A stretch of DNA of 64,000 nucleotides. Source: Anaeromyxobacteraceae bacterium (GTDB taxonomy: Bacteria; Myxococcota; Myxococcia; Myxococcales; Anaeromyxobacteraceae). The translations under genes and the position numbers were made by a program. A model generated the notes under the pieces. That model was not told the DNA's origin and ran no database searches. It was given only the letters and a program-made list of their open reading frames with translations. Shown here one piece after another: positions 1-64,000 of this stretch (within the stretch, counting starts at the first letter, position 1; each line of letters starts with the position of its first letter). The stretch spans positions 2,336,001 to 2,400,000 of the forward strand of contig JASGHJ010000002.1 in the NCBI GenBank assembly GCA_047602405.1. Reading direction: 5' to 3'.

Positions 1-804
1 GAGGCCGCCGCGGTCGCGGGGCGGACCTTCGCGCCGCGGGAGCACCCGGAGCTCCCGGACGCGCTCCGGGCCGGCGGGCACCACCCCGCCCCCGACGACG
101 CCGCCACGCGCCTCCTGCACGACGGCCTCGTGCTGCTGCGCGACGGCCACCCCGCCGAGGCCCGCAGGAAGCTCACCGAGGCGACCCGCGCCGCGCCCGC
201 GGACTTCACCCCCTGGCTCTACCTCGGCGGCGCCGAGGAGAAGCCGGCCCGCGCGGTCGACGCGCTCCGGAAGGCCGCCGCGCTCGCGCCGGGGAGCCCC
301 ACCGTCGCGCGAGCGCTGGGCCTGAAGCTCCTCGCGGCCGGGGACGCCTCCGGGGCCCGCCGGGAGCTCGCGCGCTGCACCGATGTGGCGCCCGCGCTCG
401 GCTTCGGCGAGGCGCTCCTCGGCGAGCTCGCGCTCGAGGGCGGCGACCGGTCCGGGGTCGACGCGCTCCGGGCCGCCTGCCGCGCGAACCCGTTCCTCGC
501 CCCCACCGCCGCGCGCCTCGCCCGCGAGGAGCAGGCCGCGGGCCGGTCCGCCGAGGCCGAGGCCGTGCTCCGCGCGGCGCTCGCGGCGGACCCGCGCGCG
601 TGGCCCGCGCTGCTGGGGCTCGGGCGGCTCTTCCTCGAGACCGGCCGCGCCGCGGAGGCGGTGGCGCCGCTCGAGGCCGCGGTGGAGCGCGCCGAGGATC
701 CGACCCCCGCGCTCGCCCAGCTCGCGAAGGCCTACGCCGGCCTCGGGCGCCTCGACGAGGCGCGGGCCCTGCTCGCTCGGCTCCGCCAGGTCCCTGGGCG
801 GTAG
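1..804 (+). CDS. Tetratricopeptide-repeat protein, 3' part (starts upstream of window)
   Basis: Open frame with repeated TPR-like units (LGRLFLETGRAAEAVAPLEAAVERA; LAKAYAGLGRLDEARALL); stop TAG at 802-804. Confidence 0.75.
   Translation, partial: EAAAVAGRTFAPREHPELPDALRAGGHHPAPDDAATRLLHDGLVLLRDGHPAEARRKLTEATRAAPADFTPWLYLGGAEEKPARAVDALRKAAALAPGSPTVARALGLKLLAAGDASGARRELARCTDVAPALGFGEALLGELALEGGDRSGVDALRAACRANPFLAPTAARLAREEQAAGRSAEAEAVLRAALAADPRAWPALLGLGRLFLETGRAAEAVAPLEAAVERAEDPTPALAQLAKAYAGLGRLDEARALLARLRQVPGR
742..768 (+). repeat. 27-bp direct repeat, copy 1 (end of TPR gene)
   Basis: ctcgggcgcctcgacgaggcgcgggcc, identical to 2357-2383; imperfect similarity extends about 25 bp upstream. Confidence 0.9.
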
Positions 805-815
805 GGGGGCGGCCG

Positions 816-2090
816 TCAGGCCGCCACTGCATGAGGTGATGATCCGTACGCGGCGACCACCTCGCCAGCGACCGGATCGGGAGGCGTATCGTCGTTGGAC
901 GGCGCCTCTCCGCCGCCGTCCTCCGACGCGCGCTCCCGCCGCGCCGCCCGCTCCGCCCGCGCCTCCGCGATCTTCTGCTCGATGAACTCCGGCCCGAACT
1001 TCAGGAACGCGGCGTAGAGGTTATGGGGGAAGCAGTAGGTCAGGAGCTCGTCGACGGTGGACGATCCCGTCACGAGCGCCCCGTCCTTGTGCTCCATGGT
1101 CAGGTTCTCGGTGCTCTCGCACCGATGCCCCTCCTCCTCGCCGAACCGGCACCGGTACCCATCCCGCTCGAGCACCGCCCGCCTCACCTCCGCCAGGACG
1201 GGCTGCCGGATCCCGGGCGTCGGCTCCTTCGCCGGCGCCGGCTTCCGTACACGCGTCGGCTTCAGCAGCCCCCGCTTGCGCTTCTGGGCCTCGAGCGAGT
1301 CGCGAACCATGATCGCGAGGAGCTTCGCCGGCGCGCGGTCCGGCACGACGTTCGCGAGCAGCCCCGCGAGCTCGTCGAACAGCCGGTTCGTTTCCTCGTC
1401 CATGTGCGCCCGGAGCTGGTACTCGTCCTTCGCGACCGGGACGACCTCGCCGCGGTCGGCGCGGCGTGGAGGCGTGACCGGAGCTGCGACGGAGGGCACG
1501 GAGAGCACCAGCGCCGGTGCGACTTCGTTCGCGGCTCCAACCATGTCCGGAAGTAGAGAATTCACCTGAACGGGTGCAGCGGGGTCCGTGACCGCAGCCG
1601 TGGCCGCATCGGTAGCCGTGGCCGAAACCGTAGCCGTGTTGGTGGCCGATGCCGCGCCCGAGGCCCTCGGCAGCCGACGCACCCCGTCCGCAGGCACGTC
1701 CCGCGGCCGGATGGCGACGACGAGTTCGACCGTCTTCCGCTTCGACAGCCACGCCGCCTTGGCGACGAGCTCGTCGTAGTTCTCGGGGGTAAGCACCGAC
1801 GCGAGCACGAGGAGCTGGGTCGGATTCAGACGCCCGGTCTCGAGCTCCGCCTCGAGCCCCGGAAACCGTCGAATGAGCCGCATCGCCGTCACTCGCCCCG
1901 CCGCCGTCCCCTCGCAGAGGTGCCACACCTTCGTGAGGTACTCCCAGGCCGAGCCGCAGTTGAACTCGCAGTAGCCCCGCTCCCGGTCGAGCACGTGAAG
2001 CTTCCGCAGGAACTCGACGAGCCGGTGCCGGTCGCCCGCGATCAGCTCTCCGATCTCCTCGTGCAGCTTCATCATCTTCGGGTTCCGCAT
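816..2090 (-). CDS. DUF222-like / HNH endonuclease-family protein
   Basis: N-terminal RRFPGLEAELETGRL region typical of DUF222-HNH proteins; C-terminal VRRAVLERDGYRC...RC...EH...LLTYCFPHN; GAGGTGA RBS before ATG. Confidence 0.75.
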   Translation of the reverse strand: MRNPKMMKLHEEIGELIAGDRHRLVEFLRKLHVLDRERGYCEFNCGSAWEYLTKVWHLCEGTAAGRVTAMRLIRRFPGLEAELETGRLNPTQLLVLASVLTPENYDELVAKAAWLSKRKTVELVVAIRPRDVPADGVRRLPRASGAASATNTATVSATATDAATAAVTDPAAPVQVNSLLPDMVGAANEVAPALVLSVPSVAAPVTPPRRADRGEVVPVAKDEYQLRAHMDEETNRLFDELAGLLANVVPDRAPAKLLAIMVRDSLEAQKRKRGLLKPTRVRKPAPAKEPTPGIRQPVLAEVRRAVLERDGYRCRFGEEEGHRCESTENLTMEHKDGALVTGSSTVDELLTYCFPHNLYAAFLKFGPEFIEQKIAEARAERAARRERASEDGGGEAPSNDDTPPDPVAGEVVAAYGSSPHAVAA

Positions 2091-2356
2091 GGCTCACCTC
2101 GCGTGACCGGGGGGCGTGAACGCCCGTCCAGTATACATAAACACGTGAAGTGAATATGTCCATGGGTCGCGAGCGTCCCTGAAGGGTTCACCCACAGTCA
2201 CCCATCGCCTGTCGCGACGGTCCGCGGCGCAATCCCGGCCGCCCGTCTCCCCTCACGACTGCTTCACCGTAGTGCGGGCAACCCACCTCAACCCGCCCTG
2301 CGCCGGTCGCGGTTCTCCACCTTGCGAGGAGGCCAGCCCGCAAAGGCCGACGCGGG

Positions 2357-2419
2357 CTCGGGCGCCTCGACGAGGCGCGGGCCTTGCTGCTCGAGTTGAA
2401 GCGGCGGACGGGGCGCTGA
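2357..2419 (+). repeat. Direct repeat copy 2: relic 3' end of the TPR gene (LGRLDEARALLLELKRRTGR*)
   Basis: 27 bp identical to 742-768, followed by an in-frame stop at the same distance (63 nt) as in copy 1. Confidence 0.85.
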
Positions 2420-2428
2420 GGCGCGCCG

Positions 2429-3397
2429 CTACTTGAACACCGTCTTCACCCACGCCTCGGCCTGGTCGAGGTCGTTGCCGAGCGCCTGGACGCGCGCGGG
2501 GCCGAGCCCGATGGCCTTCGCGGCGTCGACCACCTCGGCGGGCGCGGTCGGGTGCGTCCCCGGCTCGCGCCGGAGGAGATCGGCCGCCGAGATCATCCGC
2601 ACGAGCTGCACGAAGGGATCCTTCGTCGCCTGGTGGTGCCCGGCGGCGACGTCGGCGAGCGTGGGCGGGAGCTGCCAGATGCGGTGCATCTCGGTGCCGA
2701 GCTCCACGTGCACGAGGTGGAGCGCGCGGCGGACCTCGGCGGCGGGCAAGGTGCGGAGCTTCCCGTACTCGGTGAGCTCGGAGACCGAGCGCATGCCAAC
2801 GCCCTTGCCGACGTCGTGGAGGAGCCCGGCCATGAAGACCTGCTCCGCGCCGGGGTTCGCGGCGAGCTTCTGCTTGGCGAGATCGGCCGCGCAGCGCGCC
2901 ACGGTGGCGGCGTGCATGAAGAGCTCGGTCCAGATCGGCTCGTAGGCCTTCTGGTTGCCGCCCGACTCCGGGCTGTAGAGCGACTTCATCGAGATCGCGG
3001 CGGCGAGCCGGGCGACCTCCGACATGCCGAGGCGCGCGACCGCCTCCTTCACGGTGTCGATGCGGCGCACCGCGCGGTAGACCGCCGAGTTCGCGAGCGC
3101 GAGCACGCCGCCGGCGAGCGCGCCGTCGACGCGGATGTACTTCGAGAGCTCCCCGAGGTCGACGTCCGGGTACCGGACGAGCTCGAGGATCTGCATCGCG
3201 ATCGAAGGGAACGCGGCCGGGCCGGGCCGGGCGACCTCGAAGTGCGCCCGGATGGCCTCGACGGTGCGCTGCTCCTCGGCGGTGACGTCGGGCTCGGGTG
3301 CTGCGAGCGCGGCGACATCGACCGAGAGCGCCTGCGCCCAGGCCTCGGGCGGCGCGTCGGGGCTCGTGGGGAGCGGTGGCGTGGGAGCGGCGCTCAT
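2429..3397 (-). CDS. HDOD domain protein
   Basis: FPSIAMQIL, DGALAGGVLALANS, IDTVKEAVARLG, FMAGLLHDVGK motifs. Confidence 0.9.
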   Translation of the reverse strand: MSAAPTPPLPTSPDAPPEAWAQALSVDVAALAAPEPDVTAEEQRTVEAIRAHFEVARPGPAAFPSIAMQILELVRYPDVDLGELSKYIRVDGALAGGVLALANSAVYRAVRRIDTVKEAVARLGMSEVARLAAAISMKSLYSPESGGNQKAYEPIWTELFMHAATVARCAADLAKQKLAANPGAEQVFMAGLLHDVGKGVGMRSVSELTEYGKLRTLPAAEVRRALHLVHVELGTEMHRIWQLPPTLADVAAGHHQATKDPFVQLVRMISAADLLRREPGTHPTAPAEVVDAAKAIGLGPARVQALGNDLDQAEAWVKTVFK

Positions 3398-3831
3398 GGC
3401 GATTCCTTACCACTCCCCGGGCCCGAAATCGAAGGCGAAGCCGGCCCGACCCGGACCATCCGCTCGAAGAGCCGGTCCAGGGCGCGTAGGGGATCGTCGC
3501 ACAGCCCGGAGTGCACCGGCGAGACCTGCACGATGGTGCTCCGCGGCGCGACGAGCCAGTGCCAGCGCTCCCGGGCGGAGAGCCTGCCGATGGGGCCGGC
3601 CGCCGGGCCGCCCTCGCAGATGCGGGGGATGACCGCGAGGTGCTCCTCCACGACGGCGGGGTCGGTGTCCGGCGAGAGCGCGGCGAGGCGCCCCCGGTCG
3701 AGCGCGACCCGGGCCGAGAGCACGCCCTTCTCCAGGCAGAAGAGGATGACCCCGGCGTTCAGGAACTCCTCGCGCTCGACGCGCGGGACCACCCGGACGA
3801 CGGCGTAGTCAAACGAGGGCGGCGCGGGCAC
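3394..3831 (-). CDS. DUF3037 domain protein
   Basis: FDYAVVRVVPRVEREEFLNAGVIL and RWHWLVAPRSTIVQVSPVHSGLC; ATGA overlap with HDOD gene. Confidence 0.9.
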   Translation of the reverse strand: MPAPPSFDYAVVRVVPRVEREEFLNAGVILFCLEKGVLSARVALDRGRLAALSPDTDPAVVEEHLAVIPRICEGGPAAGPIGRLSARERWHWLVAPRSTIVQVSPVHSGLCDDPLRALDRLFERMVRVGPASPSISGPGSGKESP

Positions 3832-4570
3832 GTTCCGCCTCCTCGAGCCAGAGGTCCGACGCCTCGAGGCGCCGGGCGAGGTGTTCGACGTAGGCCGCGC
3901 GGTCCGGGCCGTCCGCGGAGAGCCAGGCGTCCGGCACGGCGGCGAGCACGGCCGCGATCGCAGGCCGGGTCGCTTTCGCGCGCAGCGCGGCGACGGCGGC
4001 CGGCAACGCCGTCGCCCACGGCAGGAGCACGTGGTCCTTCACGAGCGGGTACGCCGAGCGCGCGGTGTCCTTCCTCGCGTCCCAGGCGTGGTGGAAGTGC
4101 AGCGCGGCGCCGTGGTCGATGAGCCAGAGCTGCCGGTGCCAGAGGAGGAGGTTCGTGTTTCTCGGCGTGCGGTCGACGTTCTGGACCCAGGCGTCGAGCG
4201 CGACCACCGCGGACGCGAGCGCCGGGGCCGGGGCGGGGCCCGCGACCGGGTCGAACGTCACGCTGCCGGGGAGGTAGTCGACGCCGAGGTTCGTCCCGGC
4301 GCTCGCCTTGAGGAGCTGGCGGATCTCGTAGTCGGGCTCGTTGCGGCCGAGGGCCGGGTCGAGCGCGAGGAGGACGAGCTCCGGGACCCGCAGGCCGGCG
4401 AGCCGGGCGAGCTCGCCCGCGATGAGCTCGGCGACGAGGGCCTTCTCGCCCTGCCCCGCGCCGCGGAACTTCGCGACGTACAGCCCGTCGTCGTCCCCCT
4501 CCACGATGGCCGGCAGGGAGCCGCCCTCGCGGAGCGGGGTGACGTAGCGGGTGGCGTGGACCGTGCGCAC
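3809..4570 (-). CDS. HipA-family kinase-like protein
   Basis: YVTPLREGGSLP, YVAKFRGAGQG, NVDRTPRNTNLL, LIDHGAAL; overlaps the DUF3037 gene. Confidence 0.85.
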   Translation of the reverse strand: MRTVHATRYVTPLREGGSLPAIVEGDDDGLYVAKFRGAGQGEKALVAELIAGELARLAGLRVPELVLLALDPALGRNEPDYEIRQLLKASAGTNLGVDYLPGSVTFDPVAGPAPAPALASAVVALDAWVQNVDRTPRNTNLLLWHRQLWLIDHGAALHFHHAWDARKDTARSAYPLVKDHVLLPWATALPAAVAALRAKATRPAIAAVLAAVPDAWLSADGPDRAAYVEHLARRLEASDLWLEEAERARAALV

Positions 4571-4607
4571 CGGGAGAACCTATCACCGGAGGCGCTCCGG
4601 GTCCGTA

Positions 4608-4653
4608 CGTCCCGAGCGTGGCGGTGGTGCAGCCACCGCGGAGACGAGGGACG
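4608..4653 (+). repeat. REP-like palindrome, family A
   Basis: cgtccc-gagcg-[gcggtgg..ccaccgc]-..cga-gggacg; same architecture as the reverse complement of 33717-33756. Confidence 0.7.
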
Positions 4654-4655
4654 CC

Positions 4656-4919
4656 CTACGGCATGTCCGAGAGCCCGCCGCCGTTCACGACGTCGGTCCA
4701 GCCGTTCGCCTTCAGCATGCGGGCCGCGAAGGCGCTGCGGGCGCCGGACGCGCAGTAGAGCACCACCGGCCGGTCCTTCGGGATCTCGCCGGCCCGGCTG
4801 CCGAGGTCCTGCACCGGGATGTTGACCGCGTTCGGGTAGGCCCCGTCCGCGAACTCCTCGGGGGTGCGGACGTCCACGATGACCGCCCCCGCGTTGATCT
4901 TGTCCTTTATCGCGCTCAT
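4656..4919 (-). CDS. Single-domain rhodanese / sulfurtransferase
   Basis: IVDVRTPEEFADG, NAVNIP, LYCASGARS. Confidence 0.9.
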   Translation of the reverse strand: MSAIKDKINAGAVIVDVRTPEEFADGAYPNAVNIPVQDLGSRAGEIPKDRPVVLYCASGARSAFAARMLKANGWTDVVNGGGLSDMP

Positions 4920-4928
4920 GTCCCTCTC

Positions 4929-6617
4929 CTAATCGCCCGTCTGGATGGTGTGCACGCCCTCGGCGAGCACGCTCGTCATGCCGCCGGTCACGTTGACCAC
5001 GTCGGCGAAGCCCTTGCCCTTCAGGATCCGGAGCGCGAGGTGCGCCCGGAACCCGCTCTTGCAGACCACCGCGATCTTCCGGTCGCGCGGCAGCGACTCG
5101 AGCTCGAAGCGGAGCTCGTCCACCGGCACGTTCCGCGCGCCCGCGACGTGGCCCCGCTCGTACTCGGTGCCGTTCCGCACGTCGAGGACGAGCGGCGGGT
5201 TCGCCCCGTCGAGGGCGGCCCGGAGCTGCCCCGCCGTCATGAGCGGCGCATGCCCCTTCACGTCGTTGAGCCCCACCATCGCGACGAGGTTCACGGGATC
5301 GTTCGCCGACGAGTACGGCGGCGCATAGGCGAGGTCGAGCTCCTCGAGGTCGTGGAGCGTCATCCCGCCCTGGAGCGCGGTCGCGAGCACGTCGATGCGC
5401 TTGTCCGCGCCGGCGTGGCCGAAGGCCTGGCCGCCGAGGAGCTTCGCGGTCTTCCGGTCGTAGACGACCTTGAGGAGGAGCTCCTGCGCGCCCGGGTAGT
5501 AGCCGGCGTGGTGGTCCTTGTGGATGACCGCCACGCCCACGTCGAGGCCGGCCTCGCGGGCCGCGCGCTCGGAGAGGCCGGTCATGCCCGCGGTGGCCTC
5601 GAACACCTTCACGACCGAGGTGCCGAGCGCGCCGTGGTAGCGCAGGTCCCCGCCGAGCGCGTTCGTGGCCGCGATGCGGCCCTGGCGGTTCGCGGGGCCG
5701 GCGAGCGGGATGCGCGCGCGCTTCCCGGAGATCTTGTGGAGGACCTCGACCATGTCGCCGGCCGCGAGCACGTCGGGGTCGCTCGTCTCGAGCCGGTCGT
5801 TCACGAGGAGCGCGCCGGTGGGGCCGATCTCGAGGCCGGCCGCCCGCGCGAGCGCGAGCTCGGGCCGCACGCCGACCGAGAGGAGCACCACCTCGGCCGG
5901 GAGCCGCCGCCCGTCGGCGAGCTCGAGGGTCTTCTCCTCGGGGTGGACGGCCTTCACGCCCACGCCGGTCACCACCTTCACGCCGTTCGCCTCGAGCTCG
6001 CCCTGCACGCGGTGGCCGAGCTCGGCGTCCATGACGGCCATCACCGTCGGGAGGAGCTCCACGACCGTGACCTCGAGGCCGCGGCGCCTGAGCGCCTCGG
6101 CCATCTCGAGCCCGATGAACCCGCCTCCGACGACGACCGCGGTGCGGGGCTTCTCCGTGTCGAGGAAGCCGTGGATCCGGTCGGTGTCCGGCACGGTCCA
6201 GAGCTGGAAGACGTGCGGCGCATCCACGCCGGGCAAGGGCGGCTTCACCGGGTTGCCGCCCTGGGCGAGGATGAGCTTGTCGTACTGCAACCACTCCTCA
6301 CGCTGTGTTGCCGCTGCGCCGGCTGGCGGCCCCTTCACGCGGACCCGCTTCCCGGCCCGGTCGAGCTCGAGCGCCTCGGTCTTCACCTTGACCTTGACCC
6401 CGTACCGCGCGTCGAAGCCCTCCGGCGTCTGGAGCAGGAGCTGGGACCGCTTCTGGATGTCCCGGGCGATGAAGTACGGCAGGCCGCAGTTCGCGTAGGA
6501 GACGTACGGCCCCCGCTCGAGGACGGTGATCTCCGCCTCCTCGTCGAGCCGCCGCGCGCGCGCCGCGGCGGTGGCCCCGCCCGCGACACCGCCGATGATC
6601 AGGATCCGCCTGGCCAT
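4929..6617 (-). CDS. CoA-disulfide/persulfide reductase with C-terminal rhodanese domain
   Basis: GGVAGG FAD motif, SYANCGLPY redox Cys, GGGFIGLE, LAYAPPYS, C-terminal LDVR...VCKSGFRA; AAGGAG RBS supports ATG 6617. Confidence 0.9.
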   Translation of the reverse strand: MARRILIIGGVAGGATAAARARRLDEEAEITVLERGPYVSYANCGLPYFIARDIQKRSQLLLQTPEGFDARYGVKVKVKTEALELDRAGKRVRVKGPPAGAAATQREEWLQYDKLILAQGGNPVKPPLPGVDAPHVFQLWTVPDTDRIHGFLDTEKPRTAVVVGGGFIGLEMAEALRRRGLEVTVVELLPTVMAVMDAELGHRVQGELEANGVKVVTGVGVKAVHPEEKTLELADGRRLPAEVVLLSVGVRPELALARAAGLEIGPTGALLVNDRLETSDPDVLAAGDMVEVLHKISGKRARIPLAGPANRQGRIAATNALGGDLRYHGALGTSVVKVFEATAGMTGLSERAAREAGLDVGVAVIHKDHHAGYYPGAQELLLKVVYDRKTAKLLGGQAFGHAGADKRIDVLATALQGGMTLHDLEELDLAYAPPYSSANDPVNLVAMVGLNDVKGHAPLMTAGQLRAALDGANPPLVLDVRNGTEYERGHVAGARNVPVDELRFELESLPRDRKIAVVCKSGFRAHLALRILKGKGFADVVNVTGGMTSVLAEGVHTIQTGD

Positions 6618-6730
6618 TTTCCCGTCTCCTTCCGCAACCATCAGAGCCGCCCGCCTCTGAAAGGGTTCGCGCGCTCGCCGCGTCGCGCCATGACGATACC
6701 GTGACCTTCGGGGCGCTCAATGGGAACCAC

Positions 6731-7390
6731 ATGAGCACCGCCATCGCCGCCGACCGCCCGAAGCCGCTCCTCCGCGGCGTCTCCCACGAGATCGCCGCCT
6801 TCGTCGTCGCCCCCGCGGCGCTCGCGCTCGTCGCCGCGGCCCGCGGCGCCTCCGCGGTCGCCGGCGCCGCCGTCTACGGGCTGAGCGTCTTCCTGCTCTT
6901 CCTCATCTCGGCGACGTACCACCGGCCGATGTGGACGCCCCGCGCGCGCCTCATCATGCAGCGCCTCGACCACTCCGCCATCTTCGTGCTCATCGCCGGC
7001 ACGTACACGCCCTTCTGCCTGCTCCTCGGCGCGAACGGCACCGCGATGCTGGTCGGCGTCTGGGTGGGCGCGCTCCTCGGCGTCGCGATGAGCCTCTTCT
7101 GGCCGAAGGCGCCGAAGCCGCTCGTCGCGCTCGTGGCGGTGCTGCTCGGCTGGCAAATCCTCCCGCTCACGCCGGCGCTCAAGGGCACCATCGGCCCCGA
7201 GTCGCTCGTGCTCCTCCTCGCGGGCGGCGTCCTCTACACCATCGGCGCCCTCGTCTACGCCACGCGCCGGCCCGATCCGGCGCCGCGCATCTTCGGCTTC
7301 CACGAGATCTTCCACCTCTTCGTCGTCGCCGCGGCGGTCTGCCACTTCGCGGCGGTGCGCCAGGCGGTGTCGGCGCTCTCGGGCGCCTGA
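6731..7390 (+). CDS. Hemolysin III / PAQR family membrane protein
   Basis: KPLLRGVSH, SATYH, RLDHSAIFVLIAGTYTP, FGFHEIFHLFV. Confidence 0.9.
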   Translation: MSTAIAADRPKPLLRGVSHEIAAFVVAPAALALVAAARGASAVAGAAVYGLSVFLLFLISATYHRPMWTPRARLIMQRLDHSAIFVLIAGTYTPFCLLLGANGTAMLVGVWVGALLGVAMSLFWPKAPKPLVALVAVLLGWQILPLTPALKGTIGPESLVLLLAGGVLYTIGALVYATRRPDPAPRIFGFHEIFHLFVVAAAVCHFAAVRQAVSALSGA

Positions 7391-7422
7391 AGCGGCCCGC
7401 GCGGCGGGCCCGGCGACGCAGG

Positions 7423-7926
7423 CTACGGGCAGGCCTTCAGGACGAGCCCCTCGCCGGTCACCCGGCCCGCGGCGCCCTGGAACCCGACGTCCACGGCCGT
7501 CAGCGTGACGGTGCCGTCCGACGCCTGGGTCCACGCGACGCTCCCGTCGGCCGCGTCGTACCCGAGCGTCGCGACGTCGCGCGCGTAGCCGGTCACCGCG
7601 CCGACCGCCTCGCCCGCCGCGGGCGCCGCCTTCGGCGCGGTCACCACCGCCTGGCTCGCGCCGCCCGCCTGCGGCGCGACCCGGAGCGCGAGGAGCGTCC
7701 ACTGCGTCTGCGGCACCGCGCTGATCGCGGCGCAGGTGTCCGGCTGATCCGAGACGTACAGCGCGAGCCCGTAGGCCGTCTGCACGGCCGCGCCGGAGAC
7801 CGCGTGCAGCTCGAGCCCGCCGACCGTGAAGCGAAGGTCCCCGTCCGGCCCTCCCTGCACCGGCGGGTTCGAGCACCCGGCGGCGAGGGCGCCCGCGAGG
7901 GCGAGGGCGGCGGGGGCGCGCTTCAC
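7423..7926 (-). CDS. Hypothetical lipoprotein
   Basis: GTG start 2 nt after the upstream stop; KR-hydrophobic-LAAGC lipobox; beta-rich mature part. Confidence 0.65.
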   Translation of the reverse strand: MKRAPAALALAGALAAGCSNPPVQGGPDGDLRFTVGGLELHAVSGAAVQTAYGLALYVSDQPDTCAAISAVPQTQWTLLALRVAPQAGGASQAVVTAPKAAPAAGEAVGAVTGYARDVATLGYDAADGSVAWTQASDGTVTLTAVDVGFQGAAGRVTGEGLVLKACP

Positions 7927-7928
7927 GC

Positions 7929-9458
7929 TCAGCGCAGCTCCGAGAAGCTGATCCGCACCTTGTGGCGGCCGTCGGGATCGCTCGCGATGACGCCGAGGTC
8001 CTCCACCTGCGCGACCTTGCCCTGGAACGTGTAGGGCGTGGTCCGGGCGGCGAGCGCGTCGACCTGGTCGGCGGGGAACGCGAAGTAGAGCGGGGCCGGG
8101 GTCCCGGCCAGCCAGTGCGAGAAGAGGTACATGACGAGCGCGTGCTCGTGGGAGTGGAACCCGCTCTTCCACTCGTTGCACTTCGAGGTGTCGCCGTCCG
8201 ACCAGTTGAAGTGCCCGCCGCTCCGGTTGATCGAGGCGTAGACCTCCTTCGCGGACTCCCGGCCGATCGTCCGATCGACGAAGTGGTCGACGAACGCCGG
8301 GGCCGTGACGGCGAGCGTGGGCAGCCAGGTCGAGGGGGCGTGCATCGCGAGCGTGGCGGTGAACTGGTCGGCCTCGGCGTAGATCCACCAGTCGGAGCCG
8401 TAGGCGGCGGTGCTGGACGAGGTGGGCCGGTTGCCCCACCAGCCGGTCAAGGGGTCCACCGCGAGCTGGACGTTCGCCGGCGCGTTCGTCGAGACGAACG
8501 CGGCGAACGGGTGATCGTCGAGCCGCTTGTCGATCTGCGTGAGCGCCCAGTAGGCCTTGAGGCCGTGGCCGAAGTCGGCGTGCCGGGAGCCGAAGACGCC
8601 CTTCGTCGCCGTGGTCCCCCACATGAAGCCGTCCTGGAAGAACCGATCCTTCATGGTGGTGCCGAGGGTGCGCAGGTCGCCGAGCAGCTGGGTGCGGCGC
8701 GCCGGGTCGGTGAGCGCCGGCTGCGCGAGCAGCATGAAGGCCGTCACGGGGTCCAGCTGGGCGACGAGCTCCCAGCTGCCGGCGCCGGACATGTACGCCT
8801 CCGCGGTGAGCCCCGCGTTCATGCCGTCCTTGATGCGCTGGTTCGGGGCGTCCCAGTACTTCGCCGGGTCGAAGAGGAGGTCGCGGGTGGCGAGCACCGC
8901 CGCCTCGGCGGCCGGGTCGCGGGTCACGTAGAAGTACGCGGCCGGCCCCATCACCGTGTACGAGAAGTCCTGGGCGAACTTGTCGCCCGTGCCGGACGGC
9001 GCGCCGGTCGCGTCGAGATCGGCATACCAGCCGCCCACCGCCGCGTCCCACGCGTGGTCCTCGAGGAACTTCGCGCCGGCGCGGGCGAGCCCCAGGGCCT
9101 GCTCGTCGCCGGTCATCAGGTACTCGACCGCGTACGCGAACGTCTGCCGCCCCATCATGCGGGGCTTGCGCGCGCCGTTCGAGGTGGTCGCGCCCATCAT
9201 CGTGCGGTAGGTGGGGAAGTTGCCGACGGGCGTGCCCTTCGCCGCGTCCTGCGCCCAGTACGGGGCGAGGTCGCCGGTGAGGTGGGCCGTCCAGCTCGCG
9301 GGGTCGAGGCCCGCGGGCGCCGCCGCCGCGGGCGGCGCGGTGTACGCGTAGGGGTCGGTCGAGTCCGGTCCCGCCTTCTTGTCGGAGCCGCACGCCACGA
9401 GCGCGAGGGCGAGGAGGAGGGCCGCGGGGCGGTGGAGCGTCGTCGTCATGGTCGTCAT
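7929..9458 (-). CDS. AGE-family (N-acylglucosamine/cellobiose 2-epimerase-like) lipoprotein
   Basis: RMMGRQTF, AWDAAVGGWY, FGH, WWIYAE, WKSGFH motifs; LVAC lipobox; start may be 9449. Confidence 0.7.
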   Translation of the reverse strand: MTTMTTTLHRPAALLLALALVACGSDKKAGPDSTDPYAYTAPPAAAAPAGLDPASWTAHLTGDLAPYWAQDAAKGTPVGNFPTYRTMMGATTSNGARKPRMMGRQTFAYAVEYLMTGDEQALGLARAGAKFLEDHAWDAAVGGWYADLDATGAPSGTGDKFAQDFSYTVMGPAAYFYVTRDPAAEAAVLATRDLLFDPAKYWDAPNQRIKDGMNAGLTAEAYMSGAGSWELVAQLDPVTAFMLLAQPALTDPARRTQLLGDLRTLGTTMKDRFFQDGFMWGTTATKGVFGSRHADFGHGLKAYWALTQIDKRLDDHPFAAFVSTNAPANVQLAVDPLTGWWGNRPTSSSTAAYGSDWWIYAEADQFTATLAMHAPSTWLPTLAVTAPAFVDHFVDRTIGRESAKEVYASINRSGGHFNWSDGDTSKCNEWKSGFHSHEHALVMYLFSHWLAGTPAPLYFAFPADQVDALAARTTPYTFQGKVAQVEDLGVIASDPDGRHKVRISFSELR

Positions 9459-9510
9459 CCTCGGCGCGAAGCCGCCGCGCGGGCAGCCACCCACCGTCCG
9501 TGCCTTGCCG

Positions 9511-11299
<1,789 letters not shown>

Positions 11300-11347
11300 T
11301 CGAGTTCTCTCCTCCGCCGCAGGGTATGTGCCGGGTACCCGTTCGCG

Positions 11348-11375
11348 TCAAGCGCCGCGACCACGCCGCGCTTGA
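11348..11375. promoter_or_regulatory. Inverted repeat / back-to-back -35 elements between divergent amylase genes
   Basis: tcaagcgc-N12-gcgcttga; TTGAAC-18-TAGGGT on + strand and TTGACG-17-CATACC on - strand. Confidence 0.4.
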
Positions 11376-11442
11376 ACCCGCTCGGCCTCCGCGCTTAGGG
11401 TCTCTCCGCGCACGACCGCGCCCCTCGAAGCCCGGAGGTCGC

Positions 11443-14086
11443 ATGTCCCCGAAGCTCCGCTCGTCCCTCGCGCTCCTCGCCGCCTGCGCGCTCGCCGCCT
11501 GCGGCTCGAGCGACTCGAAGAAGCCCGACCTCGAGCTGCACGTCCCCTCCCCCGCGTGGGAGGATCAGGTCGTCTACTTCGTCCTGACCGACCGCTTCGC
11601 CGACGGCGATCCCTCCAACGACGATCAGGGCAAGGACGAGTACGACCCCGCCGACGAGGCCAAGTACTCCGGCGGCGACCTGCGCGGCGTGCAGCAGAAG
11701 CTCGACTACATCCAGGGGCTCGGCGCGACCGCGGTCTGGATCACGCCGCCCGTCGCGGCGCAGTGGTGGGACCCGCTCGTCAAGTTCGGCGGCTACCACG
11801 GCTACTGGGCGCGCAACCACAGGAAGGTCGACGAGCACGTGGGCACGCTCGACGACTACAAGGCGCTCTCCGACGCCCTCCACCGGCGCGGGATGTACCT
11901 CATCCAGGACATCGTCCCGAACCACATGGGCAACTTCTTCACGTACCAGGGCGCGTACGATCCGGCCGACCCGACGAAGAACTTCGTGATGAACACGGCC
12001 TCGGTGCCGACCGCGAAGCCCGACCAGGCGCCCTTCGACCAGGACGACGTCCGCGTCGCCGCCCAGCGCACGGCGGGCATCTACCACTGGACCCCGCAGA
12101 ATCACGAACTTCACCGACCCGGTGCAGGAGAAGACCTGGCAGATCTCCGACCTCGACGACCTCGACACCTCGAACCCGGTGGTCCGCACCGCGCTGCGCG
12201 ACTCGTTCGGCTACTGGATCAAGGAGGTCGGCGTCGACGCCTTCCGGGTGGACACCGCGAAGTTCGTCGAGCACGAGTTCTGGAACGACTTCTTCCAGTC
12301 GAGCGACGCCGCCGCGCCCGGCATCAAGGCCGCGGCCGCCTCCACGGGCCGCAACGACTTCCTCGCGTTCGGCGAGGTGTTCGAGGTCTCCGACCCGCTC
12401 GCCGACGGCGGCGAGCAGAAGGTGGCGAGCTACCTCGGGACGGCCGGGGCGCCGGAGCTCCCGTCGGTACTGCAGTTCCCGCTCTACGAGGAGATCGGCC
12501 GCGTCTTCGCGACCGGCGGGCCGACCTCCTGGCTCGGCTACCGGCTCGGCAAGTTCACCGACGGCAGCTACTTCCCGGACCCGAAGCGCATCCCGACCTT
12601 CATCGACAACCACGACGTGCGCCGGTTCCTCTCCATCGGGACGCAGAAGGGCCTGTCCCAGGCGCTCGCGTTCATGTTCACCATCCCCGGCATCCCGGTC
12701 GTCTACTACGGCACGGAGCAGGCGTTCGCCGAGACCCGCGACGCCATGTTCAAGGGCGGCAACACGAAGAAGGGCGTCCGCGACGCGGACGCGTTCGACG
12801 CGACCGCGCCGGTCTACCAGGTGCTGAAGGACCTCGCGGCGCTGCGCAAGGCCAACCCCGCGCTCACCCGCGGCGCGACGGCGGTGATCGCCCAGAGCGA
12901 GACGCCCGGCGCCTTCGCCTACCGGCGCTCGTACCAGGGCGCCGACCTCCTCGTGCTCATGAACACGGCCGACGAGCCGGTGCTGTACTCGGACGTCTCG
13001 ACCGGGCTCGCGGCGGGAAGCCAGCTGCAGCTCCTCTACGGCCTCGAGGCGCCGGCGGAGCTGCCGGTCGTCGCCGCCGGCGGCAAGCTCACCACCATCC
13101 TGCCGGGCCGCTCGGTCGTCGTCGCGAAGGCGAGCGGCACCACCACCGTGCCGACGCCGACCGTGACGATCACGGTCGACACGGCCATCGAGGGGAAGAC
13201 CTTCACCGACGACGTCGTCATCTCCGGCACGGTCAGCCCCGCCGACGCGCCGCTCAGCATGATCGTCGACGGGCTCATCAACCAGTCGGTGGCCGTGACG
13301 CGCGGCCAGGGCGGCGCGTGGACCGCCACCCTCCCCGTGTCGCTCTTCCCGGTCGGGGTCGAGAAGCACTCGGTGGCCTTCTACTCCGCGGCCGCGAAGG
13401 TCTCCTCGCCGCGCTACCAGTTCACGACGAGCGTCGTGTTCGTGGGCAGCGTGCTCGAGGTGGACGACGCGACCGGCGACGACAAGGGGCCGGGCGGGAC
13501 GTACCTCTACCCGACCGACACCACCTTCGGCTCGCAGATGGACGTCGCGCACGTCACCGCCGAGGTCGGGGTCACGACCCTGAAGCTCAAGGTCCGGATG
13601 GCGGACTGGACGACGGTCTGGAACCCCTCGCTCGGGTTCGACCACGTCGCCTTCAACGTCTACTTCCAGGTGCCCGGGCAGGCGGGCAAGACGGCGCTGC
13701 CGAAGCTGAACGCGAGCGCGCCGGCCGGCTTCACCTGGCGGTACGCGCAGTTCACCTACGGCTGGTCGAACGCGATGTACAGCTCGACGGACGCGACCGC
13801 GGACGCGTACGGCGGCAACGTCCCGGCGCCCTCGGTGTCGGCGGACGCGGCCACGAAGACCGTCACGTTCACGTACAACCGGAACGCCTACGGGCTCGCG
13901 AGCTGGACCGGCGTGAAGGTCTGGATCGCGACCTGGGACTTCGACGGCATCGGCGCGTCGTTCCGGAAGATCTTCGCGACGGCGCACCCGTACGACATGG
14001 CCGGCGGCACCGTGAGCTGCAACGACACGGACGGCTGCCTGGATCCCCGGATCATGGACTCGGTCGGGCCGATCACCTTCCCGTGA
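11443..14086 (+). CDS. GH13 alpha-amylase lipoprotein with C-terminal glucodextranase DOMON-like domain; one frameshift near 12100
   Basis: GGAGG RBS, LAAC lipobox, YFVLTDRF, YHGYW, DIVPNH, DAFRVDTA, FGEV, FIDNHD, DATGDDKGPGGTYLYP; removing one A joins the two frames. Confidence 0.85.
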
Positions 14087-14093
14087 AACGCGA

Positions 14094-14121
14094 AGGGGGC
14101 CGCGCGGACGGGCGGCCCCCT
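14094..14121. terminator. Hairpin between convergent amylase and pullulanase genes
   Basis: agggggccgc-N8-gcggccccct. Confidence 0.5.
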
Positions 14122-14162
14122 CACCTGGCCTCTCCCCCCGCTGGCGCGGGGGGAGAGGGAGG
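14116..14162 (+). repeat. REP-like palindrome, family B
   Basis: ccccctcacc..cctctcccc..ggggagagggagg; related copy on - strand at 37809-37855. Confidence 0.7.
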
Positions 14163-14171
14163 CGTTCCGAT

Positions 14172-17100
14172 CTAGTTGGCAGTCCGGGTGTTGCACGGCA
14201 GGCCGGCGCCCTGCGCGCCCGCCTGGGCCTTCTCGAACACCGCGGTGGTGCGGGCCGGCACGGTGAACGAGGTGCCGGTCGCGGTCGCCGTCTTGACCAC
14301 CGCGTCGCCGCCGTTCGCCTGGATGGCCGCGAGGGCGAAGCCGCTCGCGCCGGGCACGGTCATCGTGTGCGAGACCTTGTCGGCGTTCAGGATGACCACG
14401 ATGGCCTCGCGGGTCGGGTCGAGGTCCGCGCCGGCGCAGGTCCCGTCGGTGATGGTCTGCACGACGACGCCCGGCACCTGCGCCGAGCCGCCGTTCTGGT
14501 AGTCGACGCGGGTCATGACGTCGGCCTTGGTGCGCAGGCGGAAGAGCGGCGAGCTCTTGCGCAGGCGGAGGAGCTCGTCGAAGTGCTGCTTCCCGGCCGC
14601 GATGTCGGCGGGCGCCGGGGCGATCGAGGCGTCGGCGAGCAGGGTCTGGATGAGCGGCCAGTTCGCCTGGTCCTTGCCCGCGTTGGGGAGCCCGCTCTTC
14701 CAGCCGTTCTTCTGGAACGTCCAGTCCACGCGGTTGAACCAGTCGCCCGAGTCGTACGAGTCCCGCTCCATCGACTTCGAGCGGAGGAGCTCGTCGGCCA
14801 TGTGGAAGAACGGGATCCCCTGGCCGAGCGCGACGGTGTCGAGGGCGAGGTTGGACATCCGCACCCGGTCCGCCATCGCCATCCCCGCGGGCAGCTTGTA
14901 CTGGAGGATGTCGAAGAGGGTCTGGTTGTCGTGCGCGGAGGCGTAGTTGATGGCCTCCTGCGGGTCGGCCGTGTAGCCCGCCGGCGCGCCGTTGTAGCCC
15001 ACCGTGCCGCCCACGTTCACGTGGTCGTCCCGCTGGAGGAGCATGAAGTCCTTCAGGTTGCCGGCCATCGCGACCTTGATGAGGTCGGTCGAGAGCAGGA
15101 GCTTCGCCTTCCAGTCGGTCGCGGTGTCGGCGGTGGCCTTGTCGTTCGGGTCGGTGTAGAGGCCGCTCGCGAAGCCCTGGTTCTTGCGGAGCGGGGCGCC
15201 GGCGTCGGTGGCGTTGTCGAACGGGCCGCCGCCGCGGACGGCGTCGCGGAGCCGGTCGTTGAAGGTGCCGACGCCGGTGCCGGCCATCGCGCGCTGGGTG
15301 GCGTTCACGCCGCGGGCCTGGGCCTGCACCTCGCCCATGTCCCAGCCCTCGCCGTAGACGTAGATCTTCGAGCCGTCCACGCCGTCGGCGGCGACCGTGA
15401 GCGCCTGGAGCGCCGCCTGCGCCGCGACGACGTCGGCCTTCATGTGGAGCCCCATGAGATCCCAGCGGAAGCCGTCGACCTTGTAGTCGCGCGCCCAGCG
15501 CACCATGGTGTCCACCATGAGCCGCCGCATCATGGCGTGCTCGCTCGCGGTGTTGGCGCAGCAGCTCGAGGTGAGGACGAAGCCGGTGTCGGCGTCGCGG
15601 CGGTGGTAGTAGCCGGGCACGACCTTGTCGAGGACCGACTTCGGCGAGAGGCCGGACGCGTTGGTGTGGTTGTAGACGACGTCCATCACGGTCCTGAGGC
15701 CGATGTCCGAGAGCCCCTTCACCATCTGGCGGAACTCGAGGATGCGGGCGGTCCCCTCGGCCGTGGAGGCGTAGCTGCCCTCCGGCACGCCGTAGTGGAG
15801 CGGGTCGTAGCCCCAGTTGAACCCGTCGACGAGGTGCAGCTGGTTCGCGATCACCTGCTGGCTCTCGGAGTCGCCCGCGAGGCTCTGGAAGACCTCCCAG
15901 ATCGTCATCGCGGTGGTCTTGTACTGGTTGCAGAGCGCGGTCTCGGCCGCGTTCGAGGGCGGCACCGCCGTGCAGAGCTTCGCGTAGGTGTCGGGCACGT
16001 CGACCCGCGCCGCCGGGTCCTCGAGCACGGTCGCGATGTCGAACACCGGCAGGAGGTGGGCGTGGGTGAGGCCCGCCTGCGCGAGCGCCTGCAGGTACGC
16101 GAGGCCGTTCGACTGCGCCTGGCCCTGCGGCGTGACGAAGCCGAGGTACTTGCCGCGCGCGGCCGCCGGCGCGGTCGCGTCGGACTGGCTGAAGTCGCGG
16201 ACGTGCGTCTCGTAGACGACGACGTCCTCCGGCGCCGCGAGGGCGGGCTTCGCGAGCGCGTCCCAGCCGGCGGGCTTCAACGCCGCGTCGGAGAGGTCGA
16301 CGAGCTGCGAGTAGAGCGAGTCGGTCGAGAGGCTCACCGCGTACGGATCGGTGACCGTGAGCGTCTCGATGGCGTCGGTCTCCCAGTGGTAGACCTTCAC
16401 GACGTACCGGTAGAACTTGCCCTTCAGCGCCGCGGTCCCGGTGTACGACCAGACGCCCTTCGCGTCCGCCGTCAGGTCGTGCGACTCCTCCTCGGCCTTC
16501 GCGGCCGAGTAGATCTTGAGCGTGACCGCCTGGGCGGTGGGGGCCCAGAGCGAGAGCGTGGGGTTGCCGCCCGCCCAGGTGATCCCGAGCGGCTCGCCGT
16601 TGGCGTAGAGCGCGTCGATCGCGAACGGCGCCTGGACCTTCGTCGCCTGGAAGAGCGACCCGTCCGCCTTCTTCGCGACCGCGACGAGCTGCCCCTTGAG
16701 CGCGGCCTTCGCGGCCGCGTCGGCGGCGCCTGCCCAGCCGACGTCGAACGCCTTGAAGCCGGCGAGGTGGGGCACGGCGTCGAGGATCGCCTGCGGGACC
16801 GCGGCGGTGCGCGGGGTGAGCGTCACCGCGGTGCCGCCGGTGACCGCGCCGTCCGCGACCTTCACGGCGGCGGTGTCGGAGGTGCGCAGCTCGAACTGGG
16901 TGGCGGACGCGTCGGTGACGTTCCAGAGCACGATGCCCGGCGCGACGAGGTGCGCCGCGGCCCCCGCGAGCTCGACCACGCCGGCCTTGCGCGGCTTCGT
17001 CGAGATCGCCGGCGACCCGGTGACCATGAAGATGACGTTGCCTTGGACGGTCGGATCCCAGTCGGTGATGTCCGGGCCGGGGTCCTTCGTGTCGCCCTTG

Positions 17101-17714
17101 TGGATGATGAAGCAGACCCGGCCGGCGGGGCAGTTCCCGTTCGGCGAGTCCTTCGTGAGGTCGACGAGGAAGCCGGCGCCGAACGTGTCGTCGGCGGCGC
17201 CGGTCGGCTGCACCGGGATGCTCCACTGCGTGTTCTTGGCCTGGTCACCCCAGACGTGCAGCCCCCAGCCGCCGTAGGCCTTGTCGGTGCGCAGGTAGTA
17301 CAGCGCGACCTGGTTCGCGCCCGGCACCGCCGGGAGCTGCGCCGGCGCGACGATGTTCGAGTCCTGCACGACGTACGCGACCCGCGCGTCCCCCGAGACG
17401 TCGATGGTGTGCGCGCCGCCCGCGTCGGCGGTGCCGCCCTTCTTCAGCGTGAAGGTGAGCGCCGTCGCCCCCTGCGAGAGCTCGAGCGAGTAGACCGCGC
17501 CCCAGCCATCCGTGGAGGTGGAGGCGACGCTCGTGCTGGCGGAGCCCGCGCTGACCTCGGCGGTCCAGCCGGCGTAGGTGGCGTCCGGGCGGTGGTAGTG
17601 GATCGTGAAGGTGCTCGAGGCGGGCGGCGTGCCGCCGTCGGACTTCTTGCCGCCTCCGCTGCAGGCGACGAGCGCGGACGCGATCACGGCGAGGGCGATG
17701 CGGGTGCGGGTCAT
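14172..17714 (-). CDS. pulA: Pullulanase (GH13 alpha-1,6-glucosidase) lipoprotein
   Basis: LVAC lipobox; CBM41-like HYHRPDATYAGW and YGGWGLHVW; FNWGYDP, DVVYNHT, DGFRWDLMG, YGEGW, SAHDNQTL. Confidence 0.9.
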   Translation of the reverse strand: MTRTRIALAVIASALVACSGGGKKSDGGTPPASSTFTIHYHRPDATYAGWTAEVSAGSASTSVASTSTDGWGAVYSLELSQGATALTFTLKKGGTADAGGAHTIDVSGDARVAYVVQDSNIVAPAQLPAVPGANQVALYYLRTDKAYGGWGLHVWGDQAKNTQWSIPVQPTGAADDTFGAGFLVDLTKDSPNGNCPAGRVCFIIHKGDTKDPGPDITDWDPTVQGNVIFMVTGSPAISTKPRKAGVVELAGAAAHLVAPGIVLWNVTDASATQFELRTSDTAAVKVADGAVTGGTAVTLTPRTAAVPQAILDAVPHLAGFKAFDVGWAGAADAAAKAALKGQLVAVAKKADGSLFQATKVQAPFAIDALYANGEPLGITWAGGNPTLSLWAPTAQAVTLKIYSAAKAEEESHDLTADAKGVWSYTGTAALKGKFYRYVVKVYHWETDAIETLTVTDPYAVSLSTDSLYSQLVDLSDAALKPAGWDALAKPALAAPEDVVVYETHVRDFSQSDATAPAAARGKYLGFVTPQGQAQSNGLAYLQALAQAGLTHAHLLPVFDIATVLEDPAARVDVPDTYAKLCTAVPPSNAAETALCNQYKTTAMTIWEVFQSLAGDSESQQVIANQLHLVDGFNWGYDPLHYGVPEGSYASTAEGTARILEFRQMVKGLSDIGLRTVMDVVYNHTNASGLSPKSVLDKVVPGYYHRRDADTGFVLTSSCCANTASEHAMMRRLMVDTMVRWARDYKVDGFRWDLMGLHMKADVVAAQAALQALTVAADGVDGSKIYVYGEGWDMGEVQAQARGVNATQRAMAGTGVGTFNDRLRDAVRGGGPFDNATDAGAPLRKNQGFASGLYTDPNDKATADTATDWKAKLLLSTDLIKVAMAGNLKDFMLLQRDDHVNVGGTVGYNGAPAGYTADPQEAINYASAHDNQTLFDILQYKLPAGMAMADRVRMSNLALDTVALGQGIPFFHMADELLRSKSMERDSYDSGDWFNRVDWTFQKNGWKSGLPNAGKDQANWPLIQTLLADASIAPAPADIAAGKQHFDELLRLRKSSPLFRLRTKADVMTRVDYQNGGSAQVPGVVVQTITDGTCAGADLDPTREAIVVILNADKVSHTMTVPGASGFALAAIQANGGDAVVKTATATGTSFTVPARTTAVFEKAQAGAQGAGLPCNTRTAN

Positions 17715-18154
17715 GCAGGGCTCCGGTCGGGGTTTCGGGCACCGGCATAGAGCCTCTCCCGCCGCGACGCAACCGGGGGTCTCACCTCCCCCGCGGCTGC
17801 GCCGCAGCGCGCGGGGCTCGGGCCGCCCGTTCGAGCCCCGCCGCACCGAGGAGGTGAGGCTCGGGCGCGCCGCCCCGTTCAGGTACATCGGTCGATCGGC
17901 GCGGCTCGCCCCACCACCTCGTTGCTCGCGACCCAGGCAACCAACTTCGACACGCTGCGGCATCACACCGCGCGAGCCTCGAGAACGCGTCGTCTCCGCG
18001 CTCCGCTGGTCGATTTGTTGGCTTGTGGAGATCCGGACCCGGCGGTAAACAACCAAACGCGTTCGACACCAGGGTCATTCTCGCGCTGTCGCCCTCCCTG
18101 CGGCATCGCGAGACACGGCTCGGGAGGACATGGTTGCCGCAGTCGCTTCTCCGG

Positions 18155-19762
18155 ATGGGGTTTCGGGCCTCCATCCTGACGATGCTGGCGGTCACCGTCG
18201 CCTGCGGGGGAAAGGCCGAGAAGCTCTCGGGCCAGAACCCTCAGGACGGCAGGTGGGGCGATCGCGTTTTCTACGAGGTCTTCGTCCGGAGCTTCGCCGA
18301 CTCGAACGGCGACGGCCGGGGCGATCTCGCGGGGCTCACGGCGCGGCTCGACCAGCTCAACGACGGCGACCCGTCCACCTCGACCGACCTCGGCGTGGAG
18401 GCGCTCTGGCTCATGCCGATCATGACCTCGCCGAGCTACCACGGCTACGACGTCACGAACTACGTCGAGGTCGAGCCCGACTACGGCACGCTCGCCGACT
18501 TCGACGCCCTCACGGCCGCCGCGCACGCCCGGGGGATCAAGGTCATCCTCGACTTCGTCGCGAACCACACCTCGAGCCAGCACCCCTGGTTCGTCGACTC
18601 GGTGCAGGGCGTCGGCGGCCGGCGGGACTGGTACGAGTGGAGCGCCACCGACCCCGGCTGGAAGCGGCCCTGGGACGGGGCGAGCGGCACGTGGCACCCG
18701 CAGAACGGCGCCTGGTACTACGGGGTGTTCACGGCGAGCATGCCCGACCTGAAGCTCGACACGCCCGCCGTCGAGGACGCCCTCGTCTCGGCGATGACGT
18801 TCTGGCTCGACCACGGCGCCGACGGCTTCCGGCTCGACGCCGCGCGCTACCTCGTGGAGACGGGGCCCGGCGCCGGTCAGGCGGACAGCGACGCCACGCA
18901 CGCCTTCCTGAAGCGGCTCCGCGCGCGACTCGCGGTGAAGCACGCGGACGTCTTCCTGGTCGGCGAGGTCTGGACCGCGCTCGAGCGCGCCGCCCTCTAC
19001 CGCGGCGCCGGCGACGAGCTCTCGGCCGTCTTCGCGTTCGACGCCGCCGCCGCGACGGTCTCGGGGCTCGCCTCCGGCAACGCCGGCAACCTCTCCGCCG
19101 CCCTCGGCCGCGCGAACGCGGCGCTCCCGGGCCACGTCGACTTCCAGGCCCCGTTCCTCACGAACCACGACCAGGTCCGGATCGCGCGCCAGGTGGGCGG
19201 CGAGGCCGCCGCGCTGCGCCTCGGCGCCGCGATCCTGCTCGCGCAGCCCGGCCCGCCGTTCCTGTACTACGGCGAGGAGCTCGGGATGATGGGCGGGGCC
19301 TCGTCGGACGACCGCGACAAGCGGACGCCGATGCGCTGGGACGCGGCGCTCCCGTACGCCGGCTTCACGACCGGGAGCCCGTGGTACCTGGGCGCGGACG
19401 AGGCGGCCGGCGTGGACGTCGCGGCGCAGCGGGTGGACCCCGGCTCCCTCTGGAACCTCTACCGGCGGCTCATCGCCCTGCGCAGGGCCACCCCCGCGCT
19501 CGCCGGCGGCGACCTCGCCCTGCCCTCCGCCACCGGGGGCGGCGACGGCCTGCTCGCGCTCGTGCGGACCCTCGACGGGAAGCGGGTCCTCTTCGTCGCG
19601 AACCTCGGGAAGGCCCCGACCGGCGCCTTCACCTTGAACGTCCAGGGCACCCCGACCGTCCTCCTCGCGGAGGGGCTGTCCACCCCGCCCTCGCCCGCCG
19701 CGGGCGCGCTCGCCTTCCCCGACCTCGCCGCGCGCGGCTGGGCCTACCTCACGCTCAACTGA
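18155..19762 (+). CDS. GH13 alpha-amylase family lipoprotein
   Basis: VTVAC lipobox, YEVFVRSFADSNGDG, SYHGYDV, DFVANH, DGFRLDAA, VGEVW, FLTNHD. Confidence 0.9.
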   Translation: MGFRASILTMLAVTVACGGKAEKLSGQNPQDGRWGDRVFYEVFVRSFADSNGDGRGDLAGLTARLDQLNDGDPSTSTDLGVEALWLMPIMTSPSYHGYDVTNYVEVEPDYGTLADFDALTAAAHARGIKVILDFVANHTSSQHPWFVDSVQGVGGRRDWYEWSATDPGWKRPWDGASGTWHPQNGAWYYGVFTASMPDLKLDTPAVEDALVSAMTFWLDHGADGFRLDAARYLVETGPGAGQADSDATHAFLKRLRARLAVKHADVFLVGEVWTALERAALYRGAGDELSAVFAFDAAAATVSGLASGNAGNLSAALGRANAALPGHVDFQAPFLTNHDQVRIARQVGGEAAALRLGAAILLAQPGPPFLYYGEELGMMGGASSDDRDKRTPMRWDAALPYAGFTTGSPWYLGADEAAGVDVAAQRVDPGSLWNLYRRLIALRRATPALAGGDLALPSATGGGDGLLALVRTLDGKRVLFVANLGKAPTGAFTLNVQGTPTVLLAEGLSTPPSPAAGALAFPDLAARGWAYLTLN

Positions 19763-19777
19763 ACCAGGAGACTCGAG

Positions 19778-20599
19778 ATGAAGACCACCCTGCGCACCCT
19801 CCTCGCCGCCGCCGCCTTGCTCCTCGCGAGCCGCGCGTCCGCCGGCTCCGTCGTGAAGGTCTCCGACCCCGCCGGCGACGACAACGGGCCGGGCAACTAC
19901 ACCTACCCGACCGACGCCGTGTACAAGCCCGGCTCGTTCGACATCACCGAGTTCGAGGTCGTCGACAACGGGGACACGGTCGAGTTCCGCGTGACGGTGA
20001 AGTCGAAGATCGACGACCCGTGGGACTCCGCCGCCTGGGGCGGCAACGGCTTCTCGGTCCAGATGGCCGCGATCCACCTCGACCTCGACCACAAGGCGGG
20101 GAGCGGCCACACCCAGTCGCTGCCCGGCTTCAACGTGCGCTTCGCGCCGGACGAGGGCTGGGAGAAGTGCGTGATCATCTCGCCGCAGGGCCCGACCCGC
20201 GTGAACTCGGAGATCGACCAGAAGGCCGCGGCCCTCAAGAAGGACATCATCGTCCCGAAGATCACCCGCGCCTCGGGCAAGTCGCTCATCGCCGTCGTCG
20301 ACAAGAAGGATCTCGGCGCGGCCCCGACGCCGGCCTGGGGCTACCAGGTCCTCATGCAGTCGAACGAGGGCTTCCCGGACAAGGGCGACCTCCTCACCCG
20401 CAAGGTGAACGAGTTCGAGGGCCAGCACCGGTTCGGCGGCGGCACCGACTACGACAACGACCCGCAGGTCATGGACATCCTCGTGCCGCCGGGCCAGAAG
20501 CAGTCGGAGATCCTCTCGAAGTGGAACCACGACACGAAGGAGCCCAAGCCCGAGGACCTGTGCGTGGTCCCGATGGTGTACCCGGGCGCCGCGAAGTGA
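19778..20599 (+). CDS. Secreted glucodextranase DOMON-like (carbohydrate-binding) protein
   Basis: Signal peptide; DPAGDDNGPGNYTYPT, GSFDI, NGFSVQ; AGGAG RBS. Confidence 0.8.
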   Translation: MKTTLRTLLAAAALLLASRASAGSVVKVSDPAGDDNGPGNYTYPTDAVYKPGSFDITEFEVVDNGDTVEFRVTVKSKIDDPWDSAAWGGNGFSVQMAAIHLDLDHKAGSGHTQSLPGFNVRFAPDEGWEKCVIISPQGPTRVNSEIDQKAAALKKDIIVPKITRASGKSLIAVVDKKDLGAAPTPAWGYQVLMQSNEGFPDKGDLLTRKVNEFEGQHRFGGGTDYDNDPQVMDILVPPGQKQSEILSKWNHDTKEPKPEDLCVVPMVYPGAAK

Positions 20600-20625
20600 T
20601 TGCCCCGCAGCACGTGGAGACGCCG

Positions 20626-22563
20626 ATGATCAACTGGGGGAAGGGGCTCATCGTCGCGGTCGCGGTGCTCGCGCTCGCCGGACAGGCGCGCGCGGACACC
20701 TCGAACTTCGACATGAGCGGCAAGATCTACACGAAGTACATGTACAAGAACGACAACAGCCAGGGCTGCCTGTCGCTCTCGAACCCGTTCTGGGTCGACA
20801 ACATCGGCGGCTCGAACGGCGCCTGCACCGAGTTCGAGCTCAACATCAAGGGCAAGATCGGGCCGAAGGTCCAGGCCGGCGTCCGGCTCCAGAGCCGCTG
20901 GGGCATGATCTGGCAGGACTGGTGGGAGAACGGCGATCTCAAGCCCGGCGTCGCCGACACGTCCGGCGAGTCGCTCGGCATGAACCACGCCGCGTACATG
21001 AAGCTGCGCGGCGCCTTCTTCCGGATGGCGCCGCCGATCCCGACGGTGCGGTGGGTGACCATCGGCTCGACCGACTACTCGATGTGGAACGAGTGGACGA
21101 TCGGCAAGTCGCGCTACATCGACCGCGACAACGGCTCGGGCCTCTTCTTCGAGGGTGACGCGCTCTCCGCGAAGAAGCTCTCCTACACCGTCGGGGCGAT
21201 GGCGGCCCCGAAGCTGTGGGCCGGCCCCGGCTGGCAGACCGGCCTCAAGGACAACGACCCGAAGGCCTCGCTCTACGGCACCGACTGGGCCTTCGCGGCG
21301 AAGTTCGACAGCCAGACCACCTCCGAGCTCCGCACCCGCCTCATCGCGACCTGGCTGCAGGACTGGGAGGCGGACAAGTACAGCCCGTTCCTCACCGGTG
21401 CGCCCCGCGCCGACCGCAACGCCGACCACGGCGTGGCGCTCGACACCCGGTTCCGCGGCGTCAACGTGACGCTCGACGGCACCTACCAGCCGGAGTGGTA
21501 CGACAAGCTCAACCTCACCGGCCTGGTGGCGTACTCCAACAACTACGTCAACCCGACCTACGCGACGAACCTCGTCACGAACGGTCAAGGCTTCTCGCCG
21601 GTGGTCTTCCGCCAGGACGACGCCGGCAAGGCGGTCGCCTCGGTCGGCTACGCGGGCAAGCTCGACTTCGAGCTCTTCGACCCCTGGGACAACGGCCTCT
21701 CGCTCAAGGGCGAGTACTTCAACATCGGCGCCGAGTACAACGCGGTCATGGGCTCCCGCCGCGAGGCGGACGTGCTCCTCACCGACGGCATCATCACGGG
21801 CGGCTTCACCCGCGGCGGCCAGCTCCCCACCCTCAACGTGGCGAACGAGTTCGTCGACTGGGACGAGCCCTGGTACGAGACCGCGATCGGCTGGACCGGC
21901 GGCACGCTCGTGGGCGAGTACGTGAAGGGCAACCTCAAGGCGAGCCTCGAGGGCACCCTCATCGGCTACAACACGAACGCCCAGAACCGCGACGTGAAGA
22001 AGCAGTTCCCGGACTTCCTCTACACGTCCGGCTTCACCGACACCACGGCGTTCACCGCCGACTCCGACTACGCGAACGTCTACGACCGCGGCCGGGATCC
22101 CCGCAGCGTCTACGCCCAGTGGCAGGACCGGTCCACCTGGCTGTCGGTCCTCAACGTCCAGTACCTCCTGCCGAAGGGCGCCGTGCTCAACGGCAAGCTG
22201 AAGTACGTCCACGACTCCGACAAGCGGATGAAGACGAACGCGGACGACGACTACCTGGGCAAGGCGGCCCTCGGGTTCGTGTCGCTCACGCTCCAGCCCA
22301 CGAACGAGCTCAAGACCAGCGTCGGGTACGAGTTCACGAAGTGGGACGAGGCGAAGCGGAACGGCACCCAGGAGGGCGGCTTCTACGACACGACCACGAC
22401 CCGCCACACCGCCCGGGCCGGCTTCTCCTACGCGTTCGGCGGCGCGCTGATCTCGTACTCGCTCGAGTACTTCCACAAGAACCTGAACCGCGACGAGCGC
22501 GCGTACTACGACATGGTCTGGAACGTCTGGCGCTCGAAGGCGACGTTCGAGGTGGCCTGGTGA
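20626..22563 (+). CDS. Predicted outer-membrane beta-barrel protein of unknown family
   Basis: GGAG RBS, signal peptide ending ARA, many amphipathic strands, C-terminal KATFEVAW (terminal aromatic beta-signal). Confidence 0.65.
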   Translation: MINWGKGLIVAVAVLALAGQARADTSNFDMSGKIYTKYMYKNDNSQGCLSLSNPFWVDNIGGSNGACTEFELNIKGKIGPKVQAGVRLQSRWGMIWQDWWENGDLKPGVADTSGESLGMNHAAYMKLRGAFFRMAPPIPTVRWVTIGSTDYSMWNEWTIGKSRYIDRDNGSGLFFEGDALSAKKLSYTVGAMAAPKLWAGPGWQTGLKDNDPKASLYGTDWAFAAKFDSQTTSELRTRLIATWLQDWEADKYSPFLTGAPRADRNADHGVALDTRFRGVNVTLDGTYQPEWYDKLNLTGLVAYSNNYVNPTYATNLVTNGQGFSPVVFRQDDAGKAVASVGYAGKLDFELFDPWDNGLSLKGEYFNIGAEYNAVMGSRREADVLLTDGIITGGFTRGGQLPTLNVANEFVDWDEPWYETAIGWTGGTLVGEYVKGNLKASLEGTLIGYNTNAQNRDVKKQFPDFLYTSGFTDTTAFTADSDYANVYDRGRDPRSVYAQWQDRSTWLSVLNVQYLLPKGAVLNGKLKYVHDSDKRMKTNADDDYLGKAALGFVSLTLQPTNELKTSVGYEFTKWDEAKRNGTQEGGFYDTTTTRHTARAGFSYAFGGALISYSLEYFHKNLNRDERAYYDMVWNVWRSKATFEVAW

Positions 22564-23964
22564 TGACGAACCGCACGCTCCCCGCCCTCTGCACCCTCCT
22601 CGCCCTCTCGGGTTGCGGGCTCGAGAACCTGTTCACCAACGTCGCCCACCAGGAGTACGAGCGGCCGGCCTCCCGGATCGTCGGCACCTTCACCGGCAAC
22701 GACAACCTGAAGGGGATCGACCCCTCGAAGTTCACGGTGCTCGACCCCGCGGGCGCGGCGTTCACGTCCGACGTGCTGTTCCAGGCCACGGCGAAGGGCG
22801 CCGTCTACGACGTCCGGCTCGCCTCCTCGAAGTACAAGATGGTCCGGATGCAGCTGCAGGTCGGCAACTTCGCGGCGCGGGCGATCGTCCCGTCGGTCGG
22901 CGAGGAGACCACGACCTCCGTGGACCTCTCCCCGCACCATGACGGAGACCCTCATCGTCGAGGCGCGCCTCTCCGCGCAGGGGAAGTCCTTCGGGACGCT
23001 CAGCCCGGAGGCCTTCGCCGGCGCGAGCGAGAACATCCGCGCGGCCTTCGACGTCGCCGGGCCGACCCAGGACCTCCTCCGCATGGTCGAGCGGTGCATG
23101 AAGGCCGGCGACCCCGGCATCAGCGTCCCCGACCCGTACTTCTTCACGGTCCCGACCTACAACGCCGACTTCACCGTGAAGGAGAGCGCGCTCTCCTCGA
23201 CCTGGCTCGGCCTCACGCAGATGGACTACACGGGCGACGACCGCACCGACACGGACTCCGTCGCCTTCGACACGCTCCTCGGCCAGGTGGCGCAGCTCTA
23301 CCGCCCCGAGGGCTGCAAGGACCCGGACCGCCTGCGGGTGATGTTCACGGTGGACTTCAACGCCGGCGCGCTCAACGGCAACTGCGGCATCGGCGACCGG
23401 TTCAAGTGGGCGAAGGACAAGCCGGGCAAGACGATGTACTTCGTCGGCTGGGTCCACCAGGAGTCGGAGGTCCAGGACCCGGCGATCAACACGCTCGTCG
23501 GCGCGAGCTCGCCGAACCAGATCCAGATGTACGACGACGCCACGAACGGCGACGAGACCGCGGGCGACAACATCTACACGGTCTACTTCGACGTGCCCCG
23601 GGACCCCGCGAAGCGGCTCCGCCTCGGCTACAAGTACACCTGGGGCCTGCGCGGCCAGCCCTGGTCCGGCAGCGAGGAGTGGCCCGGCAACTCCCGCATC
23701 ATCCAGGTGGAGGACCAGAACGGCGACGGCTTCGTCTACCGCCGCGACGTGTTCGGCGACGAGGCCACCAACAAGGACAAGTCCAACCTCAACACCTCCG
23801 GCAACGGCGTGGTCGGCTGGGACACCGACCTCCACGCGTGCGGCCCGGAGGCCCGCGAGAACAGGTGGGTGAAGGGCAGCGCCTGCGCCTGCGGCGCCTA
23901 CCACACCCCCACCTCGGTCGGCCCCATCACGGTGGCCGAGCCGGCGGGAGGTTGCCAGCCGTAG
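22563..23964 (+). CDS. Lipoprotein with choice-of-anchor X-like motif; one frameshift near 22930-22938
   Basis: TGATG coupling to the barrel gene, LSGC lipobox, MYDDATNGDETAGDNIYT; frame changes by +1 in a C run before MTETLIV. Confidence 0.7.
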
Positions 23965-24037
23965 AGAGTGATGCACAGCAAGACCGCGTCCGGGCAGGTC
24001 AGTCCGGGCGTGCTACCCCGCAGCAAGGAGTCCGATC

Positions 24038-24968
24038 ATGACGAAGAAGCTCCTCCTCGCCTCCCTCGCCGCCGTCACCCTCGCGGCGTGCGGCAGCGAC
24101 AGCAAGAACGACACGAACACCTGCACGGGCACCCCGTTCGCGCAGCCCACCGGCACGGTCGCCGTGAACTTCACGGTCGACGACTCCGTCAACAAGCTCT
24201 ACGGCGCCAATGACCTGGAGTGGAAGGGTCAGATGCTCTACAACTCCACGACCCGCGTCGTGACCGTGGACGACAGCTGGGGCGGCCCCTTCGCGAAGCT
24301 CTACGACGACGGTCCGTGGGAGTGCGGCGGCCACGAGCCCGCGGGCGCGACGGCCGGCGACTACAAGTGGGGCACGACGGTCTTCGTCGCGAAGCCGGCC
24401 ACCGGCTCGACGACGATCGCGTACGGCCTCCAGGACGCCTACTACCAGACCACGTTCGGCAACGGCTGGATCTGGCCGAGCAGCACGAACGGCTCCTTCG
24501 TCGTGTCCTCCACGACGACCGGTGAGGTCACCGCCCAGGGCCTGAACATCCCGGCCTCCGGCACGATCGATTCTCAGGCTCGTCATCGACAAGAACGCGC
24601 TCGACACGACGAACGGCCCGTGGAGCACCGCCACCGTGAAGGTGAAGGGCTCCTCCTGGGCGTGGGGTGAGGTCACCCTGGCCGACGACGGGACGAAGGG
24701 CGACGCCACCGCCGGCGACGGCAAGTACACCTTCGTGCTCTCGAACTACGTGGGCGCGGGCAAGCCCTTCAAGCACACGGGCCTCCTGAAGAGCGGCGCC
24801 ACGGCCGAGTTCATCTTCGTGCTCAACGGCGTGGAGTACAAGCTCGCGAACGGCAACGCGGCCACCACCGGCGTCACCGCCGGGACGAAGGCCTCGGGCG
24901 CGGCGGACTTCACGGCGGCCACCATCAACATCATCGCGAACAAGAACTCCGCCATCACCGTTCCGTAA
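24038..24968 (+). CDS. Lipoprotein with choice-of-anchor X-like motifs; one frameshift near 24572
   Basis: AAGGAG RBS, LAAC lipobox, LYDDGP..AGD and LADDGTKGDATAGDGKYT; removing one T gives IDLRLVIDKN. Confidence 0.75.
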
Positions 24969-24995
24969 GCGCCTCGGACCGGAGTAGCCTGCGAG

Positions 24996-25030
24996 GAGCC
25001 GGCGGGGACTTCCCGCCGGCTCTTCTTCTT
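24996..25030 (+). terminator. Rho-independent terminator
   Basis: gagccggcggg-loop-cccgccggctc followed by ttcttctt. Confidence 0.75.
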
Positions 25031-25046
25031 CCCGGAGCACCGCCCC

Positions 25047-26285
25047 GTGCGATCCGCCGCCCTGCTCGCGCTCCTCCTCGCCGGCCCTGCCCCCTCGACG
25101 GGCCCGGGGCAGGATACGGCCGGCCCGCGCCTCGTCGTCTCCTTCGACGACCCGGCGGGCGACGCCTACGGCCCCGGCTCCTACGAGCCGCCGGGCGATC
25201 CCCAGTTCCAGGACGGCGACTTCGACCTGCGCCGCTTCGCCGTGCTCGTCGACGGCGACGACGTCATCCTGGAGGTGACGCTCGGCGCGCCGATCCGCCG
25301 CCCCGACGCGCCCCAGCGCACGAACTCCACCTCCATCGATCTCCTGAACGGCATCTACCTCCAGAACGTGGACGTCTACGTCGACACCGACCGCACCCGG
25401 CCCGGCGCCTCGGCCTGCGTCCCAGGGCGGCGTGTCGCCTTCGCCGGCAACCGGACCTGGGAGCACGCCGTCGTCCTCACCCCGCAGCCCGGCCCGGCGC
25501 GGGCGGTCATCCAGGAGGCGCTCGGCCCGGATTCCGCGCGCGTCGTCGTGCCGGACGGGGTCCTGACCCGCGGCCGGACGCTCGTGGTGCGGCTGCCCGC
25601 GGCCGCCCTCGGCGGCACGCCGGAGCGGTCGTGGGGCTGGTCGGTCCAGGTCTCCGGGGCCCGCTGGGAGCGGAGCTTCGGGGCGCTCGACCGGTTCCGC
25701 GACGCGCGCGAGCTCGACGCGTTCACCATGCCGGTGAACGGCGTGCGCGAAGCCTACGCGTTCGGCGGCGCCCCCTCCGGCCAGGCCTACCCGCGGGTGA
25801 TCGACGTGCTCCTGCCGCCCGGCGTGGACCAGCGGAAGGTGCTCGGCGCGCACGATGCGCGCACCGGCGCCTTCGCGCGGGTCCCGTTCGTCTACGGCGA
25901 CGGCGCGGACCCGTTCCTGCCCGAGGGCGGTGTCGCCCCGGCCTCTGCGCCCACCCCGGCCGTCGCCTCCGTCGCCTCCGCCGCGGCGAACGCGGCGCCC
26001 CTGCCCGAGGCGCTCGCGCCGCGCGCGCTGCCCCGCCCGGACGCGGCCCGCCCGGCAGCCGCCGGCGCGTGGACCGTCGCCGACGTGTCCGGCGATCTCG
26101 TCACGATTGCCGGCCCCGCGGCCGGCCTCGCCGCGCTCCGCATCGGCCGCGTGCTCGGCCCGGACGGCGCGACCGTCGCCCGGGTCGTCGTGGGGCGGGT
26201 GGTCGAGGGCGGCATCACCGCGAGCGTCGTCGAGGGGCGGGACCGGATCGTGCGCGGCGCGGCGGTCCGCTTCGACGCCCCATGA
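25047..26285 (+). CDS. Secreted glucodextranase DOMON-like domain protein
   Basis: FDDPAGDAYGPGSYEPP, FDLRRF, QNVDVYVD; Ala/Pro linker then a small C-terminal domain. Confidence 0.75.
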   Translation: MRSAALLALLLAGPAPSTGPGQDTAGPRLVVSFDDPAGDAYGPGSYEPPGDPQFQDGDFDLRRFAVLVDGDDVILEVTLGAPIRRPDAPQRTNSTSIDLLNGIYLQNVDVYVDTDRTRPGASACVPGRRVAFAGNRTWEHAVVLTPQPGPARAVIQEALGPDSARVVVPDGVLTRGRTLVVRLPAAALGGTPERSWGWSVQVSGARWERSFGALDRFRDARELDAFTMPVNGVREAYAFGGAPSGQAYPRVIDVLLPPGVDQRKVLGAHDARTGAFARVPFVYGDGADPFLPEGGVAPASAPTPAVASVASAAANAAPLPEALAPRALPRPDAARPAAAGAWTVADVSGDLVTIAGPAAGLAALRIGRVLGPDGATVARVVVGRVVEGGITASVVEGRDRIVRGAAVRFDAP

Positions 26286-28096
26286 ACGTCCTCGGCATCT
26301 CGGCCTACTACCACGACGCGGCGGCGTGCCTGCTCGTGGACGGCGAGCCGGTCGCGGCCGCGCAGGAGGAGCGCTTCAGCCGCGTGAAGCACGACGCGCG
26401 CTTCCCCTCCCGCGCCATCGCGGCCTGCCTCGCCCAGGGTGGCCTCGTGGCCGGTGACCTCGACGCGGTCGCCTTCTACGACAAGCCGTTCCTGAAGCTC
26501 GAGCGGATCCTCGAGACCCACCTCGCCGTCGCGCCCCGGGGGCTCGCCGGCTTCCTCGCCGCCATCCCGGTCTGGATCGGCGAGAAGCTCTGGGTCCCCG
26601 ACGCGGTGGAGCAGGCGCTCGGCTTCCGCGGCCCGGTGCTGTTCCCCGAGCACCACCTCTCCCACGCGGCCTCTGCCTTCTTCCCCTCCCCCTTCGACCG
26701 GGCCGCCTTCCTCACCGTCGACGGCGTGGGCGAGTGGGCGACCGCGTCGTGGGGCGTCGGCCGGGAGGGCAAGGTCGAGCTCCAGGCCGAGCTCCGCTTC
26801 CCCCACTCGCTCGGGCTCCTCTACTCGGCGTTCACGACCTTCTGCGGGTTCCGCGTCAACTCCGGCGAGTACAAGCTGATGGGGCTCGCCCCGTACGGCG
26901 AGCCGCGCTACGCGCGCGCCATCCGGGAGCACCTCCTCGACCTCAAGCCCGACGGCTCCTTCCGGCTCGACACCTCGTACTTCGGCTACCTCGGCGGCCT
27001 CTCGATGACGAACGCCCGCTTCGAGCGGCTCTTCGGCGGTCCGCCCCGCCGGCCCGAGGCCCCGCTCACGCGGCGCGAGCTGGACCTCGCCCGCTCGGTG
27101 CAGGAGGTGACCGAGGAGATCGTGCTGCGCATGGCCGCGCACGTCCGCAGGGAGACCGGCGAGCGGGACCTGTGCCTCGCCGGTGGGGTCGCGCTCAACT
27201 GCGTCGCGAACGGGAAGCTCCTGCGCGCCGGCACGTTCGACCGGCTCTGGATCCAGCCCGCCGCGGGCGACGCCGGCGGCGCGCTCGGGGCCGCCTTCGC
27301 GGCCGCGCACCACCACCTCGGCGTCCCGGCGCGGCCAAAGGGCGGCCGCGACCGGATGCGGGGCGGCTTCCTCGGGCCCTCCCACGCGGACGACGCGATC
27401 GCGGCGTTCGTGCGGGAGCGCGGGCTGCCGCACGAGCGGCTCCCGGAGGGCGCCCTCCTCGACCGCGTCGCCGCGGCGCTCGAGGCGGGGCAGGTCGTGG
27501 GCTGGTTCCAGGGGCGCATGGAGTTCGGCCCCCGCGCGCTCGGGAACCGCTCCATCCTGGCGGACCCGCGTGCCCCCGACATGCAGCGCCGGCTCAACCT
27601 CGCCATCAAGTTCCGCGAGGGCTTCCGGCCGTTCGCGCCGGCGGTCCCGGCGGAGCGGGCCGCCGACTGGTTCGACCTCGACGTGCCGAGCCCGTACATG
27701 CTCCTCGTGGCGCAGGTGAAGGCGAGCCGGCTGCGCGTCCCCACCGCGGAGGAGGCCGCGCGCGAGGGGCTCGACCGCCTCTCGGTGGCGCGCTCGGAGA
27801 TCCCCGCGGTCACGCACGTGGACGGCTCGGCGCGCGTCCAGACCGTCTCGCGCGAGGACAACCCGCGCCTCCACGCGCTCCTCGAGCGGTTCGGGGCCCG
27901 TACCGGGTGCCCGGTGCTCGTGAACACCTCCTTCAACGTGCGGGGCGAGCCGCCGGTCGAGTCGCCGCTCGACGCGTGGCGCTGCTTCATGAGCACCGGG
28001 ATGGACCTCCTCGTGCTCGGCGATCACCTGCTCGTGAAGGCGGACCAGCCGGCGCTGCCACAGACCGAGCGGAGGGGGCCCCGTGCGCTGGATTGA
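26282..28096 (+). CDS. O-carbamoyltransferase (NodU/CmcH/SxtI family)
   Basis: LGISAYYHDAAA, QEERFSRVKH, EHHLSH, DGVGE, GEYKLMGLAPYG, AGGVALNC, EFGPRALGNRS, KFRE, NTSFN. Confidence 0.95.
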   Translation: MNVLGISAYYHDAAACLLVDGEPVAAAQEERFSRVKHDARFPSRAIAACLAQGGLVAGDLDAVAFYDKPFLKLERILETHLAVAPRGLAGFLAAIPVWIGEKLWVPDAVEQALGFRGPVLFPEHHLSHAASAFFPSPFDRAAFLTVDGVGEWATASWGVGREGKVELQAELRFPHSLGLLYSAFTTFCGFRVNSGEYKLMGLAPYGEPRYARAIREHLLDLKPDGSFRLDTSYFGYLGGLSMTNARFERLFGGPPRRPEAPLTRRELDLARSVQEVTEEIVLRMAAHVRRETGERDLCLAGGVALNCVANGKLLRAGTFDRLWIQPAAGDAGGALGAAFAAAHHHLGVPARPKGGRDRMRGGFLGPSHADDAIAAFVRERGLPHERLPEGALLDRVAAALEAGQVVGWFQGRMEFGPRALGNRSILADPRAPDMQRRLNLAIKFREGFRPFAPAVPAERAADWFDLDVPSPYMLLVAQVKASRLRVPTAEEAAREGLDRLSVARSEIPAVTHVDGSARVQTVSREDNPRLHALLERFGARTGCPVLVNTSFNVRGEPPVESPLDAWRCFMSTGMDLLVLGDHLLVKADQPALPQTERRGPRALD

Positions 28097-28508
28097 CGAC
28101 GTGCGCGACGGCCTCACCGGCCTGGATCAGTCCCCGCGCGCGCTGCGGCGGTTCGGGCTGCTCGTCGGCGCGGTGGTGCTCGGGCTCGGGGCGTGGCTGC
28201 TCTGGCGCGGCCACGCACCGGGGAGGCCGCTCGTCGCGCTCGGGCTCGCGCTCCTGACCCTCGGCCTCGCCGCGCCGCTCGTGCTCGGGCCGGTCCACAC
28301 CGCCTGGATGGCCCTCGCCCTCGCGCTCGGGTGGGTCGTCTCCCGGGGGCTCCTCACGATCGTCTTCTTCCTGGCCGTGACGCCGCTCGCGCTCCTCGCC
28401 CGCCTCGCGGGGAAGCGCTTCCTCGACCTCCGCCCCGATCCTGCCGCGCCGACCTACTGGAGCCGGCGCGCGCCGGACCGGCCGTCCCGGCTCGACAAGA
28501 TGTACTAG
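28083..28508 (+). CDS. SxtJ-family membrane protein
   Basis: LRRFGLLVG, WMALALALGWV, FFLAVTP, TYW, terminal DKMY; follows the carbamoyltransferase. Confidence 0.8.
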   Translation: MRWIDDVRDGLTGLDQSPRALRRFGLLVGAVVLGLGAWLLWRGHAPGRPLVALGLALLTLGLAAPLVLGPVHTAWMALALALGWVVSRGLLTIVFFLAVTPLALLARLAGKRFLDLRPDPAAPTYWSRRAPDRPSRLDKMY

Positions 28509-28535
28509 AGTGGCGGCCGTCTCCAGGGAGCCCGC

Positions 28536-28694
28536 TTGTCCAAGATCCGCATCGTCGGCGAGTACCTCGCCTTCCTCCGCGAGCAGAAGAAGTGGTGGAT
28601 CCTGCCCATCGTGGTGGTGCTCCTCCTCCTCGGCGTTCTCATCGTCCTCACGAAGGGCAGCGCGCTCGCCCCCTTCATCTACGCGCTGTTCTAG
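28536..28694 (+). CDS. DUF5989 / SxtK-like small membrane peptide (52 aa; absent from ORF track)
   Basis: AGGGAG RBS, TTG start; MSKIRIVGEYLAFLREQKKWWILPIVVVLLLLGVLIVLTKGSALAPFIYALF*. Confidence 0.85.
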   Translation: MSKIRIVGEYLAFLREQKKWWILPIVVVLLLLGVLIVLTKGSALAPFIYALF

Positions 28695-28697
28695 GCC

Positions 28698-30924
28698 GTG
28701 GCTCGCAAGAAGCCGCCCTCGGATCGTCACCGGCCGGCGCGGCCTGCGCCCGCCGCGCCTCCCGCCCCGCCCTCGCCCGCGCGGATTCGGGGCTTCCGGC
28801 TCTTCACCGTCGCCCTGCCGCTCCTCGCCCTCGCGCTCCTCGAAGGCGGGCTGCGCCTCGCCGGCTACGGGTTCGCGCCCGGGTTCACGCGGCCCTGCGA
28901 GACGGCCGGGATCCCCTCGTACTGCGAGAACCCGGACTTCACGAGGCAGTTCTTCCCGCCGGCGCTCGCCCGGCGGCCGAGCGCCTTCGCCTTCCCGCGC
29001 GAGAAGGGCCCGCGCACCGCGCGGGTGTTCGTCGTCGGCGAGTCCGCGGCGCAGGGCGATCCGGAGCCCGCCTTCGGCGTCGCGCGCTTCCTCCAGGCGA
29101 TGCTGGAGGCCGCGCTGCCCGGCGCGAAGGTGGAGGTCGTGAACGCGGGCGTGGTCGCGGTGAACTCGCACGCGCTCCTGCCGATCGTCCGCGACCTCGC
29201 CGGGCGCGGCGGCGACGTGGTCGTCGTCTACGCCGGCAACAACGAGGTCGTGGGCCCCTACGGCAACGGCACCGTGCTCACCGGGCGGCAGCCACCGCTC
29301 GGCCTCGTCCGCACCGCGGTCGCCCTTCGCTCGACGCGCATCGGCCAGCTCCTCGCCTCGGCGCTCCTCCCGCACGGCGAGGCGAGCCCGGAGGCCTGGC
29401 GCGGCATGGAGATGTTCCTCGGACAGCAGGTCCGGGCAGACGATCCGACCATGGCGAGCATCTACGCCGCATGGGAGGCGAACCTCCGCGACCTCGTCCG
29501 CGCCGCGCGGGACGGAGGCGCGCGTGTCGTCGTCGGCACGATGTCCACCCGGCTGCGGGGCTTCGCGCCTTTCGCCTCGCTCCACCGGCCCGGGCTCGCG
29601 GCCGCCGACCTCGCCCGCTGGGATGCGGCCTTCGCGCGCGGCGGGGCGGAGGCAGCGGCCGGCCGCGCGGCCGAGGCCCTCGCGGCCTTCCGCGAGGCCG
29701 CCGCCGTCGACGACGGCCACGCCGAGCTCGCCTACCGGATGGCGGAGGCGACCTGGGCCCTCGGCGATCGCGCCGCGGCGCGCGCCCTCTACGCGCGCGC
29801 CCGCGACCTCGACACCCTGCGCTTCCGCGCGGACACACGCGAGAACGCCCTCGCCCAGGAGGTGGCCCGCGCCGCCGGCGACGGGGTCGCGCTCGTGGAC
29901 GGGGAGGCGGCGGTGGACGCGGCCGACCCCGAGGGGCTCGCGGGCGGAGCGCTGCTCTGGGAGCACGCCCACCTGACGCCGGAGGGGAACCACGCGCTCG
30001 CCGCGGCGCTCCTCCCGGAGGTCATCGCCGCGCTGCCGGCGGGCCTGCGCCCCGACCGCGTCCCCGCCCCGCTCCCGTTCGAGGCCTGCGCGGCGCGCCT
30101 CGCGTTCACGGGGTTCGACCGGGCGCGCGTCGCGCGCGAGGTGCTGAACCGCCTCTCCCGCCCGCCGTTCACGGCGCAGCTCGACCACGCCGCCCAGGTC
30201 GCGGCCGTCGAGGCGCTCCGCGCGCGCGGGGCGACCGAGCCGCCCGGGGAGACCGAGGCCGCCTACCGGCGCGCGCTCTCCGCCGCCCCGGACGATCCCT
30301 GGCTCTGGCGCGGGCTCGCGCGCCTGTTCGACGCCCAGGACGACGCCGCCGTGCGCGTGGGCGGCCGCCCGGAGGGGCGCTCCGTCGAGCCGCTCCGCCA
30401 GGCCCTCCAGCTCTTGCCCGACGCCGCCGACCTCCGCCAGCTGCTCGCCGAGGCGCTCCTGCGGGTGGGGCGCCTCCCCGAGGCCGCCCGGGAGGCCGAG
30501 GAGCTCCTCCGGCGCCGCCCTGACCACGCGGGCGGCCACTACACGCTGGGCTCGATTCTTGCTCCGGCAGAACCGCGCCGGCGACGGGAAGCCTCACCTC
30601 GAGCGGGCGCTCGCGCTCGACCCGGGCCAGCTCGGCGCCCACCTCGAGCTCGCGAACCTCGCGGCGATGCGGGCCGACGGCCCCGAGGCCGCGCGCCACC
30701 TCGAGATCGCGGTCCGGCAGCGCCCGGACGACGCGGCCGTGCAGGGCCTGCTGGTGCGGCTCTACGAGCTGCAGGGCCGGCGCGCGGAGGCGGCCGTGAA
30801 GGCGCGGGAGGGCGCGGAGCGCCTGCGCGCCGCGGGGAGCGCCGCGGACGCCGCCGCGCTCCTCGACCGGGCCCGGGCGCTGGAGGCCGGCGGCGCCCCT
30901 ACCCCTTCACGGACCCCGCGGTGA
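28698..30924 (+). CDS. Membrane-anchored SGNH/GDSL-fold protein with TPR repeats; one frameshift near 30557
   Basis: TM ending LEGGLRL; blocks VGESAAQG, NAG, YAGNNE, EHAHL; TPR units continue in the +1 frame to 30924. Confidence 0.8.
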
Positions 30925-31782
30925 GGCCGGAGACCAGGTACTCTGCAGGTAGAAGAACAGGGCCATGATCGGCAGGGACACGATGATCGAGCCCGCCGCG
31001 AAGTAGCCCCACTGCTGCTGGAAGCCGCCCACGAAGAAGCGCAGCCCGACCGGCGCCGTGTACATGCTCTCCTGGTCCATGAAGGTCGCGGCCAGGATGA
31101 ACTCGTTCCAGGCGGTCATGAACGAGAAGAGCGCGGTGATCGCGATTGCCGGCTTCGCGAGCGGCAGCACCACCGACCAGAAGATCTTCCCGGCGCTCGC
31201 GCCCTCGATGACCGCCGCCTCCTCGAGCTCCTTCGGGATGGTGTCGAAGTAGCCCTTCAGCATCCAGACCGAGAACGGGATGGAGGTCGTCGAGTAGACG
31301 ATGATGAGGCCCCAGTGGCTGGAGCCGAGCCCGAGCCACTGCACGATGATGATGTAGAGCGGGATGAGGGTCAGCACGCCCGGGAACATCTGCGAGACGA
31401 GGAACGACATCATCCCGAAGCGCCGGCCGGGGAACTTGAAGCGGCTGAAGGCGTAGGCCGCGGTGCAGGCGAGCGCGACGCCCACGATCGTCGAGGCGAT
31501 GGCGATGAGGACGCTGTTCGCGATCCAGCGTCCGAAGGGCTGGTCGGCCATCACGGACGTGAAGTTCGAGAACGACCAGGCCTGCGGCCAGGGCATCACC
31601 GCCCGGAGCCGGTCGAGGAAGCCCGGCTCGGCCGGGAGATCCGCGATCGCGAGGCTCTGCTTGCCCGAGAACGCGATCGAGACGACCCAGAGCACCGGGT
31701 AGACCGTGTAGAGGACCGTCAGGATCAGGAAGGTGTGGAGGACCCAGTGCGGGGTGCGCTCCTCGCGGCGCGAGGTGGCCAT
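30899..31782 (-). CDS. malG: Maltose/maltodextrin ABC permease MalG-like; one base missing near 30942
   Basis: AAYAFSRFKF, QMFP, KGYFDTIPKELEEAA; canonical YLVSGLTAGSVKG* tail lies in the adjacent frame. Confidence 0.85.
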
Positions 31783-33807
31783 CTAGATCCCCTCCGTCGC
31801 GCGGGTGACCCGGTTCTGGAAGTTCCCGTAGACGAGCAGGATCCCGAAGATCACCGTCGCGTACGCCGCCGCGTAGCCGTACTGGTACTTCTGGAACGCG
31901 AACTTGTACGCCTGCGTGATCAGGATCTCGGTCGCGCCGTTCGGCTCGCCGCCGGTCACGAGGAAGATGATGTTGAACATGTTGAAGGTCCACACCACCG
32001 ACAGGATCACGGCGGGCACGAGCGCGGGCCTCAGCGACGGGAGCGTGATGGCCTTGAACTGCTGCCAGCGCGTGGCGCCGTCGACCCGGGCGGCCTCGTA
32101 GAGGTCGGCCGGGATCGACTGCAGGGCGCCGAGCGACACCACCATCATGAACGGGAACGAGAGCCAGCCGTTCGTGGCGAAGGCGGTGAGGAAGCTCGTG
32201 AACGGCGTCTCGAACCAGCTCAGCGGCGCGATCCCGAACATCGCGAGGACCTGGTTCACCACCCCGAACTGCCGGTGGAACATGCCCTTCCAGATGAGCG
32301 CGGTGATGTAGTTCGGCATCGCCCACGGGAGGATCAGCACCACCCGGTAGAAGGGCCGGAGCGCGAGGTCCTTCGTGTTGAGGACGAGCGCGAGGAGCAG
32401 GCCGAACGAGACGCCGAACGTCACGTTCGTCACGGTCCAGGCGACCGTGAAGAAGAAGGTCCAGTAGAAGTTGAGGTAGTTCCAGACCGGCGCGCCGTCG
32501 GCGCCCTTCGTGATGATCGAGAAGTCGCCGAGGATCTCGAGGTAGTTCTTGAAGCCCACCCAGAGCTCGGAGAAGGGCTTCGACTGGTTCGTGAGCGTCT
32601 GCTCGGTGAACGACAGCGCGATGCCGTAGAAGAACGGGAAGAAGACGAGGACCAGCGTCCCGATCATCGCGGGCGCGATGTACGCATAGGCCTGCCGGTT
32701 GACCCGCAGCGCCTTCCCGGTCGAGGCGGCGAAGCCGAGGCCGAAGAACGCGAGGAGCGCGAGGCCCGTCACGGCGGCGGCCCACAGCGTGGAGGCGCCG
32801 CCGGACGTGAGCCCCGCGAGCTCGCGGGCGGCGCCGGCCGGGTCGAGCTGCCCGGCCCCGGTCAACAGGCCCCGCGGCTGGCGCATGAGGTCCCGGTCCC
32901 AGAGGCCGGGCTTCAGCGGCGGCTCGACCGCGACCCCGGCCGCCTGGAGCAGCCCGGTGATCTCGGCCCCGGCGCCCTGCGCCTGCACCGCGATGCGCCC
33001 CTGCGCGGCCTCGCCGGCGGCGGCGAGCGCGCCGCGCGCCGCGAACGCGTGGCCGAGGGCGGCGAGCGCGAAGCACGCGACCGCGGTCGCGACGAGCGGC
33101 CAGCGGCCCCGGACGAAGCGGCCCGCGACGGCGAAGGCGGCGACGCCGGCGAGGATGGCCACGAGGGCCGCCACCGGCGACGCCGGCGGCTGCGCCGGGT
33201 ACGGCGCGGTCGTGAGCTCGACCATGCCGGCCACGTCGCCGTCGCGCTCGAGCGGCGACGCGAGCGAGCGGCTCCCCCCGGCGCCCACGTCGACCTCGAG
33301 CTCCCGCTGCACCGCTCCGCCCTCGCGGTTGGCGTTCACCGAGCCCTTGAGGCGCTGCGCGCGGTCGTAGGTGGCCTTCTCGTCCCTCGAGAGCCGGCGC
33401 GGCGCCGCCTGGTCGCCCACGTCGCCGGGCGCGGTGGAGGCCTCGAGGTGGGCCCCGGAGAGGAGCACGATGCGCGCGTGGGTGCCGGGTGGCTGGGCCT
33501 TCTGCCAGCCGTCGACGGCGGCGCGGAGCTTCTCGCCGTCGTCGCCGGTGCGGGCGGCGAGCTCCGAGAGCGCGCCGAGGGAGACGATGGCGCGCCGGGT
33601 GTCGGCGTCGCGGTCGAGCTGGGCGTGGGCGCCCCGGAGCAGGAGCGCGCCACCGCCCACGGCGACGAGCAGCCCTAGGGCGACGCCCCAGAGGAGGCGG
33701 GCGTAGGCGGTGCGGTCGTCCCTCGACTTCGCGGCTTCGCCGCTGCGCTCGGGACGAGCGGGTTCGGAGGGACCGGACGGACGGGCCGTCACCGGTGAGC
33801 TGGCCAA
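31783..33807 (-). CDS. malF: Maltose/maltodextrin ABC permease MalF-like with long N-terminal extension
   Basis: LILPWAMPNYITALIW, GALQSIPADLYEAARVDGA, FNMFNII. Confidence 0.85.
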   Translation of the reverse strand: MASSPVTARPSGPSEPARPERSGEAAKSRDDRTAYARLLWGVALGLLVAVGGGALLLRGAHAQLDRDADTRRAIVSLGALSELAARTGDDGEKLRAAVDGWQKAQPPGTHARIVLLSGAHLEASTAPGDVGDQAAPRRLSRDEKATYDRAQRLKGSVNANREGGAVQRELEVDVGAGGSRSLASPLERDGDVAGMVELTTAPYPAQPPASPVAALVAILAGVAAFAVAGRFVRGRWPLVATAVACFALAALGHAFAARGALAAAGEAAQGRIAVQAQGAGAEITGLLQAAGVAVEPPLKPGLWDRDLMRQPRGLLTGAGQLDPAGAARELAGLTSGGASTLWAAAVTGLALLAFFGLGFAASTGKALRVNRQAYAYIAPAMIGTLVLVFFPFFYGIALSFTEQTLTNQSKPFSELWVGFKNYLEILGDFSIITKGADGAPVWNYLNFYWTFFFTVAWTVTNVTFGVSFGLLLALVLNTKDLALRPFYRVVLILPWAMPNYITALIWKGMFHRQFGVVNQVLAMFGIAPLSWFETPFTSFLTAFATNGWLSFPFMMVVSLGALQSIPADLYEAARVDGATRWQQFKAITLPSLRPALVPAVILSVVWTFNMFNIIFLVTGGEPNGATEILITQAYKFAFQKYQYGYAAAYATVIFGILLVYGNFQNRVTRATEGI
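33717..33756 (-). repeat. REP-like palindrome, family A, inside the malF 5' coding region
   Basis: cgtccc-gagcg-[gcggcgaagccgc]-gaagtcga-gggacg on - strand, read as RPERSGEAAKSRD. Confidence 0.7.
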
Positions 33808-33820
33808 GGAAGCCTCCTGG

Positions 33821-33851
33821 CCCGTCCGTCCCCGAGCCCGGGACGGACGGG
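33821..33851. promoter_or_regulatory. 12-bp stem-loop between malE and malF
   Basis: cccgtccgtccc-N7-gggacggacggg. Confidence 0.65.
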
Positions 33852-33861
33852 AACGCCGGAC

Positions 33862-35061
33862 CTACTTCTTGTGGAGCGTGGCGACGTCCTTCTCGATCGC
33901 CTTCTGCGCGGTGCCGAGGGCGTCCTTCGGCGCGGTGCCGCCGGCGATGATCTTGTTGAGCGCGGTCGTGGCCGGGCTCCACATCATCGTCATCTCGGGC
34001 AGGTTGGGCATCGGCACCGCCACGTCCACCTGCTTGCGGAACGCGGAGAGCACCCAGTCGTTCTTCACGGCCGCGTCGTCGTAGACCGCCTTCACCGCGG
34101 GCGTCTGCCGCCCCTCGAGCGCCATGATCTTCGCGGCCTCGACGTCGGTGATGAACTTCACGAACTCGAAGGCGGCCTCCTTCTGCTTGCAGGGCGCCGT
34201 CACGAACGCGCCCTCGACCGTCATCCAGGGCCGCATCGGCTGGCCGCCGGCCTCGGTGATCTTGGGCAGCGGGGCGAGCCCGTAGTCGATGTCCTTCGAG
34301 ACCTCGCCCAGGAACCAGGGCCCGGTGAAGACGATGCCGGCCTTGCCCTCGTTGACGAGCGCGGTGATGAGCGCGACCGAGGGCTCCGCGGGCATGAAGC
34401 CGGCCTTCGTCCAGTCGACGAGGAGCTGCATCGCCTTCACGTTCGGCGCGGCGTCCATCGTCGGCTGCGCGCCGGGGCCGAAGACCGCGCCGCCGAAGCC
34501 GTTGATCATCGAGGCCGCGTAGTAGAAGTCGCCGTACGCCCAGGCGAGGCCGAAGCGGCCCGCCGCCTTGTTCGTGAGCTCCTTGCCCACCTTCACGAAA
34601 TCCGCCGTGGTGGCCGGCGGCGTCTTCACGAGCTTCTTGTTGTAGAGCATCGTGATGACCTTGTAGTTGAACGGCAGCGCCCACAGGCTCCCGCGGTAGG
34701 TCAGCGCCTGGACGGTGGTGGGGATGAACTTCCCCTTCACGGCGTCGTCCACGTAGAAGTCGATGGGCTCCACCGTGTTGCCCGCCGCGATCCAGCCGCC
34801 CATCCGGTCCTGCGCGTAGATGAAGACGTCCGGCCCCTTCCCGCGCGGCACGGCCGCCGAGATCTTGTCGGCGAAGGCGTCGAACGGCACCGCGAGCGGC
34901 GAGACCTTCACCTTCGTGGTCGGCTTCGCGTTGTAGGTCGCGACCACCTTCTCGAACGCGGTCTTCTCCGCGCCGCGGTAGGCGTGCCACACGACGAGGT
35001 CCTGCGCCGAGGCGACGCCGGCGAGGGCGAGGCCGAGCACTGCGAGGGCGAGCTTCTTCAT
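33862..35061 (-). CDS. malE: Maltose/maltodextrin-binding protein
   Basis: Signal peptide, KGPDVFIYAQDRMG, YNKKLV, FTGPW, PMPNLPEM. Confidence 0.85.
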   Translation of the reverse strand: MKKLALAVLGLALAGVASAQDLVVWHAYRGAEKTAFEKVVATYNAKPTTKVKVSPLAVPFDAFADKISAAVPRGKGPDVFIYAQDRMGGWIAAGNTVEPIDFYVDDAVKGKFIPTTVQALTYRGSLWALPFNYKVITMLYNKKLVKTPPATTADFVKVGKELTNKAAGRFGLAWAYGDFYYAASMINGFGGAVFGPGAQPTMDAAPNVKAMQLLVDWTKAGFMPAEPSVALITALVNEGKAGIVFTGPWFLGEVSKDIDYGLAPLPKITEAGGQPMRPWMTVEGAFVTAPCKQKEAAFEFVKFITDVEAAKIMALEGRQTPAVKAVYDDAAVKNDWVLSAFRKQVDVAVPMPNLPEMTMMWSPATTALNKIIAGGTAPKDALGTAQKAIEKDVATLHKK

Positions 35062-35097
35062 GGCGTTCGTGCTCCGGGTTCCGTGGTGAAGACTCGA

Positions 35098-35128
35098 TCC
35101 GCCCTTCGACGGGCTCGGGGCGGGCGGA
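35098..35128. repeat. Short REP-like palindrome (family A related) between malK and malE
   Basis: tccgcccttcgacgggctcggggcgggcgga. Confidence 0.55.
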
Positions 35129-35134
35129 ATTCGA

Positions 35135-36226
35135 TCAGTCGCCGATGCGGGCCTGGCTCTCCGCGTCGAACAGGTGCAGCGCGTCGAGCTCGAGCTTCAC
35201 CTCGAGCTTCGCGCCGATGGGCGCCGGGCGGTGCGGGTCCTGCTTGAAGACGAGCGCGTCCTCGCCGGCCTTCGCGTGGACCACCACCTCATCGCCGAGG
35301 GGCTCCGCGATCTCGACCGTGACCGGCACGGTGACCGTCGGCCCGCCCCGGCCGCTCCGGCCCTCGGGCAGCACGTTCTCGGGCCGCACGCCCACCACGA
35401 CCTTCGCGCCGGCCCGGCCGGCGAGCGCCGCGGCGGTGGCGCGCGGGAACGGGATCCGCACGCCGGCGGCCGCGATGGCGCCGCCCTCGATCACCCCGTT
35501 CACGAAGTTCATGGGCGGCGAGCCGATGAACGCCGCGACGAACAGGTTCGCCGGGTGCTCGTACACCTCGAGGGGCGTGCCCACCTGCTGGAGCTTCCCG
35601 GCGTGGAGCACCGCGATGCGGTGCCCCATGGTCATCGCCTCGATCTGGTCGTGCGTGACGTAGATGCTCGTGACCTCCAGGCGGGCCTGGAGCTTCTTGA
35701 TCTCCGCCCTCATCTGGACGCGCAGCTTGGCGTCGAGATTCGAGAGCGGCTCGTCGAACAGGAAGACCGCGGGCTTGCGCACGATGGCGCGGCCGAGGGC
35801 GACCCGCTGGCGCTGGCCGCCGGAGAGCTCCTTGGGCTTGCGGGTGAGGAGCTGGTCGATGGCGAGGATCTGCGCGGCCTCGTCGACGAGCCGGTCCATC
35901 TCCGCCTGCGGGGTCTTCCGGATGCGCAGGCCGAACTCGAGGTTCTCCCGCACCGTCATGTGCGGGTAGAGCGCGTAGCTCTGGAACACCATCGCGATGT
36001 CGCGGTCCTTCGGCGGGACCTCGTTCACGACCTTGTCGCCGATGGAGATGGTGCCGCCGGTCGCGTCCTCGAGCCCGGCCACCATGCGGAGCGCGGTGGA
36101 CTTCCCGCAGCCCGAGGGGCCGACGAGGACCATGAACTCCTTGTCCTTGATCTCGAGGTCGAGCCCCTCGATGACGCTGACCTGACCGAACCGCTTCTGG
36201 ACGTTCTTCAGGACGACTGCTGCCAT
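35135..36226 (-). CDS. malK: Sugar ABC transporter ATPase
   Basis: GPSGCGKST, VFQSYALYPH, LSGGQRQR, FLFDEPLSNLD, YVTHDQ, FIGSPPMN. Confidence 0.92.
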   Translation of the reverse strand: MAAVVLKNVQKRFGQVSVIEGLDLEIKDKEFMVLVGPSGCGKSTALRMVAGLEDATGGTISIGDKVVNEVPPKDRDIAMVFQSYALYPHMTVRENLEFGLRIRKTPQAEMDRLVDEAAQILAIDQLLTRKPKELSGGQRQRVALGRAIVRKPAVFLFDEPLSNLDAKLRVQMRAEIKKLQARLEVTSIYVTHDQIEAMTMGHRIAVLHAGKLQQVGTPLEVYEHPANLFVAAFIGSPPMNFVNGVIEGGAIAAAGVRIPFPRATAAALAGRAGAKVVVGVRPENVLPEGRSGRGGPTVTVPVTVEIAEPLGDEVVVHAKAGEDALVFKQDPHRPAPIGAKLEVKLELDALHLFDAESQARIGD

Positions 36227-36409
36227 CCGAGAGCCCCCGGGTGCGTGCGCGTGTGGGCCGCTTGTAGCACGGGATCCCACGCAGGGCATCGGCCCGAAGG
36301 GCCCGTTCGAGCCTGGACCTGGACAGCATGACGCAGCGCGGCGGGCGCTTCAGCGTCCCTCGAAAAGCGTGAACAGGTGCGGCGATCGGGCGCGCCACGC
36401 GCGACCGCC

Positions 36410-36988
36410 TCAGAGGGCCACGATGGCCCGGTCGACCGCGGACGCGCTCGCCCGCTTCACGCCCTCGAGCAGGCGCGCCACGCCGCCGCCGGCGAGGCCG
36501 TCGGCGACCTCGCGGGCCGCACCGGCGAACGCGCGGCCCAGGCGGAAGAGCTCGTCGCCGCTGGGCTCGCCCGGCGCGCGCTCCTTCGGCCAGATCCGCC
36601 AGCCGGCCTCGGTCCGGCGGAGCACCATCGGCTCGCCCACCGCGAAGCGCAGCACCGCGCGGTCGCCCGCGACGACCAGCCAGGCGGTGTCGACCCGCTG
36701 CAGCTGCAGGGCGAGGCGGTCGGAGGGCTCGGCGCCCGCGTCGAGCGCGACCGAGAGGCTCCGGTCGAGCCGGCGGAGCGCGCCGTAGATCGCGGCGGAG
36801 CCCGCGACGGCCTTCCGCGCGTCCTCGGAGCACGGCGCCACCATCGCGAGCGCGCCCTCGGCGTCGCCGGCGAGGAGCGCGGTCAGGTACGAGCGCGCGG
36901 CGCCGCGAGGCGTGGACAGCTCCCCCGCGTCGGGCGGCTGCACGCCGCCGGTGGCGAGGACGACTGCGAGGACGGTGACGAACGTCAT
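36410..36988 (-). CDS. Hypothetical exported protein
   Basis: GGAG RBS, hydrophobic N-terminus, LRRTEAGWRI resembling an NTF2-like C-terminal strand. Confidence 0.5.
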   Translation of the reverse strand: MTFVTVLAVVLATGGVQPPDAGELSTPRGAARSYLTALLAGDAEGALAMVAPCSEDARKAVAGSAAIYGALRRLDRSLSVALDAGAEPSDRLALQLQRVDTAWLVVAGDRAVLRFAVGEPMVLRRTEAGWRIWPKERAPGEPSGDELFRLGRAFAGAAREVADGLAGGGVARLLEGVKRASASAVDRAIVAL

Positions 36989-37201
36989 GGCGGACTCCGC
37001 TGCTCGAAGAGGCGACCGGGGACCGCTGGAACCCGCGGTCTTGCGGCCGATCGTGGCCCCTCGATCACGGGACTTGGAGTCCCGTGATCGGGGTCGTGAG
37101 GAGCGGTGCTCCGCCGCGGCACCTCCCCTCCACGTGCACACGGTGCGTGAACGGAGCGGCCGCGTCGTGCGGTGTGGGTGCGGTCGCGATAGAGTCGCCG
37201 C

Positions 37202-37801
37202 ATGGCCACCGCCCCCTACCCGCACCCGCGCACCGGATCGCTCCGCGCCGCGCTCGGGCGCGCCGTGCTGCGGCTCCTCGGGTGGCGGCTCGACGTCACG
37301 CTCCCCGACGGCCCGAAGGGCATCATCATCGTCTACCCGCACACCTCGAACTGGGACTTCCCGGTCGGCTACCTCGCGAAGCTCGCGATCGCCCTGCCCC
37401 TGCGCTGGATGGGGAAGGACTCGCTCTTCCTCGGCCCGTTCGGCGCGATGTTCCGCTGGATGGGCGGCATCCCGGTGAACCGCCGCGAGCGCACCGGCTT
37501 CATCGCCGGGCTCGTGCGGGAGTTCGAGGAGCGCGACTGGCTGTGGCTGGCCCTCGCACCCGAGGGCACTCGCAAGCACACCGACCACCTGAAGAGCGGG
37601 TTCTGGCACCTCGCACTCGCCGCGAAGGTCCCGGTGGGCCTCGCCTACATCGACTGGGGCGAGAAGGTCATCGGGCTGCACCGGTACCTGCCGATGACCG
37701 GGGACGAGGCCGCCGACCTCGCGGCCATCCGCGCGGAGTACCACGGGAAGCGCGGGAAGCGGCCGGGCAACGAGTCGGAGCTGCGCTTCTTGCCCCGCTA
37801 G
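37202..37801 (+). CDS. PlsC-like lysophospholipid acyltransferase
   Basis: PHTSNWD, GGIPVNR, APEGTR, KSGFW. Confidence 0.9.
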   Translation: MATAPYPHPRTGSLRAALGRAVLRLLGWRLDVTLPDGPKGIIIVYPHTSNWDFPVGYLAKLAIALPLRWMGKDSLFLGPFGAMFRWMGGIPVNRRERTGFIAGLVREFEERDWLWLALAPEGTRKHTDHLKSGFWHLALAAKVPVGLAYIDWGEKVIGLHRYLPMTGDEAADLAAIRAEYHGKRGKRPGNESELRFLPR

Positions 37802-37808
37802 GCTCGCA

Positions 37809-37855
37809 CCTCCCTCTCCCCAGCCTGGCCGGGGGCGTGGGCCGGGGTGAGGGGG
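37809..37855 (-). repeat. REP-like palindrome, family B
   Basis: Reverse complement ccccctcaccccggccc..ggggagagggagg resembles 14116-14162. Confidence 0.65.
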
Positions 37856-37894
37856 CGCCCTTATCGCGTGGACCGCCCGTGCCGATGGCCGGGC

Positions 37895-38215
37895 ATGAGC
37901 TCGACCTCCGCCATCGCCCTGTCCGGCCTCGTGGCCGCGAGCACCCGCCTCGACGCCTCCGCGCAGAACGTCGCGAACGTCGAGTCCGAGGGCTACACGC
38001 CGGTCGAGGTGCACGCCGAGGCGCTCCCCCAGGGCGGTGTGCAGGCGCACGTCACCCCCGGCGAGCTCGCCTCCGACGCGGCGCTCGCGGGCACGGTGGA
38101 CCTCACCCGCGAGCTCCTCAACCAGCAAGCCGCGAAGCGCGCCTACGAGGCGAACCTCGCCACCCTCCGCGCCGCCGATCAGGCGGAGCGGCTCGTGATG
38201 GACGTGCTGGGCTGA
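37895..38215 (+). CDS. Small flagellar basal-body rod (FlgC-like) domain protein
   Basis: IALSGL..RLDASAQNVAN..GY and VDLTRELLN..AYEANL. Confidence 0.75.
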   Translation: MSSTSAIALSGLVAASTRLDASAQNVANVESEGYTPVEVHAEALPQGGVQAHVTPGELASDAALAGTVDLTRELLNQQAAKRAYEANLATLRAADQAERLVMDVLG

Positions 38216-38221
38216 GCGGGA

Positions 38222-38350
38222 TTACAGCGGCGCCGGCCCGCCGCGCTCCTCGTGATTCAGGAACGCGGACAGCGGCGCGCGCAGGCGCGCCTGCGAGGCG
38301 ATGTGGAAGGCGGCGGCGAAGCGGTTCAGCACGGCGAGCAGCGTGTTCAC
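38222..38350 (-). CDS. Putative 42-aa small protein
   Basis: GGAG RBS, GTG start, MNTLLAVLNRFAAAFHIASQARLRAPLSAFLNHEERGGPAPL*, mostly G/C third positions. Confidence 0.4.
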   Translation of the reverse strand: MNTLLAVLNRFAAAFHIASQARLRAPLSAFLNHEERGGPAPL

Positions 38351-38519
38351 GGCGGTCTCCAGCGGGCAGGCGTGAGTGCCTGCGCGGCGTCCTTATCGAC
38401 CCGGGTGACGGTGCGCGTCAAGGTGACGGCCTCCCACCCCTCGGAAGAACCAAGCCCGGGTCCCGACTGGAGTTTCGCGAAAGGACTACCTGGAGGACTT
38501 GGATCTCCTTCGGTTTCCG

Positions 38520-38547
38520 AAAGAATAGTCGCGGGGTTGCCGCGACT
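38520..38547 (-). terminator. Probable terminator of pepF
   Basis: agtcgcgg-N5-ccgcgact followed by attcttt on - strand. Confidence 0.6.
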
Positions 38548-38583
38548 CCCTCCGGACCGGCGCGCGCCCTGCCGTACTGGCAG

Positions 38584-40491
38584 TTACTTCTTCTTCGCCT
38601 TGTCCATCCGGGCGAGGATCTTCTCCATCTCGTCCATCGTCGCGTTCATCTCGGCGATGGTCGCGTCGAAGGGCTTCGAGGTGGTCATGTCCACCCCGGC
38701 CTTCTTGAGGAGCTCGATCGGATAATCGTTCCCGCCGGACGCGAGCATCTTCAGGTACGCGTCGCGCTTCGCGGTGCCCTTCCCCGCCGCCGCCTCCTCG
38801 CGGATGCCGCGGGCGAGCGCGGTCGAGGCCACGAAGCTCGTCGAGTACTGGTAGACGTAGAAGGGCCGGTGGAAGTGGGGGATGAAGGCCCACTCGATCG
38901 CGAGCAGGTCGTCCACCTGGCAGACGCCCTTGTCGTGCCCGTAGTAGGCGCGCACGGTGTCGAGGTAGAGCTTCGAGAGGTTCTCGCCCGTCAGCGTCTC
39001 GCCCTTCTCCGCCTTCTGGTGCATCGCGAGCTCGAAGTCGGCGAACTGCGTCTGGCGGAAGAGCGTGCCGCGCGCGCCGTCGAGGTAGTTCCCGAGGAGC
39101 GCCAGCCGGGTCGCGTCGTCCTTCGTCTGCCCCAGCATGTGGTGGAGGAGCAGGTTCTCGTTCAGCGTCGACGCGACCTCGGCGACGAAGAGCGCGTAGC
39201 CCGAGGTCGGGTACGGCTGCGCCTCGTACGCGAGCGCGGTGTGCATCGAGTGGCCCGACTCGTGCGCGAGCGTGGAGAGGTCGTCGTACTGTCCGTTGAA
39301 GTTGAGGAGCTGGTACGGGTGGACGCCGTAGACGCCCGTCGAGTACGCGCCGGAGCGCTTGCCGGTCGAGGGCAGGTAGTCGGTCCAGCCGCTCTCGAAG
39401 CCCTTCGCGAGGCCGTCCTTGTACTTCTTGCCGAGCGGGGCCACCGCCGCGAGCGTGATGGCGCGCGCCTGGTCCGGCTCGAACTTGAGGTCCACCGAGG
39501 CGACCATCGGCACGTAGATGTCCTGGTAGCGGAGCTTCTCGAGGCCGAGCATGCGCTTGCGCAGCGCGAGGTAGCGGTGGAGCGTCGGCAGGCTCCGGCG
39601 CACGTCGGCGACGAGCTGCGTGTAGACCGAGGTCGGGATCGCGTTCGGGAAGAGCGACGCCTCGAGGTTGGAGGCGTAGTGCCGCGCCTTGCGCGTGAAG
39701 CCCTGGGCCTTCACGGTCGCGAAGAGGTTCGCGCCCACGGTGCGCTCGTACTGCTTGAGCGCGCCGAAGAAGGCCTTGAACACGATCTCCCGGTCGGCCG
39801 GGTTGCGGGACTGGCGGTACAGGCCGTACGCGGACTGGTCGAGCCGGATCTCCTTGCCGTCGGAGAGCTTCACGGTCGGCCAGGGGAGGTCGGCGTTCGC
39901 GAGGAGGCCGTACGCGTTCGAGCCCGCGCTCGAGAGGTCACCCGCCTCCGCGACGAGCCGCTCCTCCTGGGCGGAGAGCGTGTGCGGCTTCATGCGGAGC
40001 GTGTCCTCGAGGAAGAAGCGCCAGGGGGCGAGCCGCTTCTCCTCCTTCAGGAACCCCTGCACCTTCGCCGGGTCGAGCGTCAGGATCTCGGGCTGGAGCC
40101 AGGAGGTGGCCGAGGAGAGGTCGGTGAAGAGCTGCTCGGCGCCCTGCCGCATCTCGAGCGGCCCGGAGGCGCGGGTGTCCTCGTCGGAGCGCGAGGAGGC
40201 GTAGACGTAGAGCCGCTCGAGCTCGAGCTGGGCCTTCCAGATCGCGTCGAGGGCCTCGAACATCGAGCCGGCGGACGCGCCGAGCTTCCCCTGGAAGCGG
40301 GCGAGGTCCGGGACCTTCTTCGCGAGCGCGTCGCGCGCCGCGGCCCAGTCGCCCTCGGTGCGGTAGAGCTCCGAGAGGTTCCACTTGTACTTGTCGGGGA
40401 TCTCCGACCGGTTCTGCGCTCTTTGAGAGTCGGCGGCGAAGGCGGGCATGGTGGCGACGAGGGCGAGGAGGACGAGCGGGGTTCGGGCCAT
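38584..40491 (-). CDS. pepF: Oligoendopeptidase F (M3B) with signal peptide
   Basis: RSEIPDKYKWNL, GKRSGAY, LAHESGHSMH, AEVASTLNE, FYVYQY. Confidence 0.92.
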   Translation of the reverse strand: MARTPLVLLALVATMPAFAADSQRAQNRSEIPDKYKWNLSELYRTEGDWAAARDALAKKVPDLARFQGKLGASAGSMFEALDAIWKAQLELERLYVYASSRSDEDTRASGPLEMRQGAEQLFTDLSSATSWLQPEILTLDPAKVQGFLKEEKRLAPWRFFLEDTLRMKPHTLSAQEERLVAEAGDLSSAGSNAYGLLANADLPWPTVKLSDGKEIRLDQSAYGLYRQSRNPADREIVFKAFFGALKQYERTVGANLFATVKAQGFTRKARHYASNLEASLFPNAIPTSVYTQLVADVRRSLPTLHRYLALRKRMLGLEKLRYQDIYVPMVASVDLKFEPDQARAITLAAVAPLGKKYKDGLAKGFESGWTDYLPSTGKRSGAYSTGVYGVHPYQLLNFNGQYDDLSTLAHESGHSMHTALAYEAQPYPTSGYALFVAEVASTLNENLLLHHMLGQTKDDATRLALLGNYLDGARGTLFRQTQFADFELAMHQKAEKGETLTGENLSKLYLDTVRAYYGHDKGVCQVDDLLAIEWAFIPHFHRPFYVYQYSTSFVASTALARGIREEAAAGKGTAKRDAYLKMLASGGNDYPIELLKKAGVDMTTSKPFDATIAEMNATMDEMEKILARMDKAKKK

Positions 40492-40677
40492 TTTGGCGTG
40501 GGCTCCAGGTTGACCGAGGGGTGACACGTTCACGGAGACCGCGGGTGGAGCCGCGTGACGCGGCGGGGCAATCTATCGCCCTCCGCCCCCGGCCGCGGGA
40601 CGAAATCCCACACCCCAGCAGGGTGGCGTCCGGCCACGGGCCTGTTAGGCTGCGCGGGGAGAGAGGACCGACGCCGC

Positions 40678-41106
40678 ATGGAGACGACCGCATCGCGAGA
40701 GACGACGTGGGATCCCGCCCTCGAGACCGGGCACGCCGAGATCGACCGGCAGCACCGCTCCCTGTACGCCTGCGCCGACCGGCTCATCCAGGCCATCCAG
40801 CGCCAGCAGGGCGCCGCCGCCGTGGCCGACGCCATCCGCTTCCTCCGGGGGTACGTGCGCGAGCACTTCGAGGCCGAGGAGGCCCTCATGCGCGAGCACG
40901 CCTACCCCGAGCGCGAGTTCCACGTCGGCCTGCACGAGCGGATCCGCCGCCGGCTCGACGAGGTGGTCGCCGTCTACGAGCGGGACGGCGGCTCGGAGGC
41001 GCTCCTCGGCGACGTCGAGGCGATGATGCGGGGCTGGCTGTCCCTCCACATCGGCGAGAAGGACCGCGCGCTCGCCGACTTCCTGCACCGGCAGGGCGCC
41101 CGTTGA
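40678..41106 (+). CDS. Bacteriohemerythrin
   Basis: IDRQH, HFEAEE, YP..HVGLH, WLSLHIGEKD. Confidence 0.9.
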   Translation: METTASRETTWDPALETGHAEIDRQHRSLYACADRLIQAIQRQQGAAAVADAIRFLRGYVREHFEAEEALMREHAYPEREFHVGLHERIRRRLDEVVAVYERDGGSEALLGDVEAMMRGWLSLHIGEKDRALADFLHRQGAR

Positions 41107-42296
41107 CCTCGAAGCTGGGCCTGCTCTCCCTGCAGGTCCGACCCGGCCACCCCGACTTCCTCGACCTCCCGTGGGACGCGCCCGCCGCGGCCTGGCCGGG
41201 TCGCTGCCCGCGCCTCGTCGAGGTCCAGCGCGGCATCTCGCGGCACGAGGTCGTCTTCGTCCAGTACGACCGGACGCTCTACGCGTTGAAGGAGCTGCCG
41301 CCCGCCGTCGGCGAGCGCGAGTACGGCGCGCTCCGCTGGCTCGAGGACCGGGAGCTGCCCGCGGTCGTGGCCGCGGGCCACGCCCGCGTCGCGACGCCGG
41401 ACGGCGAGGCGAGCGTGCTCATCACGCGCTTCCTCGACCACTCCCTGCCCTACCGCACGCTCTTCGGCTCCGACGGCCTCGCGCCCTACCGAGCCCGACT
41501 CCTCGACGCGATCGCCGGGCTCCTCGTGCGGCTCCACCTCGCCGGCTTCTTCTGGGGCGACTGCTCGCTCTCGAACACCCTCTTCCGCCGCGACGCCGGC
41601 GAGCTGCAGGCCTACCTCGTCGACGCCGAGACCGCCGAGATGCACGAGGCGCTCTCCGACGGGCAGCGCCGCCACGACCTCGAGCTCCTCGAGCAGAACG
41701 TGACGGGCGACCTCCTCGACGTCGCCGCGATGCTGGGCCTGCCCGCCCCGGCGGGCGCCGAGGGCACCGGCGCCGAGATCCGCGCCCGCTACGAGCGGCT
41801 CTGGAACGAGATCGGCCGGGTGGAGACGGTCGCGGCCGGCGAGAGCTGGCGCATCCACGACCGGATCAGGACCCTGAACGCGCTCGGGTTCACGGTCGGC
41901 GAGGTGAAGCTCGACGCGGTGGGCGACGGCAGCCGCCTGCGGATGCGGACCATCGTCACCGACCGCGACTACCACCGGCACCTCCTGCACGCCCTCACCG
42001 GCCTCGTCGCCGAGGACCGGCAGGCGGCGCTCATGGTGAACGAGATCCAGGAGCTGCGCGCCACGCTCGTCCGGGCCGAGAACCGCAGCGTGCCGCTCTC
42101 GGTGGCGGCGTACCGCTGGCTCACCGAGCGCTACCAGCCCTTGGCGCGCCGGCTCGCGCCGCTCGGGCGCCGGGGCGAGCCCGCGGAGCTCTACTGCCAG
42201 CTGCTCGAGCACAAGTGGTACCTGTCCGAGCGCGCGAGGCGCGACGTGGGCCCCGAGGTCGCGCTCGAGGACTACCTGCGCCGCTTCGCGGGCTGA
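41103..42296 (+). CDS. DUF4032 / LPS-kinase-like protein
   Basis: LDLPWD, RGISRH, ALKE, FWGDCSLSNTLFRRDAG, LVDAET, LEHKWYLSE; TTGA overlap with hemerythrin. Confidence 0.85.
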   Translation: MTSKLGLLSLQVRPGHPDFLDLPWDAPAAAWPGRCPRLVEVQRGISRHEVVFVQYDRTLYALKELPPAVGEREYGALRWLEDRELPAVVAAGHARVATPDGEASVLITRFLDHSLPYRTLFGSDGLAPYRARLLDAIAGLLVRLHLAGFFWGDCSLSNTLFRRDAGELQAYLVDAETAEMHEALSDGQRRHDLELLEQNVTGDLLDVAAMLGLPAPAGAEGTGAEIRARYERLWNEIGRVETVAAGESWRIHDRIRTLNALGFTVGEVKLDAVGDGSRLRMRTIVTDRDYHRHLLHALTGLVAEDRQAALMVNEIQELRATLVRAENRSVPLSVAAYRWLTERYQPLARRLAPLGRRGEPAELYCQLLEHKWYLSERARRDVGPEVALEDYLRRFAG

Positions 42297-42493
42297 GCGC
42301 CTGCGGGGTGGTCGGGACACGGGTGCCGGTCGACCCTCGGTACGGCCCCGAGCCGTGTGCGTCAACCCCGCCGCGTGACGGCGGATCTTCGCGTGCGAGC
42401 CCGGGCCGCGCCCTTGCACCACGAGCCGCCCGCAGCGGCCGGCGCGGCGCGGGAACCCCTCCCGTCCCCGCACCAGGCCCCCGGAGACCGAAC

Positions 42494-42916
42494 ATGGCCC
42501 TGCAGTGGGACAGGTCCCTCGCCGTCGGCGTGAAGCTCATCGACGAGCAGCACCAGGAGCTCTTCCGCCGCGTGAACACGCTCCTCGAGTCCATGCTCAA
42601 GAACCAGGGCAAGGGCGAGATCGAGAAGCTCATCGGCTTCCTCGCGCAGTACGTCGTCGATCACTTCGCCGCCGAGGAGAAGATGATGACGCAGTACCGG
42701 TACCCGGACCTCGCGAAGCACCGGCAGGCCCACGCCGACTTCGTGAAGCGGTTCGGCGAGCTCAAGGCCGCCTTCGACAAGGACGGCGCCACCCCGACCG
42801 TCACCATCGAGCTCAACCGCTTCGTCGGCGGCTGGCTGCGCGAGCACATCGGCCGCACCGACACCGCGCTCGGCAAGTTCCTCCACCAGGTGAACGCGAC
42901 CGAGGCACACGCGTAG
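42494..42916 (+). CDS. Bacteriohemerythrin
   Basis: GGAG RBS; IDEQH, HFAAEE, YP..HRQAH, WLREHIGRTD. Confidence 0.92.
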   Translation: MALQWDRSLAVGVKLIDEQHQELFRRVNTLLESMLKNQGKGEIEKLIGFLAQYVVDHFAAEEKMMTQYRYPDLAKHRQAHADFVKRFGELKAAFDKDGATPTVTIELNRFVGGWLREHIGRTDTALGKFLHQVNATEAHA

Positions 42917-42930
42917 CGCCGCCTCGCCCC

Positions 42931-43722
42931 TCATCCCCGCCGCAGCCCCCGCGCCTGCCCGAGCGCGGCCTCCACGGCCGCCCGCGCGGGCGCGCTCACG
43001 AGGTCGGGCCGCTCCCGCGCCACGATCGCGAGGAGCGCGCGGGCCGCGTCCAGCACCGGGAGCCGCACCGCCCGCTCCACCTCCGCGGCGAGCTCGGGCA
43101 GCGCCCGCTCGAGCCGGCGCGCGGGATCGAGGTCGTCGAGGAGCGCCCGGCGCTCCGGGGCGAGCCGCGCCCGGGCGAGCGTCACGAGGTGCCCGACCGC
43201 GCCGCTCCGCACGAGCGCGTGGCCGGAGAGAACCTCGCCGCGCGCGGCCCGGCCCGCGCCGACGACGAGCTTCGTGAGGAGCTGCCCCGCCTCCCAGCGC
43301 TCGTCGGGAGGCGGCGGCGCGGCCGCGAGCGTCGCGGCCCGCAGCCGGGCGAGCCGCTCGACGAGCCCGCACCGATCGAGGAGCACCCGGTGGCGGTTCA
43401 CGCGCGCCACGCCGAGCTCGTCGGGGTCGAAGACCGCGAGCTCCACGAGGTGCCCGCTCGCGTAGAGCGCCTTCACGCCGTGCGCGGTCTCGCGGTAGCG
43501 GAGCGCGATCGCCCCCGCGTCGGGCAGCCACCCGAGGTCGGTCCGGAACCGCTCCTGCGTCCCGGGCCGGGTGACGAGCCAGAGGTCGTGGTCGGAGACC
43601 TCGTCCGGGAGCGGCGGCTCGCCCGAGGTCGAGCCGAGCCCCACGAGGCCGAGCACGTCCGGGTCGGCCGCGAGGCGCGCCTCGACCGCCCCGGTGAACG
43701 CCGCGTGCTCGGCGGGCGTCAC
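42931..43722 (-). CDS. Pol-beta-type nucleotidyltransferase domain protein
   Basis: VLGLVGLGS...DEVSDHDL motif plus helical C-terminus; GTGA overlap with upstream gene. Confidence 0.6.
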   Translation of the reverse strand: MTPAEHAAFTGAVEARLAADPDVLGLVGLGSTSGEPPLPDEVSDHDLWLVTRPGTQERFRTDLGWLPDAGAIALRYRETAHGVKALYASGHLVELAVFDPDELGVARVNRHRVLLDRCGLVERLARLRAATLAAAPPPPDERWEAGQLLTKLVVGAGRAARGEVLSGHALVRSGAVGHLVTLARARLAPERRALLDDLDPARRLERALPELAAEVERAVRLPVLDAARALLAIVARERPDLVSAPARAAVEAALGQARGLRRG

Positions 43723-44249
43723 GGCCGCGCCCGCTTCCAGCGCAGCTGCACGAGGCCGTTCGGGTACGCCCTCGCCTCGAGCAGCGTGAGCGCGAGGTCC
43801 GGGAGCGGCGGCCGGAAGAGCGGTATGCCGTCGCCGAGGATGCGCGGGACGACCGAGACCGTGAGCTCGTCCACGAGGTCCGCCGCGAGGAAGGCCGAGA
43901 TGGTCCGGCCGCCGTCGAGGTAGACCCGCCGGACCCCCTCGGCCGCGAGCGTCGCCGCGAGCGCGGCGGGCTCCGCCGAGAGGAAGCGGGCGCCGTGCTC
44001 CGGCGCGTCCTCCCCGCGCGTCCAGACCACGACCTTCTTCCCGGCGTAGGGCCACTCCGGGAACGCGAGCGCGGTGTCGTATGTCTTGCGGCCGATGACG
44101 AGCGCGTCGACCGAGGCCGCGAACGCGGCGTAGCCGTGGTCCTCGCCCGGCGTCTGGAACGGCTCGAGCCAGTCGAGGCGCCCGTCCGGCCGGGCGATGA
44201 AGCCGTCGGCGCTCGTCGCGATGAACACCGCGAAGGTGGGGCGGTTCAT
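43719..44249 (-). CDS. Dihydrofolate reductase-like (RibD C-terminal) protein
   Basis: IATSADGFIA, GRKTYD, DGG, LVDEL..VPRILGDGIPLF. Confidence 0.88.
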   Translation of the reverse strand: MNRPTFAVFIATSADGFIARPDGRLDWLEPFQTPGEDHGYAAFAASVDALVIGRKTYDTALAFPEWPYAGKKVVVWTRGEDAPEHGARFLSAEPAALAATLAAEGVRRVYLDGGRTISAFLAADLVDELTVSVVPRILGDGIPLFRPPLPDLALTLLEARAYPNGLVQLRWKRARP

Positions 44250-44261
44250 GCCCTCACGCTA

Positions 44262-46391
44262 TCAGCGCGCGCGGGCGGGCTTGAGGTTCCGTTCGAGGAA
44301 CTCCACGAGACGCCCCACGAGGTACCGCGCGTCGGGCCCGGCGACCCAGCGGTGGGTGGCCGACGGCCCGATCGCGAGCTCGAAGTCCTTGCCGCTCCGC
44401 TCGAGGTGCTCGACGAGGTCGACCATCGTCTTGAACGGCACGACGTCGTCGGCCATGCCGTGCACGATGAGGAGCGGGTCCTTCAGGCCTGCGGCGTACG
44501 GGATCGCGGCGCCCTTCGTGAACGCGTCGGGGTGCGTCCCCGGCGTGCGCGCGATGGCGACGTCGTCGGAGCCGAACCAGCGCGGGTCGACCGCTGCCGC
44601 GCCCGCGACGCCCGCGGCGAAGAGGCCGGGCTTCTTGAAGAGCGAGTAGATCGTGAGCGTCCCGCCGTAGGACGAGCCGAAGATGCCGATCCGCCCCGGA
44701 TCGACGCCGGGCTGCCTCCCGAGCCAGCGGACCGCGTCCTCGAGGTCGTCGAGGTCGCCCTGCCCCCAGCGCATCAGGAACGCCTCGCGGAACGCGCGCC
44801 CGTAGCCGGTCGAGCCGCGGACGTCGACCTGCACGACCCGGAAGCCGCGGTCGATAGCGAGGTGCTGCTGGAGAATGCCCCAGGGGCCGCCCCAGCGGTT
44901 CCGCACGGTGTTCGAGTAGACCGGTCCGAGCACGGTCGGCGCGGCCTTCCCCTTCGGCACGCCCCTCGGCTCGTAGACCCTCACGTGCAGCGTGTAGGCG
45001 CCGTCCCGGGACGGGAAGCTCGCGTACCGCGGCTTCACCCAGGGCACCTTCGCGAACGCGGGCGGCTGGGAGGTGGTGACCCGGCGGGCGGGCCCGCCCG
45101 CGGGCGAGGCGAGCCAGAGCTCCGGCGGCGTGACGTCGTCGGACGAGACGAGCGCGACCGCCTTCCCGTCCGGCGCCGGGAACGCCGCGTGCGTGCCCGG
45201 CCGCGCGCTCACGCGGACGCGCGCGCCGCCGCCTGCGGGGAGCCGCCAGATCTGGCGCTCGGAGGGGACGGGCTCGTTCGAGGCGAAGTAGACGTCGCCG
45301 GTGGCGGGCACGGCGGCGAGGTAGCCCTCCACGTCGAAGGTGGGCGGCGACAGCAGCGTGCGCTCCCCGCTCGCGAGGTCCAGGAGGTAGAGGCCGTAGC
45401 GGTCGTCGAGGTCGGCCATCACGAGCACGCGGTCGCCGCCCGGCGCCCACGCGGAGCCGAACTCGGTGTAGATGCGCGTCTCGCGCCGGTCGTGCCAGAC
45501 CTCCTTCAAGGCGCCCGCGGCCGGGTCGAACACGTGCAACCAGCGGTCGACGTTCGTGTCGCTCGCGCGGTCCACGAGGAGCTTCCCGGATGGCGACCAG
45601 GCCATCGCGTTCACGAGCGTGGAGGTCGGCGCCGGGAGGTCGAGCCAGTCGAGCTTCCCGGTCGCGACCTCCAGGATCCCCACGCGGCGGGCCTCGTTCT
45701 CGTCGCCGGGCGCCGGGCGCCGCAGCCAGTTGAGGATGGGCTCCTCGAAGAGGTAGTGCGGGAAGGGGACCTTCCTGACGTTCCGGCGATCGACGGCGTG
45801 GACCGCGACGAGGCGGCCGTCCGGCGACCACCGGTAGGAGGCGCCCGGGCCGGTCCAGGTGCCCTGGCCGATCTCGGCGTCGGGCCTGAAGTAGGTGCCC
45901 TGCGCCACCGCTCCGGGCGGCGGCGCGCCGACCGAGGTGGCGCGGCGGGCCTCGCCTCCCTCGGCGGGCACGAGCCAGAGGTCGCCGCCCTCGAGCCAGG
46001 AGACGAGCTTCCCGTCCGGCGAGACCGCGAGCTCCGAGCGATCGGCGCCGGAGCCGGGCACGAGCCGCGCGACCTTGCCCGCGGCGAGCGGCACCCGCCG
46101 CAGCTCGCCTCCCGCCACGAGCGCGAACACCGCGGCGCCGTCCGGCGCCCAGGCGAACGCGGTCGCCCCGGCCGCGCCGACGCGGTGGAGCGCGTCCCCG
46201 CTCCGCTCGACGAGCCAGACGTCCCGGTCCCCGCCCGCGGGGTCCTTCCAGAGGAACGCGAGCCGCGCGCCGTCCGGCGACCAGGCGGGCGACGACGGCG
46301 AGACGCCGGCGATCGTGGCCGGGGCGACGACCGCCTCGAGGGGCAGCGCGGGGGCCGCCGCGAGGGCGAGCGCGAGGAGAGCGGTGAGCAT
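44262..46391 (-). CDS. Secreted S9 peptidase (DPP IV-like)
   Basis: Signal peptide, WSPDG propeller repeats, GSSYGG, HGMADDVV, terminal His. Confidence 0.9.
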   Translation of the reverse strand: MLTALLALALAAAPALPLEAVVAPATIAGVSPSSPAWSPDGARLAFLWKDPAGGDRDVWLVERSGDALHRVGAAGATAFAWAPDGAAVFALVAGGELRRVPLAAGKVARLVPGSGADRSELAVSPDGKLVSWLEGGDLWLVPAEGGEARRATSVGAPPPGAVAQGTYFRPDAEIGQGTWTGPGASYRWSPDGRLVAVHAVDRRNVRKVPFPHYLFEEPILNWLRRPAPGDENEARRVGILEVATGKLDWLDLPAPTSTLVNAMAWSPSGKLLVDRASDTNVDRWLHVFDPAAGALKEVWHDRRETRIYTEFGSAWAPGGDRVLVMADLDDRYGLYLLDLASGERTLLSPPTFDVEGYLAAVPATGDVYFASNEPVPSERQIWRLPAGGGARVRVSARPGTHAAFPAPDGKAVALVSSDDVTPPELWLASPAGGPARRVTTSQPPAFAKVPWVKPRYASFPSRDGAYTLHVRVYEPRGVPKGKAAPTVLGPVYSNTVRNRWGGPWGILQQHLAIDRGFRVVQVDVRGSTGYGRAFREAFLMRWGQGDLDDLEDAVRWLGRQPGVDPGRIGIFGSSYGGTLTIYSLFKKPGLFAAGVAGAAAVDPRWFGSDDVAIARTPGTHPDAFTKGAAIPYAAGLKDPLLIVHGMADDVVPFKTMVDLVEHLERSGKDFELAIGPSATHRWVAGPDARYLVGRLVEFLERNLKPARAR

Positions 46392-46442
46392 GGGCCGGCA
46401 TCGTAGCAACTCGCGGCGCGGCCCGAGTAGGATGCGCCCCGC

Positions 46443-47420
46443 ATGCGCACCGAGCGGCTCCGCCCCGACCCCGCCGGCCTCGCCCGGGCCGCCGCGATCC
46501 TCGCGCGCGGCGGGCTGGTCGCGTTCCCGACCGAGACCGTCTACGGCCTCGGCGCGCTCGCGCTCGATCCCCTCGCCGTGCGCGCCATCTACGCCGCGAA
46601 GGGCCGGCCGGCCACGAACCCGGTCATCGTGCACGTCCCGGGCGCTCACGAAGCCGCCGCGCTCGCCGCGGCGTGGCCCGAGGCCGCCGCCCGGCTCGCG
46701 GCGCGCTTCTGGCCGGGGCCGCTCACCTTCGTCGTGCCGCGCGGACCCGGGGTGCCGGACGAGGTGACCGCCGGAGGCCCGACGGTCGGACTCCGCGCCC
46801 CCGCGCACCCGGTGGCCGAGGCGCTGCTGCGCGCCGTGGGCGCGCCGATCGCCGCGCCGTCGGCGAACGCCTCCGAGCACGTCTCGCCCACGACCGCGGA
46901 GCACGTCCTCGCCGACCTCGACGGGCGCATCGACGCCGTGCTCGACGGCGGCGCGTGCCCGGTCGGCATCGAGTCCACGGTGCTCTCGCTCGCGGGCGAC
47001 GCGCCGCGCGTGCTCCGGCCGGGCGCGCTCTCGCGCGACGACCTCGCGGCGGCGCTCGGGGTGCCGGTGCTCGGCCCGGGCGGCCCGGCCGAAGGCGCGG
47101 TCGCCGCCTCGCCGGGCCTGCACCACCGCCACTACGCGCCCGCGGGGAAGCTCGTGCTCGTGCCCCGCGCCGGCCTCGCCGCCGCGCTCGCCGCGTGGCC
47201 CACGCCGCGCGGCGCGATCGTGCGCGGGGCGCCGCCCGCCGGGCTCGGCGCGGAGGCCGTCGAGGTGCTGCCGGACGAGCCCGCGGGCTACGCGCGCGGC
47301 CTCTACGCCGCGCTGCGCGCGCTCGAGGATCGCGACTGCGCCGCGATCGCCGTGGAGGAGGCGCCCGCGGGCGCGGCCTGGGAGGCGGTCCGGGACCGCC
47401 TCGCGCGGGCGGCGGGGTAG
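46443..47420 (+). CDS. sua5: L-threonylcarbamoyladenylate synthase (Sua5 type)
   Basis: VAFPTETVYGLG, KGRP..NP, FWPGPLT, APSAN, GIESTV, SPG..HYAP. Confidence 0.95.
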   Translation: MRTERLRPDPAGLARAAAILARGGLVAFPTETVYGLGALALDPLAVRAIYAAKGRPATNPVIVHVPGAHEAAALAAAWPEAAARLAARFWPGPLTFVVPRGPGVPDEVTAGGPTVGLRAPAHPVAEALLRAVGAPIAAPSANASEHVSPTTAEHVLADLDGRIDAVLDGGACPVGIESTVLSLAGDAPRVLRPGALSRDDLAAALGVPVLGPGGPAEGAVAASPGLHHRHYAPAGKLVLVPRAGLAAALAAWPTPRGAIVRGAPPAGLGAEAVEVLPDEPAGYARGLYAALRALEDRDCAAIAVEEAPAGAAWEAVRDRLARAAG

Positions 47421-47434
47421 CGGCGAGGCCCGCT

Positions 47435-47944
47435 TCAGTCGACCCGGTGCATCCGGCCGTCCTGCGCCTTCAGGTAGGCGTAGGAGGCCTCGAGGATCTC
47501 CTCGAGCACCGGCAGCCGGACGTCGTCGAGCCGCTTCAGGTAGACGCAGACCCGGCTCGTCGTGTGCTCGCCGAGGCGCGCGAGGTTCGCCGCGTGCCGC
47601 GCCGTCCCGTCCATCAGGTAGACGGTGAGCTTGGCGTCGCGCGGGTAGAAGCCGAGCGCGTGACCGTCCCCCTCCCGGCCGCTGTCGTACTTGAAGTGAT
47701 ACGCGTCGAACCCGATCGTGCCGACGTTCCAGACCTTCGGCCGGGCTCCACCGGAGATCCGCCGCATCAGCTGCATGAGCGCGCGGCTGTCCCTCGCCGT
47801 CTGCGGGTCCTCGAGCGCGTCGAGGCCGTCCTCGACGGAGGCCTCGCGGCCTGCGCCCGCGCTCGGGGTGGACCGCTTCTTCACCGCCGCGCTGCGCTGC
47901 CTCGGCGCCGCCTTGCTCCGGGATGGCTTCGTCCGCGTGGCCAT
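47435..47944 (-). CDS. DUF1801 domain protein
   Basis: PKVW..IGF..YHFKYDSGREGD, GFYPR, LGEH..CVYLKRLDDV. Confidence 0.8.
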   Translation of the reverse strand: MATRTKPSRSKAAPRQRSAAVKKRSTPSAGAGREASVEDGLDALEDPQTARDSRALMQLMRRISGGARPKVWNVGTIGFDAYHFKYDSGREGDGHALGFYPRDAKLTVYLMDGTARHAANLARLGEHTTSRVCVYLKRLDDVRLPVLEEILEASYAYLKAQDGRMHRVD

Positions 47945-48002
47945 GTCACCCGTGAGCGTAGCCGCGGCGCCCCGAGATGTGCCATGACCTCCCGGGGCAC
48001 CG

Positions 48003-48404
48003 ATGAGCAAGAGCCGTCCCGACCGTCCAAGGCGCATGCCCGCGAAGAAGCCGAGCCCCGGCAGCCCGATCGACGCCTACCTCGCGAAGGTCCCGGCCGC
48101 GCGCCGGCCGCTCCTCGCGGCGCTCCGCGAGCGGATCCTCGCCGCGGCGCCGGAAGCCGAGGAGTGCATCTCCTACGGCCTCGCCGCCTTCCGCGTGCGC
48201 GGCAAGGTGGTCGCCGGGTTCCAGGCCACCGAGCAGGGCGGCTCGTACTACCCGTTCAGCGGCACGACCCTGGGGACGCTCGCGGACGCGCTCGAGGGCT
48301 GGTCGCGGACGAAGTCGGCGCTGCACTTCACGGCCGAGCGGCCGATCCCCGCGGCGCTCCTGAGGAAGCTCCTGAAGACCCGGCTCTCCGAGCTCGACGC
48401 CTGA
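48003..48404 (+). CDS. DUF1801 / YdhG-like protein
   Basis: IDAYLA, LRERI..APEAEECISYG, YPFSG, TKSALHF; start may be 48036. Confidence 0.8.
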   Translation: MSKSRPDRPRRMPAKKPSPGSPIDAYLAKVPAARRPLLAALRERILAAAPEAEECISYGLAAFRVRGKVVAGFQATEQGGSYYPFSGTTLGTLADALEGWSRTKSALHFTAERPIPAALLRKLLKTRLSELDA

Positions 48405-48487
48405 CCCGGTCGGGGCGGCCGGCAGGGCCGCTGCACGATCGTCGGCGCTCGCGTTCCCTCCGTCCGGAACGGCAGAATCCGACCACC

Positions 48488-49243
48488 ATGCCTCGCCCCC
48501 CCGCCCTCGCCGTCGCCCTGCTCGCCGTCGCCGGCGCCGCCTGCGACCCGCAGGCGAACGCCTCGAGCTACCGGGGCGAGCCGCTGTTCGAGTTCGACGG
48601 CTCCGTGGTCGCCGCCGCCGCGAGCGCCCTGCCCGACGTGGAGGTGGCGGTGGCCTGGCAGGACGGGAACGTCCCGGCGCTCACCTCGAAGGTCGCCTTC
48701 ACCGAGCGCAACCCGGTCTCCCGGAGCGGCACGACGGGCACCTTCACCGTGCGCATCTACGTGCCGCCGCCCTCCGCCGCGTACCTCGCCCTCGCGCCCG
48801 GCGAGCCCCGGCTCGGGGTGGCCACGCTGGGCGCGTTCCCTCCCGCGGGCGGGACCTCCGGGACGTCCGCCCCGCCCTACCCGGCGGGCGGGTTCTACTC
48901 CGCCTACGACCTGCGCCACTGGGTCGTCCACCTCGCCGCCGACGCGCCCGCGGGGTCGGCCACCGCCTGGTGGCTGGGCGGCCCCGCCGCGGCGGGCTTC
49001 CACCTCGTGGAGCTCACCGACGCGGGCTGCCCGACCGCCGCGGAGGTGGCGGCCTGCGTGACCGCGCTCGCCGCGCTCGGCGTGCCCGCGACCTCGACCG
49101 ACCTGCCCGCCGGCGTGGGCGGGGGCGGCGCCCAGACGCTGTGCAGCACCCGGTACCGCCTCTCCCCGTCCCCCGCCGCCGCCCCCGTGTCCTTCGAGCT
49201 CGGCGGCCCCTCCGGCGCGAGCGACCCCTGGGCCTGCCCGTGA
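48488..49243 (+). CDS. Hypothetical lipoprotein
   Basis: Hydrophobic N-terminus ending GAAC; GTGA overlap with the sigma gene. Confidence 0.65.
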   Translation: MPRPPALAVALLAVAGAACDPQANASSYRGEPLFEFDGSVVAAAASALPDVEVAVAWQDGNVPALTSKVAFTERNPVSRSGTTGTFTVRIYVPPPSAAYLALAPGEPRLGVATLGAFPPAGGTSGTSAPPYPAGGFYSAYDLRHWVVHLAADAPAGSATAWWLGGPAAAGFHLVELTDAGCPTAAEVAACVTALAALGVPATSTDLPAGVGGGGAQTLCSTRYRLSPSPAAAPVSFELGGPSGASDPWACP

Positions 49244-49728
49244 GCCTCGACCGCGAGGGCGTCGAGCGGCTCTACCGCGCCCACGGCGGGGTGGTGCTGC
49301 GCCGCGCGCGGATGCTGCTCGGCAACGAGGCCGACGCGCAGGAGGCGCTGCAGGAGGTCTTCGCGGGGCTCCTGCGCGCGCCCGACGAGATCCGCGACCC
49401 CGCCGCGGTCATCGCCTGGCTCTACCGCGCGACCACCCACCTGTGCCTCAACGTGCTGCGCGGCCGGCGCACGAGCGGGAGGCTCCTCGAGCGGCACCTC
49501 CGGCCGCTGCCGGCGTCGGCGCCCTCGCGCGCCGACGCGCTCGCCGAGGTGCGCAGCGTGCTCGCCGGGCTCCCCGCGGAGCTCGCCGCCGCCTTCGTCC
49601 ACCACCACCTCGACGGCATGACCTACGACGAGATCGGCGAGCAGCTCGGCTGCTCCCGGCGAAAGGTCGGCTACCTCCTGCAGAAGGCCGAGGCGCTGCT
49701 CCGGGAACCCGGGGAGAGGACCGCATGA
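49240..49728 (+). CDS. ECF RNA polymerase sigma factor
   Basis: DAQEALQEVF, AWLYRATTHLCLN, DGMTYDEIGEQLGCSRRKV. Confidence 0.9.
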   Translation: MSLDREGVERLYRAHGGVVLRRARMLLGNEADAQEALQEVFAGLLRAPDEIRDPAAVIAWLYRATTHLCLNVLRGRRTSGRLLERHLRPLPASAPSRADALAEVRSVLAGLPAELAAAFVHHHLDGMTYDEIGEQLGCSRRKVGYLLQKAEALLREPGERTA

Positions 49729-50450
49729 CCACCCCTGCCCTCGCGCGCGCAGGCTGGACCGCCTGCCACTCCGCGCTCCACCTCGACCGCTGGCTCGCCG
49801 GCGCGCTGCCCGCGCCCGAGGCCGCGGCACTCGCCGCCCACGTGGAGGGCTGCGCGCGCTGCGGGGACGCCGTGGCGGAGCTCCGGGCCGCCCGGGCCGA
49901 CCCGCTGCCGCCGCTCCGCGCGCCCGCCGCCGTCGCCGGGCCCGCCCCCGCGCCCCCGCGCCGCCGGGGCGCGCTCGTCCCGGCGGCCGCGGCCGCGCTC
50001 GCCGCCGCCGCGGCGGTGCTCCTCGTGGTCGGCCCGGGCCCCGTGGAGCGCACGAAGGGGGGCGCGGTGGCGCTCGGGATGTGGGTCCAGCACGGCGGCG
50101 AGGTCCGCCGGGCCGGCCCCGGCGAGGCGGTCGCGCCGGGGGACGCGGTCCGCTTCTCCGTGACGACGCCGTGGCCCGCGTACGTCGCCGTGCTCTCGGT
50201 CGACGCCGCGGGCCGCGCCTCGGTCTACTACCCCGACGGCGCCACCGCGGCGCCGGTCGCGCCGGGCACCGACGTCGCGCTCCCGCTCGCGACCCGGCTC
50301 GACGGCACCGCCGGCCCGGAGCGGATCGTCGGGCTCTTCTGCGAGCGCGCGATCGCGCTCGAGCCGGTGCGCGCGGGGCTCGAGCAGGGCGACGCGGGCG
50401 CGGTGCCCGCCGGCTGCCAGGAGACCCGTTGGTCCTTCGTGAAGCGCTAG
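49725..50450 (+). CDS. Zinc-finger anti-sigma factor with TM helix and DUF4384-like extracytoplasmic domain
   Basis: HVEGCARC (HxxxCxxC), TM segment, PGDAVRFSV..YVAVLSVD..G; ATGA overlap. Confidence 0.8.
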   Translation: MTTPALARAGWTACHSALHLDRWLAGALPAPEAAALAAHVEGCARCGDAVAELRAARADPLPPLRAPAAVAGPAPAPPRRRGALVPAAAAALAAAAAVLLVVGPGPVERTKGGAVALGMWVQHGGEVRRAGPGEAVAPGDAVRFSVTTPWPAYVAVLSVDAAGRASVYYPDGATAAPVAPGTDVALPLATRLDGTAGPERIVGLFCERAIALEPVRAGLEQGDAGAVPAGCQETRWSFVKR

Positions 50451-51997
50451 CCGCCGCGCTCGCCGCGGCCGTGCTCGCCCTGCCCGGCGCCGCCGGCGCG
50501 GAGCCGGCGCGGTACGCCGTCGTGGCGGGCAACGACGCCGGACTCCCCCCCGACGCGCCGCTGCGCTGGGCGGAGGCGGACGCCGAGCGGGTCGCGGCCG
50601 CGCTCGCGGAGGTCGGCGGCGTGCCCGCCGAGAACGTGGTGCTGCTGCGCGGCCAGGACGCCGGGGCGCTCCGCCGCGCGCTCATCGCGGTGAACGAGCG
50701 GGTGCGCCTCGCCGGCCGCGAGGCGGTGCTCTTCGTCTACTACTCCGGCCACGCCGACGCCGACGCGCTGCACCTCGGCGCGTCCGCGCTGCAGCTCGCG
50801 GAGCTCGAGCAGCTCGTGCGCGGCTCCGCCGCGACCTTCCGGCTGCTCGTGCTCGACGCCTGCCGCTCCGGCGCGCTGACCCGGGTGAAGGGGGGCCGTC
50901 CCATCCCGCCCTTCGAGCTCAAGGCGAGCGAGCGCGCCCCGGGCGAGGGCGCGGTGTTCCTCACCTCGAGCTCGGCGTCGGAGGACAGCCAGGAGTCGGA
51001 CGAGCTGCGCGGGAGCTTCTTCACGCACGCGCTCCTCTCCGGCCTCCTCGGCGCCGCCGACGAGGACGGCGACGGCCGGGTGACGCTCGAGGAGGTCTAC
51101 CGCCACGCCTACGCGGCGACGCTCCGCAACACGAGCCGCACCTGGGCCGGCACGCAGCACCCGACCTTCCAGTACGACGTGCGCGGCCAGGGCGACGTCG
51201 TGCTCGCCACCCTGCCCTCGACGGGCGGCGGCCGGGGCTGGCTCGCGCTCCCGGAGGGGCAGGACTGGCTCGTGTTCCGCGACTCGGCCGACGGGCCGGT
51301 GGTGGGCGAGGTGGCCCGGGCCGACCGCGCGCGGCGCCTCTCGGTGAAGCCGGGCACCTACTTCGTGCGCGGCCGCGGCGCCGACGTGCTCCTCGAGGGC
51401 GAGCTCGCGGCCACGGCGGGCGGCACCGCGGCGCCGGATCCCGCGCGCCTCCGGCGCACCGCGTACGCGCGCCTGGTGAGGAAGGGGCTCTCCGACCTGG
51501 GCCTCTCGGGCTCGGTCGAGCTCGAGGGGCGGACGCGCGTCGCGCTCTCCTCGGAGGGGCGCACCTGCACGGGCGCGGCGGCGGGCGTGGCGGTCGCGCT
51601 CCGCCCGCTCACGCTGCAGGCCCGGTTCGGCTGGTGCCGGAGCGGCTTCGAGCAGGGCCCGCTCCGCGCGACCACCGAGGGCTTCGACCTCGAGGTCGGC
51701 GCGACGCGGGTCTGGGACGTCGGCGCCGGCACCGTGGAGCTCGGCGTGCTCGCCGGGAGCGCGGTGCTCCAGCAGCGCTTCCGGACGCCGGGGGTCGCGC
51801 CGTCCCGCACGAGCGCGGCGCTCCAGCTCGCCCCGGTGCTCTCCGCCTCGCGAGACCTCGGCGCGCGGACCTACGTCTACGCCTCGCTCTCCGGGGCGAC
51901 GTACCTCTTCCGCCTCGAGGACGGCGAGCGGCAGTCGGTCCGCTTCGCGCCCTCGTTCGCGCCGCGCGGCGCGCTCGGGCTCGGCGTGAGGTGGTGA
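50429..51997 (+). CDS. Exported caspase-family (C14) protease with beta-rich C-terminus; start uncertain
   Basis: Signal-like N-terminus, YYSGHAD and LDACRSG dyad, ESDELRGSFFTH, DEDGDGRVT, C-terminal LGVRW. Confidence 0.85.
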   Translation: MVLREALAAALAAAVLALPGAAGAEPARYAVVAGNDAGLPPDAPLRWAEADAERVAAALAEVGGVPAENVVLLRGQDAGALRRALIAVNERVRLAGREAVLFVYYSGHADADALHLGASALQLAELEQLVRGSAATFRLLVLDACRSGALTRVKGGRPIPPFELKASERAPGEGAVFLTSSSASEDSQESDELRGSFFTHALLSGLLGAADEDGDGRVTLEEVYRHAYAATLRNTSRTWAGTQHPTFQYDVRGQGDVVLATLPSTGGGRGWLALPEGQDWLVFRDSADGPVVGEVARADRARRLSVKPGTYFVRGRGADVLLEGELAATAGGTAAPDPARLRRTAYARLVRKGLSDLGLSGSVELEGRTRVALSSEGRTCTGAAAGVAVALRPLTLQARFGWCRSGFEQGPLRATTEGFDLEVGATRVWDVGAGTVELGVLAGSAVLQQRFRTPGVAPSRTSAALQLAPVLSASRDLGARTYVYASLSGATYLFRLEDGERQSVRFAPSFAPRGALGLGVRW

Positions 51998-52014
51998 CCG
52001 CGCCGGGCGGCGCG

Positions 52015-52767
52015 CTACCGGCCCGCGAGCCCGCGCAGGTGCCCGAGCACCATCTCCAGCCCCTCCCTGCGCGTGTAGAGGTCGGGCGGCCCCTCGAGCA
52101 GCCCGTCGGCCATCACCCGCGCGACCTCCTCGACCGGCTGCGCGCCCGGCAGCGCGCGCGAGTCGGGGCCGCCGCCGAGCGCGTTCACGCCGAACTCCGT
52201 GGCCACGACGCCGGGCAGCACCGTCACGAGCCTCAGGCCGGGCGCGTCGTTCGCGAGCTCGAGCCGGGCCGTCTCGGTGAGCGAGTCGAGCGCGGCCTTC
52301 GCGGCGGAGTAGGCCGAGCGGAGGGTCGCGACCGGCACGCGCGAGAGCATCGAGGAGACGTTCGCGACCACGCCGGTCCCGCGCGCCTTCATGTGCGGGA
52401 TCGCGACCTGCATGCCGTACAGGGCGGACCGGAGGTTGTCGCGGAACACCACCTCGAGGTCCTCGTCGGTCAGCGCGAGCCAGGGCTTCGTGATGCCTCG
52501 CCCGGCGTTGTTGACCCACACGTCCACCCGGCCGAACCGCGCGAGCGCCGCCGCGAGGGCGCGCTCGTGGTCGGCCCTGCGCGTCACGTCGCCCGCCACG
52601 AGCTCGGCGGCCGCGAGGCCGCGCGCGACCTCCCGGAGCTTCTCCTCCCGCCGCGCCACGAGCACGAGCCTCGCCCCGCGCCGATCGAGCTCCGCCGCGA
52701 GCGCCGCGCCGATGCCCGCGCTCGCGCCCGTCACCACCACCACCTGCTCCGCCCAGGTCTTCGCCAT
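52015..52767 (-). CDS. Short-chain dehydrogenase/reductase
   Basis: TGASAGIG, NNAG, YSAAK. Confidence 0.92.
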   Translation of the reverse strand: MAKTWAEQVVVVTGASAGIGAALAAELDRRGARLVLVARREEKLREVARGLAAAELVAGDVTRRADHERALAAALARFGRVDVWVNNAGRGITKPWLALTDEDLEVVFRDNLRSALYGMQVAIPHMKARGTGVVANVSSMLSRVPVATLRSAYSAAKAALDSLTETARLELANDAPGLRLVTVLPGVVATEFGVNALGGGPDSRALPGAQPVEEVARVMADGLLEGPPDLYTRREGLEMVLGHLRGLAGR

Positions 52768-52862
52768 GGCCACCTTGTAGCGCAGCCCCGGCGCCCCCGC
52801 AGGGACGCGGGCGTCCGGGCGCGCGGTCCCCGGCGCGACCGGCGGCGCGCTACAACCGAGGC

Positions 52863-53465
52863 ATGGACGATCCCGCCCAGCCCGCCCCACCTCCGGCCCG
52901 ACCGGCGTGGTGGCGGCCGACCCTCGAGCGCGTCGCCGCCGGGACCGCCGTCGTGGTCTCGCTCGCCTCGCTCTTCATCGCGTGGCGGCAGAGCGACGTG
53001 ATGGAGCGCCAGCTCGCCGCGAGCGTGTGGCCGTCGCTCACCTACGAGCACGGCAACGCGGGGCCCGCGGGCGAGGACCTCGTCGTGCTCTCGCTCCGGA
53101 ACGGCGGGATCGGGCCGGCGCGCCTCAGGGCCTTCGAGGTCGCGTGGCAGGGCGCCGCCATGACCGACAGCGCGGCGCTCATCCGGGCGGCCTGCGGCGA
53201 CAAGCTGGGCGGCTACACGATCTCCACCGCGCCCGTGCGCGGCGTCCTGCCGGCGGGTGGGGAGCTCGCCTTCCTGCAGGTGAACCCGCAGCGCGCGGGC
53301 CGGCCCCTCTACGACTGCCTGAACAGGGCGCGCTTCGCGCTCGACGGGCAGGTCTGCTACTGCTCGGCGCTGGAGGAGTGCTGGGTCGCGACGTTCCGGG
53401 ACCCGGAGCCGCGGCCGGTGGCGGACTGCCGGGCCGCGGCCGCGCGCCCGCAGTACCGGGAGTGA
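52863..53465 (+). CDS. Hypothetical membrane-anchored protein
   Basis: Single TM, ASVWP, NGGIGPA, CYCSALEECW. Confidence 0.7.
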   Translation: MDDPAQPAPPPARPAWWRPTLERVAAGTAVVVSLASLFIAWRQSDVMERQLAASVWPSLTYEHGNAGPAGEDLVVLSLRNGGIGPARLRAFEVAWQGAAMTDSAALIRAACGDKLGGYTISTAPVRGVLPAGGELAFLQVNPQRAGRPLYDCLNRARFALDGQVCYCSALEECWVATFRDPEPRPVADCRAAAARPQYRE

Positions 53466-53486
53466 GGGCGGCGCGGCCGCGCCGGG

Positions 53487-53930
53487 TCAGTTCCTCATCG
53501 ACTTCGTGCGGTAGCCGCCGAAGGCGGTGCGGCCGCCGTACTCGGCCTGGAGCAGGTCGTCGATGTCGTCGGCGAGCTGGCCGAGGACGCCGCAGGCGCG
53601 CACGACGTGCTCGGAGACGAGCGGCTCGGTGGGCACGTCGACCACGCCGAAGATGGTGCGCTGGACGCCGACGAGCCGCGCGAGGTGGAGCTGGCCGTTG
53701 AGCGCGTTCAGCTGGTTCAGGAGCTTGTCGTCGAGCTCCACGTCGGAGAGGACCGGGGAGTAGACGCGCACGAGCGGCGGCGTCTCGAGCACGCGCACGT
53801 AGACCGCCGCCGAGCCGAACCGGACCAGGAGATCGCCGTCCTGGTCGGGCTCGAGCTCCGGGTTGTTGGTCGCCTTGCGCAGCTCGGTGAGGAGCGCGGC
53901 GCGGGTCTCGAGCACGTCGCCTGAGGTCAT
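53487..53930 (-). CDS. YbjN / T3SS-chaperone-like (CesT fold) protein
   Basis: DQDGDLLVRFGSAAVYV, LNALN, LADDIDDLLQAEYGG. Confidence 0.7.
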   Translation of the reverse strand: MTSGDVLETRAALLTELRKATNNPELEPDQDGDLLVRFGSAAVYVRVLETPPLVRVYSPVLSDVELDDKLLNQLNALNGQLHLARLVGVQRTIFGVVDVPTEPLVSEHVVRACGVLGQLADDIDDLLQAEYGGRTAFGGYRTKSMRN

Positions 53931-53939
53931 CCCGGAAGC

Positions 53940-54785
53940 TTAACCCGGGACGATCGCGCCCGTCAGGTGGGGCTTCACGCCGTCCCCGTCCTTGAGCGCG
54001 AACGCCGTGCGGGCGCCCTCGCGGGTCGCGTGCAGCGTCACCGCGCCGGGCAGGAGCACCGGCAGCTTGAACGCGGTCTCGACGGTGCACGCCCCTTCCG
54101 GCGCGCCGAGCTCCGCGACGCAGCGCGCGAGCGACCACATGCCGTGCACGATCGCGCGCGGGAACCCGAAGAGCCGCGCGGTCGGGCCGGAGAGGTGGAT
54201 TGGGTTCCAGTCGCCGGACGCCGAGGCGTAGCGGCGGCCCTGGTCGGCGGGGAGCTCCCACCGGGCGAGCGGCGCCGGGGGCGCATCCGGGGCAGCCGGC
54301 GGCGGGGCCTTCTTGCCGCCCCCGCCCGCGCCCGGCGCGCGCGCCAGCAGCACCGCCACCTCGCGCCACGCGAGCTCGCCGTCGTGGCGGACCTCGGTCA
54401 CGAGGTCGTACTCCTGGCCGCGCTCCGTGTCGCGCGGGCCCTCGATCGCGCAGCGCAGGTCGAGCGGCTCGCGATCGGGCAGCGGCCGGTGCACCTGGAT
54501 CGTGTTGCGGAGGTGCACGAGGCCGAGGAAGCGGACCGGGAAGCGCGGACCGGTGATGAGCGCGAGGTGGAGCGGGTTCGCGAGCGCGTGCGGGTACGTG
54601 AGCGGGAGCGCCCCCTCCCCGCGGAAGCCGCAGACCGCGCGGTAGGCGGCGAGGGCGGCCGGCGGGGGGACGACGTCGCGGGCCTCGAGCACGGCGCCCT
54701 CGACCCGGTGACCGGAGGGCGCGACCGCGGGGCGGCGGCCGAGGAGCATGCGGGCGTAGGACGGCCAGAGGGCGGGGAGCGTCAT
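53940..54785 (-). CDS. MaoC-family double hot-dog dehydratase
   Basis: LPLTYPH, GLVHLRN, YASASGDWNPIH, IVHGMW, FKLPVLLP. Confidence 0.88.
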   Translation of the reverse strand: MTLPALWPSYARMLLGRRPAVAPSGHRVEGAVLEARDVVPPPAALAAYRAVCGFRGEGALPLTYPHALANPLHLALITGPRFPVRFLGLVHLRNTIQVHRPLPDREPLDLRCAIEGPRDTERGQEYDLVTEVRHDGELAWREVAVLLARAPGAGGGGKKAPPPAAPDAPPAPLARWELPADQGRRYASASGDWNPIHLSGPTARLFGFPRAIVHGMWSLARCVAELGAPEGACTVETAFKLPVLLPGAVTLHATREGARTAFALKDGDGVKPHLTGAIVPG

Positions 54786-54954
54786 GGCCGTGGAGTCTAC
54801 GCCCATTCCGGCGCCGCGCGGGGCGCTGCGACGGAAGGTCTCACCCGGGGAAAACCGTGACCTCTGGTGAACCTCGCGCGCGCTGTCGCGCGGCCCTTGG
54901 TCGCTACCCGGACGGTCACGGCCCTCCCGAGGCGCGGCGGACGACGATCGCGGC

Positions 54955-55944
54955 GTGACGACGCGTTCTCAGCCGACGCCGGGCGAGGGGTTCTCCTCCA
55001 CGCCTCCGACGCACCGGCGGGTCTGGGTCGACCTCCTCCTCTACCCCACGCACACCCTGCCGACCGCCGCGGCGCCGCTGCTCGTCGGGATCGGGATCGG
55101 GATCCACGAGCGGGTGCCCGCGCCCCTCCCCGTCCTCGTCGCGTTCCTCGGCAGCTGGTTCGTGCACCTCGCGGGCGTGTTCACCGACAACCACGAGCTC
55201 CTGCGGCGGCACCCCGGGCTCGAGGAGCACCCCGAGCTCTCGGCGGCGCTCCGGGACGGCACCCTGCGGCTCTCCGGGCTCCGCGCCGCGATCGCGCTCT
55301 GCCTCGCGCTCGCGCTCGCGACGGCGCCGTGGCTGTACGCCCTCGGCGGCGCGCCGGTGCTCGTGCTGGGGGCGGTCGGCGTCGCGGCGAGCCTCGCGTA
55401 CCACGGCTGGCCGGTCGCGTACGTGCGCGCGGGGCTCGCCGATCCGGTGTTCCTCGTGCTCTTCGGCGTGGTCGGCGTCGCGGGGACGGTCCACATCCAG
55501 TTCGCCGCCGCGCAGGGCGCCCAGGGCGCGGCGGAGCCGTGGCGGCTCCTCGCGGGGCTCCCGCCGGCGACCTGGTGGGCCGGCCTCCCGTGCGGCGCCC
55601 TCGTCACGAGCGTCATGCTGGTGGACGACCTCCGCGACCGGGCCTGGGATCGGCTGAAGGGCTGGCGCACCGGAGCGGTGCGCTTCGGTCCGCGGGCGGT
55701 GAAGGCGGAGATCACCGCCCTCGTGGCGTTCGCCGTGGTGGGCCCGGTCGCGGCGTGGCTCGTCGGCGCGCTCGGGGCCGGGGCGCTCGCGACGCTCGCG
55801 GCGGCGCCGCTCGCGATCGGGGCGGTGCGCGCGGTCCGGACGGGCGAGACGCCCCAGGCGCTCTTCCCGGTCTCGCCGCGGATGGCGCGGCTCGCGCTCG
55901 TGCACTCCGCGCTGCTGGGGCTCGGGCTCGCGCTCGCCGGCTGA
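54955..55944 (+). CDS. UbiA/MenA-family prenyltransferase
   Basis: Multi-TM; DDLRDRAWDRLKGWRTGAVRFG second Asp-rich motif. Confidence 0.75.
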   Translation: MTTRSQPTPGEGFSSTPPTHRRVWVDLLLYPTHTLPTAAAPLLVGIGIGIHERVPAPLPVLVAFLGSWFVHLAGVFTDNHELLRRHPGLEEHPELSAALRDGTLRLSGLRAAIALCLALALATAPWLYALGGAPVLVLGAVGVAASLAYHGWPVAYVRAGLADPVFLVLFGVVGVAGTVHIQFAAAQGAQGAAEPWRLLAGLPPATWWAGLPCGALVTSVMLVDDLRDRAWDRLKGWRTGAVRFGPRAVKAEITALVAFAVVGPVAAWLVGALGAGALATLAAAPLAIGAVRAVRTGETPQALFPVSPRMARLALVHSALLGLGLALAG

Positions 55945-55969
55945 CGGCGCGACGCCGCGGCCGCCCCGG

Positions 55970-56917
55970 CTACCGGCTCGACCCCGCGACGTCCTCGGTC
56001 CCGCGCGTGAGCCACCAGGCGGCCACGATGGGCGCGGCGGTCACGAGCATCACCGTGAGCGCGACGACGTTCGTGATGGGCACCTCCCGCGGGCGCCCGA
56101 GCTGGTTGAGCAGCCAGATCGGCAAGGTCCGCTCGTGGCCCGCCGTGAACGTGGTGACGATGATCTCGTCGAAGGAGAGGCCGAACGCGAGGATCCCGCC
56201 CGCGAGCAGCGCGGTCGCGAGCTGCGGCAGGACCACCCGGCGGAAGGTCTGGAAGCTGTCGGCCCCGAGATCCATCGAGGCCTCGACGAGGCTCACCGGC
56301 AGCCGCCGCAGCCGGGCCACGACGTTGTTGTAGACGACCACCACGCAGAAGGTCGCGTGGCCGACCGCGATGGTCCAGAAGCCCGTGTCCACCTCGGCGA
56401 GCCGGAACGCGGAGAGGAGCGCGATGCCGGTGATGATGCCGGGCAGCGCGATCGGGAGGATGAAGACGAGGGTGATGGCGTCCTTCGCCGGGAAGCGCCG
56501 GCGGGCGAGCGCGAGCGCCGCGAGGGTCCCGAGCACGAGCGCGAGGAGCGTCGCGAGGAGCGCGATGCGCGCCGAGAGCGAGATGGCCGCGAGCACGTCC
56601 TCGCGCGCCGCCGCCCGCGCGAACCAGCGCAGCGTGAACCCGCGCGGCGGGAAGGAGAACGCGCTCTCCTCCGTGTTGAAGGCGTAGAGCGCGACCACGA
56701 GGATCGGGAAGTGCAGGAAGGCGATGCCGCCCCAGGCCAGCACGGAGAGCCAGAGCGGCGCGCGCGGGCGGTCCGTGGGACCGATCCGGGGCGGGGCCCC
56801 CGCGAGCTTCGCTCGACGAGGCGGGGGCGTTGCCCCCGGAAGCCCGATCCGGGGTGGGGCCCCGGCGAGCTTCGCTCGACGGGGCGGGGGCGTTGCCCCC
56901 GGAAGCTCAGAGCGCAT
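55970..56917 (-). CDS. ydcV: ABC permease YdcV/PotC-like with 42-aa repeat insertion at the N-terminus
   Basis: [55 protein letters not shown]. Confidence 0.88.
56780..56905. repeat. Two tandem 63-bp palindromic units (family C), in-frame in ydcV
   Basis: 56780-56842 and 56843-56905, 4 differences; hairpins cgagc-ttc-gctcg and gggggc-gtt-gccccc. Confidence 0.92.
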
Positions 56918-57812
56918 CGAACGCCCCCAGCCGGCGCGCGGCGACGAGGTAGAGGGAGACGATCGCGATGGGCACGACCGTGAAGGCCGCGGCGAGCGGC
57001 ACGTTCCCCACCGAGCCCTGCAGCGTGTAGACCATCGTGCCGATCTGCAGCCCCGGCGGGCCGACGAGCTGCGGGATGATGTAGTCGCCGAGCGTGAGGG
57101 AGAACGTGAAGATCGAGCCCGCCACCACGCCCGGGAATGCGAGCGGCAGGAGCACCCGCCGGAACGTCTGGCCCGGGCGGGCGCCGAGGTCGGCCGAGGC
57201 CTGCAGGAGGTTCTCCGGCACGCGCTCGATGGCCGCCTGCGTGGGCAGGATCATGTACGGCAGCCAGACGTAGGTGAAGACGAGGAACCGCCCCAGGTTC
57301 GAGGTGGAGAGCGAGGACCCGCCCACCACCGGCAGCGCCAGCACCGCCTCGAGCGCCGGCACGAGGCCGAGCCGGTCGAGGGTCCAGTACACCACCCCGC
57401 CCTTCGCGAGGATCACCGTCCAGGCGTACGCCTTCACGATGTAGCTCGCCCACATCGGGAGCATCACCGCGACGTACAGGAAGCCCCTGAGGCCGCCGCG
57501 CGCGTACCGCGCCATGTAGTAGGCGATGGGGAAGCCCAGCACGGCGCAGGCGAGCGTGACCGCGCCCGCCATCCCCACCGTGCGCAGCACGATGTCGAGG
57601 TTCGCGGCCTGGAGGAGCTTCGCGTAGTTCGCCCCGGTGAGCGCGGGCGAGACCGTCATCGCGAAGTCGTCGAAGGTGTACGTGCTCTGCCAGACGAGCG
57701 CGCCCAGCGAGCCGAGGTAGACGACCCCGAACCACAGGAGCGGCGGCACGAGCAGGAGGAGGAGCTGCGCGCCGCTCCGGCGGTACAGCCAGGTGGAGAG
57801 CGCGCCGGTCAC
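56907..57812 (-). CDS. ydcU: ABC permease YdcU/PotB-like
   Basis: [43 protein letters not shown]. Confidence 0.88.
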
Positions 57813-58810
57813 GCGGGGTCGAGCTCCACCATCGCCGCTCGCGCCCAGGCGAGCCGCACCGGCTCGCCTTCCCGCGGCGCCTCCCCGGCCTCGCTCGCGA
57901 GCGCGACCGTGAGCACCGCGCCGTCCACCTCGACCTCGAAGCGGCTCGTGGGGCCGTGGTACTGCACGTCGAGGAGCCTGCCCTCGACGCCGACCTCCGT
58001 GCCGGCGGGCGCCCCGAAGCGGATGTGCTCCGGCCGGATCGACACCGGCCGCTCGCCGCCCGTCACCCGGCGGGCGAGCGCGCCCTCGAGGACGTTGGCC
58101 GTGCCGACGAAGGATGCGACGAACCGGGTGCGGGGCCGCCCGTACAGCCCGCGCGGCGTGTCGACCTGCTCGATGCGCCCACGGTTGAAGACCGCGATCC
58201 GGTCGGACATCGACAGGGCCTCGCCCTGGTCGTGCGTGACGTAGACGAAGGTGATCCCGAGCCGGCGCTGCAGCCCCTTGAGCTCGGTCTGCATGCGCTC
58301 GCGGAGCTTCAGGTCGAGGGCCCCGAGCGGCTCGTCGAGGAGCAGCACCCGGGGCCGGTTCACGAGCGCGCGGGCGAGGGCGACGCGCTGCCGCTGGCCG
58401 CCCGAGAGCTGCCCCGGGCGCCGCTCGCCGAGCCCGGAGAGCGCCACGAGCTCGAGCGCGGCCTCCGCCTCGCGGGCGCGCTCGGCCCGGCCGACCCCCT
58501 TCACCGCGAGGCCGTACGCGACGTTCTCGAGCACGGAGAGGTGCGGGAAGAGCGCGTAGTCCTGGAACACCGTGTTGACGTCGCGCTCGTACGGCGGGAG
58601 CCGCGAGGCGTCGACGCCGTGGAGCGCGAGGGTCCCCGCCCCCGGGAGCTCGAACCCGGCGATGAGCCTGAGGCAGGTGGTCTTGCCCGAGCCGGAGGGG
58701 CCGAGGAGCGAGAAGAACTCGCCGTCCTCGATGGACAGCGAGATCCCGTCCACGGCCCTCACCGGCCCGTAATGGCGTGAGACGTCCCTGAGCTCTACGG
58801 CGACGCTCAC
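57809..58810 (-). CDS. ydcT: ABC ATPase YdcT/PotA-like
   Basis: GPSGSGKTT, VFQDYALFPH, LSGGQRQR, LLLDEPLGALD. Confidence 0.9.
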   Translation of the reverse strand: MSVAVELRDVSRHYGPVRAVDGISLSIEDGEFFSLLGPSGSGKTTCLRLIAGFELPGAGTLALHGVDASRLPPYERDVNTVFQDYALFPHLSVLENVAYGLAVKGVGRAERAREAEAALELVALSGLGERRPGQLSGGQRQRVALARALVNRPRVLLLDEPLGALDLKLRERMQTELKGLQRRLGITFVYVTHDQGEALSMSDRIAVFNRGRIEQVDTPRGLYGRPRTRFVASFVGTANVLEGALARRVTGGERPVSIRPEHIRFGAPAGTEVGVEGRLLDVQYHGPTSRFEVEVDGAVLTVALASEAGEAPREGEPVRLAWARAAMVELDPA

Positions 58811-59979
58811 CGCCCGCCCATGATGGCGATGTAGTCGGTCACCCAGCGCGAGTACGGGACGCAGGTGCCCTGGCTCTTGCACGCCGCGGTCGGCGTCCGC
58901 CAGAAGTGGACCTCGGCGAAGCGCTCGAAGCCGTTCACCTTGCAGACGTCGAGCCCGCCCGGCGCCGGGACCTTGCAGGCCTCGGGCACGACCGGCACCG
59001 ACCCGAACCACTCCGCGAGGGCAGACTGGAGCTTCGTGTCGAGCGACCACTCCATCCACCTGTAGGCGCAGACCGGGTTCTTCGCGCTCGCGTGGAGCAT
59101 GGTCGTGTCCGCCCACCCGGTGGAGCCCTCGGCCGGGATGGTGGCGGCGACGGGCTGCTTCTCCGCGGCGAGCGCGTTCGCCATGTAGCCCCACGACGAC
59201 GACGCGACCACGCCCTCGTTCTTGAAGTCGCTCATCTGCACGGTGGCGTCGTGCCAGTAGCGGTGCGCGAGCCCCTTCTGCTGGCGGAGCAGCGCGAGCG
59301 CCGCCTCGTACTGCTTGTCGTTGAGCTCGTACGGATCGGTGATGCCGAGGTCGGGCTTCTTCTTCATGAGGTAGAGCGCGGCGTCGGCCACGTAGATCGG
59401 GCCGTCGTACGCCTGCACCCGCCCCTTGTTCGGCTTGCCGTCCGGGAGCTTCTGCGGCTCGAAGACCACCGCCCAGGAGGTCGGGGCGGTCTTGAAGGTC
59501 TTCGTGTTGTACATGAGGACGTTCGGGCCCCACTGGTAGGGCACGCCGTACGCCTTGCCGTCGACGGTGTACCAGGGCGCGCCCTTCAGGCGGTCGTCGA
59601 CGGCCTTGTACGAGGGCACCCTGGCGAGGTCCACGGGCTGGACCGCCTTCGCGGCCACGAGCCGGAGGCTCGCGTCGCCCGAGGCCGTCACGAGGTCGTA
59701 CTCGCCCTTCGACGAGGTCATGAGCTGCACCATCTCGTCGGAGGTCGCGGCGGTCTTCACGGTGACCTTGCAGCCGGTCTCCTTCTCGAACCGGGTGACC
59801 CAGTCGTAGTTCTTGTCGGTCTCGCCGCGCTCGATGTAGCCGGGCCAGGCGATGATGTTCACCTGCCCCTCGGGCTTCGGGGGCTCGGGGTTGACGGGGG
59901 GCGGCGGCGGGGGCGGCGCGTCCTTCTTGCATGCCGCGAGCGCGAGGGCCGCCGCGGCGACGAGCATCGTCCTCTTCAT
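58807..59979 (-). CDS. ydcS: Polyamine-type ABC substrate-binding lipoprotein YdcS-like
   Basis: LAAC lipobox, IIAWPGYIERG, TSDEMV, ASGDASLRL, YQWGPN, GWADTTM. Confidence 0.88.
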   Translation of the reverse strand: MKRTMLVAAAALALAACKKDAPPPPPPPVNPEPPKPEGQVNIIAWPGYIERGETDKNYDWVTRFEKETGCKVTVKTAATSDEMVQLMTSSKGEYDLVTASGDASLRLVAAKAVQPVDLARVPSYKAVDDRLKGAPWYTVDGKAYGVPYQWGPNVLMYNTKTFKTAPTSWAVVFEPQKLPDGKPNKGRVQAYDGPIYVADAALYLMKKKPDLGITDPYELNDKQYEAALALLRQQKGLAHRYWHDATVQMSDFKNEGVVASSSWGYMANALAAEKQPVAATIPAEGSTGWADTTMLHASAKNPVCAYRWMEWSLDTKLQSALAEWFGSVPVVPEACKVPAPGGLDVCKVNGFERFAEVHFWRTPTAACKSQGTCVPYSRWVTDYIAIMGGR

Positions 59980-60106
59980 GCGTCACTCTCCTTCGTCGTG
60001 CCCCTCGGTGAACGTCGGGGGAGGGCACGCCGCGAGAGTGTAGGGCCCGGCGTCCGGCCGAGCCGCAGGTTTTCTGCCCGTGGAGGCGGGGGAACCCGCC
60101 CGGGAT

Positions 60107-60532
60107 CTACTCGCGGCTCGACAGCCAGCGCAGCGCGACGATCGCGAGCGCCGCCGGCGCGACGACGCGCACGACCTTCCAGGACCGCCGCTCCCACGAA
60201 TCCACGCGGTCCGCGAGGAGCAGCATCGTCCAGTGGCGCATGGCGTGGTCGGGGTGGCGGTACGCCGCCCGCCGGAGCAGGCCCGACAGGCCGCGGAGCG
60301 GCACGGCGGTGCCGAACACCGGCGGCATGGGCTTCCCGGGCCGGCCGTGGCGCGGGACCGACGGCGTGCCGGACTGCCGCGCCGGGTGGGGCCGCGCGTT
60401 CACGAGCGGCTCCGGGCGCCGCTCCTTCGGGACCCCGGGCCGGCGCGACGGGTCGAGGTCGTGGCCCGCGTACGCGGGCCGGCCGGGGCCGGGCGTGATG
60501 CCGGGGCCGGCGGCGGGGTTCGGCTGCTCCAT
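60107..60532 (-). CDS. Hypothetical protein
   Basis: AAGGAG RBS; DPSRRPGVP, PVFGTAVPLRGLSG.LRR.AY, HW..LLLADRVD; C-terminal TM. Confidence 0.65.
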   Translation of the reverse strand: MEQPNPAAGPGITPGPGRPAYAGHDLDPSRRPGVPKERRPEPLVNARPHPARQSGTPSVPRHGRPGKPMPPVFGTAVPLRGLSGLLRRAAYRHPDHAMRHWTMLLLADRVDSWERRSWKVVRVVAPAALAIVALRWLSSRE

Positions 60533-60543
60533 CGCGCGCTCCT

Positions 60544-61698
60544 TCAGTGCACGGTCTCGCCGTGGGGGAACAGGGCCACCTTGATGCACCCGTCCTGCTT
60601 CCTCGCGAAGGTGTGGTAGCCGTCCGGCGCCTTCTCGAGCGGGAGCCTGTGGGTGAACACCGCCTTCGCGTCGATCCGGCCCTCCCGGACGTGCTCGAGC
60701 AGGTGCTTCATGTAGCGCTTCACGCTGGTCTGGCCGGTGCGGATGGTCTGGCACTTGTTCATCGCGGTGCCGAAGTCGACCCAGTTGAAGGGCGGCCCGT
60801 ACACGCCGACCACCGAGACCGTCCCGCCCTTGCGCGTCGCGTGGAAGCACCAGTTGAGCGCCGCCGCCGAGCCCGCCTCGAGCTTCCCGTACACGCCCGC
60901 GGCGCGCTGCAGGGGCGACCCCGCGGCCTCGAGCCCCACCGCGTCGATGCAGGCGTCGGCGCCCCGGTCGTCGGTCATCGCCTTCACCGCCGTGATCACG
61001 TCGGCCTGGGTGAAGTCGATCGTCTCGACGTTCGCGAAGCGCCGCGCGAACGCGAGCCGGTAGGGCACCTTGTCGACCGCGATGACCCGGCCCGCGCCGA
61101 GCAGCCAGGCCGAGCGCATGGCGAAGAGCCCCACCGGCCCGGCCCCGAACACCACCACCGTCTCGCCGCCGCGCAGGTTGCACATCTCGGCGGCCATGTA
61201 GCCGGTGGGGAGCGCGTCGGTGAGCGGGAGGACGTCGAGGTCGTCGAGGTCGTCCGGCACCTTCTCGGCGCCGACCGCCGCGAACGGGACCCGCACGTAC
61301 TCGGCCTGGCCGCCGTCGTAGCCGCCGGTGGTGTGCGAGTAGCCGTAGACGCCGCAGGCGACGTCGCTCGCCGGGTTGGTGTTCTCGCAGCAGGCGGTGA
61401 GGCCCCGCTGGCAGTAGAAGCAGGCGCCGCAGGAGATGTTGAACGGCACCATCACCCGGTCGCCCTCCTGGAGCCCGCCCGCGTCCTTCCCGACCTCCTC
61501 CACCACCCCCACGAACTCGTGGCCGAACGTCGAGCCCACCCGCGTGTCGGGCACGAGGCCGTGCAGGAGGTGGAGGTCCGAGCCGCAGATCGCCGCCGCG
61601 GTGACCCGCACGATCGCGTCCTGGGGGTGCTCGAGGCGGGGATCCGGCTTCGCCCGCACCGAGACGCGGAACGGGCCCTCGTAGGTGAGCGCTCTCAT
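60544..61698 (-). CDS. Zinc-dependent alcohol/formaldehyde dehydrogenase family protein
   Basis: ICGSDLH, GHEFVG, CGACFYC..C, GGQAEYVRVP, GAGPVG. Confidence 0.92.
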   Translation of the reverse strand: MRALTYEGPFRVSVRAKPDPRLEHPQDAIVRVTAAAICGSDLHLLHGLVPDTRVGSTFGHEFVGVVEEVGKDAGGLQEGDRVMVPFNISCGACFYCQRGLTACCENTNPASDVACGVYGYSHTTGGYDGGQAEYVRVPFAAVGAEKVPDDLDDLDVLPLTDALPTGYMAAEMCNLRGGETVVVFGAGPVGLFAMRSAWLLGAGRVIAVDKVPYRLAFARRFANVETIDFTQADVITAVKAMTDDRGADACIDAVGLEAAGSPLQRAAGVYGKLEAGSAAALNWCFHATRKGGTVSVVGVYGPPFNWVDFGTAMNKCQTIRTGQTSVKRYMKHLLEHVREGRIDAKAVFTHRLPLEKAPDGYHTFARKQDGCIKVALFPHGETVH

Positions 61699-61785
61699 GG
61701 GGAGGAAGGTGGGCACCGCCGCCCGCGCCCGGCTCCCTCGCAGCGCCTCCCCGCGGCCGCCCGTTCGGTGAGACACTCACAGGCG

Positions 61786-63246
61786 ATGAACTCCGAGCGG
61801 CTCGTCCTGCGCAACGCGGGCTGGCTGGTGGGCGCCCAGGTGCTCGCCACGCCGCTCGCGATCGCGGTGAACGCGGTGCTCGCCCGGCGCCTCGGGGCGG
61901 CGGAGTTCGGCTGGATCTACCTCGCCGCCTCGCTCGCCGGACTCGCGTTCCTCGTGGTGGAGGCCGGCCAGGCGACCGCCCTGCCCGGCCTCGTCGCGCG
62001 CGAGAAGGCCCGGGTGGGCGAGCTGCTCGGGAGCGCGCTCGCCTGGCGAGGCGCCGGCGCGGCGCTCGCGGTCGCCCTGCTGGCGGGCGGCGCGGTCGCG
62101 CTCGACGCGCCCGCGGGCCTGACGCTCACGCTCGCGCTCGTGGCGCTCGCGCAGGGGCTCGGCTCCCTCGCCCGCGCCGGCCTCGACGCGGCCCGCGGGC
62201 TGGAGCGGGCCGACCTCGCCGCGGCGGGCCACGTGGGCGGCCAGCTCCTCACCGCGCTGCTCGTCGTCCCCACCCTGCTCCTCGGCGGCGGGCTCGCCGC
62301 CGCGCTCGGCGCCCAGCTGGCCGCCGCCGCGCTCGGCCTCGCGGCGGTGCTGGCCGCGCTGCGCCCGCTCGGCCTGCCCCGGCTCTCCACGGCGCGCGCC
62401 GCGCTCGGCGCGCTCGCGACGGGCGGCGCGCCCTTCCTGCTCCTCGGCGTCGCGACCACGCTGCAGCCCAACGTCGACGCCCTCGTCCTCGCCCGGCTGG
62501 CGCCCGCGGAGGTCCTGGGCTGGCACGGCGCCGCGCTGAAGCTCGTGGGCGCGCTGGTGTTCCCCGCGTCCTCGCTCATCTCCGCGCTCTACCCCACCCT
62601 GTACCGGCTCCACGCCGAGGACCCCGAGGCCTACCGGCGCACCGCGGCGGCGGCGCTGCGCACCGCGACCGTCCTCGTCGTGCCGGTGGCGATCGGCTGC
62701 GGGTTCTTCCCTGCCCTCGGGATCGCCATCTTCGGCGAGGACGGGTTCGGGCCGGCCGCCGCGAACCTCCGCGCGCTCGCGGTCCACGTCTTCCTCCTCT
62801 ACTTCTCGATGACGCTCGGCTGCGCGCTATCCGCGGCGGGCCGCCAGCGCGCCTGGGCGCTCGCCCAGCTCGGCTGCGTGGGGGCCGCGTTCCTGCTCGA
62901 TCTCGTCCTCGTGCCCTGGTTCCAGGCCCACGGCGGGAACGGCGGCGTCGGGGTGGCGGTCTCGCTCGTGACCTGCGAGGTCGCCATGCTCGGCGTGGCC
63001 ATCGCGCTCGTCCCGCGGGGCGTGCTCGACCGGGGCGTCGCCCGGGCCCTCGCGAGGGCGGGCCTCTCCGGGGCTGCGATGGTGGGGGTCGCCCTGGGCC
63101 TCGAGCGGGTCGCGCCGGGCTGGCCGCTGCTCGTGTCCGCGGCCCTCTCGGGGGCTGCCTACGTGCTCGCGCTCCTGGGTCTCGGCGGACTCGACGCCGA
63201 CGCGCGGGGTGCGCTCGTGCGCACAGTCCGCGGGGCTCGCAAGTAG
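61786..63246 (+). CDS. Wzx-like oligosaccharide flippase
   Basis: LRNAGWL, LARRLGAAEFG, many TM helices, ALYPTL. Confidence 0.8.
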   Translation: MNSERLVLRNAGWLVGAQVLATPLAIAVNAVLARRLGAAEFGWIYLAASLAGLAFLVVEAGQATALPGLVAREKARVGELLGSALAWRGAGAALAVALLAGGAVALDAPAGLTLTLALVALAQGLGSLARAGLDAARGLERADLAAAGHVGGQLLTALLVVPTLLLGGGLAAALGAQLAAAALGLAAVLAALRPLGLPRLSTARAALGALATGGAPFLLLGVATTLQPNVDALVLARLAPAEVLGWHGAALKLVGALVFPASSLISALYPTLYRLHAEDPEAYRRTAAAALRTATVLVVPVAIGCGFFPALGIAIFGEDGFGPAAANLRALAVHVFLLYFSMTLGCALSAAGRQRAWALAQLGCVGAAFLLDLVLVPWFQAHGGNGGVGVAVSLVTCEVAMLGVAIALVPRGVLDRGVARALARAGLSGAAMVGVALGLERVAPGWPLLVSAALSGAAYVLALLGLGGLDADARGALVRTVRGARK

Positions 63247-63359
63247 TCGACACATCGATGAATTGAGGCGCTCGCGGCCCGGGTCGAAACGTCGGGGAAT
63301 CGCGGGGTGCACGCTCGCCGCTTCGTCACCTAAGGTGAGCGATCCGTACCACCTCGTAC

Positions 63360-64000
63360 ATGGTCTCCGCCTCGCATCACCCTCTCGGGACGCTCGTCTC
63401 AATCCTCCGCGAGCGCGCCGCGCGATCGCCGGGCGCGCTCGCGTTCCGGATGCTCGCGGACGGCGAGGAGGAGGCCGCCGTCCTCACGTACGGCGAGCTC
63501 GACCTTCGGGCCCGGCACCTCGCGGCCCGCCTCGCCGCGGCGGGGGCCCGCGGCGAGCGCGCGCTCCTGCTCCACCCGCCCGGGCTCGAGTACGTCGTCG
63601 CGATCTTCGGCTGCGCGTACGCGGGCGTGGTCGCGGTCCCCGCCTACCCGCCGCGCTTCAACAGGCCCATGCTCCGCCTGCGGGCGCTGGTGGCCGACGC
63701 CGGCGCGCGCTTCGCGCTCACGACCTCCGCGGTGCTGCGCCGGATCGAGCGGCAGCTGCCCACCGAGCCCGAGCTCGCGCGGCTCACCTGGCTCACCTCC
63801 GAGGAGGCCGCGGAGGACGCCGCGCCGCCCGCCCCCACGTCCGCGGCCGCAGCCCCGGGAGACCTCGCGCTCCTGCAGTACACCTCGGGCTCGACGAGCA
63901 CGCCGAAGGGCGTGATGCTCACCCACGCGCACCTCGCGCGGAACGCCGCGCTGCTCGTGGAGCGCCTGCGCCTCACCCCCGCGGACCACCTCGTGTCGTG
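63360..64000 (+). CDS. Fatty acyl-AMP ligase-like adenylation domain (possible NRPS/PKS start), runs off the window
   Basis: TLVSILRERA, LTYGELD, GERALLLHPPGLEY, AGVVAVPAYPP, LALLQYTSGSTSTPKGVMLTH. Confidence 0.9.
   Translation, partial: MVSASHHPLGTLVSILRERAARSPGALAFRMLADGEEEAAVLTYGELDLRARHLAARLAAAGARGERALLLHPPGLEYVVAIFGCAYAGVVAVPAYPPRFNRPMLRLRALVADAGARFALTTSAVLRRIERQLPTEPELARLTWLTSEEAAEDAAPPAPTSAAAAPGDLALLQYTSGSTSTPKGVMLTHAHLARNAALLVERLRLTPADHLVS

Follow-up and report, generated by a model that had tools for sequence, protein, structure and literature searches.

Our results point, with somewhat better than even probability, to a Mal-type alpha-glucan system in which a predicted 22-stranded, plug-less outer-membrane barrel fills the role of maltoporin and works independently of TonB, lipid-anchored enzymes would cut the polymer and lipoproteins with predicted starch-binding folds would hold it. 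The new element of the locus is the barrel. Since its gene occupies the slot of LamB in some relatives, the barrel is likely a new type of pore for starch fragments. The locus covers about 29 kb of the window, by which we mean the whole 64,000-nucleotide stretch of DNA analysed here. On the evidence of its genes and their conserved order, its assignment as a conserved locus for alpha-glucan capture, degradation and import is well supported.

Gene content of the locus

The features are listed below by position in the window. G010 is a relative with 93% identity.

7423..7926, minus strand: LP1, 167-aa accessory lipoprotein with a relaxed lipobox and no Pfam match; also in the related loci L001, L012 and L022
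7929..9458, minus strand: AGE/cellobiose-2-epimerase-like lipoprotein (PF07221), which keeps the conserved Arg and the two candidate catalytic His motifs
9511..11299, minus strand: GH13a, MalS-like alpha-amylase lipoprotein (MalS match below cut-off); frameshift at about 10838, intact in G010 (594 aa)
11443..14086, plus strand: GH13b, lipoprotein alpha-amylase carrying a PF09985 domain at its C-terminus; frameshifted at about 12100, intact in G010 (880 aa)
14172..17714, minus strand: pullulanase-type alpha-1,6-glucosidase lipoprotein with two PUD stretches, N2 and CBM48
18155..19762, plus strand: GH13d, alpha-amylase lipoprotein with a relaxed lipobox; best PDB match 1wza, alpha-amylase A
19778..20599, plus strand: DOM1, secreted PF09985 protein (glucodextranase C-terminal, DOMON-like), constant companion of the barrel or LamB
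20626..22563, plus strand: outer-membrane barrel of an unannotated family, 645 aa, AlphaFold pLDDT 86, C-terminal aromatic residue
22563..23964, plus strand: LP2, lipoprotein whose start overlaps the barrel stop codon; frameshift at about 22930, intact in G010 (467 aa)
24038..24968, plus strand: LP3, Trp-rich two-domain lipoprotein that bears a choice-of-anchor X motif; frame broken at about 24574-24577, intact in G010 (308 aa)
25047..26285, plus strand: DOM2, the other secreted PF09985 protein, extended at its C-terminus
26282..30920, plus strand: inserted cassette, 4.6 kb
26282-28096, plus strand: carbamoyltransferase, in the cassette
28083-28508, plus strand: SxtJ-like protein, in the cassette
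28536-28694, plus strand: DUF5989 protein, in the cassette
28698 to about 30920, plus strand: SGNH/TPR protein, in the cassette; frameshift at about 30559
30899..31782, minus strand: malG-like permease, 3' end frameshifted at about 30942
31783..33807, minus strand: malF-like permease
33862..35061, minus strand: malE-like periplasmic binding protein without a lipobox
35135..36226, minus strand: malK-like ABC ATPase

An earlier note had described about 29 kb with four GH13 enzymes, an AGE-family protein, three unknown proteins, two DOMON-like secreted proteins, one predicted barrel and malKEFG, and database searches and modelling agree with this inventory. The GH13 genes have Pfam and NCBIfam matches, and all four enzymes keep the four conserved regions with the catalytic Asp, Glu and Asp, judged by motif patterns that we take to be those of GH13. 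The pullulanase carries a lipobox and reaches 1157 bits against TIGR02103 (cut-off 698), and GH13b matches PDB 43wj/9x8f with an E of 6e-182. The AGE-family protein passes PF07221 (30.5 bits, cut-off 23.4), LP1, LP2 and LP3 have no Pfam match, and both DOMON-like proteins belong to PF09985, of which GH13b bears a third domain. The malK, malE, malF and malG genes were identified in the locus; they form an importer of MalEFGK type at the family level, with scores under the NCBIfam equivalog cut-offs.

The claim that all eight putative lipoproteins carry lipoboxes holds for six under a strict pattern, while the proteins at 7423-7926 and 18155-19762 have only a relaxed box with the cysteine. The strict pattern occurs in 6 of the 12 locus genes tested, compared with 195 of 5120 called genes in the genome (3.8%; P ~2e-6).

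The absences noted earlier also stood up. LamB has no match in the whole genome, which is 98% complete, and neither does SusD (PF07980, with a positive Bacteroides control). The eight matches to TonB-dependent barrels (PF00593) all lie outside the window, as do two GH77 genes and one phosphorylase. The Pfam scan, covering 28 ORFs or ORF pieces of the window, found no regulator among the locus genes, and the genome's three ROK matches lie outside the window; this absence is lineage-specific, since a ROK gene lies inside four of the related loci checked. Rfam gave no match, and between 7000 and 26500 no sigma-70 promoters were found and terminators occurred at chance level. Short contigs of relatives cover DOM1, the barrel, LP2, LP3 and malE in three metatranscriptome runs. 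We do not count them as expression, because word shares are below 0.1 and such libraries may contain DNA.

The proposed PUL-like capture-degrade-import machine is thus retained in part: synteny supports a conserved alpha-glucan locus, but its logic is Mal-like (channel plus ABC importer) and not PUL-like (TonB), because the pullulanase passes TIGR02103, GH13a is MalS-like and the best natural PDB matches of the binding protein are of the maltose/maltodextrin type. Likewise, parts unlike those of Mal/Pul are confined to the outer-membrane side (barrel, DOMON proteins, CBM-like lipoproteins, AGE-like protein), whereas the ABC transporter, the pullulanase and one amylase are Mal/Pul homologues.

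The barrel and its exchange with LamB

The barrel has no match in Pfam or NCBIfam or among PDB sequence families, and a PDB search with its profile returned nothing significant. Pfam searches of the barrel and 54 homologues (n=55) gave no PF00593 or plug match, only three weak OMP_b-brl matches and one to DUF4325. A look-alike in the ESM Atlas is DUF6029 (0.95). The family comprises no fewer than 757 protein clusters, all with names such as "hypothetical", and by source names it extends to Acidobacteriota, Ca. Schekmanbacteria and Ca. Eisenbacteria.

The pLDDT-86 model predicts 22 long amphipathic strands in its DSSP list, joined in turn by long loops and short turns, and conserved Trp, Arg and Asp residues concentrate in long loops 2-4, 7 and 8. 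The model has no N-terminal plug: strand 1 starts about five residues past the predicted signal cleavage site, and alignments to TonB-dependent barrels start behind the plugs of the latter. Fold searches returned only generic barrels, with Z no higher than 15.9 and at most 13% identity, and show no preference for sugar porins, maltoporin being at rank 21 in one of them; membership in a known family is thereby neither demonstrated nor excluded. LamB has 18 strands. Our barrel falls outside the LamB family by its 22 modelled strands, the lack of a PF02264 match and a score of -2.7 bits for its profile against a LamB from the slot.

Among 355 Myxococcota genomes, 112 encode the barrel. All 112 also have DOM1, directly upstream in 103, and the two are fused in five proteins (P0016, P0037, P0202, P0251 and L059). 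A MalE orthologue lies at most 16 kb from the barrel in at least 80 of the 112. Conversely, a close MalE orthologue occurs in 102 genomes, of which 87 have the barrel, eight the LamB version and seven neither. Of 27 loci, 24 contain a GH13 gene, the other three being contigs shorter than 4 kb, and LP2 stands behind the barrel in 23 of the 27. The barrel and lipoproteins are therefore syntenic with amylases in related Myxococcota, which was the check that the earlier note had suggested. Among 20 distant regions with the barrel that were picked by hand, with 11-20 kb examined in each, eight have no GH13 or Mal gene. Outside Myxococcota, gene context comes from one distant contig, L101 (51% GC), on which a malG-like permease, DOM1 running into the barrel and DOM2 fused to a GH13 stand in this order.

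A pointer to function is an exchange of genes. Fifteen genomes have DOM1 and lack the barrel, and in seven of these LamB follows directly after malKEFG-DOM1 (Pfam E 5e-97 to 2e-113). On a quick DOM1 tree with midpoint root these seven loci form one clade (support 99), so that the exchange counts as one event rather than seven. No LamB was found in the 15 barrel genomes of the two nearest families (f1 and f8). In genus g33, all 21 genomes carry the barrel and none has LamB. Five genomes keep malKEFG-DOM1 and the amylases with no porin in the slot, and all five have a LamB-family match elsewhere; the barrel is dispensable there. Two stricter ideas were rejected. Barrel and LamB are not mutually exclusive genome-wide, as 38 of the 112 barrel genomes carry a LamB-family match elsewhere, and DOM1 is not an obligatory plug, as it persists beside LamB or without any porin.

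It is tempting to go further and see in the barrel a new class of TonB-free, 22-stranded, plug-less channel for large or branched alpha-glucans, gated by loops or by DOMON proteins, acting in a Sus-like surface complex with CBM20-like lipoproteins and lipid-anchored amylases, and with separate evolutionary origins in Myxococcota, Acidobacteriota and candidate phyla. We put this forward tentatively, as a reading that falls short of even probability.

One point against a sugar pore is that 22 strands are wide for passive uptake. A wide barrel without its own plug could instead serve as a scaffold, or as a channel for export, displaying or sheathing the DOMON and CBM lipoproteins, with sugars using other porins. 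MtrB sheaths MtrA, and ushers export pilins; MtrB (Z 14.0, 390 aligned residues) and the ushers FimD and PapC (with Z reaching 15.9) belong to the tied group at the head of the fold matches. Translation of LP2 is coupled to that of the barrel, behind which LP2 is conserved, and DOM1-barrel-LP2 units exist with no amylases nearby. However, the sugar channel LamB takes the same slot while DOM1 remains, and in the Myxococcaceae regions L080-L083 DOM2 follows the barrel and LP2 and LP3 are absent. Moreover, the genome has a type II secretin, GspD, above cut-off that could serve lipoprotein export, although T2SSK gave no match. We consider such a scaffold unlikely.

A split, energised transporter is less probable still. 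Here DOM1 would be the plug, in trans or fused, of a TonB-dependent, SusC-like uptake system for long dextrins. The strand number is that of TonB-dependent transporters, to which the lowest rmsd values were obtained (4.3-4.5 Å over 337-371 residues), and in the five fusion proteins DOM1 sits at the N-terminus, the position of a plug. Yet DOM1 matches glucodextranase (PDB 1ug9) and no plug family, it is retained beside an 18-stranded porin and in porin-less loci, the 55 barrel members are free of PF00593 and plug domains, and tonB and exbBD are absent among the scanned locus genes.

Substrate, lipoproteins and frameshifts

That the main substrate is another alpha-glucoside (dextran or isomalto-oligosaccharides, cyclodextrins or epimerised glucans), with starch secondary, seems to us quite improbable. 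PF09985 does take its name from glucodextranase, and the malE-like protein falls below the NCBIfam MalE cut-off, with a slightly higher score for GanS. The AGE-like epimerase also tracks the locus: its close orthologues occur in 21 of 355 genomes, all 21 barrel-positive, and 13 lie within 16 kb of the barrel. It has the GH and GFH motifs (catalytic His pair) and matches PF07221 as a superfamily, with scores far under the cut-offs of the named AGE and CE families. Against this, the pullulanase is above its cut-off and is accompanied by MalS-like and AmyA-like amylases, the best natural PDB matches of the malE-like protein are maltose/maltodextrin-binding proteins, and CBM20-type folds are predicted.

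These folds come from LP2, which consists of an Ig-like and helical N-terminal part and, at the C-terminus, a CBM20-like domain that bears a choice-of-anchor X motif. For residues 238-384, each of the 16 best structural matches is a starch- or glycogen-binding module or its enzyme, and the domain superimposes on CBM20 2z0b and 8x8k with Z of 7.9 and 7.2 and rmsd of 2.7 and 2.6 Å over 101 and 96 residues. The best Foldseek E for CBM20 is 9e-4, and Pfam CBM families, including PF00686, gave no match in LP2. Thus the model supports a CBM20 fold with middling strength. K341 and N360 are invariant in the LP2 family and W357 nearly so; the first Trp of what we take, by assumed residues and position, to be the Trp-Lys-Trp of CBM20 site 1 is missing in the LP2 of the window and present in only some homologues. 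The predicted structure of LP3 resembles starch-binding modules (CBM48/26/20), its named look-alikes being mostly CBM48, CBM26, CBM20 and SusF/X25 clusters. PDB searches with LP2 and LP3 profiles gave nothing significant, and the two profiles match each other only in the 33-column choice-of-anchor X motif.

The carbamoyltransferase cassette, overlooked by the earlier note, was rejected as a core part. It is found in only 1 of 16 related loci that reach malG, its GC is 76% compared with 68-71%, and it is probably an insertion outside the starch system.

Six frameshifts (at about 10838, 12100, 22930, 24577, 30559 and 30942), likewise overlooked by the earlier note, break frames within 29 kb, and a search for reads of the exact strain found none (best share of words 0.23); nevertheless, real decay of the locus is very improbable, since all six are indels of one or two bases in frames intact in G010, in-frame stops are absent and codon bias is not eroded, the extra base at 24574 is missing from contigs of all four runs of relatives (not the same strain), and one site lies within GATC and at another the relative reads GATC. 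Long-read sequencing is known to err at methylated motifs.

Proposed mechanism and comparison with known systems

We then propose a model for the system. The lipid-anchored amylases and pullulanase would act on starch or glycogen at the envelope and cleave it there, perhaps exposed on the surface by a type II secretion system whose genes lie outside the locus, and the SusE/F-like lipoproteins with predicted starch-binding folds would hold the substrate. Fragments likely cross the barrel without TonB, its predicted pore presumably narrowed by the conserved loops, and would pass to MalE and then MalFGK. DOM1 may act as a periplasmic helper, and the unlinked GH77 enzymes and phosphorylase would complete breakdown in the cytoplasm. 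Both the substrate and the inward direction of transport are inferred from the gene content.

As outlined in PMC13543919, starch uptake by Gram-negative bacteria usually follows one of two schemes, LamB with an ABC importer or SusC/D with TonB. The present locus points to a third outer-membrane solution, in about one third of the sampled Myxococcota genomes, and would give a testable function to a family named only "hypothetical". A passage of PMC6340704 suggests that barrels of more than 18 strands may need a plug, an idea on which a plug-less 22-stranded barrel would bear. The system would also explain how amylase-secreting myxobacteria take up the products, prey glycogen perhaps included. 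Sections of PMC10528286 and PMC12093494 describe starch breakdown by the myxobacterial GH13 enzymes AmyM, AmyC, CoMA, AmyAc and AmyCf. These are single-enzyme studies, and the word "transporter" does not occur in the main text of PMC12093494. Our literature search, mostly of open literature as listings and the starts of abstracts and including the supplementary files of PMC10875029, found no description of the locus or the barrel.

Compared with the enterobacterial Mal/Pul system (MalEFGK2, LamB, MalS, PulA; sketched in PMC13543919), the locus shares the binding protein and ABC importer, the pullulanase-type lipoprotein, the MalS-like amylase and an outer-membrane channel gene within the transport cluster, where some relatives have a real LamB. 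It differs in the larger, unrelated barrel in place of LamB, in the prediction of all four glycosidases as lipoproteins, in the extra DOMON, CBM20-like and AGE-like proteins, and in the unlinked GH77 and phosphorylase genes and the ROK regulator of some relatives. With Bacteroides SusCDEFG and Bacteroidota PULs it has in common an amylase lipoprotein and non-catalytic lipoproteins with starch-binding folds (predicted here), encoded directly after a large barrel; in contrast, it has no plugged TonB-dependent transporter and no SusD, and inner-membrane uptake is by an ABC importer. The barrel is like the TonB-dependent FyuA, Cir and BT1763 in its predicted 22 strands and lowest rmsd among the fold matches, but it has no in-chain N-terminal plug, no sequence match and an identity of at most 10%. 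DOM1, DOM2 and the tail of GH13b belong to the same family as the C-terminal domain of glucodextranase (PF09985, 1ug9), and, unlike that enzyme appendage, the domain occurs here also as a secreted protein of its own or joined to an outer-membrane barrel.

Gene order and conservation of the locus

The genome around the window is 6.16 Mb with 74% GC, and the closest relative found is G010 (Anaeromyxobacter sp., 93% identical). From ORF lists and codon-position GC we built the following gene map; the gene inventory of the earlier note holds, with Pfam and NCBIfam backing each label.

Gene order of the locus, from ORFs and codon-position GC
First, minus strand: lipoprotein LP1; AGE-like lipoprotein (PF07221, 7929-9458); amylase lipoprotein GH13a
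After GH13a, plus strand: amylase lipoprotein GH13b
After GH13b, minus strand: pullulanase
After the pullulanase, plus strand: amylase lipoprotein GH13d; secreted DOMON-like protein DOM1; barrel (645 aa, 20626-22563); lipoproteins LP2 and LP3; secreted DOMON-like protein DOM2
26282-30920, plus strand, between DOM2 and malG: four-gene cassette
Last, minus strand: malG-F-E-K

The four catalytic regions are intact in all four GH13 proteins. Six of the eight lipoboxes claimed earlier fit a strict pattern and the other two a relaxed pattern only (genome background 3.8%). Neither LamB nor SusD, reported missing from the window, was found by genome-wide searches, and TonB-dependent barrels, GH77 and phosphorylase are indeed absent from the locus; such genes, and ROK, sit elsewhere in the genome. 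GH13b (11443-14086) has close solved relatives in PDB 43wj/9x8f (catalytic part) and 9x81 (C-terminal part), and the papers behind them may describe the ligand of the PF09985 domain. The flanks (816-7390 and 37202-40533) encode an HDOD protein, a pyridine-nucleotide oxidoreductase-rhodanese fusion, a haemolysin-III family membrane protein, an acyltransferase and oligopeptidase F, and look unrelated to the locus.

A GTDB scan yielded 27 related loci. In 25 of them DOM1 comes before the barrel and in 23 LP2 comes after it; 24 include a GH13 gene and 16 include Mal genes, and the loci missing any of these are at contig ends. Among 355 Myxococcota genomes that are at least 90% complete (including the unpublished G240), the barrel profile matches 112 and DOM1 127, counts that take in kin and hence are not independent observations. 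DOM1 occurs in all 112 barrel genomes, directly upstream of the barrel in 103, and at least 80 have a MalE orthologue no more than 16 kb from the barrel. By source names, homologues also occur in Acidobacteriota, Ca. Schekmanbacteria and Ca. Eisenbacteria. Of 20 hand-picked distant regions, 12 carry GH13 or Mal genes and eight show none in the 11-20 kb covered. One distant contig (51% GC) keeps the order malG-like, DOM1-barrel, DOM2-GH13.

In some relatives a ROK-family regulator lies between pullulanase and GH13d (L010:5676-6995, L012:5839-7035, L013:7571-8734, L015:5849-7045), a place that in the window is a 440-bp intergenic region. In G030 (L004:3672-4994), a weak amylo-alpha-1,6-glucosidase (PF06202) match is directly upstream of DOM1-barrel-LP2-LP3.

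The stretch between DOM2 and malG, where two operons converge, looks like a site of insertion. Of the 16 related loci reaching malG, 11 have DOM2 no more than about 400 bp from malG, and one has the cassette. This 4.6-kb block, overlooked in the earlier note, encodes carbamoyltransferase, SxtJ-like, DUF5989 and SGNH-TPR proteins at a higher GC (76%); it is common to the window and G010, and an independent contig of sequencing run X1 spans it. Its gene set resembles the sxtI-J-K-L block, and cassettes of this type likely modify a surface polymer. Other insertions at this junction are L011:15547-18558, which includes a second sugar ABC set, L029:15790-17717 and L033:16303-17072.

The barrel, LamB and partner proteins

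The barrel's role is best supported by the comparison with LamB in the slot after DOM1, made over all 15 genomes with DOM1 but without the barrel. Seven carry a full LamB directly after malKEFG-DOM1; in one the contig stops after DOM1 and LamB begins another; five have an intact Mal locus with an empty slot, each with a LamB-family match elsewhere; and two have DOM1 alone. LamB is found in none of the 15 barrel genomes of f1 and f8, the families nearest the window, while a LamB-family match occurs in 38 of the 112 barrel genomes across the phylum. Barrel and LamB are unrelated by profile comparison, and their swap looks like non-orthologous displacement. On a quick tree with a midpoint root, the LamB loci group in a single clade (support 99), so the exchange is one event. 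That the barrel filling this slot is instead a scaffold or serves export is unlikely.

Where LamB fills the slot, the gene after lamB encodes a secreted stand-alone PUD protein of 160 aa (PF03714; L086:10612-11091; matching genes in L087, L088, L089, L096 and L100), at the LP2/LP3 position of the barrel version; a starch-binding companion seems to accompany either channel. In three barrel-negative genomes (G252:C59:174432-180851, G262:C1:1150890-1157358, G318:C44:111439-116693), a weak LamB-like match and a more distantly related MalE homologue lie about 5 kb apart, possibly another channel variant.

Sequence searches of Pfam, NCBIfam and PDB give no match for the barrel. A set of 50%-identity representatives holds 154 relatives of it, and the 90% clusters hold at least 757. 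Its AlphaFold model (618 residues, 55 sequences, pLDDT 86, pTM 0.87) predicts 22 long amphipathic strands (counted by hand from DSSP), joined by long loops and short turns in alternation; the C-terminal residue is aromatic. Loops 2-4, 7 and 8 bear clusters of conserved Trp, Arg and Asp; R351 and R352 are invariant, and these loops may narrow the pore. Structural matches are generic barrels (identity at most 13%); TonB-dependent barrels give the lowest rmsd, in alignments starting where their plugs end. Since strand 1 is predicted to start about five residues past the predicted signal peptide, the chain would have no room for a plug.

DOM1, a PF09985 member that matches glucodextranase 1ug9, is fused N-terminally to the barrel in five full-length proteins. 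We rejected it as an obligatory plug because it is retained beside LamB or without any porin; a role like that of E. coli MalM, a periplasmic helper, would fit better. For the C-terminal domain of the LP2 model (pLDDT 90), with a predicted CBM20-type fold, the 16 best structural matches are all starch/glycogen-binding modules or enzymes that bear them, at a middling score (best Z 7.9). In LP3 many aromatic residues are invariant, and the protein resembles CBM48/26/20 and SusF-type clusters; LP2 and LP3 both carry a choice-of-anchor X motif. Some relatives have an internally duplicated LP3 of 584-607 aa (L033:13367-15118, L078:12775-14595), as expected of modular binding proteins. An alpha-glucan role of the locus is highly probable; that it mainly serves a glucan other than starch is very unlikely.

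The His motifs are intact in the AGE-like lipoprotein; all 21 close orthologues come from genomes with the barrel, and 13 of them are encoded no more than 16 kb from it. A lipobox is unusual on an AGE-superfamily protein (7929-9458). One idea is a putative periplasmic epimerase acting on maltodextrin ends.

The locus is patchy inside the window's own genus (one of 22 other genomes). The window copy has six frameshifts of 1-2 bases, overlooked earlier. All six sites are intact in G010 and the frameshifts are probably assembly errors; that the window copy is decaying is hardly credible.

Proposed model and known systems

We then propose, with moderate confidence in the whole scheme, a model for alpha-glucan use. 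At the envelope, lipid-anchored amylases and pullulanase would cut starch or glycogen at alpha-1,4 and alpha-1,6 bonds, while LP2 and LP3 would keep the substrate close to the barrel. Maltodextrins would pass the barrel by diffusion and be picked up by MalE, which would hand them to MalFGK; GH77 and phosphorylase, whose genes are unlinked, would complete the breakdown. That the barrel is instead part of a split TonB-dependent transporter is improbable.

A description of the barrel or locus was not found in the literature searched, though subscription papers or supplements may hold one; the accessible part of PMC13543919 has no occurrence of 'Myxococc'. The locus works like the Mal system but lacks LamB, and it has predicted Sus-like surface binders but lacks both SusC and SusD, so that by their defining components it is neither. 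The earlier note described its parts as different from Mal/Pul; this stands for the outer-membrane side (the barrel, the DOMON-like proteins, LP2 and LP3, and the AGE-like protein) and was otherwise overstated, since Mal/Pul homologues make up the ABC transporter and include the pullulanase and one amylase. The new core of the system is the uncharacterised barrel family.

Follow-up and report, generated by a model that had tools for sequence, protein, structure and literature searches.

Lysine-glycine sites shared by a predicted anti-sigma factor and an adjoining exported caspase-like protease in an Anaeromyxobacteraceae bacterium

Sigma-E is controlled through DegS, RseA and RseP by regulated intramembrane proteolysis, DegS being an inner-membrane serine protease. 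The scheme is summarised in PMC11506125. The same source describes, in Myxococcus xanthus, the ECF sigma factor DdvS and its zinc-finger transmembrane anti-sigma factor DdvA; RseP removes the clipped DdvA, and a periplasmic caspase-like domain is proposed as the site-1 protease that cuts the linker near the membrane. This protease part is a TPR-CHAT region fused to the anti-sigma factor, with an incomplete active site, and its cut is a proposal only (PMC11506125). Caspase-like proteases that cut an anti-sigma-like partner or a sigma factor are also found in the CRISPR-triggered Craspase system (Csx29-Csx30-RpoE), in which some Csx30 C-terminal domains are DUF4384 domains, often protease-fused (bioRxiv 2022.08.17.504292), and in the CRISPR-triggered SAVED-CHAT/PCaspase/PCc-sigma/PCi system (bioRxiv 2023.06.23.546230).

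We analysed a window of 64,000 nucleotides (the whole stretch of DNA, at its full length) from an Anaeromyxobacteraceae bacterium, which contains an operon of four genes on one strand. The genes overlap, as the first-pass annotation had described, with successive overlaps that measure 4, 4 and 22 nt, and all the features listed in that annotation were found where it had placed them. The third-position GC is 0.98-0.99 in the four genes.

48432-48457, + strand: candidate ECF-type promoter TGC..-N15-CG.TCC, 30 nt upstream of the first gene
48488-49243, + strand: lipoprotein gene, 251 aa, first gene of the four
49240-49728, + strand: ECF sigma factor gene, 162 aa
49725-50450, + strand: predicted anti-sigma gene, 241 aa; product with a zinc finger, a single membrane helix, a linker and a beta-sandwich of the DUF4384 family
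50429-51997, + strand: exported C14 protease-barrel fusion gene, 522 aa

Like DegS-RseA-RseP, this operon combines an ECF sigma factor and a single-pass anti-sigma factor with a predicted periplasmic, membrane-near first cut that would be followed by an RseP-type cut; unlike DegS, the proposed site-1 enzyme is an operon-encoded clan CD cysteine protease, anchored in the outer membrane and carrying a predicted site for its own release. With DdvA-DdvS it shares a myxobacterial ECF sigma factor and a zinc-finger transmembrane anti-sigma factor, but the protease here is a C14 protein in its own right, whose acidic pocket is complete and which carries an outer-membrane barrel and matching motifs; the 241-aa anti-sigma factor has no TPR-CHAT fusion and its outer part is DUF4384 alone. 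Whereas Craspase and PCaspase systems answer to CRISPR, this operon encodes export signals and a barrel, and it consists of four genes only, none of which is a SAVED, CHAT or kinase gene (the flanking genes were inspected by eye). The protease resembles MALT1, metacaspases and orthocaspases (PMC4357240, PMC8283722) in its caspase fold, three acidic S1 residues and a beta-sandwich past the protease domain; it differs from all three in being exported and barrel-anchored, with an EF-hand loop inside the domain and with Lys strongly favoured at the conserved sites. In the extract of the ECF25 supplement (PMC7826278), the anti-sigma description alone matches and no caspase is named. A literature search limited to non-subscription papers found no description of the operon, and a search of sequencing runs returned only small-share DNA rows, with no RNA run among the matches.

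We consider it reasonably probable that the protease cleaves on the C-terminal side of the Lys in a shared (R)-x-K-G core, first in itself and then in the anti-sigma factor, which would free the sigma factor. Sequence and predicted structures show the domain layouts, the catalytic dyad, the three acidic residues of S1 and three conserved K-G sites, each of which lies in a flexible segment. The outer-membrane barrel, the export signal, an S1 pocket for basic residues and the position of the anti-sigma site are consistent with a dedicated site-1 protease.

The predicted anti-sigma factor and its linker

The sigma factor has Sigma70_r2 and Sigma70_r4_2 matches above the Pfam cut-offs and scores 73.1 bits against TIGR02937 (cut-off 42.9); with regions 2 and 4 only, in 162 aa, it is of the ECF type. 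The next gene product matches zf-HC2 with 24.9 bits (cut-off 22.2) and DUF4384, also above its Pfam cut-off.

49764-49862, + strand: zinc-binding anti-sigma region, ligands C14, H39, C43 and C46
49974-50030, + strand: membrane helix, about residues 84-102, from sequence and hydropathy scan
50049-50060, + strand: site A, R109-T-K111-G112, proposed site-1 cut after K111
50070-50444, + strand: DUF4384 Ig-like domain, conserved Cys pair C206 and C231

H39, C43 and C46 occur in 119/119 close homologues and C14 in 118/119, and an RRR precedes the membrane helix, in line with the positive-inside rule. The protein has the HxxxCxxC finger, the single membrane helix and the gene position (+1 of the sigma gene) of ZAS proteins, and it is likely to be the inhibitor of the neighbouring ECF sigma factor. 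Its outer part was modelled by AlphaFold at pLDDT 93, with the site A residues in coil at about 53. A structure search with this outer domain gave generic Ig-like matches only (best Z 8.6), and PDB sequence searches gave only weak local matches for the anti-sigma factor and the protease domain, with no solved relative.

A KG pair lies in the linker between membrane helix and outer domain in 253/264 anti-sigma factors, where 200 shuffles gave 48 on average and never more than 63. Among 119 divergent outer domains the Gly of site A is the sole invariant column, stricter than its Lys, which is kept in at least 90%. The site lies a median of 14 residues from the membrane across the family and about 9 beyond the helix in the window. 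Site A is thus a conservation island in an unstructured linker. A separate count on the best 150 family representatives (KG in 136) was set aside: of its 14 exceptions, 13 have upstream or N-terminal sequence, so that the wrong stretch was probably compared, and one is a four-domain protein without KG. It could be argued that the motifs are structural or coincidental and that the protease, perhaps displayed on the surface or released from the cell in the manner of an autotransporter, does not act on the anti-sigma factor, since a motif of two residues is very short and bacterial C14 proteins often have a basic residue followed by Gly behind the catalytic Cys. This explanation is very improbable, because site A stands in coil outside the folded domain and is nevertheless the most conserved spot of the family, far above shuffled sequences.

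At the P1 position of site A, Lys is found in 253/263 anti-sigma factors, Met in 7/263 and Arg in 3/263, one of the 264 pairs being omitted for want of a site A motif. The Met-P1 proteins retain the P3 Arg and the Gly, and four of the seven adjoin proteases whose own sites stay K-G. A simple cut-after-Lys rule does not account for these seven. They could instead suggest that the linker is a docking segment or pseudo-substrate inhibitor lying in the active site, as securin occupies that of separase, with binding either relaying the signal or restraining the protease: Met can take the place of Lys by its shape but does not suit a pocket that is acidic, and the Gly is under the stricter constraint. 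In Haliangium, the cluster with the PCaspase and sigma genes also includes a protease-inhibitor gene, PCi (bioRxiv 2023.06.23.546230). We regard this reading as improbable, given that the Lys of 253 and the Arg of three further anti-sigma factors are residues which an active acidic pocket should cut, that the catalytic dyad is intact in all 264 proteases, and that the protease itself carries this core at two further sites, both of them joints at which a cut would be sensible. Cutting at site A remains the preferred reading.

The exported protease and its tethering barrel

For the protease, the first-pass annotation had proposed a signal-like N-terminus, an intact His-Cys dyad, an EF-hand-like DEDGDGRVT segment and a barrel-like C-terminus ending in Trp, and each of these features is borne out by relatives or by the model.

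50429-50500, + strand: predicted signal peptide, 24 aa ending A-G-A
50501-51211, + strand: caspase-fold domain, dyad H108 (50750-52) and C145 (50861-63)
50882-50893, + strand: site B, R152-V-K154-G155, nine residues past the catalytic Cys
50999-51001, + strand: D191, candidate P3-binding residue, from covariation with the P3 of site A
51059-51094, + strand: loop of 12 residues of the EF-hand type (D211-E222), within the protease domain
51236-51463, + strand: small beta-sandwich spacer domain, strands at mature residues 246-321 in the model
51470-51487, + strand: site C, R-L-V-R-K352-G353, joint of soluble part and barrel, proposed release site
51506-51994, + strand: eight-stranded OmpA/NspA/OmpW-type barrel, Trp as last residue

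The gene starts with TTG at 50429, a column that holds M in 80 and V in 23 of 119 close homologues, and a hydrophobic stretch precedes the first strand in 246/259 relatives. The protein matches PF00656 with 38.7 bits (cut-off 21.4); it was modelled at pLDDT 91.7, and its caspase-fold domain aligns with metacaspase 4 (Z 22.0, rmsd 2.8, 209 residues aligned) and MALT1 (Z 20.2). Against the EACC1-associated caspase family NF047832 it scores 78.7 bits, below the curated cut-off of 140. H108 and C145 are present in 264/264 relatives, as are D143 and E189, while D51 is found in 260/264 (E in 4). By sequence position and fold, rather than atom by atom, D51, D143 and E189 appear to match Asp365, Asp462 and Glu500 of MALT1, which serve a P1 Arg (PMC4357240). 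They lie on alpha1, L4 and L5, as in Arg/Lys-specific C14B proteases, which fits a predicted acidic S1 pocket suited to a basic P1 residue. The EF-hand loop, between two helices in the model, has the ligand pattern 1, 3, 5, 9 and 12, with D1 in 261/264, D/N/S3 in 239/264, D5 in 244/264 and E12 in 262/264 relatives; the loop may bind calcium, and the region matches a calcium-binding protein weakly (E 0.006).

Site B (K in 259/264, G in 264/264) opens a disordered L4-type loop, the part after it being modelled at pLDDT 53-56. It need not be an activation cut, because MALT1 is active without a cut in L4 (PMC4357240). At site C the K352-G353 pair is encoded at 51482-51487; aligned relatives have K or R in 257/264 and G in 245/264, and a [KR]G pair is found in this region in 257/258, against a shuffle mean of 125 and a maximum of 142. 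The model drops to pLDDT 70 at this joint.

The barrel brings OmpA into the top Foldseek rows and aligns with NspA (Z 18.0, rmsd 2.8, 151 aligned). A classical autotransporter was rejected, since the model has eight strands and autotransporter barrels have 12, a point that also counts against surface display or release. Both ends of OmpA-type barrels face the periplasm, hence the protease domain would be periplasmic. Site C matters in this respect: as long as the protease stays tethered to the outer membrane, a cut site beside the inner membrane would be almost out of its reach.

An outer-membrane barrel with a periplasmic N-terminal domain and an adjoining membrane anti-sigma factor also resembles the layout of cell-surface signalling. 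The K-G cuts might then be housekeeping maturation, the pieces staying together until a signal pulls them apart or passes through DUF4384-barrel contact, as in FecR-type systems. Equal conservation and covariation would be expected under housekeeping cuts, and no restraining inhibitor or pro-domain was identified for the protease; orthocaspase MaOC1, moreover, self-processes without calcium (PMC8283722). We nevertheless consider this unlikely: cutting at such a small distance from the membrane leaves only a short remnant, resembling what RseP clears away in Myxococcus (PMC11506125), so constant cutting would turn the system on, and the conserved EF-hand loop suggests a controlled enzyme.

The shared motif and covariation between enzyme and site

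The first-pass annotation had pointed to RVKGG in the protease (50882-50896) and RTKGG in the anti-sigma factor (50049-50063), and both read so. What is shared is the (R)-x-K-G core rather than RxKGG, to which the last Gly does not belong: among 178 anti-sigma factors (11 of 189 pairs, without a full membrane helix, were omitted), RxKGG is present in 45, RxKG in 146 and KG in 175. Conservation in both families is accordingly strong for K-G and fair for R-x-K-G. A third site, site C at the protease-barrel joint, had been missed. As it has RxKG in only 5/178 and a different P3-P2, no single exact motif covers all three sites. The four window proteins have 9 lysines between them, and their only KG pairs are the three at sites A, B and C; in the AlphaFold models, these sites are located where order is lowest. 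In one divergent clade (5 loci) the sites have changed jointly: site B has become RG or LG, site C has become RG, and RG or MG is found at site A.

Across 263 pairs, protease residue 191 was compared with the P3 of site A. An acidic residue accompanies Arg in 216 and a non-acidic residue accompanies non-Arg in 22, the mismatched classes being acidic with non-Arg (20) and non-acidic with Arg (5). A tree-aware count over 93 columns places 191 at the top, followed by R152, which is the P3 of the protease itself. The link persists in 94 pairs added after it had been noticed (68/8/4/14; Fisher p 0.0008, uncorrected for kinship) in weaker form, 14/22 non-Asp proteases there still being paired with an Arg site. 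Tree-aware sign tests were non-significant, with about 4 independent pairs agreeing, 0.1-0.5 opposing and a median p of 0.125-0.25, most independent pairs showing no difference. From these alignments, Asp191 tends to change with the P3 Arg of the anti-sigma factor. Covariation of P3 between sites A and B alone was non-significant once kinship was allowed for, and a complex prediction with protease mature residues 1-335 and the anti-sigma outer part (score 0.00, mark 0.32) is evidence neither way.

Proposed signalling route and distribution

In the proposed route, the protease would hang inward into the periplasm from its barrel, with the barrel, the lipoprotein and the EF-hand loop as alternative points at which a trigger would be sensed. 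Self-cutting at site B, in the loop past the catalytic Cys, would resemble caspase activation, and self-cutting at site C would release the enzyme from the barrel. Once freed, it could travel to the inner membrane and cleave site A, some 9 residues beyond the helix, so that the DUF4384 domain would be lost. The anti-sigma factor would next be cut within the membrane by an RseP-type protease, and the sigma factor could then direct transcription of its own operon at the candidate promoter. The succession of cuts proposed here is guessed from geometry. The host genome has four PF02163 (M50 site-2 protease) matches, which says little because the family occurs in 14/14 control genomes.

The family was found in 102/151 sampled genomes of the phylum, with up to 17 matches per genome. 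Out of 365 loci, 312 have a complete adjacent anti-sigma/protease pair, and a sigma gene precedes the pair in 195/202 loci with room for one. The 53 loci outside the pair count have a truncated anti-sigma gene (11), none despite room (27), too short a sequence (10) or a cut protease (5). The 27 partnerless proteases keep sites B and C mostly intact, so self-cutting would be independent of the anti-sigma partner. Such orphans, the candidate self-promoter ahead of the co-encoded protease and an act-like locus holding the pair without an adjacent sigma gene are also what would be seen if the protease were mainly an output of the sigma factor, maturing or degrading other envelope or secreted proteins, with the anti-sigma cut as positive feedback only. 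The broad specificity of PCaspase (bioRxiv 2023.06.23.546230) would suit such a role. We judge it quite improbable: neither the window lipoprotein (no KG) nor its family (no conserved basic-Gly site) offers a matching site, and the host genome has six copies of the operon, each with its own protease, which fits private lines better than a shared effector. All six copies keep sites A, B and C.

The act-like locus, L366, lies in a genome of the same order and encodes a GGDEF protein, a sigma-54 activator and an epimerase-acetyltransferase, followed by members of the anti-sigma and protease families. The name ActD comes from the distal part of the Myxococcus act operon, its fourth and fifth genes. 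That operon has five genes (PMC3824092), with actA (GGDEF) upstream of actB (PMC4877007), and the L366 gene order fits it, the pair being the fourth and fifth genes. The L366 pair keeps all three K/R-G sites; unlike the window operon, it has no adjoining ECF sigma gene and its barrel region is of a longer type.

Tentatively, as a proposal that could well be wrong, we suggest a widespread, multi-copy class of trans-envelope signalling, in which a caspase receptor tethered to an eight-stranded outer-membrane barrel frees itself, crosses the periplasm and clips its own anti-sigma factor at K-G, a code between residue 191 and P3 helps to separate paralogous lines, and the pair has been recruited into the Myxococcus act operon. 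If so, this would be a site-1 protease of a new kind, the signal would cross the periplasm through a released enzyme instead of contact between membrane proteins, one of the commonest myxobacterial caspase families would have a role other than death, and DUF4384 would gain a function. The act operon is linked with the timing of the C-signal as Myxococcus develops, and its distal genes, about which little is understood, would gain a possible mechanism. With only two proteins involved, this system would also allow an easier test of the caspase-like site-1 cut that has been proposed for DdvA. Since exact cut sites and a specificity residue are predicted, three point mutants would suffice for a test.

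The operon's own sigma factor is, judging by the promoter sequence, likely to target the candidate promoter at 48432. A similar pattern precedes 10/12 related lipoprotein genes (picked by eye, post hoc; chance 1.5% per 150 nt). It is absent from the five paralogous operons, and a single promoter pattern for the whole family was rejected, with no enrichment before sigma genes over 176 loci. The lipoprotein, with its lipobox Cys19 at 48542-48544, is probably an output of the system and may also feed back on the protease. It matches no Pfam or NCBIfam family, and its look-alikes in the Atlas form unnamed Myxococcota clusters. In a cluster of 54 similar lipoproteins, 24 (the window's included) are encoded upstream and 30 downstream of related operons.

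The operon and its exported protease

The four overlapping genes of the first-pass annotation were borne out, with successive overlaps of 4, 4 and 22 bases:

48488-49243 (+), lipoprotein
49240-49728 (+), ECF sigma factor
49725-50450 (+), anti-sigma factor
50429-51997 (+), C14 protease

A family search attributed Sigma70_r2 and r4_2 matches to the second gene, zf-HC2 and DUF4384 to the third and Peptidase_C14 to the fourth, and returned no match for the lipoprotein. The protease start, TTG at 50429, yields a 24-residue signal peptide and agrees with the starts in 119 close homologues; a 95%-identical protein is recorded as Anaeromyxobacter. Elsewhere in the window, two short genes (40678-41106 and 42494-42916, both +), one on either side of a third gene, are presumably hemerythrin look-alikes.

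A total of 365 loci were collected by protease similarity, and the anti-sigma partner was found with a profile stripped of the motif columns. A complete adjacent anti-sigma/protease pair was present in 312 loci; the others had a truncated anti-sigma (11), none despite room (27), too short a sequence (10) or a cut protease (5). Removal of near-duplicates left 264 pairs. Of these, 202 had room, and in 195 of them the pair follows a sigma gene.

In the structure model of the mature protease (pLDDT 91.7), the caspase domain is followed first by a small beta-sandwich and then by a short helix and an eight-stranded barrel. Structural matches of the caspase domain were metacaspase 4 (Z 22.0), caspase-9 (21.1) and MALT1 (20.2), and those of the C-terminus (NspA 18.0, OmpA 16.9, OmpW 16.4) confirm the barrel suspected earlier. 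The EF-hand-like DEDGDGRVT likewise proved to lie in a complete 12-residue loop of EF-hand type, flanked by helices on both sides (D1 in 261/264, E12 in 262/264). OmpA-type barrels have both termini on the periplasmic side, and the protease should therefore hang inward from the outer membrane. Residues D51, D143 and E189, nearly invariant in the family, occupy the positions of the three acidic P1-Arg ligands of MALT1 (PMC4357240), so that a basic P1 is expected.

Conserved K-G at three sites

Three candidate cleavage sites, with Lys as P1 and the Arg position as P3, were distinguished:

Site A, R109-T-K111-G112, anti-sigma linker
Site B, R152-V-K154-G155, protease loop
Site C, K352-G353, joint between protease and barrel, at the end of the short helix

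RVKGG in the protease (50882-50896) and RTKGG in the anti-sigma (50049-50063) lie where the first-pass annotation had placed them. Of the motif that it proposed, K-G is conserved in both families, but RxKGG is too long: in a first set of 178 pairs it is present at sites A, B and C in 45, 121 and 5 cases respectively, and RxKG in 146, 156 and 5. The Gly of site A is the sole invariant column among 119 outer domains whose mean column identity is 21%, and the Lys exceeds 90%; without alignment, KG was found in 253 of 264 anti-sigma linkers, against a shuffle mean of 48. Site A is separated from the membrane helix by a median distance of 14 residues and falls in a modelled coil (pLDDT about 53) ahead of a well-folded Ig-like domain. 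Site B, nine residues past the catalytic Cys and at the start of a loop modelled as disordered, has K154 in 259/264 and G155 in 264/264. Site C, absent from the first-pass annotation, directly precedes the barrel and has K or R in 257/264. The four window proteins contain nine lysines, with KG pairs only at these three sites and none in the lipoprotein.

Covariation and a possible site-1 protease

A scan of all protease columns against the anti-sigma P3 residue singled out D191, a candidate P3 binder in the substrate-binding loop, two residues after E189. Among 263 pairs, 216 combine acidic 191 with Arg and 22 non-acidic with non-Arg, and the mixed classes hold 20 (acidic, non-Arg) and 5 (non-acidic, Arg). 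With a kinship tree built without the residue-191 and P3 columns, column 191 took the top rank among 93 columns, followed by the protease's own P3; the tree-aware sign test gave a value above 0.05, with about four independent pairs changing together on supported branches against 0.1-0.5 in the opposite sense. The link persists, more weakly, in 94 later-fetched pairs (68, 8, 4, 14). One divergent clade, in which S106 became Ala and all three sites left K-G jointly, was counted as a single event. As evidence that site A enters the protease active site, the covariation is suggestive, not proof.

Site A reads R-x-M-G in the anti-sigmas of loci L189, L200, L246, L253, L256, L259 and L264, and R-W-R-G in L276 and L280. 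In the proteases of L253, L259, L264, L276 and L280, S106 is replaced by Ala and site B reads RG or LG, possibly a changed P1 preference.

On balance we favour, with some reserve, a protease that cuts itself and then the anti-sigma at K-G, freeing the sigma factor. Because site A sits at the inner membrane and the protease at the outer, a cut at site C, which would free the protease from its barrel, would supply the missing step; we infer this release from geometry. Counting against such a mechanism, four of the seven R-x-M-G anti-sigmas stand next to proteases with ordinary K-G self-sites, and proteases lacking an adjacent anti-sigma mostly have intact sites B and C. The need for a cut at site B is also called into question by MALT1, which is active without a cut in the equivalent loop (PMC4357240).

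The logic proposed is that of DegS-RseA-RseP. The nearest precedent in Myxococcus is DdvA, whose periplasmic CHAT domain is proposed to cut the linker; in the sections available, the RseP step is demonstrated and the first cut is not (PMC11506125). Craspase (bioRxiv 2022.08.17.504292) and PCaspase (bioRxiv 2023.06.23.546230) are caspase-like enzymes of CRISPR defence whose partner is an anti-sigma or a sigma factor. For ECF25, DUF4384 anti-sigmas are listed, with no caspase in the supplement text covered (PMC7826278). Our literature search found no account of the four-gene operon. Judged from sequence, the operon would work as a known kind of system, regulated anti-sigma proteolysis, with an unusual site-1 enzyme.

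Family size, act-like loci and the lipoprotein

Six sigma/anti-sigma/protease operons are carried by the genome of the window (G000; contigs C1 and C2), five of the six with a lipoprotein gene alongside (called genes read by eye).

The five other operons in the genome of the window, each of which keeps the three K/R-G sites
L001, C2 about 1013-5224: RCC1-repeat lipoprotein after operon
L002, C2 1976384-1979357
L003, C2 3025078-3027950
L004, C2 2558500-2562730: RCC1-repeat lipoprotein after operon
L005, C1 988710-992177: C-terminus longer, repeat-bearing

The L005 anti-sigma lacks the zinc-finger cysteines. An M50-family membrane protease gene (G000:C1:994646-995263; L005:10476-11402) lies two genes upstream of this operon, which may be chance placement. 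At L001, two similar small genes stand tail-to-tail (7722-8072, +; 8125-8490, -), which we take to be four-helix-bundle look-alikes.

A protease profile built from six rows matched in 102 of 151 sampled genomes of the phylum, a second protease profile had 17 matches in one genome, and the anti-sigma outer-domain profile matched 7,367 clusters at E 1e-10. The range of the module was examined in this phylum and in a handful of named records beyond the sampled genomes. The 27 orphan protease loci (e.g. L123, L203, L244, L252, L277) encode a signal peptide, have no adjacent anti-sigma and mostly keep sites B and C. In protein P0244 (758 aa), an anti-sigma-like region occurs twice at the N-terminus; the protein further has a single membrane helix, with no KG beyond it, and four DUF4384-like domains in tandem.

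In the related genome G118, L366:4705-11869 holds in a row genes for a GGDEF protein, a sigma-54 activator, an epimerase-acetyltransferase and, fourth and fifth, members of the anti-sigma and protease families; the ECF sigma is absent and all three sites are kept. We take ActD to be a name at the act operon. L367 has another sigma-less pair, again as fourth and fifth genes of an act-like locus and with the three sites retained. The L366 gene order agrees with what papers citing the Myxococcus act operon say of actA (GGDEF) and actB (PMC4877007) and of an operon of five genes (PMC3824092). Three M. xanthus entries are listed as raised in a csgA mutant in PMC11980068 (supplement file 9): MXAN_4951 and MXAN_7216, both labelled there as caspase family, and MXAN_4885, labelled as DUF4384.

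A TGC..-N15-CG.TCC pattern occurs 30 bases upstream of the first gene and upstream of 10 of 12 related lipoprotein genes picked by eye (chance 1.5%), and is not general across the family. As a candidate promoter it fits autoregulation, and the lipoprotein would therefore be output. Of 176 loci, about 18 have a second promoter-like pattern, GTGACA-gap-CGGTGTT, upstream of the sigma gene, suggesting putative clade-specific self-promoters. Where there was room, a lipobox gene was found downstream of the module in 83/183 loci and upstream in 37/138, in 31 sequence clusters; that of the window lipoprotein comprises 54 proteins, encoded on one side of the module or the other. The lipoprotein is thus a co-traveller of the module, not a fixed part.
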